DNA of 64,000 nt from the NCBI GenBank assembly GCA_964023285.1, contig CAXIEN010000093.1:2439739-2503738 (forward strand), written 5' to 3'. Source of the DNA: Larinioides sclopetarius. Taxonomy: Eukaryota. Positions within the stretch are counted from its first letter, which is position 1, and each line of letters starts with the position of its first letter. Both the position numbers and the translations under genes were made by a program. This document shows, one piece after another, positions 1 to 64,000 of this stretch. Below the pieces are notes generated by a model. That model did not search any database and was not told where the DNA came from. It was given only the letters and a program-made list of their open reading frames with translations.

Positions 1-2711
1 ATTTTGGATATGTGTCGTAAAGAAGCCATTTTTTCTCTCAAAATTAATATATATAAATAATAAAGCATTTTAAAGATGTTAAATTCTGCGAGAGAATTTT
101 AGGCTTTAGTCCGTAAACTACGTTCAATCGCGCTGTCAACAGTTCAAAAGTTTCTTAATCTAAAACCATGCAAAATGGTGCTGCTCGTTCTGGTCGGCCA
201 TCTTTAATTACATCTATTAACAGACGATTTGTTGCCGTTCTCTATAGAAAGATCCTGTTGTATCAACACCTTCTAAATATGTGGAAATTGTATACGCTTT
301 TAAGCTTAATCAAAATTGAAAAACATAGAATATGCATTTAGTAATGCATGTAAGCAAAAGGATTTTTATAACCTTGTTGCGGGACGAAAATATTGTGTAA
401 ATAAAAGTAATCGGATGTTAGATTACTTTTTATTAGAAAATATGTAAATAAAAGTTTAGAATTATCTGAAAACATTTTTTTTAGACGAAAGTAAACTCGG
501 TATTTTTGGATTGGATGATTCGAACACACAGAAATACACCCAAATTGCCAACAAACAAACACAGAAAAGAAGGCATACTTGTTTGGGATTATATGAGTGC
601 TTCTGATGGTGGGGATTTGGACATTGTTTATAGGATTAAAAATCCTGAACATTAGATTGATATGCTAAAAGGTTATTTACTGCCTAGTGTTTAAAGGAGG
701 ATGAAACGTGTTTCAGCCATAACTATGTTTTCATGTTTGATAATGACCTTAAGGAAAAAGCTTTATATGTACGGATCTGGATAATATATAACATCCCGAA
801 CTCTATATTTTTTTCCCTTAGTCATTTGTTCTCACTCTAATTGAACATTTGTGGGAGTCCCTTCATCAAAATATTTGACCCAGGCATATTTTCATTAATA
901 ACTGCTTTTAAACAAGGATGAGACTCCATATCTAGCTTAGAAATAGAAATTTGGCTAAATTAATGCCAGAGAATCTCAAAGCAATTATTCTTGCTAAGGG
1001 ACACCATAAAAATGATTAATAAACTATATTTTTATTAAAGTAGTCAACACATGTGCATTTTACAAATAATTTTTACATCAAAAGATGATGGATTGTTTTT
1101 GTTGTATAATTTTTTCATGTATGGATTATTCTCATAAATTTTACATTGCAGCAATTATTCAATTATGCACTTTATGGCCAAAAGCATTTGCATACTTTTC
1201 AGATTTACACACTTTTTTCTAATTTCAATCTAAAGGGTGGAAAAACTGCACTTGAACTTTGACTATGATAAATAGACTTGTATTCGCATTTTACAGTGAA
1301 GATGATTTTGTCACGAGACCATTTTGGGAACTGACAAGAAATTAGTGAAGACAAAAAGGAATTTTAATTCACCCTGTTTTAACAGAACGCTGAAAAGGAT
1401 TTTCAAATTTCATCAATTGTTATAATTGGTATACACAATGATTGCATACATTTTGGTAAAAATAGCACGTATTATTTGCGTATATAAAGGATTCCTTAAA
1501 AAATCCCAGATTTCCCAGCACATTTCATGCAGTTTTCGTCAAATTACACGAAAACTTTGAGAGTATTCAACTATATCCTAGAACAGCATTGCATTAATTG
1601 AAACGTGAAAATGAGTATTTGCAATCAATAATTTTTTATTTAGCATTTGGGAGATGCAGTGTGGTTTTTCTTTAATAATTTGAAAGCCAGATATATGAGA
1701 AACTTACATAAAAAAATCCAGTTTAAAATCATTTAAGATTTAGAAAGATAACTTTAAGCAGAATTTTTGCTTCTCTCTAAGAGAAACAAAATCATGTGGG
1801 GGTTTCTATGAATTTTTTTATAATGTACTTTTGAATAATTTTATGGAGTTTATTCCAGGTTGAATGTTCTGTTTATCCACGCATTCTTAAAAATAAAATA
1901 TATAATTTAAATTGTAGTCGAAGATGACTGTTCCAGAATTTAGTTAAAAAAAATTGTGATAAAAACCCTCATAATTTGATTTCTCTCAGAGAGAAATGGA
2001 ATTCATTTCACTTCAATGTATATTTTTTAAGTCATAATGGTATTCAACTGGAATTTTTACACAAGTTGTCCAATTAATCTGGCTTTGATGTTTTGTGGGG
2101 GGAAAAAACACCGCTGCGTTTCGCACAGCCGCAGTAAAAAAGTTATTGACTACAGAGACTCGTGTTTTCTTAAATATTCAAAGTATTTATTTTTAATTTA
2201 AATAAAATGCCTCTTTAACATATTTAAAAGTATTTCGTAAGTTTCATACGGTTTATTTGAAAACTCTGCACTTTATAAACAAAAAACATGGGAAGCATTT
2301 AGGGATTTAAAAAAAAACTTTTGCATCTCCTAGATCATGCGTGATGTTTTTGCGAAAATGCATGTACGTGTAAACAATGTGCATATTTAGCATAGTCGTT
2401 GGTGAAATCTGCAAATCTTTGTTAGCTTTCTGTGAAATCGTTTGAACCGAAATCTCTTTTCATCGTCATCAATGTCTGGTCGCCTCTTGAATGACCTTGT
2501 TACATCAGAATCTTCACGGGAAAATATGAATTCTGGACTATTTATTGTATAATCGAAGTTCAAATGCAGAAACGTTTAAATCCAAAAGTGTCTGGACGCT
2601 TTTAATTATATTATATACCCCTTGAGCCGTTTGTTTTCTCAATTGTTTAATTAGACGACACATTCTATTTTGGGAATGTGTTGTCATTTTAATTTAATTG
2701 AGATGTTAAAT

Positions 2712-3055
2712 AGGGTGAGAACAGAACAGGAATTTCAGGGAAAAGTCAGGGAAATTCTCAAAAATTCAGGGAAAACTATCGATAAGAGAACTTTGAATAA
2801 GTATGTGCTGGACCTGTTTAAAAATTTTGAGCAAAGATCTTAATTACCATTACTGTTAACTTAATCTAATTTGTGTTACAAAGAATAGTTTTAATGTTTC
2901 TTGGATTTCTTATGCGGTTTTAGAGCAAAGTGTTTTGTTAAAATTTTCATTATTTTTTAGATAAAAGAAATGTAATATACTGTTTAATAATTTTTTAGGA
3001 TGTTCATTCCGTTTTTTAAAATTTAAATTTTCTTCAAAAGTTTGCTAAAAAAATG
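2712..3055. mobile_element. Truncated 5' fragment of MITE family A.
   Basis: Begins tagggtgagaacagaacaggaatttcagggaaaagtcaggg. Lacks the 3' TIR. Confidence 0.4.
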
Positions 3056-3194
3056 AAGGAGAAATGAAAATTACAAGTCAGAAACAAGCTAATGTTTATT
3101 ACTAATTTAAAAGAAGTATTTGAATTAGTCTTTTTAAAATGAATACAGCACCTTATAATTAGTAGAAGCAAACTCATATATTTTTTTCTATACC

Positions 3195-3390
3195 TTGAAC
3201 TTGTTTGAGACTCTATACCGTGCGAATCGCAGCATCCCTTTCCGTGTGCTTGTACAGAGACCCAGAGTCAATACTCTCCTGCATTTAGTTAATCAAGAGT
3301 ATTTTACCAAATTTCTCGAATAATCTGAATTTTTCCTGGAATACGCACCCCAATTAGTTTGAATTCCCAGAGTTCCACTTTATCTCTAAA
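3195..3390. repeat. Unclassified ~200-bp interspersed repeat (second copy at 20045-20250).
   Basis: cttgaacttgtttgagactct...cagagtcaatactctcctgcatttagttaatcaagagtatttt...aataatctgaatttttcctggaat here, against cctcaacttgtttgtcactgt...ctagagtcaataatctactgcatttaatttatcaagaatatttt...agataatctgaattctctggaat at 20045-20250. Confidence 0.45.
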
Positions 3391-3448
3391 ATGTTTTTCT
3401 TTTTGCACAAAATACTGTTTTAAATAATGCTTTTATTTTTTTTATTAG

Positions 3449-3597
3449 GTAGATCATGTGATATTTCTCAGAGCATCTGGATCTGATGGTGGTGAAGAAG
3501 TCAAAGGAGTAATCAAATCTTTTCTTCATAAATATCGAGAAGTGGTTAATTCTGAATTGCTATATACGGATGTGGATTTCCTTATGAGTAATTCCAG
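3449..3597 (+). CDS. Candidate upstream coding exon of the NWD1-like gene (VDHVIFLRASGSDGGEEVKGVIKSFLHKYREVVNSELLYTDVDFLMSNS). No ATG, so the true start is probably further upstream.
   Basis: Open frame bounded by a polypyrimidine tract and AG acceptor (tttattag|gt) and a GT donor (ccag|gtatgc). Its end phase of 2 is compatible with the next exon. Confidence 0.4.
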
Positions 3598-4465
3598 GTA
3601 TGCAAAAATATTTTATAAAAAGTAAATGTTATTTTAAAAGGTAAATGAGCCAAAGGTGACCGGTGTTTCTAAGGTAGCCAACTTTTCAAAAGTAGAATTA
3701 ATTTCATTTTTGATTATAATATGGTGCTTTTGCATTGTAAATGTCGTATCTGCAGTGCACTTGGCTGAATTGGAAGATATTACCTTGATCGGTCTCTATG
3801 ATATGCTTTAATTTCACTCTGGAAGAGTAACCGTTCTGATTTCCTGGTAAGAAAATATTTTATTCCACATGTGTTTAAAGTCTTAGAACTTTGATTTATT
3901 ATAATTTTTCGGGAAGCTTATTTCTTTCTCTTTAACCTTACTTCAATTCTAATAAATTGATCATATTAATAGTTTTAAGTTGTGCAAATGACAACCATAT
4001 GCTTGTTCCCAAAGACCACCTTAGAAAACAAATATAGAAATCTATGTTGTGAGGGCAATTATTAAAATTTTTACTTAAGTACCTGAAAAAATTAATTTGT
4101 GTTTATTGTTAAATTTATGATAATAAAAGTTATATATTTTTTATTTAATTATTGAATAGTGGTTACAGTTTTATTTTCTTATCAGAAAAATGTCATGAAA
4201 TCTAAAAGAAACTTTTGTTAATTCTTCGTTGAGTTATTGTTATAAGTAGTATAAAAATAAAGTATTGGACATATTGGGTATACTCTTCTACAAATAAAAA
4301 TAGTTTTCTAAGTATTTTTTCACGTTTAAAAAAAGACTTCATTACATGGGCAACCTTTGGAATACTTTGCGTCAATCCCCAGCTACAATTTTGAAATTGT
4401 ATTATGAAAACAATTAAATTGTATTTTTCAAAGAAACGTAATCATGATATGTGTTAGCTTATATT

Positions 4466-4700
4466 AACGTCCTGTTTTTAAGCAACACGAGGGCTATTTA
4501 GGAACGGACCTAGTAATTTTGAATCGTGATCGGGTAGTAAGGACGACACCTGGGCCGGCACCTCCTTTCCAAACTTCTGCACCACACCAGCGGTAGGACG
4601 TTTGGCACTACGTAAAAACGTGCAACAGACCCCATACACAGCGGATCTTCAGTGAAATCGAGTTTCGAACATGCGACCCTCCGGTCACGAGGTCGGTGTG
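4466..4700 (-). mobile_element. SINE-like repeat with a tRNA-type B-box (GGTCGCATGTTCGAAAC on the minus strand).
   Basis: GC-rich 235-bp block in an AT-rich intron. A partial copy lies in opposite orientation at 22985-23120 (~75% identical over …gtcgtcc..gatcacg.ttcaaaattac.agg.ccgt..taaa.agccctcgtgttgctt.aaaa..ggacgtta). Confidence 0.4.
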
Positions 4701-5110
4701 TGTTAGAGATAAGAGTAAACTTTTTATAAAAAAAGATAAATCAGCCACTCGCACTTTACCAGAAAGTTTAAAAAATTCTTCAAAACTTAACTATGGCCAT
4801 CTTTTGCTCACCTAATTTATTATAAGATTGAATTTCAGAAATAATGTGTATAAATATTATGTACTAATTTTCTAATTAGTTAATGGCGCTGTGATTATAT
4901 TTGTTCTGAAATGCTGTTTTATAAGTTTCTTCGTATTTTAACTAAAAATGTGGAAGGTGCTGTGAAATGAATACCTAAATAATGCGATAAAGGAGATTTT
5001 ACTGAATGAATTTTTAAAAAAAAGTTGTTTTTTTTTCAAAAAATAATTATTACATATTTTCCCTAACTTGACTGTTCATGAGCCGGGTGGAGTAGAGTTA
5101 AGGTCTTTGA

Positions 5111-5866
5111 TTTTTACATTCTTCTATATGTATATAAGAAGAAAGTATTGGAATCGTGACAATTTTGGACTTTCGGTTTTTGATTGGATTTACACGTCTT
5201 GGGAGGTCCTGAACACAATCTGTCTATTTTTACAAAATGTCTGTCTGTGTGTCCGTCTGTCTGCCTGTGTACTGTGTGTGACATAAACTTTGTGGCCACG
5301 CTACGCAAAAACTACTAGACAGAATCTCATGAAATTCTATATTCAGTTGCATTTTAACATAAATCGGTGCTGATTAGATCTTGGTGCAGATCTCTCAACA
5401 GGTAGCGCTGCTATTCCGTTTTTTATCGATTTTTTGTATCTGCTCTATATCAAAAACTAATAAACAAAACTTCATGAAATTTTATATTTAGTTGTGATCT
5501 TACATGAATTGATTCTGTTTAAATTTTGGTGTTGATCGCTTGATAGGTAACGCTGCTATTTTATATTTTTCACATTTTTTTACGTCCACTCTAGATTAAA
5601 AACTAATGGAAAATATTCATGAAATTTTATATTTAGTTTTACCCTAACATAAATTGATGCTGATTAGAGTTTGGTTTAAATAGCTCAACAAGTGGTGCTG
5701 CTATTTCATTTTTTCATAAATTTTGCTAATTTTCCAAATATTTGAGATTTGTTTATCTCTGTTTTAATGTTTTGAAATTGCATAAAATTTAATACACAAG
5801 ATGTATACTTTATGAATAGAATATACTTATATAGAAGAAAATTTCGTGCTGGCCACATCATACTAG
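5111..5866 (+). mobile_element. Non-autonomous repeat family 1, copy 1, with a Helitron-like 3' end. It contains three ~145-bp internal tandem subunits.
   Basis: Shares its head (tttttacattctt...gaagaaagtattggaatcg) and tail (gctggccacatcatactag|t, a short palindrome then CTAG then T) with the copy at 18822-19370. The internal repeat unit begins 'ttcatgaaatt[t/c]tatatt[t/c]agtt...' and occurs three times at 5330-5760. Confidence 0.6.
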
Positions 5867-6339
5867 TTTTATATCGAAGGATTGAATGTTGTAGGTCCGG
5901 TTGTAAAATGATGTTTATAGTCTAATATCCTCACGTTGGTCTGGTGCGGACGTTTAGAGAGTGAGATTCCGGCTTGCTTTATATTATCTCTGTTCAACGA
6001 CAGTCCGTCCCAAAATAGCCCGTATATGTAACTTCAAAAAAGAACACTAATATAAGATAAATGGGACTATTATAACTGCTCTAGTTGAGTATCTCAAAGC
6101 TTAAAAATAGCTGCTTGATTTTCTTTCCTCTGATTACGTTTTCCTATGATGAGAAAATTTGTTCTGATATGAATTTATCTAGATGATAAAATTTGCATTT
6201 TGTGTGGACCCTAAGTATTTTGTTAAATTGTATTTTTAGATTAAATTTAAAAGAATATTTAATTATACACCTTTGTATTTATTGTTTAATATTTCTTCCA
6301 TTCTGAATCTGTTCAAAGTGGACAGTTTTTACAGCGGCG

Positions 6340-6440
6340 TATGGGAGGGTAAGCAGCGTCCAGGTCATGATATATGCCCCCCATCATATTATTAGCGCCC
6401 TGAGCACGGAAATTTTTTAACCCCCCCCCCCTTATTGTAC
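6340..6440. repeat. GC-rich repeat containing a C12 homopolymer. An inverted, related copy lies at 31140-31335 (G9-G11 runs).
   Basis: ccaggtcatgatatatgcccccc here matches the reverse complement of gggggggggcatgatcaggggtcatgacc at 31160-31190. Confidence 0.4.
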
Positions 6441-6549
6441 TTTTCTTTAAAATATGGCATGAATGTATGTATGAAATCTGTCATGCCATGGCCAAAGCCG
6501 TGGCAAGGTTAAGTGCCTCCTAGATTGTTTTTTTTACTTGTCATTAGTG

Positions 6550-7387
6550 CAGGATCACGACAAAACCGAGAAATCTGGGATTTCAGGGAAAAGTCAGGGA
6601 ATGTCATAAATCTAATCAGAGGAGAAAGTCTTTGAAATTCGGAGAAATATCTAAAAATGAAAATAATAATAATAATAATATGCCGATAAGAGCATTTTGT
6701 CCAAGCATATGCTGGATCGGTGATTCATTTTATAGGCAAAATAATTATTTGTTAATTGAGTTATTAATGCCCAGTATTATTTGTAATAATAAATGGAATT
6801 AAAAAATATTCATTTATAAAATCATTAGGATTTAATCAGAGCAATTGATTTCTCATGATTTGTTAAGGAGTAAAGATTTGAAGTGATATTTCGGCACTTC
6901 CTGTGATAAAATATGGTAAACTATATATTATTATGGATGTATAATTATATTATATTTATACTACAATATGTTATTTTGGTATTCATGCAAAGACTGTAAC
7001 TAGTTTTACCCCTGTTTATAAATTTTCAGAAAAGATTTTAATAACCCCTCTGTTAACTTAATCTAATTTGTGTAACAAAGAGTAGTTTTAACGTTTCGTG
7101 GATTTCTTGTGCTGTTTTGGGTGAAAAGTATTTTGTTAACATTGACAGTATCTTTTTCATAAAAAAAAATTAACGTACTGCTTAAAAAATTTTTTAGGAC
7201 ATCCATTTCATTTTTGGAAATTTAAACTGCATAAAAATATTTTTTTTCCTTATTTAATGTCTAGTAAAAATGTTTTTAATAATGCATATTCTGCATATAC
7301 AGTGATTCTGAACAGGGTGAAAGTCAGAGAGCTAATATAGTCAGTAATCGTAAACCAGGGAATTTTTTTTTTCTGTTGTCACCTTGT
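6550..7387. mobile_element. MITE family A copy with a divergent 5' terminus.
   Basis: ...tcagggaaaagtcaggga near the 5' end, and ...ttctgttgtcaccttgt at the 3' end. Collinear internally with the 28771 and 56606 copies. Confidence 0.5.
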
Positions 7388-7660
7388 TAGTGGCTTTGGT
7401 GTCCGGTATGAACGCACGCACACACCGCTTTGACACCATGACCAAAGACGGGCGTGAGTAAGAGGCGACCAGAATATATATATATTCAGGCGTCATCAGT
7501 GGCTTAGCAATCGTAAATGGCGTTCGGTATGAATGCTTTGACACCATGGCCAAAGGTAGGGGGAGAGTAAAAGGCGGCCAGAAAATTATTTGAATTTTTT
7601 TTTTTACTTTAATCGTCATCAGTGGCTTAGCAATCGTAAATGGTGTCCGGGCAAGGTACT
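7388..7660. repeat. Tandem repeat, unit about 125 bp, about 2.3 copies, GC-rich. It starts immediately after the 3' end of the MITE A copy.
   Basis: The unit cgtcatcagtggcttagcaatcgtaaatgg[c/t]gt[tc]cggtatgaa...ctttgacaccatg[ga]ccaaag...gagtaa.aggcg.ccagaa is repeated. It produces the spurious minus-strand ORF 7341-7706, which has an internal peptide repeat TPFTIAKPLMT. Confidence 0.7.
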
Positions 7661-10002
7661 GTTTTTGCGATTCCTCGTAATATTTTGCTTTATAGATGAC
7701 ATACATGCAGTATTGTTTTTACTTTGTTGCGCTCGCTAAAACTGGTACCCGGAGAATCCATATCTTGTTTCCGCTACTGAATTCCTATCCAAGCCAGATT
7801 TAGAAACACATTTTGTCTTAAACCTGGGCTTCTTCAAGTGTTTGTCGCTGCTCCAATTATTGTAGCATTGAAAAATATTGGGCCAGCGAAAGTTTTCACT
7901 AGGCCTTCTACTTTTAGATTTTTTAAAAAAAATATAAGACATGCTAATCAAAGTCTTGTTAATTAAAATCATTTCATGCAAACATTTACTATGTAATTAC
8001 TTTGAATTGAATATCCTTTGCTTGATAATATATTAGTTTTTCGATTTCTTATTTATTTTTCACTGTTTCCTCACAGCAAAATTATTCTTACGAAAATTGC
8101 TCTCGAATTTCTTTATCTTAGAGTAAAAAGAGTTAAATATTATCTATGCCTTAAACCATCGTTATTAACTATTTTAGAAGTTTTGAAAAACATGCATCAG
8201 CCACAATTGTACAAATGCAGTGTTTAGACAATTATCGATATAACTATCGGGCATCAAAATAACTGATACAGTTTTTACTGACGACCAGTATATTGGCGCA
8301 TGTCTTTTGAGTTCAGAGGGATCAATGATGTTATTCAAGCCTCTTCGAAAGCTGAATATATCGGACTAGTATTCCATTTGATGTTATTGTTTTTATCTAA
8401 TTTCTTGTACGGTAGTCTAGTAAAGCTCTTTTGATCATAATTCAGAAAGTTTAAAAGGTCTTATATGGAAAATATTTTTAGTGATTGGATTGTCACTGAT
8501 TCAGTGATTGGATCGATGAATTCCATGGATTCAGGCTTCTTAATCTGCTGCATCTTATCATTGTTGATAAGGACATGATATGGAAATCATGTTGCCATAG
8601 CTTAAAGAAAATTTCGTTTTAGTTTTAGCGAAAGGAGTCACTAAATCCAGAAAAACATTTTAACAGATTACTGTAGTCCATTAGACTTTTCAATTAACTA
8701 TTTTGCGATTATAAACCTCTTATTTAAACATCACTAAATCAACAGTGGGAGCTAGAAATCTGTAAAATAATTTTGATTGTTTCTCATGACGTCTCAAAAT
8801 TAATCAAACTTAAATTGACCATATCTTGAATCTATTGGCTTGGACTTGGTGATTTTTGCCTGAACAAAGACTATTTTAAATGCGTACAATAAATAACATT
8901 GCTTTATGAGCTTATTCATTGCATTTAAGTTTAAAAGAAAAAAAAAAGAGTAATGTAAGCGGTTTCAACCCCTTCCTACTTTTCTCAATTAATTTAAATT
9001 CAAGATAAGTAGTGTCAATTAATGAACTGTAAATTGGTCAACAGTTGTTAAACACCATAAATAATATTTATATATCTTGTGGTTAAGAAAGAGTTTGCAA
9101 AAGTACTAAGTGTGCTAGGAATGCTTTTATTCTTCTCTTCTTGAGGAGTCTTGGGTTGGTATGTTTTATATTCATTAGTGTTGTGTTTTTCGTGTCGAAG
9201 GGGAGAGTAAGGTAAAACCAGGTATCCTTGATTCTGGCGCTATTATGTTCCTTATTTAGCCGACAGATACTGTATTACACTTAACTATTCAAGAAAAGGG
9301 AAAGGTAATCGAACAGTCCGTTGAATTCACTGCATCCACGCTTGAAGGTTCATTTTTAAAACATCAACTCTCTAATGTTCATTTGATTTTAAAACATCCT
9401 TATTAATAAACATTGCAGTTATAAAAAACTATGTCGACTCCAGCTTATTACACGTTTACTTAAGATTTATATCCTCTCAAACAATACAATAATAACTGTG
9501 CGGTTCCTATTTAGTTTCTTATAATCTCTTTACGGTGTAAAACCGGGTAATTCAAGTAGTGTAAAGCAGAGATAGTTAGTGTTGATAATTCCTCCGATTA
9601 AAACGACAAAAACACATCAAACATTGATTGTTTATATCATGTATTTTCAAATTTAAATAAAGGCGAATGATTAATCCACTATAAATATTGTCATAGCTGT
9701 CCCCAAGAAAGCTGCAGTGACGCGAAGGAAGAAGACAACGGTTTTACAGGAGAATTTTGTAACAAATAGTCCTTAAATTGTTATATAAAGTTTTAAAAAA
9801 GATTGCTACGTATTTTGTTCATTTTAACTTTGGGCTGTAATTTTTCAACTTGCGAGGAAAAGGAAAAAGAATGTCGACTCTGCTTGTGTAGGGTACCTTT
9901 TTTTCTCTCTTGACCGACTTATAACGGCAATGCTCTTAGACCATTTATTATTGATGGCAATTTTATCCTATTAAAAGGATTGAACCAACTTTTGGAGTGA
10001 AT

Positions 10003-10884
10003 ATTTTTACTTTCTTGTATAAAGGAAGTATTGTAATCGTCAAATTTGAACTCGAGATTTTGACGAATCTCCACGTTTTAGACCTCCCTGAGTCCGAAAA
10101 GCACAATTTGGGAATGCCGTCTGTCTGTAAACGCAATAGTTCAAACACTTATATAGTAATAGGGCTGAAATTTAGTATGTGGTTTCTGTACATAATTCGT
10201 AGGTTTCTATCAAATTTGGGGTAAAATCCCTCCACGGAAAGTATGTTTGTCTGTCTGCCCACGTTAAGGTGAATTCAATAACTTAAAAACTTTTGAAGAG
10301 CTCGATAGATAAAATTTGGTACACAGTTTTCTCATCTAAAATGTATGTCCGTATAAAATTTTGGGCCAAAATCGTCAAAGGGTTGATTATCAGTCGGTCT
10401 GTATAATCACATACTTATATAAATTATCTTAAGCCCTCTGGCTTAGATATATAAAATTTAGTATGACGTAAGCTATTATTAGTTGCAGACCTGTGGTAAA
10501 GTTTCGTCCCAATTGGTTAAAAAGAAGATGCCTTATTTGCGTATTCAATTTTATAATTCGTACGTCTTGTGAGCAGGCACGCTACATGATGAAAGGTATG
10601 CGTAATCACTTCCTAGGTGCTTTTTTTACTACTTGTCTCCTTTTTTCCCTTTAGACGAATTCTGAACATGGTTGGATAATTTTATCTCCGTTCGCTTTGT
10701 TGTTTTTGGGAGAATTATCATCATGAGAAATTAATTAGTGGCATTTTGGGTATATAGTATATTCGAAATGTTTATCCGGTTTATAGATTTTACAATTGAT
10801 GAAATATTTTCATCCATGCTAGAGTGTGAGAAACAGCACAATTTTGGGAAAATATACAAGAATAGGGCAGGCCACTTTCACTGG
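10003..10884 (+). mobile_element. Non-autonomous repeat family 2 (~880 bp), copy 1. Helitron-like 3' terminus.
   Basis: Head tttttactttcttgtataaaggaagtattgtaatcgtcaaa; tail gggcaggccactttcactgg|t. Homologous along its length to the copies at 26003, 27443 and 50651. Confidence 0.6.
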
Positions 10885-12169
10885 TTTTAATTATGGGTGA
10901 ACAGCCTTTGTTGCTATACATCCATAAAACTCGTATCTCCTTGAGATACCTGTTTAAAGATTGCAACTTTTCCTTTTTTCCCCATAATGTTAAAATGTGT
11001 ACCCGTTTTAACCCCACTAGTAAGATAAAACCTAGTAGTTTGATTTTTTTATATATATAAAAAAAATCATTGATCAAAAAGTAAAGAAACTGAATTTTTT
11101 AGAAATATATATTATACTATGATAAACGATGAATATTTTAATAAAATTTGACTGGATGTATGCCGAATATTTTATCTCCAAGAGACTTTCGAACAGTAGC
11201 TATCTTATGCTAGAACATTTTCCCATAATTATTGCAGATTCCATTTATCTTCCCAGATTCCAGCACAATAAATTGGCTGTACTCTCTGCTGGGACACTGG
11301 TGATAGATTTTAATTAACGTGGCGGCGATTGAATATTTAATTTAGTGGTTGTATTTGTTAAGAAATTTCTTGAAATTTATTTGAAACAAATATCTATTTC
11401 ATCTAGTCGTAAGGGAAAAAATCGCGTGCAATTTTGGTGGCATATTATTTTTAAATAAATGCTCATTTTAGATTTTCAGAAATATTTCTAAAATTACATA
11501 TTAGTTCGATCTCTAGAGGGTTATTATGTTTCAACTAGATGGAGTTTTTTTATTTGTTTCATGTGTTATTGACTTAAATTAATAAAGAGATAAATGAGAT
11601 AGATATTTTTTTAAACTACGGGATTTTTTGAAGGATTTTATTCGAAGTATTTCAGTATTTTACCTTACATATTTGTATAAATCTAATGTAATCTACTTAA
11701 GTGATGAATGGCGCAACATTTAAATGATAGTTTTTAATTCATTTGGGAATGTTGTGCCCAAAGTTGTGCTTATCATTGTGAAATGTCAATTCATAGAATG
11801 AAATCATAAAATTAGCAGTGAAACTTTCTAAATTTAAAAAAAAAGCAACCTTTTATTAGAAATGCTGGAGATAAAAAAAAACCTCTCTTGTTTTAGATTC
11901 GATATTTTGAAAATGCTTTCAGAATGCAGACGACCAAGCTGAATGAGTGAAAGTTATGGAAATTTTACTCTGAAGATTGTAGCCTAAAAAAGGATTTATT
12001 ATATATATATAGTTTTTTATATATTATTTCTGTTATATGTAATGAAAGTAATATGTTTACCAGTAGGTGTTCTAGTATATTACTTTTCATCCTATATAAG
12101 AACTACACATTTATATTTCAAAAGCAAATAAAAATCATCTCCTATTTTTGATTTGTGTTTCTTTCACAG

Positions 12170-12238
12170 CTTAGCTGATTCTGATAGTGCAGATGGTAAA
12201 GATGTTTACATTGGTGGGAATACTACACAGTTAGTCAA
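12170..12238 (+). CDS. Small coding exon of the NWD1-like gene (LADSDSADGKDVYIGGNTTQLV).
   Basis: Acceptor ctttcacag|c and donor caag|gtaagt. Phase-consistent with the flanking exons. Confidence 0.4.
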
Positions 12239-13965
12239 GTAAGTCCTTTATTTCAATGATTGCTTTCATATTTTAAAAAAAATAATGTGATCATTTTAGA
12301 AATTATGAAAAAATTTTCATCTAAAAACTGTGATTTTGAAACAATTGCTGTGTATTTCTTCTAGTTTGAAACTATGCTATAAAGTTCGAATATCAGGAAG
12401 TAATTTTAACTTTTAGGAAGTTGAACTAGATATCATTTTATTAAAATTATATTCATAATAATTTCAATAAAAACCCTACAGATAACTAAATCTGAACTTA
12501 AGAAGTGAATGATATGTACCACAATTTAGAACTTTATTTTCTCATCTTACTTTGTTCTGAGATGAAGATTTTAATTTAAAAAATTCATTTGTGTATTGAA
12601 TGTTTGCTGAGGACTTTATTTATCATCATCAATCTACAGTTAAAACAGGAAAAGCAGTATAACAGCTTTTTATGCAACTATTTTTTAAAGTAATTTTCAT
12701 GTCTATGACACTAAATTAAGGTTTCAAGGTTTTTTTTTAAATCCGTATTTAGTGTTTTATTGTGACATAATGTAAGTGCGTGGATATCAACTGTGAACGA
12801 AACATTCATAACTATCATCTGTGAACCAAGGGGCTCATTCTCACAAAAAGAGGTGCTTTTGTACAGTGTTTGGAGATAAAAATTTGAAAATGCAAAAATG
12901 CTATAATATTTTTGTTCACATGTTTTCAGTTTCAGTTTTAAAAAAGCTTTTTAGTACTCTTTACAAAAATAATTTTACTATTTAACCCTCATTTTTCAAT
13001 GAATATAAGACAAAGCCCTACATCTGAAGCACAAGATAATCTTTTTTCCAATACAAAAACAATTAAAAAATGTTTTGCTTTTTTGGCATTATTGGCTAAT
13101 TTAAAGTATCTAGTTAAGGTCTAACTTAATTTTTTTTAAAATTAATTTTTAAACTTTGTCCCAGGAAAATTGACCATGGACAAAGAAAATAACTTAAACT
13201 GGCATTTATAATATTTTTTTTATCTCCAAACACAATGAAATAGTTTATAAAAGTGGCAGACAATTTGTTCTTTAAGGAAAAATGTTTATTCTATTGTAAG
13301 TTCTTTGAATATATTCTAATTTATCAGTTCCACTTAGAGCTTGTTAAAATTTCCAGTATTCTTAAATAAGTTAAGAAAAATATAATTTAAACTTAAAATA
13401 CTAAATTTTGATTTTAGTACTGAATTTAATGCTAATAAGTGTAGCAATATAGAAGCGTAAAAAACCAAAGCACTTACAAATTTCAAAATTTGGTTCTTGT
13501 CTCCTTCGTGGACACAACATCTTCATTGAGATCAATACAACGAAAAATGCCAAAACAACGAAAAATGCCAAAAATCATGATGCAGTGAGATAAATTAAAA
13601 TAATTATCAAGTTCTTTGGTAAGTCAATTTATAAACATAAGTTATTTTCTTTTGTATTTTTTAAAAATTGAAATTGAAATTATATGCTAGAAAAATTAAG
13701 AAAAACAATTCATAAAGAATATTTATAATATGTAAGCTTCATTATTGTATGAAAACATTTTAATTGCTAAATACATTTTTCTTAAAAATGGAAATATCAA
13801 GAAATAAAAAAGGGACAAATTTGTGAAATCCTCTGTTTCAGAAGAGAAGGAAGTAGGAAAAATTTAATATGCAACTTACTAGATTATTTATATTTAAATA
13901 AATATTTGATATTCTATTATTTTAATATATAATTAATTACTCTCCTACAAAATGTTGTTAGCATT

Positions 13966-16900
13966 AATTTGAGTGGAATAATGCATACTGCATAAAAGAT
14001 CTTGGTTATAATGTATTGAAAAATATAATCACATAATACAATAAATTTTGCTAAACCCACGCTGAGAGAATGACAAATTCTATCGATGCCAAAAACAATT
14101 TACATAACTATGTGTTGCCATACAAAACAAATAAAATATGCAAGAGAAATGTAATCACACAATTATATATAATTCTAATACTTCCCTCTTGATTATATTT
14201 CTGAGTTCTACATCTAGTTTCTCGTGATATAAAGCTTTATTTAATGCACACTTTGTAAACATGTCCCCTATCTTGGACCTAAAAGGGTATATAAGGGAAA
14301 TCAATAACTTTTCCTTGACATCTTCACGAAGGAAAAAAAAATGTCTGAGTACTATATGTTTATTTCCCTCAGACATGAAATAGCTTTTAGTTAAAGAAAT
14401 AGCAAACTAATTGTCAGCATGTATACTTTGTGGAAAGCCTAAAAATTGTTCATTTACCATTTCTTGCAAGAAATTCTGCAACCCATTACCTCCTTTGCAG
14501 TATGGCACATAGAGAAATATTCAGCTTCAACCATTGAAAGAGCAGTTGTCCTCTGTTTCTTGCTGCTCCATGAAACAGCTCCACCTGCAAGCAATACCAC
14601 ATAGCCACTGAATGAACGCCTGTCAATCTTATTGTTTGCCCTGTCCGAATCATAAAATACTTCTAAGTTCTTTCCAGTCTTTGGAAAGTTAATTTCAAGT
14701 TCTTGGTCTTATGTAGATAAACGCAATATGAGCTGCACACCAGTCCAGTGTTCTTTACTGGGACAGCTGTTGAATTGACTCATGTATACTGTACCAAATC
14801 TAAATCAGGTCTTGTTCCTCCTGCCAAATACAAGAATCCTCCTATACCCTGTCTATAATTTAATTCTCCCTCAGCATTCAACATATTATTTTCAGTTGCA
14901 TGCACATATTTCATTCCTGGGTCTAGAGGTGTTGAAACTGCCTTGGCATTTTACATTCCAGTTGTTTCCTGTAGATCTTTACTGTAAGTATTTTGGTCCA
15001 TAGCCAGAGAACCATCCTTATTTTTGGTTACTTCAATTGACAGTAAATAATGTATTTCTCCTAATTCTTTGGCTTCAAAAACAGCTTTTATGTCATCTTT
15101 AAGTTTCTGAATTTTTGAGTATCTACTGGACATGACAAGCAAGTCGTCAACATAAACTCCTACAATTAGTTGTTTCCTTATTAAAGTAGACACATGGATC
15201 TGCTCTTGATCTTATCAAATTAACTGATTTCAGGAAACCATTGAGACATAAATTCCATTCTCTGCCTGACTGATGAAAACCATACAAACTTTTCTTCTCT
15301 AAACAAACTTCATTTGGTTTTCCATGCAGATTTAACCGTGGTTGTTCCATGAAAACAGTTTCATTCAATTTCCCATTTAGGTAGGCTGGTGGACTTGCCA
15401 ATCTTTCTCGACTGAAAATGCCAATAATGTTCTAAAAGAGTTCAGTTTTATCCCTGGACAAAAGGTTTCCTTGTAGTCTATTCCTTCCACTTGAGTATAT
15501 CCACGGGCATCTAGTCTTGCCTTGTACCTTTCCACTTGCCCATCTTTATCAAATTTTCTCTTGAACACCCATTTGCATTTTACTGTTTTTCTTCCTTTTG
15601 GCCTAGGTACTATGTCACAAGTTTCATTGAAGTGTTTTCTTGGGTTCACTTTGATCATCAGATTTGAATTTCTTTAACTGCCAAAAGGACTTACCATTTG
15701 TCACTGTTTATTTCTGGAAAATTTTCTCCAACCATGTCAGAGCCTTCCATGACATAACCTTTTGTCCATTTAGGAGCTGTGATTTGTCTTTTGGATCTAA
15801 TTCCTGTCAGCTCTGTTTCTTCTACCTTATCCTCTTGTGAATCTTCATCTACAGCTTCTGTCTCTTCACTTCTGGGTACATCTTCTTCTATAATTTGTTT
15901 AGAAGGGAATGCTATTACTTTCACTATCATAGAGGGGTTTTCTTCGAATACAACATCTCTAGAGCAAATTACAGTTCTTGTTTCTTTGATATGGATGTGG
16001 TACCTCTCGTCTCCATCATATCCAGCATGATATCCTCTTTTTGCCTTTCTGCCCATTTTTCTTCTTTTTTGAGCTGGGATGTGAGCATAACAAACTGATC
16101 CTATGATGCGCATATGTTTTGTTCTTGGTTTCTTCTTCATCCTCACTTCATAAAGAGCTAACATTAGGTACAGGGGATTTCCCTGTTCTGTTCAGTATGT
16201 AAATTGAAGCATTGATGAACTCTGCACATAAAAATGCTGGAAATTCTCCTTCTTTATTTGAATATTTCAGAGTTCTGGCCATCTCAACAATGGTTCGGTT
16301 CTCTCGTTCAACACTACCATTTTGCTGAGGTGTATAAGGAGCTAATAATCTTTGGGTGATTCCATGTTTTCTTCAAAAAAATTCTTACTACTTCACTATC
16401 GAATTCCCCTCGATTATCACTCATTATTTCTTTAATACCATGCCTATATTTTTGGTATGGGCTACAAAATCTTCAAGTACATCCTGTATTTCTAACTTTT
16501 GTTTCAAGAAAAACCATACCTAAATTTAGGGTAGTTATCTTTGAAGACAGCAAGGTATCTAAATTTTCGAAATGATTTATCAAATTGACCACATATATCT
16601 GTTGAGATCAATTCGCCTGCTTTTGTAGGTTTCTTTCTTATGCCAAATTTTAAACGGTGAGCTTTTCCGTAGACTCAAGCCTCACAAAGTTTTATATCAC
16701 GTTGTGAGGCTTTGTGTCACTTTTTACTTTGATATTTAATTCTCTTTCAATGATTGATTTTATATGTTTATCTTGGTGTCCATATCTTTCATGATAAAGC
16801 TGAAGGAATGAATCATAATCTACAGTCATGTTCACATCATTTTGGGTGTCTGGAACTAAACTTTTCATGACAGACTTGAAGAGACTACTTCCAGCATTTT

Positions 16901-18366
16901 ATATGTCATGTAGAATTATTTCACCGTCAATCTTTAAATAGCAATCTTTGTACGTTTATTCAAACACACTGTTCTGATTTCTATCTTGGGTTGCAAGAAC
17001 AGAAAATAAGTTTTTGCTGACTTCAGGTACTTACCAAACATTCTCTGGAGATTTGATTTGATCCTTTCCATTTACATTTATCATTATTTTGATTTTCCTT
17101 TTCCAATGGTTGGTAATTTTTTTCCCATTGACTACTGTGATGCTATGGCGAATTTCACAGTTTTGAAAATGAATAAAATAGCTATTATTATTGATAACAT
17201 GTTTTGAAGCTCCATTATCAATGAACCAGTCTTCAGTATTTATTTCTGCAGAAAATACTTCATTATCTACAGCTAAAATTGTCATGTTTATACCAGTGTT
17301 ATTACCTTTACTGGTATTTGGGTGGTTGGATTTGAGAGGTCTTCCATCTGCTATCCACACTTCCTACATGATCCAGTGTCTTTTTAGATGGCAATAATTA
17401 CACTTGCTATTTTTCTTGGTGGGAAATGGTTTGTATTTTGTATCTGGAATAGCAGCTAAAGCTTCTTGGACTTTAACTTCTGTGAATTCTAGATCTTTCT
17501 TTAAGTCTCTTTCATGTGTGCATAGGTGTGTTGTTAATTCTTCTAATGTTCTTTTTGCATCACTTAATAGTAACCAACTTGATTTGAAGGGGCGATAATT
17601 CAGGGGAAGAGTTTCTAATATCTTGCAAATTAACAACATTTCTGGAAGTCTTTTCATTTTTATTCTCGAGTCCACTATTCAAATTATTCCATAAATTTTT
17701 CAGTTTTGATAAATGATCTACCATATCACTCTCAGACCAGCTAAACTTAAAGAATTGCAAGCAAATACTATACAATTGGCTGTCTGATGAATCTTCGAAG
17801 AGCTTGCGCAACTCAAGCCATACATCTCTCGCAGAATTAAATCTCATCACCTTTTCCAATGTATCTTCAGTCATGGAGTTGGTTAGAACCATCATAGCAC
17901 TATTATTTGCTTTCTTAAAATCCTTCAAGTCTTTTATATATTTATCTTTGATATTCTCGGCATCTGCTTCATTCAGTTCTTCTAGCATCTCCAACTTTCC
18001 TTCAATGACATGCAAGGCATCTAAGTGTAATAATTCAATACGAATTTTATTCTATACTTCCATATGAGACAGTCTCTTTTGCTCGCTAATGGCTTAACTG
18101 GGATTTTACCCTGTTCCATTGTTAGAAGTTATTAGTCCTGATCTGATAAGAAATTTCACGAGCTATGGTCCAGTTAGGCTTATAAATAGCCTCTAACCTT
18201 TAATTTCCACTTTGCTTATAATCTTGGCACATTTAAAGTGCTGGACCCATAACCTATTAGAGTTAACTTGAGTGGAATAATATATACTGGATAAAAGATC
18301 TTCTTGGTTATAATATATTGAAAAAGATAATCACACAAATCATACAATTATATATAATTCTAATAA
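13966..18366 (-). mobile_element. Degenerate Ty1/copia-like LTR retrotransposon (gag-PR-IN-RT order) carrying frameshifts and stops. It sits inside intron 2 of the NWD1-like gene, antisense to it.
   Basis: Minus-strand ORFs encode gag with a CX2CX4H zinc knuckle (CNYCHLKRH) at 17364-18015 and a protease with the active site IDNGASKH at 17031-17360. An integrase is visible by hand translation (...LISTDICGQ...MSDNRGEF...PYTPQQNGSVERENRTIVE) at about 16200-16700. Copia-type RT (KWVFKRK...YKARLDARGY; YVDDLLV) is at 14951-15658. The element is flanked by direct repeats: 'ttgagtggaataat...aattatatataattctaata' at 13966-14187 (with a ~110-bp insert) and 18267-18366. Confidence 0.8.
14951..15658 (-). 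pseudogene. copia-type reverse transcriptase segment, split over three frames.
   Basis: ORFs 15377-15658, 15147-15401 and 14951-15193 together give RT motifs (LDARGY, LHGKPNE, SLYGFHQSGREW, VYVDDLLV). The frame changes between them show frameshifts. Confidence 0.75.
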
Positions 18367-18821
18367 ATGTTATTTTTCATTTATTTGAAATTGTTAGTAA
18401 TTATTATTTAACTAATGTGTTGTCAGTGTCATTATTTACAAAGCGTTATTTATTTAAAAATGTTAAGTTATCTTGCTCTGGTTTTTAATAGCTAATTGTA
18501 TTGCTTAGTCATAAAAATAAACCTGTAACAAATCTGCCCAATAATTAGTCACTTATTTTTTTCAATGACAATGTTCAAGTTGCTTTGATTTCACTTCTCC
18601 TTTGTAGACTGGTCGAAAATCCAAGGGGGGGGGGCGTTAAAGATAGAAGACTTGATCATTAATATAAGGTTATTTATTAAGCTTAAATGAAACATTAATG
18701 CAATTTTTTAAAGATTTTCTATGCTTCTGTACTTTTTTAAAAGCTATTTGTGCTTTTTTCTTGAAAATGACCCAAACATTTTTCACAGATGATATGCCAG
18801 TGAACTAAAGTAGTCAATTTC

Positions 18822-19370
18822 CTTTTATTACTTTTTTCTATAAGAAGAAAGTATTGGAATCGCGCGAAAATTTTCGACCTCTTTTTTTTTATGGATTTAT
18901 ACGGGTTTTTTGGGGGGGGGGATCCTGAACACGATTTCACTATTTTTAGAAAATGCCTGTCCGTCTGTCTATCTGAGTGCTGTGTGTAACACAAATTTTG
19001 TGGGCGTGCTAGCGCAAAAACTACTGGACAGAATTTTATGAAATTTCATATTTAGTTGTATTTTAACATAAATTGATGCTGATTAGATTTTGGCGTAGAT
19101 CGTTCAACAGGTGGCACTGCAATTCCGTTTTTTCTCGATTTTTTGTATCCACTCTACGTCAAAAACCAAAATGAGAAATTTCATGAAATTTTATATTTAG
19201 TTTTGTCTTGACTAAAATTAATGTTCATAAAATTTTTGTGCAGATCGCTTGACAGGTGGTAATGCTATTTCAATTTTTTCATAAATTTTTCAATATTTGT
19301 TTTTAGTATATCACGGTTTCAATCATATAATTATATAGAAGAAAGTTTTGTGATGGCCACACCATACTAG
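18822..19370 (+). mobile_element. Non-autonomous repeat family 1, copy 2 (two internal subunits), lying between the copia right LTR and exon 3.
   Basis: About 80% identical to 5111-5866 over head, body and tail (…tgatggccacaccatactag|t). Carries a G10 run at 18911-18921 where copy 1 has 'gggagg'. Confidence 0.6.
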
Positions 19371-19457
19371 TTTTAAAATCTCATGTGTCTTGAAAGATTC
19401 TTTGTTTTGTACATCTTTTTTCATTATATGATAGCCTTTCTTTTAACTTTCTTTTAG

Positions 19458-19613
19458 ATTTATTGCTGAACGATCCAGTGGAGGACAGCTTACATATGTT
19501 GAAAACATTGACATAAAATACGATCTTAAGACTAAAGAGATTCCTAAAAAATTTAAAAAACTCAACGTTGTACCAGAACAGGAAAAACTTCCTGTGTTGA
19601 TGAAAGTTCCTAA
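19458..19613 (+). CDS. Coding exon of the NWD1-like gene (KFIAERSSGGQLTYVENIDIKYDLKTKEIPKKFKKLNVVPEQEKLPVLMKVPK).
   Basis: Acceptor cttttag|a and donor ctaa|gtaagt. 156 nt with no stops. Phase links exon 2 to the DUF4062 exon. Confidence 0.5.
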
Positions 19614-21346
19614 GTAAGTTTTCAAATATTTTCTATTGTTCCATTGCATTTTTATTCAAACTTGTAGATTTTATCACTTAGTTTTTAATAGTTGAAATAT
19701 AGCCAAGAAATAAAAATTAACTTCTTTTATATATGGATATCTTGGTATGTGAATAAAAATAATTTGTTTAAGGTTTTATTTATATTAATGAAATAAACAT
19801 GTGCATATGTTAATTTAAACATATTAAGTCAGTGTAATTATGCATCAGAACCCTGAATAAATGACCTCCAGTAATAAAAAAATTTCGGAAAATCCAAACA
19901 TCTTTTTCTTTTAATTTTCTGTTAAACTTTTGTTATAGCTAATGTTTATTCCTATTATTCTAACTTATAAGTAATTTTTGAATTTGTCTTTAAGTACGAA
20001 ACATCACCTTAATTAGTTTTAAAAAATTTAAATATCTTGCTACCCTCAACTTGTTTGTCACTGTACCATGGGATAACTGTGTAATCTTTCTGTTTTTCAT
20101 CACAGAATATCTAGAGTCAATAATCTACTGCATTTAATTTATCAAGAATATTTTTCTGAATTTCCCAGATAATCTGAATTCTCTGGAATCTGGCTAGAGA
20201 GCTACAATCAGGTTGGGCTCCCTGGGTTCTATTAAATTCCTATAAATGAACATCATGAAACTGAACTGTAGATCTTGGTGCAGAAATGTTAGAAATAGAA
20301 TAATATTGTTGCCAATTATGAGCCAACACTTGTCCTATATAATCACTTTTTATGAAATTTAGGATATAAATAAAGAACTGATTATATATATATATATGGC
20401 TGATAACTTGAGTAAAATATAGAATTTATCTTAATAAGTGTTTTATTTTTTTTATATACATCTTTTATTCTTATGTTGTAATCACATCGATACTATTCCC
20501 TTTTTATAAATATTTCTCTTAAAGTATGGAAATTCCTAATAAGTTTTAGCATTGAAGATATTCTTTATTAGTTAATTTGATGTATAGGGATGGCAGTAAG
20601 CTATATAGAGTTTATTGAAACTTGCATTTTTTTTCTCAGTTACCTGGATCTATTTCTAATTTGATTCTGTTAAGGAATCACTAGATACAGAAAAAAGTAA
20701 ATAAAATTTGTAGAGTTTTTTTTAATTAATATGATAAACGAGAGAAATAGCATATTAATAATTATGATAATGTTCATGAAGAGAAGTGTTGCCAAGTTTA
20801 TATTTGGGTGCAAGAAATTTAGAAATTACTTTGGATAAATTAAAAACATTCTTATAAATTATTAGTATTTTATTGTATTGTGAGTCCATTCCAAAAATTG
20901 ATAAAAAAAAAGGTGGCTTATTAAAAAGATTGAAGTGCAGTTATTTCAAAAGATTCAATGTCTCTTGAGATAGAATTTTGATTGTAAAATGTATATGAAG
21001 CAAATTTATTTTCTTGCAAGCGTATTTTAAATAATGGCTTGAGCCTGTAAATTTTCTTCCTTGCTAATTTATGCATGTACATAATTGCAAATATTTTCAG
21101 AATAACTTTGACCTTGGTTATAATTACATAAATGTTGATCCTAGATACACATATTTTGTTATAAATTTATGCAAATGAGAGTGCAGAATTTTAAGAAACT
21201 GCTTAATGGCTAAGGATTATTTTTTAGAATGCTATGCATGAATTCTTGCATAACTAGATATTCCTGATTTTTTTTCAATTTATGACCTAGTATTTTAACT
21301 AATTAAAATGAACCTTCTTTAAAATTGTGCATTTAACTTATTTCAG

Positions 21347-21523
21347 ATGGCATACAGTGCGCATTTTCATCTCATCCACATTCAAAGATATGCATTCTGA
21401 AAGAGATTTGTTGATTCGATTTGTCATTCCTGAGTTGAGAAAAAGAGCTGCATCAGTGTTTGTTAAAATTAATGAGGTGGATCTTCGTTGGGGCATCACT
21501 GAAACTGACTGTGCTTCTAAACG
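21347..21523 (+). CDS. NWD1: NWD1-like exon carrying the N-terminal half of the DUF4062-like domain (WHTVRIFISSTFKDMHSERDLLIRFVIPELRKRAASVFVKINEVDLRWGITETDCASKR).
   Basis: Motifs R-I-F-I-S-S-T-F ... E-R-D and V-D-L-R-W-G match the N-terminal domain of NWD1 proteins. Acceptor tttcag|a and donor aaacg|gtctgt, end phase 2. Confidence 0.75.
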
Positions 21524-22984
21524 GTCTGTTCTTTTTTTAAAATTATGTAACAAAATTAAATATGTGAAATACCTTGCTGTTTATTTTATAAAAAAAATAC
21601 TTATTTCTATATTTAATAATCTATGCCACACATAAAAGTTATTTAATGTCACAATTAGTTTTTATAAAAACTTAAATCTATCTTATTGTTATTATGCAAT
21701 AATGTTAAGTGTTATCTACTAAGTTCTGAAATGAGAAGCTAAACATGATAGTACATATGTAGTCAACTCATAGCCTGCATTAATTTCAAAGCCAGCTTTG
21801 GAATGATGCTGATGTGCACAATAAATGTGTGCAGCTAGCAAGACGAATGGAGCCATTTATTAACCTTTTCACGTTGGCTCAATATTTTGAAAACGACATC
21901 GGCTGGGGGTTCTTTCAAAACGAGTCTTTCTTGAGGGGGTGAGGAAAATTTTACCACAGGGTTAGAGTAGAGGGGTGGCAAAGGTCATTATGTAAAGTGG
22001 GGTGTGATAAAAGGGAGCGCCTTCTGTTAATAGCTGAACCTTCAGGACTCTCTTTAAAAGTACACCAGTTTGGGAAACTAAAGCTTCTTTGACTGAGTTT
22101 CATTCTCAAACTGGTGTTTTAAAATCCATTTTGTAATCTCATTTTATCCAAAAAAAAATGAATAGTAACAACCTTTTCGGAATATTTTAAGGAATTACTA
22201 AGATTTTATCACTGCCTTTTTGAATTTAGTTAGCAAAGAAGGTAGTACTCTCAACAAAATCTGCACTTGTCTAGAATTTCAAAATTTTGTGAAGAAAAAA
22301 AAATAAGTTGTCATTATAATGTTTCTATAAAACCCCCCTGAAAATTTTACCCAATCACAACAAGTACTGTTTTCAAAGAAACGGTTCCAAAGCCCATGAG
22401 TACCGTTGAAAACTATTACGCAAGGTCTCACTAATAAATTCATTTGGCGATTTTTGACATGTGGTGTTTTTGTTTAGAACCTTTGATTTGATTCATTTTA
22501 ATGTGATTTAGTATAGAGAGGTAATGAATAGTGATTTAGCCGAATAACCGAATATTCGATAACAGAATATCTGCTTTTTAGAAACATTACAATTTTGATG
22601 GCTGATAAAATATCTCACAAATCATAACTTTAAAAATTAGGGTAATTAAAATGATTTTTTATTGATTTATAAAACATTAAGATCTTGATGTAATTTTGTA
22701 GTATAATTTTAGAACTTTGAACCTAATAATAAGATGATGTTGCTTTTGCAAATCTAAAGGAATTATAATAGTGAAATTTCATCTACGTATTTATCTATAT
22801 AATATTAAATTATATTTTAAAACTTTTATTTTTTTGAAAATTTTTTAAAACCTAAAAAAAGTAATAAAAACATATTTGTCATCCTTTATGTTTTTCACTT
22901 AACGATGACAAGTTTGTTTTATTTAAGTCAGAACTTTGAGTCTCATTTCCATTAAAATATATTAAATCTTCTTCGTGTGTACTT

Positions 22985-23120
22985 ACCACTGATTTCAATC
23001 ATTATTTCTTTTTCTTTAACTCATCTTCTGCGGGAGATGTCATCCTCGTCATCTGACCATGGTGCAAAATTACGAGGCCCGTCTCTAAAAAGCCCTCGTG
23101 TTGCTTCAAAATGGGACGTT
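22985..23120 (+). repeat. Partial copy of the SINE-like repeat seen at 4466-4700.
   Basis: Sequence similarity to the reverse complement of 4466-4560. Confidence 0.4.
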
Positions 23121-23592
23121 AATATAATATCTTCTGCGGGTACTTTCTTATATATGTGACTTATAAACCACAACCACAGTTTAAGAATTTAAATTTACTT
23201 AACCTGATAATGCTTATTCTTCCATTAAAACTGAATAAATTTAAAGTATTTTTTTAAAAAAAATAATTATATTAAGTTGCAATTCTTCAATATTCTTTTG
23301 ATAAATATATATTTAAAAAATATAATCCTGAATTTATTCGTTGGACTATATATTTAACATTCAGAAAAATTGTTCTAATACCATAATTGCAGGCTTTACA
23401 AAGATAAGTTACATTTCAAGTTATGAAATACTTTCCGTGCTCCGTAACATAAACCCGAGTCAATATATATATATAATGAAAGGTAGGCAATGAAATAAAA
23501 TTCTGATTTTTGTTTGTTATTTAAAAGTATGTTTTATTTTTTAAAAATTATCTGAAATATTTAGTTTAGCATTTGTGCAGCCGAATACTCAC

Positions 23593-23698
23593 ACTCAGAG
23601 TCAGAATCTGCATACGTTTCTTCATCACTTAACTTATCCCATTCTTGAAAAATATTTTCAATTTCTATCTGGGTCAGAAACCTTTTCCTTTTAGGCAT
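23593..23698 (-). CDS. Candidate first coding exon of an antisense gene nested in the 10-kb intron (MPKRKRFLTQIEIENIFQEWDKLSDEETYADSDSE | gtgagt).
   Basis: An ATG lies directly downstream, on the minus strand, of a 250-bp GC-rich CpG-containing island (23760-24010). The basic NLS-like PKRKR is followed by an acidic SDSE tract. A perfect GTGAGT donor follows codon 35. Without that splice the ORF ends at 23561. Confidence 0.25.
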
Positions 23699-24353
23699 TT
23701 TAAAAATAAGTTTATTTTAGAAATCAGATATAAAGAGAAGCGTGGTGCTTAAAAAATAGCTAGACATGAAATGAACAGCAAGGGAGAATGGCAATGAGCC
23801 TCAACAGCTGTGTAAAGCGAAAACACCCCTCGCGACATCGGGTCGTTCGTCAAAGTGCCCCCTGCAGAGTTAATGGCTAGTTATCTTGTCGACTTCCCAT
23901 CGAGACAAGCTGACCACACTTTCCCTCCCTACGCTTCTGAAATTGTCCCATGCCCCTCACAAGAATCTAAACGCAGATGGGACAACATGTGTCCCAGCCC
24001 CTGCGAAAAGGTTAAGCAATCATAATTTTTCTCTCAGTCCATAAATTGTGTGACAAAAAATTTTGCCACAGAGAAGGGATTTAATGTTAGAATCTGAAAA
24101 AATCTAGTTTTAAATATCACGAATTATGAATTTTGTAATAGGGTTGGCCGAAAGACAGTGTTCCGAAATTTATGTTAGCTTACTATGGAGAAATTTCTAC
24201 TTGCTCACTTATTTAGTTTTTTTAAAATTTGTTTCTTAAAACATAGAAATATTGCAATCTGCTGGAAATTTTAACTTCTTAAGGGAGGCATCAAGTGTTA
24301 TTTGGAATGTAAAAAAATCGTATAAGCAGTTCTAGTAAATAGAAATGTGTCAA

Positions 24354-24354
<1 letters not shown>

Positions 24355-24399
<45 letters not shown>

Positions 24400-24400
24400 T
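24355..24400. repeat. Compound microsatellite (AT)n(AG)n.
   Basis: atatatatatatatatatatatatagagagagagagagagagagag. Confidence 0.9.
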
Positions 24401-26002
24401 TGTCCATATAAATTTAAACTGCACTGACAAGTTGTGTGCAGCCACAACATCACAACCTAGCAACACAAATCTTCACAAATGAAATACTCATCTCAATTTG
24501 TATGATGACAAACAATACGTAATTTTTGTTTCACAACTTCAGAGCCAGATATATATAGGGCAAATTATATAAAAATTTCAGTTCTATACTGTTAAGATTC
24601 AGAAAGATGTCAGCATTTGACCAGCATTGTTTTCTTTTACATGGTGTCTGCTAACTCCAGATGTCATTTGTAAGCCTATGTTACTATGTGATTTGTGATG
24701 CTTATAATATATTTGACCTCTTCTTAAAATTTGTACCAATATTTATGATGATCATCAATAATATCTATATAGTTTACATTTATGCTTTCTACATAGCGTT
24801 TATCTAGGATGGAGAGATCTTCCGCCCCTTGCAGCTCTTCCAAAATGGCAGTAAATTCAGACACGCAGGAAAACAATTTTATAACTGAAAGCAGCACTAC
24901 TCACTGTACCATGGTGTATATAAAAAATAAAATAATCGGTATTTTTTGCTTTTTATTGGTACATTTCTGATTTGTGAAAGAAAGATAGAGATCAAGGATG
25001 CCAAACAATAAATAACCTTGCTACTAAAATGTTATTCTATTTAGAATTTATTATTTTCATTTTGAGGTGTTTTTGTCCTATATAACTTAGAAAAGAGGGG
25101 TTGCATATTACAAGTTCACCTAGAGCATTGAAAATTATAACTATGCCACTTTTTCTATACAGTCTACAGTTATGCTTTCTATGTAATCTGTAGTTAGGCT
25201 TCGTAAGATTTTAATCTGGACGTGAATTCAGCTTTTTGTGTAAATTTTATGTGCTTGTGAATGTTGCATCATTTAGGGGTTCTTGGTACCCCTTTTAATG
25301 AACAGAATTTTTTAGCACATTTGTTAGATGATTTTAATGGCATTTAGATCCAAGATCTATTTAGCATAATATTTTTGTGTTTTAAATGTTGCAGTTTGAT
25401 AATCCGTATTATTAACAACCTCTTTCAACATCATAACTTTCATGACAATAATAATTTTTGTGGTATCCGTAGCAGAAGAAATATTTTGTCCGTCTTTTTT
25501 CCTTGAACAGTTTTCCAAAGGCTACAATTGTAGGTCATTGTTAGGATAATGCGAATTTTAAAATTCAAAAGATGAAAAAATTCATGGATGATGTATAAGG
25601 AGATTTAGCAGGCATACCAATGAAATGTACAGTCTTAGTACCCATTTCTGGTGTATTTTTTTCTTAGGAAATCACCAGTAGATTGTGACGTGTTGCTGCT
25701 GGCTTTTTTTTTGGTACCATTCCACTGATTAATGGCATTTTGTGTAAAGAGGTGATGTTTCATATTGAAAGATAATAGTTAAGTAAGTGGTGTTGATCTC
25801 AGCTCTCTCTCTTTGCTTTTATTTTACCAATATATGAGCTACCAGCAGCATCCTTTAGAAAATCTTTAGAATGTTTGAACTATGTTTTGAGCTCTTTTTC
25901 TTCTCTATCACAATAATATTTTGATTTTTTTTTGTCCATTTAAATAAGCTTAAACTTCATCTATTGTTTCAGCATTTTTTTTATCCTTTTTGTTCAGCTA
26001 AA

Positions 26003-38636: not shown

Positions 38637-38918
38637 GGTCTGAGACTGATATGTTCTGCTTCAGATACATCTTATGCTTTCAAAGTTTTAAATGAAAGAC
38701 ATACACATGGAGCTATTGTGCAAATGAACTTACCAGGAATTAATCAGTCAGATCGAGAAAATATTACAAGACAGTACTTACGGCTGTATGGAAAATCACT
38801 TGATGAAAGTTCCTTCAATAATCAAATGTTGCTGCTGGTAACTAAAAAGGATAGTGGTATACCTCTGTACATAAGAATAGCATGTGATTATCTCAGAAGT
38901 TATGCTACATTTGACAAT
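38637..38918 (+). CDS. NWD1: NACHT/NOD helical-region exon (GLRLICSASDTSYAFKVLNERHTHGAIVQMNLPGINQSDRENITRQYLRLYGKSLDESSFNNQMLLLVTKKDSGIPLYIRIACDYLRSYATFDN).
   Basis: 94-codon open frame. Acceptor gttttag|g and donor gacaat|gtaagt. The ...PLYI... sequence resembles the GxP/sensor region of STAND NTPases. Confidence 0.7.
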
Positions 38919-39094
38919 GTAAGTTTCATGGTATTTAATGTATAAAAATTACTGTGATTTTTGATTAATTACTTTGATCCATGATATTTAAATACTTTTT
39001 CTAATGTATGAAAAAGTGAAATTCTGAGAAAAATTTCTTTCATTTAAACAAATTCTATTACCTTCATAATATTCACATTTCTTCTATTTTTTAG

Positions 39095-39227
39095 TTCATG
39101 TCCACTCTTCAGAGTTTACCATCATCTATGTCTTTACTTTTTCAAGAGATTATATTACAAATGGAAAATGAATATGGATCTGTCCTTGTCCAAACTATGT
39201 TAACTTTATTGTCTATCACAAAAGAAG
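39095..39227 (+). CDS. NWD1: NWD1-like exon (FMSTLQSLPSSMSLLFQEIILQMENEYGSVLVQTMLTLLSITKE).
   Basis: Acceptor ttttttag|t and donor aagaag|gtatat, phase 1 out. Confidence 0.6.
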
Positions 39228-41014
39228 GTATATCTGAACTAATAATTGCTGTTTATTTTCATGAATTCTATTGTGGTGTGCAGATATTTAGAGAAATTTT
39301 AAGTTTTGTATAAAAATATGAAAATGTTTAAAAATGAATAAGGCCATTTTTATTGATTACATATTAGTTAATTAGACTTGGAAAAAAAATAAAAGAATAT
39401 TAAAATTCACAGTATTTATTTTTTTAAATCATTTTTTTTCATTCCTCAATTTCTGGCTTTTCCAAACAAATCGAATGTAAAAGGTAACTTTTCACATTTA
39501 TTTATGTAAGGAGCCACTTGTAAACTGACATTCAGCTTCTTTCCATTCTTCACATGCCACTAAATCCTTTTCCAACTGAAAAAGTCATTAATTAAAGACT
39601 TTGTTACTAAAAACAAATTTTCTCCAATGCTTATTAGGTGGAAAAAGTGAAGGGTAAAAAATTTGTAGATTTCTAAAAGTACTTAGGAATAGGAGAGTAG
39701 GCAGCAAAATTTAAGAATTTATTGACGAAATTTGCTAGCTTTCCATAATATATTATTGGCTTCTTATAATTTCTTGATTTAGGCAGCAAAAATAAAAATT
39801 AAATTTTCCCCACAAGAAGTAGTTGTTGATGGCTGGTTACACTGGTTATCTCTTTTTACTTGCTAAAGGCAGTGGTATTGTTTTAATTTTATGCTTCTGA
39901 GAATGATGCAAATAATGGTTCTCTCTTGAATTTGTATTGTAAATGGTGTAATATTTAAAAAATCATTTAAATATCACAAAAGAATTTAAAGAAGTATAGT
40001 GTTCCAATGTGAGATCAGTTTCCATAAATGTTTCTGTGTGAAAAATTGTATTTAATATTTGTCTTTTCATAGTCTTCATATTTTGCATGCCTGTTCTGCC
40101 CCAACTTATAAAGTATTAGTATTTTATCTGTTCATATTAAAATTTTAATCATTTACCTTTGCAATTAAAACCAACAAACATACCAAATCAATCCAATATG
40201 TCTTTTTCTTGGTATTATAATGTCCTAAATAGCCATGTGATTAACACACTTGTTAATTTCTTTTTGAAATGTTGTATGTGATAAATGTTAGACATTCATG
40301 CTTTTCTTGCTTGATCATAACAATTGACTATCCTATTAGCACAAATACACTATTCTAAATACTGCATAACCATCCCAAAGATATTATAATATTGTAGGGC
40401 ATCTTCTGCTAATAGAGAAAGTTGCATTAAGGAAGAAAACAAGCATAAATTAGTTGTATAATTATTTTAGGATTTTGTAAATGTACTGATATTTTTTTTA
40501 CTTGCCTAATTCTTAATAAAAAAAATATTGTATTATAATTTAATGCTGTTACATTAACATGAAGCTATTTTAAATTTATTAGTAATTTAAAGATTTATTT
40601 AAAATATAAGTATATTCATGGCTTTTTTTTACCTTGATCATTATAAAAAGAATTTTTGCAATTGATAATTGTATTTAGATTTGAAGGCTTTATATTCTCA
40701 AATAATTTGTTTGAAATACTTATTTTCTGTGAAATAATGCAAAAATAAGCGTTTGAAAAATGTTAATAGCATAAAAATAGTTTTAACTTAACAAGATATT
40801 TAAGTACTTTTCTTTTAGTTTTAAAATTGTCAAATAGATTAAATGTTTTTAGCATATGTAATATTGAATGCTAATTCCTATCTCCATTAATAAGTTATAT
40901 AACTGGTGTTATATAGTAGTTTTAAAAATCATATTTTGATTTCTTATATATATAATGACATTTTAACATGTCTTGTTTTGGTCATACCTTTCTTAATCTT
41001 TTTTCCCTCTTTAG

Positions 41015-41201
41015 GCTTGGACGATGCAGATATACATACTCTATTGAGTTTAGTTTCACTCGAAAAGGAGAAAAGGTCATTTCTCACTTTTAATGAAGCC
41101 ATTCATCAACTTAAAAAATTAGGTCCTGACAACATGCTATCTCAAGTTACATATTGTTCCCTAATGCATGCTGTTAGTTTGTTTGCTTTTGGTCATTGCA
41201 G
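41015..41201 (+). CDS. NWD1: NWD1-like exon (GLDDADIHTLLSLVSLEKEKRSFLTFNEAIHQLKKLGPDNMLSQVTYCSLMHAVSLFAFGHC).
   Basis: Acceptor ctctttag|g and donor tgcag|gtatgt. Phase in 1, out 2. Confidence 0.6.
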
Positions 41202-42915
41202 GTATGTTATTTTTCGTATCTTTATATTTTCCTTTTTGAATTAACAATAGGCAATTTCTAAAAATAATAGAAAAAAAGCCTTTCACTTAAATAAAATAAA
41301 TATTTTGATAATTCAGTGAAAAAATTAGCAGTTTTCCTATTCTCTTTTCTTTCCATTTTATATTATTTTCTTTTAAATGTCATTTAGCGTTCTCTTTGTT
41401 TCAAAAATTACTTTACTCTCTATCTCTTAAAGCTGAATAATATTCATCCTCACAATATACATCTACTCAATGAAGGATTTATCCATATTTCAAGGGATTA
41501 AAATAAATTGAATTAATTTATTTGAAGAGGCTTATAATATTACAACACAGTCAATCAATATTAGTTTTATCATTAAGTTTATCTTTTTCCTTGTTGGCAT
41601 GATATTTGTGGGTAGGTTAATGATATTTTGAGAGGTAAGGATACTTGAAAAATGTTTTTTTTTCTTCTGATTAGTGATGAACTGGTACAACTTTTGTAAG
41701 ACTGTAATTAATGTAACTCTTTGTTACGTCCTCTGAACAGAATTTTGAACCCAGACTCTAGCTATTTTATGTCAGTTTTTCAACAGTCAACACTTTTAAT
41801 TTTTACTCATTTTTGATGTTACATGAAGCACAATAAGTTTTCACATCTTGGTTTTGGTTTTAAACAAAAAGGCAAGAAGCATATGGTTTAATATGTGTGT
41901 ATGTAAGATCAGTATCTATCAGTAAGGATAAAACAAATATTATAAAAGGAGAGAATTAAGGCTTTGAACAATGTAGATCGTTATTGCTGCATTGGGTAAT
42001 GAGTAATTCTCATTGTAACTTTTGATCTATCTTGGGAATGGTCAAAATTATGAAAGCAAAAGACTGAAAGATAGTTTTTATTGCATTAATTATAGTTTTT
42101 ATTCATTTTTTGAGACTTCAATGCAAATTGAAGAATTAGTTTCTTGATTAACTGGTGAAAATGGCTGAAAATACTGTATGTTATCCCCACTGCAACAATT
42201 AATTTCTGACTGAAAGTAAATAATGAAAAAAGTGTTAAAATCGGCTCTTATTCAATAGAATTTAAACATTATAGCAGGAATTTCCTCACACCAATGTGAG
42301 AAAATTGTATGATAACTACTGCCTTTATTTTTTATTTAAAAATTTCAAATTAAAGCATGAAGCTGAAGTTGAGAGCATCAAAATTTGTTTTTCAATTTCT
42401 TTATAGTGGTGTTCCTTAGGGGAAATATAAAAAAATGCATTATTTAACTTTTGGATAACTTTCTTTTTGCATGGCCTTGCTTTAAGGTTTCTTAAAAATG
42501 TATTAAAAATAGTTATTAGAGGAAAATCTTCATATGGTTCAAACAAGTTTATTTTCTCATTTTATGCACAGTTTCATAGAGAAGGCAAATGGCACTTGAA
42601 AATTATATATACTTCTTGCCTCATTGTTATCATTATTGGTTTAACAAATGTATATGGTACTACATTTTTATCCCTTGTGATATTTCACCTAAAAATTTAA
42701 CATTAATGCGCACCAACATTTTGTTTGGACACTCAGGTCATTTATACCCTCCTTGCCCCTAGGTCACTATGCCACTGTTAACAAGTCTTTTATAGCATTA
42801 TAAACTTTCCTTTTACTTGACATTATTGTAGATTTGCTTTGTATTTGTCATTATTAATCTATTTCACATTTTAAAATAAAATTAAACAATAACTGTTTAA
42901 TTTTGCATATTTAAG

Positions 42916-43025
42916 ATTCAAGAAATTCTCTTTGGTTGGCTCAGAATTTGAAAAAGCTGTTAGAAAGTATTATTTGAATAAGAATTATTCGAATTTCTCT
43001 CAGTACATGCATCGCATCTTAGCAG
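42916..43025 (+). CDS. NWD1: NWD1-like exon (RFKKFSLVGSEFEKAVRKYYLNKNYSNFSQYMHRILA).
   Basis: Acceptor atatttaag|a and donor agcag|gtaaga. This is the only arrangement that bridges phase 2 from exon 13 to phase 1 into exon 15. Confidence 0.5.
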
Positions 43026-43601
43026 GTAAGATATATTTCACCATATTAGTATATTACTTTGTTTGAGACGATTTAGTCTTAATATTGCATTTGATATTTG
43101 CTACTAAATTATTTTAGACTTATTTCAAGTGAAGAGGGCAGTTTTCTGTTTTTGTCGTGATCATTTATAAGTTATGTAACATGATTCATTTTTATCCATC
43201 TGTTTTAATTACATATACCTAAAACAATCTTGACATTTTTAAAGAGAATTGTAGATAATTAAAAAATATAAAAGTCGTTTTTAAAAAATATATAAATGTT
43301 GTTTTTTGTAGTCATCAAATGATTTTCAAATAAATGAAACTGTTGAAAGTTTATTTCAAATTGCAAAGTCCATTGTAGAAATCATAAGAAAAATGTATCA
43401 GGTAGTCTGCATGACTTTTTATAATTTCGGAACAGGGAATACCATTAAAAAAGGAATATATTACTTAAAAATCTGATGATATAGTAAATCTGAAGAGACT
43501 TGTGAAGCTTAGAAACTCATTTGGAACAAGTGGCTGAGCTGTGAAAGTGAAAATTACAGTTGTTGTGCTTTGAAAGGTGCTCTTAAAAAGGGTCTATTTT
43601 A

Positions 43602-45153
43602 ATATACTGGGTAATCCAAAAGTCAGGACGAACTTTAAAAACGAATAAAGATAAAAAGATGCGGTTTGAATCAAATGGATGGAAAAGAAGCTGGGGTTTT
43701 TTGTGTGGTAATGAAAAAAAATAGTTCTTTTGGTGACCAACAGATGGCGCTATAGTTTTTTATTTCTCCAAAAAGAGATTTATAAATGAAAAAAATATAT
43801 ACAAGTTAAAAGTCAGAGAGCATATTAAATGTTCATGTTCTGTCCATCATTCAGAAGTACAGCTGTGAGACAGCCACCACACCGTTCACAGCATTTAGTA
43901 GCATTTCTTGCGTTATGGCATACACATTTTGGCGAATAGCATCTTTCAGTGCTGCTAGTGATGCCGGTTGGTCAGAGTACACTTTTGACTTCAAGAATCC
44001 CCACAGCCGAAAGTCACAGGGTGTCAGATTTGGAGAACTTGGAGGCCATGCGTGATTAAAGTATCAATTGATAATGCAATCCTCCCCAAATGTTAAGCAT
44101 AGCAAGCATTGCACAGGCAGAGCAATATGAGGTGGTGCTGCATAAAGATGACTGTTTGGAGTGCCTTTCGCACTTGCAGTTCAGGAATAATGTTGTTCTG
44201 TAACAGTGATGCATATCGCTGACCAGTGACAGAAACTGTTTTGAAACCCGTCTTTGTGACTTCCTTGAAAAATAAAATGGACCAATTATGAAATCTACAG
44301 TGAAGACACACCAGACTGTCACTATAGGCTGTTGCAAGGGTACCTCAACAAATGCATGTGAATTTTTTATGGTCCACACTCAACAATTGTGGCTGTTAAC
44401 AGCGCCAGAGAGTGTGAAATGTGCTTCATCTGTCCAAAGCACAGTGTGAAGCCAGTCGCGCTGCTGTTCCATATTATTGAATGTCAAATTTGAAAAATCT
44501 TGGAGAGAGGCGAAGTCAGGAGTTTTCAGATTTTAGTTATGTTCCAACTTGTAGGGATACCGTTTCAGGGTTATTCGCAGTGCTCTTCAGACACTTCCAT
44601 GCGACACTCCTGTCTGCCTCGAAACTTCTCGAGCATGTGCAGAAACCGGCGACATGGATTGCACCGTTTGCTCCACTGTCGGAGCAACAGCATTGGCTGC
44701 TAAGGGGCGTCCACTTCTTGGACGTTACGCCAAAGAACCTGTAGCTTCAAATTTCATCATTTTTTTCAATGCAGAAGACGTTATTGGTCCTTTGCCATCT
44801 CTCATACCCTTCATGAAGCGATATGCTTGCAATGCCACTTTCTGAATTCTTATAATACAGTTTAACTAAGAGGGCTTTTTCAACTATAGACAGCATTTCG
44901 ATGCATTCGGTAGCTTCGACTACCATTACCTGTTGTAGTTGCTCCTTTTTATATCATTTGTTGCTTTGCATAATCCTATATCAGATATCCGACAGCGCCA
45001 TCTGTTGGTCGCCAACAGAACTTTTTTTTTTCGTTTCCACACAAAACCCGGCGTCTTTTCCATCTGTTTGGTGCAGATCGCATCTTTTTATCTCTTCATT
45101 TTCGAATTATTCATTTTTAAAGTTCGTCCTGACTTTTGGATCACCGGGCATAT
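43602..45153 (-). mobile_element. Degenerate Tc1-like (Tc1/mariner superfamily) DNA transposon with ~45-bp terminal inverted repeats, in the intron between exons 14 and 15.
   Basis: TIRs: tatactgggtaatccaaaagtcaggacgaactttaaaaa at 43602-43640 and its reverse complement at 45115-45153, with possible TA flanks. Minus-strand ORF fragments carry Tc1 transposase motifs (TVWCVF..IGPFYF; VTGQRYASLLQNNIIPELQ; TVIFMQ resembling FQQDGAPxH). They lie in different frames, so the element is pseudogenised. It is GC-richer than its surroundings, which produces spurious ORFs on both strands. Confidence 0.65.
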
Positions 45154-45516
45154 GGGCGGATTAAATTCTACCAGTAAGGAATAAAATAACAAATATAATA
45201 AATAACAAAAATAAAATATGATATTAATAATTACTTAAAAATAAGGATTTTGATGACATGATATTTAAAGTTGGTTCAGAAGATGACTCATCCAAGCTAT
45301 ATGTTTATAATGAAAGTAAATTTGAATGGGTGTTAAAAGATTTTCAGAATAGATTTTTAATCAATAAATGGCTTTATATTTAAATAAATTGTTTTTTTAA
45401 ATCATTATAATTTATATCTTGGAATGAAATCTGCATTTCTAGTCCTTTTTTTTTGTTTCATAGTACTATTATGTGTTCATATTTTTTTATATATTTACTG
45501 TTTTTACCTTTTAAAG

Positions 45517-45826
45517 CATACTATTTCATCACCTGTGACTCTGAAGGCAATGCTACGTGGAAAGGGCGATCTGCATCAGCTTTTAGAGGACTAATTTTCC
45601 ATTTGTTTTACGGAAACTGTTTCCTAGAGCTAGCTAATTATTTGTGTTGTCTCCAATTCCTGGAAACTGCATTCAGTGTGGAAGCATCAGATTTACTTTT
45701 AGAGTATTATGCTTTGCTCTTTGAAGAACGTCGAACAGGAAGCAGTGAAGCTTTGAGAAAAATTGATTTTTCTTTATTGTCATCGTTTTATGACTTTGTA
45801 GCTCGGAATTTACACATTTTTCAGAT
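45517..45826 (+). CDS. NWD1: NWD1-like helical linker exon (AYYFITCDSEGNATWKGRSASAFRGLIFHLFYGNCFLELANYLCCLQFLETAFSVEASDLLLEYYALLFEERRTGSSEALRKIDFSLLSSFYDFVARNLHIFQ).
   Basis: Acceptor ccttttaaag|ca and donor cagat|gtaagt. 103-codon open frame in AT-rich DNA. Confidence 0.55.
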
Positions 45827-46767
45827 GTAAGTTTTTGTTATTTTTCTTTTTAGTCTGTATTTAAAGCAAATTCATCCTGTTTTGCGTTAATAGTAGAATT
45901 TTGAATCTTAGTATTATTTCTTTAGAAAATTATGTAAAAGTATCTTCATAAAAGCTTTGTAAAAAAGGTTAATGATGTATGTCACATATTGAAAAGTGCT
46001 GAACATTTTACAATCCGATTGTTTCTTCTTTGAAGTGCAATTTGGCATATGTAGAAATTTTTTTTTATTTTATTAGATTAGGTTTTTCTTTAAGTTTAAT
46101 AATATTTTTCTGCATACCATCACTTTCACTCTTACATATAAGCATTTTATTTTGTTACCAGTAATTATATTTAAATCTCACTATAATTCAATTGAATCCT
46201 TACTGCATTGAAATTTTGATAAATAATAATTTTTATATGCAGGTTATATTTGTTGATTTCGCGCGATACTTTTTTGAACCATAAAACGTAAATTTGCACT
46301 TTACAGCTAACAAACAAATTAGTCACTAAATATTTCTTTCAAAAGACAGGTGATTGAACAATATGTTGTTTGTGCTTAAATTATCTATTTTTATTGGGAT
46401 CTTTATAGAGGTTTAATTCTTAATTTGGTTTCCTGCATGGTAGTCCAAGACATGAACATTTTAAATCGAATACTTAGTGATTAAAAGAACATTTTGTGTA
46501 AAAGCTGCTAAAAATCCAAAAAACAAAGACAGTAATCACTGGATGAAGAAATTTATGCTAAAGCACAATTATGTTGAAAAGAATCTGATACAGTTTAATA
46601 AAAGAAAGGCCGTATTATATATATTTTTCTTTCACCTTGAAATCCAGTATTACTTTTAAAAAGTTATTAATATATTCTTCCAAAATTTTGTAACTCCACA
46701 AATGTTTCTTCGTTACTATCAGGTTATGTTGATATAATTAATGCCTTGGGAATCCATTTTTCAATAG

Positions 46768-46927
46768 ATACCCTGACCTGGTTATGCAACAAGCATTAAA
46801 TGAGCCATCAGATTCACTAGTAAAATTAAATCTTCAGAAGGATTATCTTTATAAATCGCCTGTTGTAGAGTGCCTTTCTGTTTCTGACAATGATCCTAGG
46901 ATTGCAACTTTGAGAGGATTTTTTAAG
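46768..46927 (+). CDS. NWD1: NWD1-like exon (IYPDLVMQQALNEPSDSLVKLNLQKDYLYKSPVVECLSVSDNDPRIATLRGFFK).
   Basis: Acceptor tttttcaatag|a and donor tttaag|gtataa. Confidence 0.55.
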
Positions 46928-49384
46928 GTATAAATATTTTATTCATTTCAATTTATTATAGAAAATTTTTTAGTTTTTATTTTATTTTAATCATTGCCAC
47001 TTAATATAATTTTTTACTCCTAAGTGTTCTGAAATGATACTATTTGTGAGAACATTGAAAAATATGAAGATTTAAAAAAAATAAATAACATATTTTCTTT
47101 TTGTATTGTTAACATCACTCAATATGATTTCTTAACTTACCTTAGTATATTTGGCTGAAATAGAATTCCTAATAATGTGTAAGTTTTTACACATTCAGAA
47201 AGCTAGACACCACAATTTTCTCCTAAAGAAAATAGCACTAGGGACTTACATTTGCTTACTAGTTTTGTTAATATAACTTTCATAACCCAATATGTGTAGA
47301 TATGTCAGTTATAAAGAAAACCAGTGAAAATTAATGAATCTGTTTCTATTTACTTTAAAACTTTTTAGACGAAATTGCAGATATTCTAATCATTAGCATA
47401 CTTATAGGCATGTGTGGGGTGTACTGAGATAGGGTTAGCAAAATCCGAAATGCAGGGAAACTTTTTTATTATTTAGAAGAGCAGCAAAACTAGTTCAATC
47501 TTTATGTACATAAAATTCTGTCGTAATTCATTAATAATTTAACCCTCTTTTGGTAAATCACTTGTTTGTGAAAGAAAGATTGGTGTTGGAAACATTATTT
47601 CACAACCTATCCATTGAGACTAAAGGCATCAAATGATGAATAGTGATAATAAATCATTTTCCCCTTGATTTTATATTTTTATTCTGAGGTTTATGTGATT
47701 TATACAGGAAGGATTGCACAAAGAAAGTTTGACCTCTACAGCAAAAGTTACAGGTATATCATTGATTCTGGTACCTTAGTATGTGTTAAAGACTGAATTA
47801 TTTCTGAATTGCTTTGCTTCTTTTTAAAGGTTAAACTTTTCCCTGTGTCTCAAGATTTTTTAAGAGTATAATTTTGCTGGTAAGGAATAGCTAAATGGTT
47901 CCGAGTTTTATGCCTAAGAAATTTGAAATACGTTTCTTTTGCTTATTAAAATACCTAAGTAAATTATGCTTTTCTAAGACAGTGGTGCTCAATCTACTTT
48001 TACTTCCTTATTTTGTGATTAGTCTTTTTTATGTTTAAGTTCTTTCTAGCTTTTGTATCCTCTAGCACTACTAGCATTCTTTTTAGTAAAGAAGTTTCTA
48101 CTAGTAGTGTGAAGACCTTAGGTTAGGCTAATAGTTAAAGGTTTAGAGCTGATAATATTTGTAGGATATATTTTTTACATTTAATTTTATTTTTATAATA
48201 GTGTTAGTTCTAGTTACAAAAAACAAAAACAACACTGATGTAATTTCGCATTTACTTATGATGAATGCTAGTTATAGCTCATCATGACTATCAACTATTC
48301 AGATAGAAGACAATGTGATCTTGTTTCACAGATTTGAGTTTTATATAATTTGGTTCAAATGAAGACATATGATCACATGCCTCAAGCTGCATCAAACTTA
48401 CTGCAATATTAATTATTAACATACACAGGAAAAATGTATGTTTTTTCCGAAGTTCTCTATTAAGGAAAATTTAAAAATATTTAATTTCTTTAATATCAAA
48501 CTCATGGTTCTTTTCTTTCACTGCTATCCAGCAAGCATCTGAACTTGCATAACTTACATTATTCACATAAACATGAAAATAAGTTATAAGAAACAAAATT
48601 CTGCCATTTTATTTCTTATATTCCTTGTGCTTCGTATTTTCTGTCACTACCAACATTAATTTCGTATACACCCCAGAGGTGTGTGTACTATTGGAAATCT
48701 ATGTCCAAATGCTTTGCAATTGTAATTTAGTTATAATTAGTCATTTTACTTTCAGAGAGTTAAAAAATATGTTAAAACTCAAATAAGTTTAAAGACATAC
48801 TAGCAATTTATGTGTGATGATAATAAGACTGAAACACAAAACTATAATTTGTGGATATGTTCCATGAAAGTATTTTTTTTACATTTAAAATAGAAGTATT
48901 CTTATTAATAAAGTGTTTTAAAATATAGTTGACAATAAATTTCATAATTATGATATTCTCAGAATTAATTACTTACTGTTAACATTGAGCAGTTCATGGT
49001 GGAGGGTGAAAAAATACCTGAAATCTGTAAATTTTAGATAATATGTGAGAAAAGTTGCATGTAGACATTTTTCTCATGAACCATCGAATTTATCTGTTTT
49101 AAAATAAAAATATTTCATTTCTTCACTGCAAAGCCAGTGGTTTGTAAGTAACTTTCTTCCTTGAGTTCCTATCAAACATACCTTTATTTACTTGATGAAT
49201 TCCTTGTAGTTGGTTATTAATGTATTGACTAGGATGCTAAGGCAGGGTGGGGTGATGTTCCTTGTAGTGTTTACTGCTTTGATCATCATCACTGATTAGG
49301 AATCATTTATGCAACTTTATTTCAACTATGAAATTTCCACTTTAGATGTGACGAATTTAGTTATAAATTGTTAATACAAGGAAA

Positions 49385-49977
49385 GTTGTAAATCTGGAAG
49401 TCCAAAATCTGGAATGATCTAAAATCTGGACATCTTTTCATTCTGTAACTCTCAACCCCCCTAAAAAAACGTAACTTTTATCTAACAAATTGGTGTCCAA
49501 AGTCTGCAAAAAAGGTCGTAACCGACAGGAGAAATGGAAAGGATTTAACCTCATATACAACAATATGCGATGTAAGTATTGGGAAGAGGGAGGGTATTTT
49601 AATAAATAGTGTTAAAACTGCTTCCGGTTTATATCTTTCATTGTCAATGTGCCAAAGTATGCTTTGAACTGTAGCCAGCAGATTAAAAAGAAAACATGTT
49701 ACTCAATTCATGAAGAACAGTCAACCTGATCAAAAAGTTGGAAAACTAATGAAGCGATTCCCTTTAAATGAAATGTTTTTAAAAAGTTAAAACTAGTAAG
49801 AAATAATATTTTGTTTATAAATCAAAGAAAACAAGTAATAAATAAGTTTTAAAAAGTTAAAATTGAATTATGTGTTTTATGATGCTTAATTCACTTCTTA
49901 ATAATGAAATGACTCAAGATCCTTGAATATCAAAGTCCTAATGATTTCAAATTGCGACATTTGACTGGAAATATTTA
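49385..49977. mobile_element. MITE family B copy, in the intron between exons 16 and 17.
   Basis: taaatctggaagtccaaaatctggaatgatctaaaatctgg ... gatttcaaattgcgacatttgactggaaatattta. Confidence 0.55.
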
Positions 49978-50167
49978 TATTATCCTTAGTCTGATGCATA
50001 TTGAAATTTTTAGATTTATATTTTACTGTTAGAAAAAGAGGCATAATCATTTTTAAGAATTTCTCTATATTTTATATAATCGCAAATTTTTAAAATTTGT
50101 TTTTATGTGTTATATTATAGTACTTTTGGGACAGTGTATCTACAGAATATATTTAATTTAATTTCAG

Positions 50168-50263
50168 AATATTACTTCTGCTTCTTGTCAGAAAGTTTCA
50201 TCACATGCATTTTTAGGAAGTGAAGATGGTTATTTAAAAGTTCTAGATTTTCCATCCAAAAAA
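50168..50263 (+). CDS. NWD1: First WD-repeat exon (NITSASCQKVSSHAFLGSEDGYLKVLDFPSKK).
   Basis: Acceptor aatttcag|a and donor aaaaaa|gtaaga. 32 codons. Confidence 0.55.
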
Positions 50264-50650
50264 GTAAGAGAAGTTTGATTGCATTTCATTTTTTGAATAG
50301 TTTGTGAATTTTCTATTACAGAATTTCTCTCACCATCTTTGACAGAAAACTTCCAACAACTGTTGAATTTAATTTCTAAGATATAATATATAAAATTTGT
50401 GTATATAATAAAATGGTAAATTTGAGAATTGTTTATTAAAGTATTTATAAGATTTTAATTATTTTACAAATATCAGATAATATACAAAGTGCTTATACCA
50501 ATGCAAGCAGACTAGTAAACCATACAGCTCGCAAGACAGAGATAAATTATTTTCACTAAGAACCAATCACAAAATATGGGAAAGGGATAAATTTACCTTC
50601 AACCATTAATCATTGCGTATCAGTCGTTAATTGCGAATGTATTCCAGTGC

Positions 50651-51511
50651 TTTTTACTTTCTTGTATGGAGAAAGTATTGTAATCGTCAAAAAATTCAAA
50701 CTTGAGATTTTGATGAATCTTCACGTTTTAGACCTCCCTGAGTTCAAAAAACGCAATTTGGAACTATGTTTGTTTGTAAACATGATAACTCAAGAACCGT
50801 TATAACTACAAGGCTGAAATTTGGTTTGTCGTCTTTGTACATAATTTCTAGGATTCTATCAAATTTTGGACAAAATTCGTCTGTGGAAGTATGGCAGTCT
50901 GTTTTTCTGCATTCATATGAACAAAATAACTCAAAAACTTGAACAGCTAGATAGATAAAGGTTGATACACAATTTTCTCATCAGAAATGTATGTCCGTAT
51001 AGAATTTTGGGTCAAATCCTCCAAAGGGTTCACTACCAGTCAGTCTACATAATCACATATTTGTGAAATTTATAACTCCTAAACCCTTTAATCTAGATAT
51101 ATAAAATTTAGTATGATGTATGCTAATATGAATTGCAAACCTGTGTAAAAGTTTTGCTCCATTCGGTTCTATAGAAGTGTTTTAATTGCAAATCCCATTT
51201 TATAATTTACGCACATGCATAATTTTGCAGTTTTGTGCATAAAGGGAAGGGTTGCTAGAAACACTTCCTAGGTGCTTTTTTCTTTCTTTTTGGCTTTTCT
51301 TTTCTCCCTTTTGGAAAATTCTGATAGTGGTTTTATTATTTAAGTTATATGGAAATTAATGGCATTTGGGGTGTAAAGCAGATTCAAAATTTTTATTCCG
51401 TTTATAGTTTTTACAGTCGGTGAAATTTTTAAAAATTCGTGCTGGAGGATAGGAAACGACACAATTCAGGAGAACTATACAAGAAAATTTAGGAAAGACC
51501 CCTTCCACTGG
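50651..51511 (+). mobile_element. Family 2, copy 4, in the intron between exons 17 and 18.
   Basis: Head tttttactttcttgtatggagaaagtattgtaatcgtc; tail aggaaagaccccttccactgg|t. Confidence 0.55.
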
Positions 51512-52119
51512 TTAGTGTATGTCTTGGTTGCAGATTTCGTTTTGCTAGTTCTGCACTTGAACATGTTCCAGCATAAACTCTGAATTATTTTGTATTCACC
51601 AAAAACTCGACTGGAATCGGTTGAATGTGAGTGGTCCTTGAATCTCGCTTACAGATTCTAACACTCCCCATTCACACACCTGCATGTTAATTGCTTGTTA
51701 ACAATTTTTAATCATAGCAGGGAGATAAGATTAAATGCACTTTATTTTTTAAAAGTTCTTAATAAATCGGCACTGATCATTGTAAAAGTGCTTAAACTAA
51801 TGTGGTATATTTTTAGTAACTCTTTATAATGCACCTCATACTTGACATTAAGAAGCTAAACTTCACTATTAGACTGAAAGCATATCATAATGGATTTGAA
51901 TGCTGGGGATTATAAATACATTTGTATGATTTTTATGTGGGTCTTTTTCCCATTTTGGAAATAGCCAAGTTTCTTTCTTTTTTCCTTTTCAAAACATTAA
52001 TTGTGATAACAACCACTGTTGCCATTGTTTGATTGTCAAATGTATACGAATTGTATTTAGGTAAAGATTTTATTGTTAAGTTTCAAAACTTTCAAATATT
52101 TCATTTCTTTGTTTTATAG

Positions 52120-52244
52120 ATTATTAGAAGTGTTAAAAGTCATTCATCTGCAATAACCTTTATATGTTCTGCTGGAAAAGATAGAATATGTACTGCTTCA
52201 ACAGATACTACCCTAAGCATTTGGAGTACTGTTGACTACAGCCG
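52120..52244 (+). CDS. NWD1: WD40 exon (IIRSVKSHSSAITFICSAGKDRICTASTDTTLSIWSTVDYS).
   Basis: WD-repeat signature (...S.D.T..IW). Acceptor gttttatag|a and donor agccg|gtatga. Confidence 0.6.
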
Positions 52245-55200
52245 GTATGAAACCATTTTGTTTTCATATTAAAATTTGCTGTGTTACCTTTTTGATAACA
52301 TATTTGTGCTGATTATCCAAAGTGGCTCAATATAGCTGGTTAACCATAAACACTTTCCTGACTCATGTTTCACAAATGAATTGCATTTTTTAATGAAATT
52401 AATTTTATCTGCATACATAAGAAAATGATTTCTAATTTTGTTAATTTATTTTAATAATGGTTCAGGGAAAAAGAAAAAGCAAAGCTGTTGGTGCTGGTGG
52501 TTTGAAATTTTGGATACCAATTTCCATTATGAGAAGACAAAGAATGGATGGATTCAGTGGGGAAATGTATTTATTAGATTAGGTCATTGTATAAATAAAT
52601 GACAATTGTAAAGTCAGAGGGATAAATGAATGATCTGTACCAGCTTGCCATAAAGCAGATTGTAAATTTATCTTTTTTATATTCTTAGTCCAAGTTTTGA
52701 ACAGTGCAGCTCGATTTTAGCAATTATTTTTTCATAGATACAATGGAAGTGAGAAAGGAGTATATTGAGTGCAAGAAAGGCAACAGAGAGTATGAGAAAA
52801 ACTGATACAATAAAGCTTAAACCAGTGACAATTTTTATTCCATTAATTCAGTGTGGGACAAAGCAACATAGGAATGAGTATCATCTTAGTGTTGATAATC
52901 TACAAGTATCTCCAGTGAATGATGATGGAATAAAACCCTGCCATGTCTGTTAAAGAACTAGTTATAAAAATTTAGATTTCGTCATTCAACCATTCATTGA
53001 CACTTGCATGCTATAAAGTAACTCAACAAACTGGGTTGATGGGTTCCCTTCAATTTTTTCCTCTCACTAAGTTCATATAGAGACTGGGTGAGAGTTTTTC
53101 TTCGCTGTCCCATCACAATAATAAACCTTTTTTGTAACAAATAGTGACTTAAACAGTGTCCCTTACAACAATGTCAAGCACAAAAATTAGTGCATTATGA
53201 AAGAAGAAAAGCCAGTACCCCAGACTAAAGAAGGTCTTTATGAACAAAGTGTTGTTGGTAATAAGGTTTCATTCATAAGGTTATACTGTGAACATTTTGA
53301 GCAACTTTAGTCAGAACTTTAAAGAAAAACGAGAATTTTTATTTTCAAGATGAAAAATATTCTTTCATCAGGATTACACTCCAGCATATTAAACAAGAAC
53401 ATCATTACAAAGTCTGGTGGAGTTGAAATTGAAAAGGTGTCCAACTAATCATATTTGCCAGACATTGTCCTATCTGACTATCATTTATTTTGTAGTCTTC
53501 TAAATGATTAGGACAGAAAAGGTTTGATTTTTTTAGATGATGCCAGAACAGTCTGGAGGAGTATTGTTCTTCACAGACAAATGATTTTTCGAAAGAGTAA
53601 GTTTACCAGAAAGAAGAGAATTGAAAAAAAAAATGAAGAGGAATGTATTTTATGTAAAAAAACAATTTTGTATACCTTAATTTTAAATTATAAAAATGTA
53701 TACATGGCAGCAGTTCTTGAGCTTTTTTTTCTGATGTCCAGAAATCTTTTTATCTTTTATAAATCTTTTTTATTTTTGCATACTCCTACTGACATATTCA
53801 ACCACCCACATGCAAATTTAAAACAATCTTAAAAAAACATTAAGGGCTTAGGTAAGCTTAAGAGTCAAATGATTCAAATTAACATAATAGAATTTGTGTA
53901 ATTTATTCTTGATTCTTCATTGTATTACATTTTTACAATAAAATTAATTTAGTGCCAAAATAAATGAAACCAGTATTGAAAGAACTATTAATTTACAATG
54001 ATAACTAGGAATTATATTTTGTAATAATCAACTATTTAAGTGGAAAAAAATTTCATTGAGATCCTTCAGCTTGTGTGCCTCATGCACTGAGTTATGTAAT
54101 ATTAGATTAAAATGAAAGCAATTATAATCTGTAATTGAATTATGCTTCTTGTAATATTTGTTCTTAATATCCACATAATACAAAAATGTTCTTTTCACAA
54201 GTGTCTGTGTTCATGAAAAGTATTAAATGTTTTATGGTTTTAATACTGAGTTCTTAATACAGTTCCTGCACTTCTCCTTGGAAGGCTTTTGGACCTGCAG
54301 AATTTTTACATGAACTGAGCAAAATAAAATTTTGTAACTTTTAATCTCATTTTAACCTATTTTTTCTTGTGTCCATCATTATCAACACTGTTTCCATGTA
54401 CCTCTAACTGACCATTTGTGTATCAGTTGGAGTATATGTAACTACAGGCTGGAAACCTTTTATTTATGGGATGATCCAATACATTTAATTGTTTCTCATA
54501 TTTCATAAGATATCTTTCTTTCATATGTCCTATTTCACTGCTAAAAAGAGTTTTTGGATAAGAATTTTAAGTAATTATGAAGTAAAAAGTAATGTTTTTC
54601 TAAAGTTCAAGCAGATTAATTTCTTTGACAGATAAATATTAGGAATGTTACCAAATTACAGCAAATGTGCCAAATTATCTCTTTTTAATTCATGCATATA
54701 GTTTGATAAATGGAATAATATTTATGTTCAGAGTTCTGTGTTTCATGCCCCTGTCTCCACTCAAATACTTTTGAAACTAGTTTTTGCCAATCTATTTTAA
54801 AATTTGTACTGAGGTATCCGAATATAAAGTTCAGTTTCTTTCTGAATACTCAAATTTTTGTTATAGTTTTCTTACTAAGTAATAAGCTTTATTAAAGATT
54901 TAAAAAGGAATTGTTATGATCAATTCTTAAAAACAATGTTTTAGAACCAGTAGATAGTTAATTCATTAATACATCTTTGGAAAGTAATACCCTGGGGCAT
55001 AATGTAATTTCATTGGTTACAGATGTCATCAGAGGCAAAATATAGGTAAACGAAGACTTATATATTTCCATTCCCTTATCATATTTAGCTTTAAAAGTTC
55101 CCTAAACTCACTATTATTTTTTCTCCATCTCTCAAAGCTGAAAATCTGATTTATGAACCAAATCACAATTTGTCAGCTTCCACATTAGTTTCTGCATTTT

Positions 55201-55690
55201 TCTGTTAGAAATAGTTTTAAGTTATCATTATTAAATTCAAATTCTGGGGCATTCACTTAGTTTTATTCTTGACGATTTTGCATTTGTTGATTGTCAAAGT
55301 ATGTTTAATCCTATAATTGCTAAATATGAATGAATTTGTATAGTTCTGTCCTTTGGAAAATTCAATAAAAATACTTTAACAATTCTCCATTAATCATATG
55401 GGGGTACTAGTGTCGACCATTAATTTTCAAAATGATGTGCTTTCAAAATTCATAGTGAGATTTTATAATCTATAAAAAAATATTCAAACTAGTCTTTTAA
55501 AATTACTTTTTCTTTTTTTTTTGCATTTCTTAGATGTTTATTTTTTTAAATTTGTAGTTGCTATTTCTTTTCTCAGATGAAAACATTTGTAGGAAAAAAA
55601 GAAGACAAAATATTTGCCATAGTATCCCACATGCCTAACAAAAATTTAAGCATCTGATGCAGGGTTAATATGATTTTTTTGTTTTTGTAG

Positions 55691-55837
55691 AATTTCTGTT
55701 CTGAAAGGACATAAGCACATTGTTTCTTGCTGCTGTGCTGATGCTTCGAGTACTATTTTACTTTCATCTTCATGGGATAATTCTGTTCGTCTGTGGAGTC
55801 TCAGAGATGGAAGTTCTATTTCAGTCATTGGTTTTGG
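55691..55837 (+). CDS. NWD1: WD40 exon (RISVLKGHKHIVSCCCADASSTILLSSSWDNSVRLWSLRDGSSISVIGF).
   Basis: GH...SWDNSVRLW is a canonical WD40 repeat. Acceptor tttttgtag|a and donor tttgg|gtaaac. The ORF track lists this region on the minus strand only; the real coding frame is on the plus strand. Confidence 0.65.
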
Positions 55838-55997
55838 GTAAACTTCATTTTATAATTATAAAATTTCATTGTATTTTCTATGTTTAAGAAGAAAGGAACA
55901 AATACTTCAATTTTAGCTGAATCTGTGCTGTCAAGCAATATCTAAATGCTTCTTTAAAATAATAATTTGTTGAACGTTTTACATTTTCTTTTTTTAG

Positions 55998-56106
55998 ATG
56001 TCCTGTAAATTGCATTGACCACCATCCTACAAAACAGCAAGTTGCCTGTGGTTTATGGAGTGGAAATGTTGAAATATGGGATACAGTTTCTCTAGAAAAA
56101 CAGCTT
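55998..56106 (+). CDS. NWD1: WD40 exon (GCPVNCIDHHPTKQQVACGLWSGNVEIWDTVSLEKQL).
   Basis: Acceptor tttttag|a and donor cagctt|gtcagt. Contains the EIWD motif. Confidence 0.55.
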
Positions 56107-56398
56107 GTCAGTTGAAATTTTCTTTCATTATCACTCTCTTTCATTTTCTTCAGTATTTTAAATGTTACATATCTGAATAAATTATTGTTAAACTATTTTT
56201 TTTCTGATTAAGTTTTTGTATTCAAATAACTTTACCAAACAACTATTCAAATTACTAAATACAGCTGATCCACATCAATAAATTCTTTTTGTATTAGTAA
56301 TAATTTATTTTATTTTTTTGATTTTATAAAGTTGTTTGTGTTGTCTTTCATGATTCATAATTAAATGTTATTCAATAATTATCTTTTTATTCTTTCAG

Positions 56399-56518
56399 AA
56401 ACTATCAAGCAGTTATTCTTCAGTTAAATCAATAGTTTATACATTAGATGGTTTGAACTTAATTACATCATATATGAATTCTGATGTGACTATTTGGTCA
56501 TCTGAGCAAGGACTAAAG
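56399..56518 (+). CDS. NWD1: WD40 exon (KLSSSYSSVKSIVYTLDGLNLITSYMNSDVTIWSSEQGLK).
   Basis: Acceptor ttctttcag|a and donor ctaaag|gtttga. 40 codons. Confidence 0.55.
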
Positions 56519-56605
56519 GTTTGAATTTCTTATTGCCAAAATTTTTTTATTCATTCTTCTTCAGTTGCATTTTTTAATGGAATAGATTTTAGCTTAATTA
56601 TACAA

Positions 56606-57348
56606 CAGGGTGACGACAGAACCGGGAAATCAGGGATTTCAGGGAAAAGTCAGGGATTTTTATGGATCTGGAAAAATCAGGGAGAAGTCAGGGAAATTCA
56701 TAAAAATTCCTAAAAATCAGGGGAAATTGCAGATAGGAGCATTTTACACCAAATATGTGCTCGATCAATGGTTAATTTAAAAAGTTATAAGCAAACATTA
56801 ATTATTTGTTATTTTGAGTTATCTATAAATTACTATCTTATGTCTAATATTATTTGTAATAGTAAATGGAATTTTTGTAATTTCTCTAATAAAATATTCT
56901 AAAATATATATTATAAAGCATGTATTATTATTATACTTTTTTTGTTGCAATATGTTATTCTCATACTCAAGCAAAGACCATTAATTAGAAAAAAAAATCT
57001 TAACAACCTTTATTCTTAATATAATTAACTTCTATTGCAAAGTATAATGTTAAAATTGTCAGCATTTTTTACTTATAATAAATATTAATATGCTGTTTTA
57101 AGATTTTTTTAGAATGTTCATTCCCTTTTTTTTAAAAAAAAAAAACTAAATTTCAAAAAATGTTTATTTTTTTCTTATTGAATGACTGGTAAATGTGTTT
57201 TTATAGTATATTGTGCATATGCGGTTATTCTGAGTAGGAAGAAAGCGAGGAAACTAATAAAATTCAGTAACCATAAATCAGGGAAATTTTATTAGTTTAG
57301 TCTGGGAAGTCAGGGAAATTTGTTTCAAAGATTCTGTAGTCACCCTGT
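56606..57348. mobile_element. MITE family A, full-length copy (~740 bp), with TIR CAGGGTGAC...GTCACCCTG.
   Basis: Terminal inverted repeat of about 15 bp (cagggtgacgacagaa / ttctgtagtcaccctg). Flanked by TACAA on both sides, a candidate 5-bp TSD. Internal 'tcagggaaa' sub-repeats. Confidence 0.6.
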
Positions 57349-58704
57349 ACAAATAAGTCATTTATATTCAAAATCTATTGTTATATGAAAGAAAAAATAA
57401 GTTCTAGTTAAAGATTTTTGGGTCACTGTTTTTATTATGTCTGTCTTTATATATTATCTATGGTCAGTGTTGAGATATTAGCATGCACTATTGTGAAAAT
57501 GAGCTTTCTATTATATATTTTAAATTGTTATCAATAAAATAGAAATAGAAATTTGTAATTCCATTCTTAATGTTTGTTCTTTGTTCACGGGTAATGTCTG
57601 TTATTTCTCCTAATGTCAGTATTATATTTCTTTCCAAGAGCTTCGTTCATACTTCATTATTTTACATTCTGTGCTTTTTAAGTTGTAAAGTATTGTCTCT
57701 TTTTTGCATACTAAGATTTCATGGATTTTTCATGACCTAAATAGTTGGTAATTACTCAAATCTGTTGCTCTAATCTGTTTATACAAAATTTTCATACAGT
57801 TTGTATTATATTGTTCCCCTTGTTAGTCTTTAAATCTTTGCTGTATGCTAGTCTTTAAATCTGCGGGTCAAGAAAAAGTATTAGTGTGTTCATGCAAAAT
57901 TTATAAAGCAAATATAATGATAAGGGTAAAAATTAATACCATGCACCAAGAGTCATTTGCCCTCACTATGCTACTGATAAGAGGGACTTTACCTTTCATT
58001 TTATTTGAATTTTGAGAATTTTATGAGTTTTCAGGTTTTAGAATTCTTCATTACAGTGTCTTTGTGTTAATGATTTCATAAAAAAATTATAATGTTTTTC
58101 GTTGAATATATAATTTGCTGAGGATTGAGTGAATTTTTGCATGACCATTTTGGCTTTTTTGAAATAACAGCTCCAAAAGACTATTTAGTAATGTATTTCA
58201 CTTTGTCATTTAACACAAGATTTGTAAAAAATATGCGAAATGAAAAAAGGTTAAGCTTTTAAAATACTTTTACTTTAGATATATTATAAAAAATGATAAT
58301 AAACTGATCTGAAATTATAGGTCCTGCCTATTCCTTTTCTGAAAATTCTAACTCGAAAACTGTTTTTCAAAAAAAAAAATTGTTAGAAATTTAGGTTGCG
58401 CATTAGTTTTGTTTAGTAATAGAAATGATTTAAATGACTGAAATAAAATCTTTATTGCATAAAGGTAAGGAAACATACACACATACACTGTATTTATCTA
58501 TTGCAAAAGACTGTTTAAAAAAATATTTTTGGCTTACTTGTTTATTTTTATATTTGCATCTGTATTTAAAATAAATTGTTTTGTAAAATATAAATTTTAA
58601 TTATTTAAGAAAATATTTTAATTTTTAGGGATATGTGGTAGCTGATTTTTATCTTATTCATTTTAAAATTATATTTTTGTTAAAATCATTTATTATTTTC
58701 TTAG

Positions 58705-58803
58705 ATTTCATGTCTTAAAGGACATGTTTTACCTGTTAAATCAATCAGTTATTCACCTGAAGGGGATAAGATTATCAGTGGAAGTGATGACTGCACTCTC
58801 AAG
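58705..58803 (+). CDS. NWD1: WD40 exon (ISCLKGHVLPVKSISYSPEGDKIISGSDDCTLK).
   Basis: GH...SGSDD.TLK(VW) is a textbook WD40 repeat. Acceptor ttttcttag|a and donor ctcaag|gtaagt. Confidence 0.65.
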
Positions 58804-58926
58804 GTAAGTTTTCAGTTATCCTAAGGTTTATCAAATTTTAAATATTTTAATTAATAGTTTTCTATTTGAATTTCAAACTACATTGGAAAATTATTATATT
58901 GCTTTACAAAATCCTTTTCTCCATAG

Positions 58927-59071
58927 GTTTGGCCTGCTGGATCTGGATTGTCTGTTCGTACCTTTTCTGAATGTAAATTCTTTCCTATTAGTGTTTTGGA
59001 AATCATATCTCCAAATCATTTAGCAATTGGGTATCAAAATTCTGACATCTGGGTTATGGATATGGACACTG
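58927..59071 (+). CDS. NWD1: WD40 exon (VWPAGSGLSVRTFSECKFFPISVLEIISPNHLAIGYQNSDIWVMDMDT).
   Basis: Acceptor ctccatag|g and donor cactg|gtaagt. Confidence 0.6.
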
Positions 59072-59222
59072 GTAAGTGTTGGAACATTTCATGATAAATT
59101 GCTTCTACTGAATCTTGTCATATGTTTAGTGTAAATTATGTTATGAATTTCAAGGGACTCATTCATTATTTCACTCATTCCTTTAAGATATTGTTTCAAT
59201 GCTATTAATTAATTCGTTACAG

Positions 59223-59368
59223 GTTTTGTTACGACAAAGATGTCACTAGAAGCTGATTTAGTTTCATGTTTTAGTAGATTTGACCCACTTACCTATGCAT
59301 CCAAAAACATCAAGGAAAATTGGGTTGATTTATCTGTAGTATTTGGAACCAAGTCTGGTAAAATAATG
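59223..59368 (+). CDS. NWD1: Last recognisable NWD1-like exon (GFVTTKMSLEADLVSCFSRFDPLTYASKNIKENWVDLSVVFGTKSGKIM). It either splices at atg|gtgaga or reads through to TGA at 59381-59383 (..KIMVRLF*).
   Basis: Acceptor cgttacag|g. The frame is open to 59383. No further WD-like exons found downstream in the window. Confidence 0.45.
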
Positions 59369-61535
59369 GTGAGACTTTTCTGATTCTAAATATAATCTTT
59401 AAAAGTACACTTTTTAAAAAAATAATTAAAAACAGTTTTAACACAATAATGCATGCGGAAAATGTACTTTTATGTTTTTCTTAGACTGTCACTGGAGCAC
59501 GGGTCACGTAAAAGTATGTGTATAGTAGATTTTTGCTAGAAAGTGGGTAACCTATAAATACGATGCACGATTGTCTGGTGTTTGTGTTGCTAGGCAACGA
59601 TTTGCATTGTTTCTTTTCAGAAATCGAGTTTGTCAGGTTACTTTGTCTTCTGTCCAGTTACTAGCTCCTGAATGTAGGAGTTTTGTAAATTTGAAGTTTC
59701 TTTTTATTATTATTAATTACAACCTTAATAAAATGAGCCATTGTGATAAAGATAGTAATTAAGAAATATGTGCTGATGGATTATTGGATTTTTCATATGA
59801 TTGTAATATTGAAAACCAAGATAACAAAGAAAGCAACGATAATGATGTTTTTCCATGTTCTAGAATGTTCACCCGAAGAACTATTTCTAGCAGTTCTGAA
59901 ACAAATTCTGATGAAGAAGTAAATGAATGGTCTTCGACTGACAACCCACCAGTAGGGCTAGGCCGATTTTCGATTTATCGAAAAAAAAATTGATATTTCA
60001 AAAGATATCGATTTTTCGATTTCGATATTTTAAAATATTGATATATCGAAGATCGAATCGTCTTACCTCAAAGGCAATCTAGTCTCGATCAATCGTCTCA
60101 CTTTTGTCTCAGTTGAATCGTCTCAAATCGTTCATCATTGTTAAAAGTACGAAACCCATCTTTTTTGCCCTCCAGTGATTCTCAGAAAAAGGGGACGACC
60201 ACCCATTTTAGTACAGGAAGCTGTTCCTCTCCCCCTTTTCGTGCGCTCCTCGTTTCAAAACACAAAACCTTATCGACAATCTGAACTCGTCTACAAGTAA
60301 TTTGTTAGAGTGCTTGATTGTCGATTACCGCTAATTATTCGGATGCTTTGATCGCCAAATCTCGACTTGAGCCGTCCCGTTGTGCATTTATTAAGCTGGT
60401 GAAAAATAATCGGGCTAACAGAACATGCTTTGATTTTTACATGATTTCAATGCTTAATCTTGATTGTGGGCGATAAATTGCCAAACCTTAAATTATATCA
60501 TTTCTAAACAGAAATTTGCTTACTTTACTGAAGTTTTAATATTTGTTTTCTTTCCGTATTACATTTTATTTCGTTTCTTTTTTCCCTATACTGTATTTCT
60601 TCGTATTATTTTAAAAACATTTTAAAAAATTATATTTCGTTTACTGATTATCTCTGCTCTGTTTTTAAACTTAAATTATTAATCTTGTGCATTCTGCCTA
60701 TATTTTTTTTCTGTAAAATTTCTAAACAGTTTTTTTATTTCATTAAATTAATCGTATTTAAACTCAGTGTCAAATATTATTTCATACGATTAATTGTAAT
60801 TGAGTAAAAAATTAAATATATCTTTAGCTTAACTTTTATTAAATTGTGTAAACTTTCAGGATTTAATTATACTTAATTGAAACAAATGTATCAGCTGTTC
60901 TTTTTTTTTAATCCATTATCTAAAAGTCATGAAAACAATATATTATGTGAAAAATTTAACGTGACAAACTGTAATGGTTTCTAAAATTTAAAAAAAATGT
61001 TAAAAAGTTATATATGTATTTAAATTACTAGAATTCAAAAAATGCTACTGAAAAGACAAAATGCGCCATGAGATTTGACTTATAAAATAAAAATTTATAA
61101 ATTGCGAAGAAATATAGTTAGAGGAAATGTACTATACAAATATTAGATTTGGTGAAATTTTATGTTTTGGAATAAAATGTAGATAGATTTGGATTACTTC
61201 TGCATTATTTTTTCAATAGTTTGAAGCTTTTGTTTAATAAACGAGTAAAATATGTATACGAGACATATTTATATATGCAATGCAACTATGCTTATGCGAT
61301 AACATTTTTCAATATTTTTTTAGATAAACCTTTTAACTATAAATTCAACGTAACGTAAAAAGAAATTTGAAATTTATGGAATAATTCGTAACCATCCTAA
61401 AATTGCTACTAAATTCATTTTAAAAGTAAGCAAATAATATGATACATAATTTGCATAAATAACTAAAATGAATAATTTATACAACTAAATAATGTACTTT
61501 CGACATTTTAACAGACAAACTTTATTTATTCCAAA

Positions 61536-61800
61536 AACGAAAAGACGGCTGCCAAGCCTGGCATGTATAAATATTTAAAACTTAAATTTTTAGAAACAGG
61601 TTATGATGAGTTTGTCTAAGGAAGAAGGGTTTCTATCAACAAGTCATGATTAACCACTTCACTTAGATGTGAAAAATTCATGATTTGGAAATTAAGAACC
61701 AGAACTTAATAAGCTTGGGTATTTGATATCACACCATTTTTTAGTCACAGCTTCTTTTTTTTAAGCTTGGCGTTTTTTTTACTATTTAAAAGATTTTTTA
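61536..61800 (+). repeat. ~265-bp repeat, copy 1 of two direct copies (copy 2 at 62711-62965).
   Basis: gacggc[t/c]gccaagcctggcatgtataaatatttaaaacttaaatttttagaaacaggttatgatgagttt...aagcttggcgtttttttac is about 90% identical between the two copies, which lie 1.17 kb apart. Confidence 0.7.
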
Positions 61801-64000
61801 GTGCGTAATATAAATACTAACACGATAGCCATCTTTTTCCCATGATCTACTCCAATACTTCCATTTTAAAAATCACACAACATACCCCATTACCATTTCA
61901 GCAAAACTGTGAACAGTACATACACATAGTAGCAGTTGTGATAATGGGGTCGTTAACACCTAATCAATCATTATAGATACCTGAAAACTGCAATTAGATA
62001 GTGATTGAAGCAGGTTTGCAAGAATTGGTTGTTGAAAATAATATTTGTTAAATGGACCAAAAAAATATAAAGCTTGTTTATCAGAAAGTTATGGACATTT
62101 CAATCTTATGCATATCCAAATGAAATTCTTCTCAAAGTAGTTAAAATAAACAATAATATATGAATTTACAGTCCAGATGCATTAAATTTCTTAATTTAAA
62201 GTGATTTTTAATTTTTTTAAAGAAAATATATTGACTGAAAATCTAAATCACTTTGCTGTTTGTCAATCAAAGTTTAATTTAATAAAACAATTAAGATGAA
62301 AATATCATTAAAACTAATGATATTCAATACATTTTAATGCGCAATACCAAAGCATGGTATTCATATTTTTTGTTGTTTAATTCAAAATTGTTCCTTTGGG
62401 GAATGGATTATTTTTCTTTCTAGCTAACGATTTATTTTGTGTTTGACATCATGCATTAACTTCAAATAGAAGATTGATTAAAATAATGAAATATTCCATT
62501 AAAAATCTTTTAAATGTAATCGAGTCCCAGTGCTTAATAAATATGGATATTTGATACAACGCAATTTTTTGTCGTACCTTTTATTTAAATGATGCTATAT
62601 GAACATACTGTCTAACAAAGCACCGAAGTGCACAGTTAAATCTGAAATTGATGTTTTAAATTGACATTATTATTATTATTATTGCTTTCTCTTATTTTAA
62701 TGATTTTATTTCTAAGACGGCCGCCAAGCCTGGCATGTATAAATATTTAAAACTTAAATTTTTAGAAACAGGTTATGATGAGTTTGGTCTAGGGAAGAAG
62801 GGTTTCTATCAACAAGTCATGTTTAACCACTTCACTTAGATGTGAAAAATTCTTGATTTGGAAATTAAGTACCAGAACTTAATAAGCTTGGGTATTTGAT
62901 ATCACACCATTTTTCAGTCACAACTTTTTTTTAAGCTTGGCGTTTTTTTACTTTTAAAAATTTTTTTTGGTGGATATCAGTTATTTTTTTAAATAGGTAA
63001 ATAACCATTCACAAACTGGGCTTTTGCCGGCAAACAATTGCCTGATACCTGGAGTCTCATCATCAGTTACAAATATTTAGGGGTTTATTTATTTATCCAG
63101 GTGCCAGCTCCGTCCCTAAACTGTAACTGTGATGTGTTTGTTTAAACTCTTTATACCATACAGTAATCTTAATATAGCTCGTAAAAATGGATAATGTGGT
63201 CATAAGCTTCGTAAAAATAGCATATATGAAATTTATTTATGTTCTAAGTGACAACTTAATGGATGACCCCTTTTACCATGTGTAGGAGAAGTATTGCTAT
63301 TTATACTCCATGTCCATTTATGTTCATGTTACAAATAAATGTTAAGGACAATAAAATATCAGAACATATATTCCAAGCAAAATAATTTATCATATTCATT
63401 TATGTTACATATTTTAGGATTGCATTTCCATTTTTTATCAGGCATGCTGCCTTCAATTGCAGGTTCAAATAAATTAGAGCATTTACCATCTGTATGCAAT
63501 TATAAGGGGAAAGCGTTGTCATTAAAAGTTGTGTACGTAGGTTCAGTGAAATATGGTTCAGAACTATAAGAGTGAAAAGATGTAACAGTCAATACTTCAT
63601 ACTTATTTTTTGATTCTTTACACAAATTTCTCTTAGTAAGTACTACTTCAATTTCAGACTTTATTAGATGCAGCTTTGATCTTAATTTTTTTACATAAGT
63701 TTGTCGTGCAGCTAATACCCATTTAATCATATTTTCGGATTCTATGTGAGCATTTTCCGATAGTAATTTATTTCCATCAATTAACTTTTTCATTAATGGT
63801 TCTATGTATTTTTCTGTGTTTATGTCACAAGACAAATTTACATTTGAAACTTTGTTTTGAAATTTGAAATCATTAATAGGAGTGTTAATTGCACTTAATT
63901 CTAAAATATTATCTAATTATTTTTCCTGCTAATGACACTTTATCAGCAATTATTTTATTTAATTCTAAAGGATTTTCATTAGAAATGTTGGATACAAAAC

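What the first reader, a model, noticed from the sequence alone, without database searches (positions are those of the whole stretch)
3449..59383. One ~56-kb, 24-exon gene encoding a DUF4062-NACHT-WD40 (NWD1-like) STAND NTPase fills the window
I found 24 exons by reading for open frames bounded by polypyrimidine/AG acceptors and GT donors. Every junction is phase-compatible, giving a continuous protein of about 1230 aa. The order is: an N-terminal DUF4062-like module (RIFISSTF..ERD..VDLRWG..ELCLLEAQKSDLFIGILGERYG, exons 4-5); then GNPGSGKTT (Walker A, exon 8) and FVLVIDGLD (Walker B, exon 10); then at least 7 WD40-type exons (GH...SWDNSVRLW, SGSDDCTLKVW, SIWS, EIWD, TIWS). This is the domain order of vertebrate NWD1, a poorly characterised STAND/NLR-like protein, and of the large lineage-expanded NACHT families of basal metazoans. 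No ATG-containing first exon was found, so the 5' end probably lies upstream of the window. The ORF track alone does not reveal the gene because the exons are short; one is listed only on the wrong strand and others are fused to intronic read-through.
Basis: partly seen in the sequence, partly recalled or inferred. Interest (0 to 1): 0.6.

Follow-up and report, generated by a model that had tools for sequence, protein, structure and literature searches.

The report
Middle part of spider TEP1 gene
The 24-exon gene is real, but it is the middle 1,224 codons of the ordinary spider orthologue of TEP1, the vault/telomerase-associated NADase–NACHT–WD40 protein, not an NWD1-like gene, and both of its ends lie outside the window.

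Summary
On the + strand, 24 exons between 3449 and 59368 are all flanked by AG/GT and all phase-compatible. They give an uninterrupted 1,224-aa reading frame with DUF4062, a NACHT domain (Walker A GNPGSGKTT, Walker B FVLVIDGLD) and about eight WD40 blades.

The interpretation needs two corrections.

1. The gene is TEP1, not NWD1.
- Every named eukaryotic hit is "telomerase protein component 1".
- Two Araneus ventricosus TEP1 fragments match at 92–95 % amino-acid identity, and the window is collinear with that locus at 70–85 % nucleotide identity.
- Exons 1–3 encode the C-terminal half of the vWA-like DUF5920 region that lies between TROVE and DUF4062 in TEP1 homologues.
- In A. ventricosus the TROVE-encoding exons lie upstream on the same strand, and the junction matches in phase.
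- The DUF4062 domain matches the crystal structure of the human TEP1 TIR-like NADase (E = 1e-53), and the catalytic Glu is conserved.

2. The stop at 59381–59383 is intron read-through. The conserved donor is ATG|GTGAGA at 59368|59369. The A. ventricosus orthologue continues for 592 more residues, including the TEP1-specific second and C-terminal propellers, and none of that is in the window.

dN/dS is 0.20, so the gene is under purifying selection. This is a known gene. Its interest is low.

The parts
3449..3597 (+). Exon 1 of the window (aa 1-50): VDHVIFLRASG..., in the vWA-like DUF5920 region of TEP1. It is an internal exon with no ATG.
   Evidence: Acceptor ttttattag|GTA is identical in A. 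ventricosus. tblastn of P0001 gives 90 % identity, E = 5e-24. DUF5920 Pfam hit.
12170..12238 (+). Exon 2 (aa 50-73): SLADSDSADGKDVYIGGNTTQLVK.
   Evidence: AG/GT boundaries and phase 2. P0001 hit at 87.5 % identity.
19458..19613 (+). Exon 3 (aa 73-125): FIAERSSGGQLTYVENID..., the end of DUF5920.
   Evidence: tblastn hits from spider, Lingula, barnacle and other TEP1 proteins. HMM hit E = 6e-8.
21347..21523 (+). Exon 4 (aa 125-184): first part of the DUF4062 / TIR-like NADase domain (RIFISSTFKDMH, VDLRWG).
   Evidence: Pfam DUF4062 E = 8e-14. PDB 11gz_A, human TEP1, E = 9.7e-54.
31463..31702 (+). Exon 5 (aa 184-264): core of the NADase domain. The GERYG Arg (= human R976) is at 31521-31535. The catalytic Glu E237 (= human E1008, motif SITELEM) is at 31620-31622.
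   Evidence: Alignment to 11gz_A and residue mapping. Catalytic role of E1008 from bioRxiv 10.64898/2026.05.01.722283 and 10.64898/2026.09.04.749371.
33530..33643 (+). Exon 6 (aa 264-302): NADase domain, continued.
34929..35046 (+). Exon 7 (aa 302-341): end of the NADase domain.
35172..35351 (+). Exon 8 (aa 342-401): start of the NACHT domain, with Walker A GNPGSGKTT at 35319-35345.
   Evidence: Pfam NACHT, AAA_22 and NPHP3_N hits.
36145..36299 (+). Exon 9 (aa 402-453): NACHT.
   Evidence: P0001 hit at 92 % identity. Boundaries.
37944..38088 (+). Exon 10 (aa 453-501): NACHT Walker B FVLVIDGLD at 38008-38034.
   Evidence: 94 % nucleotide identity to the A. ventricosus locus.
38637..38918 (+). 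Exon 11 (aa 502-595): C-terminal part of the NACHT module.
   Evidence: tblastn hits from four invertebrate TEP1 proteins, E = 1e-10 to 4e-16.
39095..39227 (+). Exon 12 (aa 596-640): winged-helix region, with a weak HTH_NWD1 match.
   Evidence: Pfam HTH_NWD1 at 18 bits, below the cut-off of 27. Lingula TEP1 tblastn hit.
41015..41201 (+). Exon 13 (aa 640-702). The donor is CAG|GTATGT at 41201|41202.
   Evidence: The donor and the open frame are conserved in A. ventricosus. The weaker upstream GT is not conserved.
42916..43025 (+). Exon 14 (aa 702-739).
45517..45826 (+). Exon 15 (aa 739-842): helical (APAF-1-like) domain.
   Evidence: P0121 hit at 91 % identity, E = 6e-55. Octopus TEP1 hit.
46768..46927 (+). 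Exon 16 (aa 842-895): linker (QQALNEPSDS) and start of the first WD40 propeller.
50168..50263 (+). Exon 17 (aa 896-927): WD40 blade.
52120..52244 (+). Exon 18 (aa 928-969): WD40 blade (SIWS). The acceptor AG is the AG of the in-frame TAG at 52117-52119.
55691..55837 (+). Exon 19 (aa 969-1018): WD40 blade (GHKHIV...SWDNSVRLW).
55998..56106 (+). Exon 20 (aa 1018-1054): WD40 blade (EIWD).
56399..56518 (+). Exon 21 (aa 1055-1094): WD40 blade (TIWS).
58705..58803 (+). Exon 22 (aa 1095-1127): WD40 blade (GHVLPV...SGSDDCTLK).
58927..59071 (+). Exon 23 (aa 1128-1176): begins with VW, which completes SGSDDCTLKVW.
59223..59368 (+). Exon 24 (aa 1176-1224): ends ...GTKSGKIM with donor ATG|GTGAGA. It is not the last exon of the gene.
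   Evidence: The same donor, and the same read-through TGA, are present in A. ventricosus, where the annotated protein continues VGNLRTSE....
59369..59383 (+). Start of intron 24.

Best explanation
The window holds the central 56 kb (24 internal exons, 1,224 codons) of the single-copy orthologue of TEP1 (telomerase protein component 1, the minor vault protein) in an araneid spider closely related to Araneus ventricosus.

The part encoded here has six modules:
- the C-terminal half of the vWA-like DUF5920 module that follows the TROVE RNA-binding domain (exons 1-3);
- the DUF4062 TIR-like NAD+ hydrolase domain, with the catalytic Glu conserved (exons 4-7);
- a NACHT P-loop NTPase with intact Walker A and B motifs (exons 8-11);
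- a winged-helix region (exons 12-13);
- a helical region (exons 14-16);
- the first WD40 propeller (exons 16-24).

The N-terminal TEP1 repeats, the TROVE domain and the first half of the vWA-like module (about 770 aa) are encoded upstream of the window. Two further propellers (about 590 aa) are encoded downstream. Together this gives a protein of about 2,590 aa.

By orthology (inferred, not shown for spiders), the TROVE/vWA part binds vault or telomerase RNA. [quoted passage not shown]
For: Gene model:
- 24 GT-AG exons, all in phase, with no stop.
- dN/dS is 0.20 and amino-acid identity is 91 % against A. ventricosus over 959 codons.

Identity as TEP1:
- The top hits are TEP1 from A. ventricosus (92 % and 95 % identity), Lingula (2e-109), Octopus and a barnacle.
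- The window is collinear with A. ventricosus contig BGPR01000017.1 through exons and introns.
- PDB 11gz_A, "Telomerase protein component 1", matches at E = 9.7e-54 and 43 % identity. E1008, R954 and R976 are conserved, and R908 is replaced by K.
- Pfam finds DUF4062, NACHT and WD40.
- DUF5920 scores 31.8 bits over profile positions 12-201 when the A. ventricosus upstream exons are joined to window exons 1-3.

TROVE domain in the orthologue:
- P0266 (TROVE, 290 bits) is on the same contig and strand.
- Its last genuine exon ends ...HVILREK|GTAAGT in phase 0, about 31.6 kb upstream of the VDHV exon.

3' continuation:
- P0121 carries 592 residues after KSGKIM, with Beta-prop_TEP1_2nd (93 bits) and Beta-prop_TEP1_C (75 bits).
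- None of these residues is encoded in the window.

Function:
- Human TEP1 DUF4062 is an NADase that depends on E1008 and is active in vaults.
Against: - The TROVE exons and the last ~590 codons were not seen in this genome. They are inferred from the syntenic locus of a related species.
- No transcript data were available, so the splice junctions are predicted, though most are supported by cross-species conservation.
- DUF5920 alone on the window's exons 1-3 scores 24.3 bits, just under Pfam's cut-off of 27.
- HTH_NWD1 is sub-threshold.
- One substrate-site arginine (human R908) is Lys here.
- Window 59423-64000 has no counterpart in the A. ventricosus locus, where this intron is about 400 bp. 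A rearrangement or assembly break after exon 24 cannot be excluded.
Confidence: 0.95

Rival explanations
1. The gene would be an NWD1/NWD2-like (or lineage-expanded) DUF4062-NACHT-WD40 STAND NTPase whose DUF4062 sits near the N-terminus.
For: - The core order DUF4062-NACHT-WD40 is shared with NWD1/NWD2.
- There is a weak HTH_NWD1 match at 18 bits.
Against: - No NWD1 or NWD2 protein appears among the best 120 hits. All named eukaryotic hits are TEP1.
- 125 aa of TEP1-type vWA/DUF5920 sequence precede DUF4062 in the same reading frame.
- The syntenic orthologue has TROVE upstream and TEP1-specific propellers downstream.
- HTH_NWD1 also hits bona fide TEP1 homologues.
- The locus has one collinear counterpart in A. 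ventricosus, not a gene array.
Confidence: 0.02
2. The gene is a truncated TEP1. In this species, or in a short isoform, it would really end at the TGA at 59381-59383 through retention of intron 24, or because a >=4.6-kb insertion has cut off the downstream exons. The product would have a single WD40 propeller.
For: - The in-frame TGA 12 nt after the donor is present in both species.
- The next exon is about 400 bp away in A. ventricosus but is absent from the 4.6 kb that follow here, and that stretch has no similarity to the A. ventricosus locus.
Against: - The donor ATG|GTGAGA is a strong consensus site and is conserved.
- The open frame would stop inside the last blade.
- Introns of 7-10 kb that contain repeats are common in this gene, so a 4.6-kb insertion does not imply loss.
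- The upstream exons show dN/dS of 0.20.
Confidence: 0.04
3. The exon chain is a chance product of reading a low-GC sequence, or the gene is a decayed pseudogene.
For: The exons are short, and most do not appear in a plain ORF list.
Against: - 24 of 24 exons have AG/GT and compatible phases, with no stop in 1,224 codons.
- Per-exon tblastn E-values reach 1e-55.
- Coding identity to A. ventricosus is 91 %, against 70-85 % in introns, and dN/dS is 0.20.
Confidence: 0.005

Closest known systems
TEP1 (telomerase protein component 1, the minor vault protein), e.g. human TEP1; annotated as 'Telomerase protein component 1' in Araneus ventricosus, Nephila pilipes and Trichonephila clavipes
   Same: - Same module order over the part seen: vWA-like DUF5920, DUF4062 TIR-like NADase, NACHT, winged-helix/helical region, WD40.
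- 43 % identity to the human TEP1 TIR crystal structure, with the catalytic Glu and two of three active-site Arg residues conserved.
- 92-95 % identity and a collinear locus against A. ventricosus TEP1.
- The estimated full length of about 2,590 aa is close to human TEP1, which is 2,627 aa from my own recollection.
   Different: - Only the middle 1,224 aa are in the window.
- Human R908 is Lys here.
- The DUF5920 and HTH_NWD1 profile scores are weak in spiders.
- No functional data exist for any arthropod TEP1, as far as my searches showed.
NWD1 / NWD2 (vertebrate NACHT and WD repeat proteins)
   Same: They share DUF4062 next to NACHT, an APAF-1-like helical domain and WD40 repeats.
   Different: - They have no TROVE or vWA/DUF5920 module upstream.
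- Purified human NWD1 and NWD2 showed no NADase activity, whereas TEP1 did.
- No NWD1/2 protein appears among the hits.
Bacterial DUF4062(NIR)-NACHT/STAND anti-phage proteins (Avs-type, Swarozyc, Vulcan/Vesta)
   Same: - The DUF4062-NACHT core matches at 26-36 % identity over about 90 % of the query, with E down to 8e-83.
- The catalytic Glu and the NAD+-depleting chemistry are the same.
   Different: - The bacterial proteins have TPR or other sensor repeats, or none, and no TROVE/vWA module.
- They are intron-less prokaryotic genes.
- This locus is an intron-rich animal gene.

Membership tests
TEP1 | TROVE RNA-binding domain in the N-terminal third | not testable with these tools
   - The domain is not in the window: there were no hits in 1-3448.
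- In the syntenic A. ventricosus locus, P0266 carries TROVE (290 bits) on the same strand. Its last real exon ends in phase 0 about 31.6 kb upstream of the exon equivalent to window exon 1.
- So the feature is met in the orthologue and inferred here.
TEP1 | vWA-like DUF5920 segment between TROVE and DUF4062 | tested here: met
   - Exons 1-3 alone score 24.3 bits (E = 2.7e-5) on profile positions 108-201, just under the cut-off of 27.
- Joined to the A. ventricosus upstream exons they score 31.8 bits over positions 12-201.
- tblastn of Lingula, barnacle and other TEP1 proteins hits exons 1 and 3.
TEP1 | DUF4062 / TIR-like NADase domain with the catalytic Glu (human E1008) | tested here: met
   - Pfam DUF4062 scores 52 bits.
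- PDB 11gz_A matches at E = 9.7e-54.
- E237 aligns with E1008. R954 and R976 are conserved, and R908 is replaced by K.
TEP1 | NACHT NTPase with Walker A and B motifs | tested here: met
   GNPGSGKTT and FVLVIDGLD are present. Pfam NACHT scores 30.0 bits against a cut-off of 26.7.
TEP1 | Long C-terminal WD40 region, including the TEP1-specific second and C-terminal propellers | tested here: inconclusive
   - The window encodes about eight blades, that is, the first propeller.
- The TEP1_2nd (93 bits) and TEP1_C (75 bits) domains are found only in the A. ventricosus continuation, P0121 residues 541-1077, which lies beyond the window.
TEP1 | Closest relatives are TEP1 orthologues, and the locus is syntenic | tested here: met
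TEP1 | Association with vault particles and vault or telomerase RNA; NADase activity | not testable with these tools
   These need biochemistry. They are shown for human TEP1 only.
NWD1/NWD2 | DUF4062 at the N-terminus, with no TROVE or vWA module before it | tested here: not met
   125 in-frame residues of TEP1-type vWA/DUF5920 precede DUF4062, and exon 1 is an internal exon with no ATG.
NWD1/NWD2 | Closest homologues are NWD1/NWD2 | tested here: not met
   None appears among the best 120 hits. All named eukaryotic hits are TEP1.
NWD1/NWD2 | NACHT + HTH_NWD1 winged helix + WD40 | tested here: inconclusive
   NACHT and WD40 are met. HTH_NWD1 scores 18 bits, below the cut-off of 27. This core is shared with TEP1, so it does not discriminate between the two families.

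The most novel reading that the evidence does not exclude
In this species the >=4.6-kb foreign segment after exon 24 (59423-64000, absent from the A. ventricosus intron of about 400 bp) may have disconnected the downstream exons. Alternatively, intron-24 retention may be used. Either way the gene would produce a short TEP1 that ends ...KSGKIMVRLF* with a single WD40 propeller. That would be a natural truncation separating the TROVE-NADase-NACHT core from the two distal propellers.
Probability: 0.04. Interest if true: 0.25.

Novelty: already known. Interest (0 to 1): 0.1.

Why it matters
It matters little beyond annotation. The result gives a clean exon model for the central part of a spider TEP1. 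The published A. ventricosus annotation splits this gene into at least four separate gene models, and the exon model shows how they join.

Two 2026 preprints report that the DUF4062 domain of TEP1 is a TIR-like NADase that is active in vaults. Against that background, it is mildly useful to know that the catalytic Glu and most active-site residues are conserved, and under purifying selection, in a chelicerate. That conservation is expected for an orthologue.

Tried and rejected
1. Possible extra upstream exon at 2655-2840 (frame 3).
- When prepended, it raised the DUF5920 score from 24 to 39 bits.
- I rejected it because it has no GT donor.
- Its sequence (NRV.TE..FQGKVRE...KYVLD) is a copy of an interspersed repeat also seen at 6550-6800 and 56606-56873.
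- It also lies in a segment (2570-3024) that is missing from the collinear A. ventricosus intron.

2. My first donor choices for exon 13 (41180, GTTTGC, or GCT|GTTAGT) were replaced by 41201|GTATGT after comparison with A. ventricosus.

3. An apparent phase clash between exons 17 and 18 disappeared once I saw that the acceptor AG is part of the in-frame TAG at 52117-52119.

4. An HMM search of six-frame segments for TROVE or early DUF5920 found nothing in window 1-3448, and nothing in the 10 kb upstream of the A. ventricosus P0001 model. The TROVE exons are further upstream.

5. A PDB sequence search with the NACHT-helical region gave no hit.

6. Rfam (gathering thresholds) and ARAGORN found no RNA genes in the window.

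7. Pfam found nothing for ORFs at 44056-44379(-), 59763-59990(+) and 63500-63835(-).

Full report
**What the window is**

The window is AT-rich eukaryotic DNA (27-33 % GC) with short exons and long, repeat-filled introns. SGSDDCTLKVW is the one exception, because an intron splits it.

**Gene model**

I located open segments, used homologues as guides and read every boundary at the nucleotide level. The result is 24 exons:

| Exons | Coordinates |
|---|---|
| 1-6 | 3449-3597, 12170-12238, 19458-19613, 21347-21523, 31463-31702, 33530-33643 |
| 7-12 | 34929-35046, 35172-35351, 36145-36299, 37944-38088, 38637-38918, 39095-39227 |
| 13-18 | 41015-41201, 42916-43025, 45517-45826, 46768-46927, 50168-50263, 52120-52244 |
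| 19-24 | 55691-55837, 55998-56106, 56399-56518, 58705-58803, 58927-59071, 59223-59368 |

- Each exon is preceded by a pyrimidine tract and AG and followed by GT.
- All 23 junctions are in phase.
- The 3,672 nt translate into 1,224 aa without a stop.

**Domains**

| Region | Exons | Evidence |
|---|---|---|
| DUF4062 | 4-7 (Pfam match at aa 130-238) | Pfam, 52 bits |
| NACHT and related P-loop families | 8-11 | NACHT 30.0 bits against a cut-off of 26.7; Walker A GNPGSGKTT at 35319-35345, Walker B FVLVIDGLD at 38008-38034 |
| Winged helix | 12-13 | HTH_NWD1, sub-threshold at 18 bits |
| WD40 propeller, about eight blades | 16-24 | WD40 77 bits and many propeller families |

**It is TEP1, not NWD1**

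- A search with the DUF4062-NACHT part returned "Telomerase protein component 1 [Araneus ventricosus]" (P0001, 92 % identity) as best hit. TEP1 from Lingula (2e-109), Octopus and a barnacle followed, and then bacterial DUF4062-NACHT proteins. No NWD1 or NWD2 protein appeared among the best 120 hits.
- The C-terminal half returned a second A. ventricosus TEP1 fragment (P0121, 95 % identity).
- In Lingula, Octopus and other TEP1 proteins this stretch is the DUF5920 region between TROVE and DUF4062.
- On the window's exons 1-3 alone, DUF5920 scores 24.3 bits, covering only the C-terminal half of the profile. Joined to the preceding A. ventricosus exons it scores 31.8 bits over nearly the whole profile.
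- The DUF4062 domain matches PDB 11gz_A, "Telomerase protein component 1", at E = 9.7e-54 and 43 % identity.

**Synteny and the missing ends**

The A. ventricosus loci (contig BGPR01000017.1) are collinear with the window through exons and introns at 70-85 % nucleotide identity. The window therefore comes from a related araneid species.

The 5' side:
- A profile search with TEP1 TROVE regions found P0266, an A. ventricosus "Telomerase protein component 1" with a TROVE domain, on the same contig.
- It lies upstream on the same strand.
- Its last genuine exon ends ...HVILREK|GTAAGT in phase 0, about 31.6 kb before the exon equivalent to window exon 1, whose acceptor is identical in the two species.
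- An LRR gene sits antisense in that intron.
- None of P0266 is encoded in the window.

The 3' side:
- P0121 continues after ...GTKSGKIM for 592 residues (VGNLRTSE...). That stretch contains Beta-prop_TEP1_2nd (93 bits) and Beta-prop_TEP1_C (75 bits).
- The donor ATG|GTGAGA and the read-through TGA 12 nt later are present in both species.
- None of the 592 residues is encoded in 59369-64000.
- That stretch has no similarity to the A. ventricosus locus, where the intron is about 400 bp. The remaining exons must lie beyond the window, behind a lineage-specific insertion of at least 4.6 kb.
- The summed length is about 771 + 1,224 + 592 = 2,587 aa.

**Is the gene functional?**

Against A. ventricosus, 959 aligned codons show 91 % amino-acid identity, dS = 0.27, dN = 0.054 and dN/dS = 0.20. 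This indicates purifying selection and argues against a pseudogene.

**Mechanism**

Two 2026 preprints show that DUF4062 is a TIR-like NADase.
- The activity depends on E1008 and rises with protein concentration.
- It is detected in reconstituted vaults, whereas purified NWD1, NWD2 and NPHP3 were inactive (10.64898/2026.05.01.722283; 10.64898/2026.09.04.749371).

To number the PDB chain I took its residue 1 as human residue 894. This places all four named residues on the correct residue types.

| Human TEP1 residue | Residue in the window |
|---|---|
| E1008 | E237 (nt 31620-31622) |
| R954 | Arg, conserved |
| R976 | Arg, conserved |
| R908 | Lys |

The remaining steps are inferred from orthology and from general knowledge of TEP1 and STAND proteins. 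They are RNA binding by TROVE/vWA, nucleotide-dependent oligomerisation by the NACHT domain, and partner or ligand binding by the WD40 repeats.

**Surroundings**

- No Rfam family or tRNA gene was found.
- The introns carry a degenerate Ty1/copia element on the minus strand, at about 14.9-18.0 kb, with gag, Pol_BBD, integrase SH3 and RVT_2 matches.
- They also carry several interspersed repeat families, an element flanked by inverted repeats, and a pair of 263-bp direct repeats.

**Verdict**

The gene is the ordinary TEP1 orthologue of a spider and is already annotated, in pieces, in related species. Its interest is low.

Noticed in passing
window 14951-18015, minus strand (intron 2): There is a degenerate Ty1/copia-type LTR retrotransposon here. 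Separate frameshifted ORFs match Retrotran_gag_2, Pol_BBD, the retroviral SH3-like integrase domain and RVT_2 (180 bits). The self-comparison found no flanking LTR pair.
   Followed up: partly
window 10003-10887, 26002-26896, 27441-28289, 50651-51513: An interspersed repeat of about 900 bp occurs in four copies, all in the same orientation inside TEP1 introns, at 68-77 % identity. One copy is also in the A. ventricosus locus (merged coordinates 90346-90731). Its family is unknown.
   Followed up: partly
window 2655-2840 (also 6550-6800, 28801-28995, 56606-56873): A short interspersed repeat has an open frame (NRV.TE..FQGKVRE...KYVLD) that looks like an exon. It spuriously raised the DUF5920 Pfam score from 24 to 39 bits when prepended to exon 1. 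It has no donor site, and the segment around it (2570-3024) is absent from the collinear A. ventricosus intron.
   Followed up: yes
window 43602-45153 (intron 14): Inverted repeats of about 150 bp (43602-43751 against 45153-44994, 79 % identity) flank a 1.55-kb segment with several ORFs. This is probably a decayed DNA transposon. Pfam found nothing for the 107-aa ORF inside it.
   Followed up: partly
window 59423-64000: This is 4.6 kb after exon 24 with no similarity to the 106-kb A. ventricosus TEP1 locus, where the corresponding intron is about 400 bp. It contains a 263-bp direct repeat pair (61542-61803 and 62714-62972, 93.5 % identity, 1.17 kb apart), which may be the LTRs of a small element. 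It is either a lineage-specific insertion or an assembly join.
   Followed up: partly
L003 / L001 / L002 (A. ventricosus BGPR01000017.1, about 3,434,765-3,619,827): The published A. ventricosus annotation splits one TEP1 gene of about 165 kb into at least four models: P0266 (TROVE), P0001, an unnamed 250-aa model, and P0121. P0266 and P0001 have artificial ends made from intron read-through, and P0001 and P0121 have artificial starts. A 1,236-aa LRR gene lies antisense inside the 31.6-kb intron before the exon equivalent to window exon 1.
   Followed up: partly
window 21384-21386 (K138 in the 1,224-aa model): Human TEP1 R908 coordinates the active-site sulphate, and its Ala mutant has reduced NADase activity. 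In this spider and in A. ventricosus the residue is Lys (STFKDMH). R954, R976 and the catalytic E1008 are conserved.
   Followed up: partly
window 55884-56144, minus strand: The only ORF of at least 70 aa listed over exon 20 is an 86-aa antisense ORF. Nothing suggests that this ORF is a gene.
   Followed up: yes
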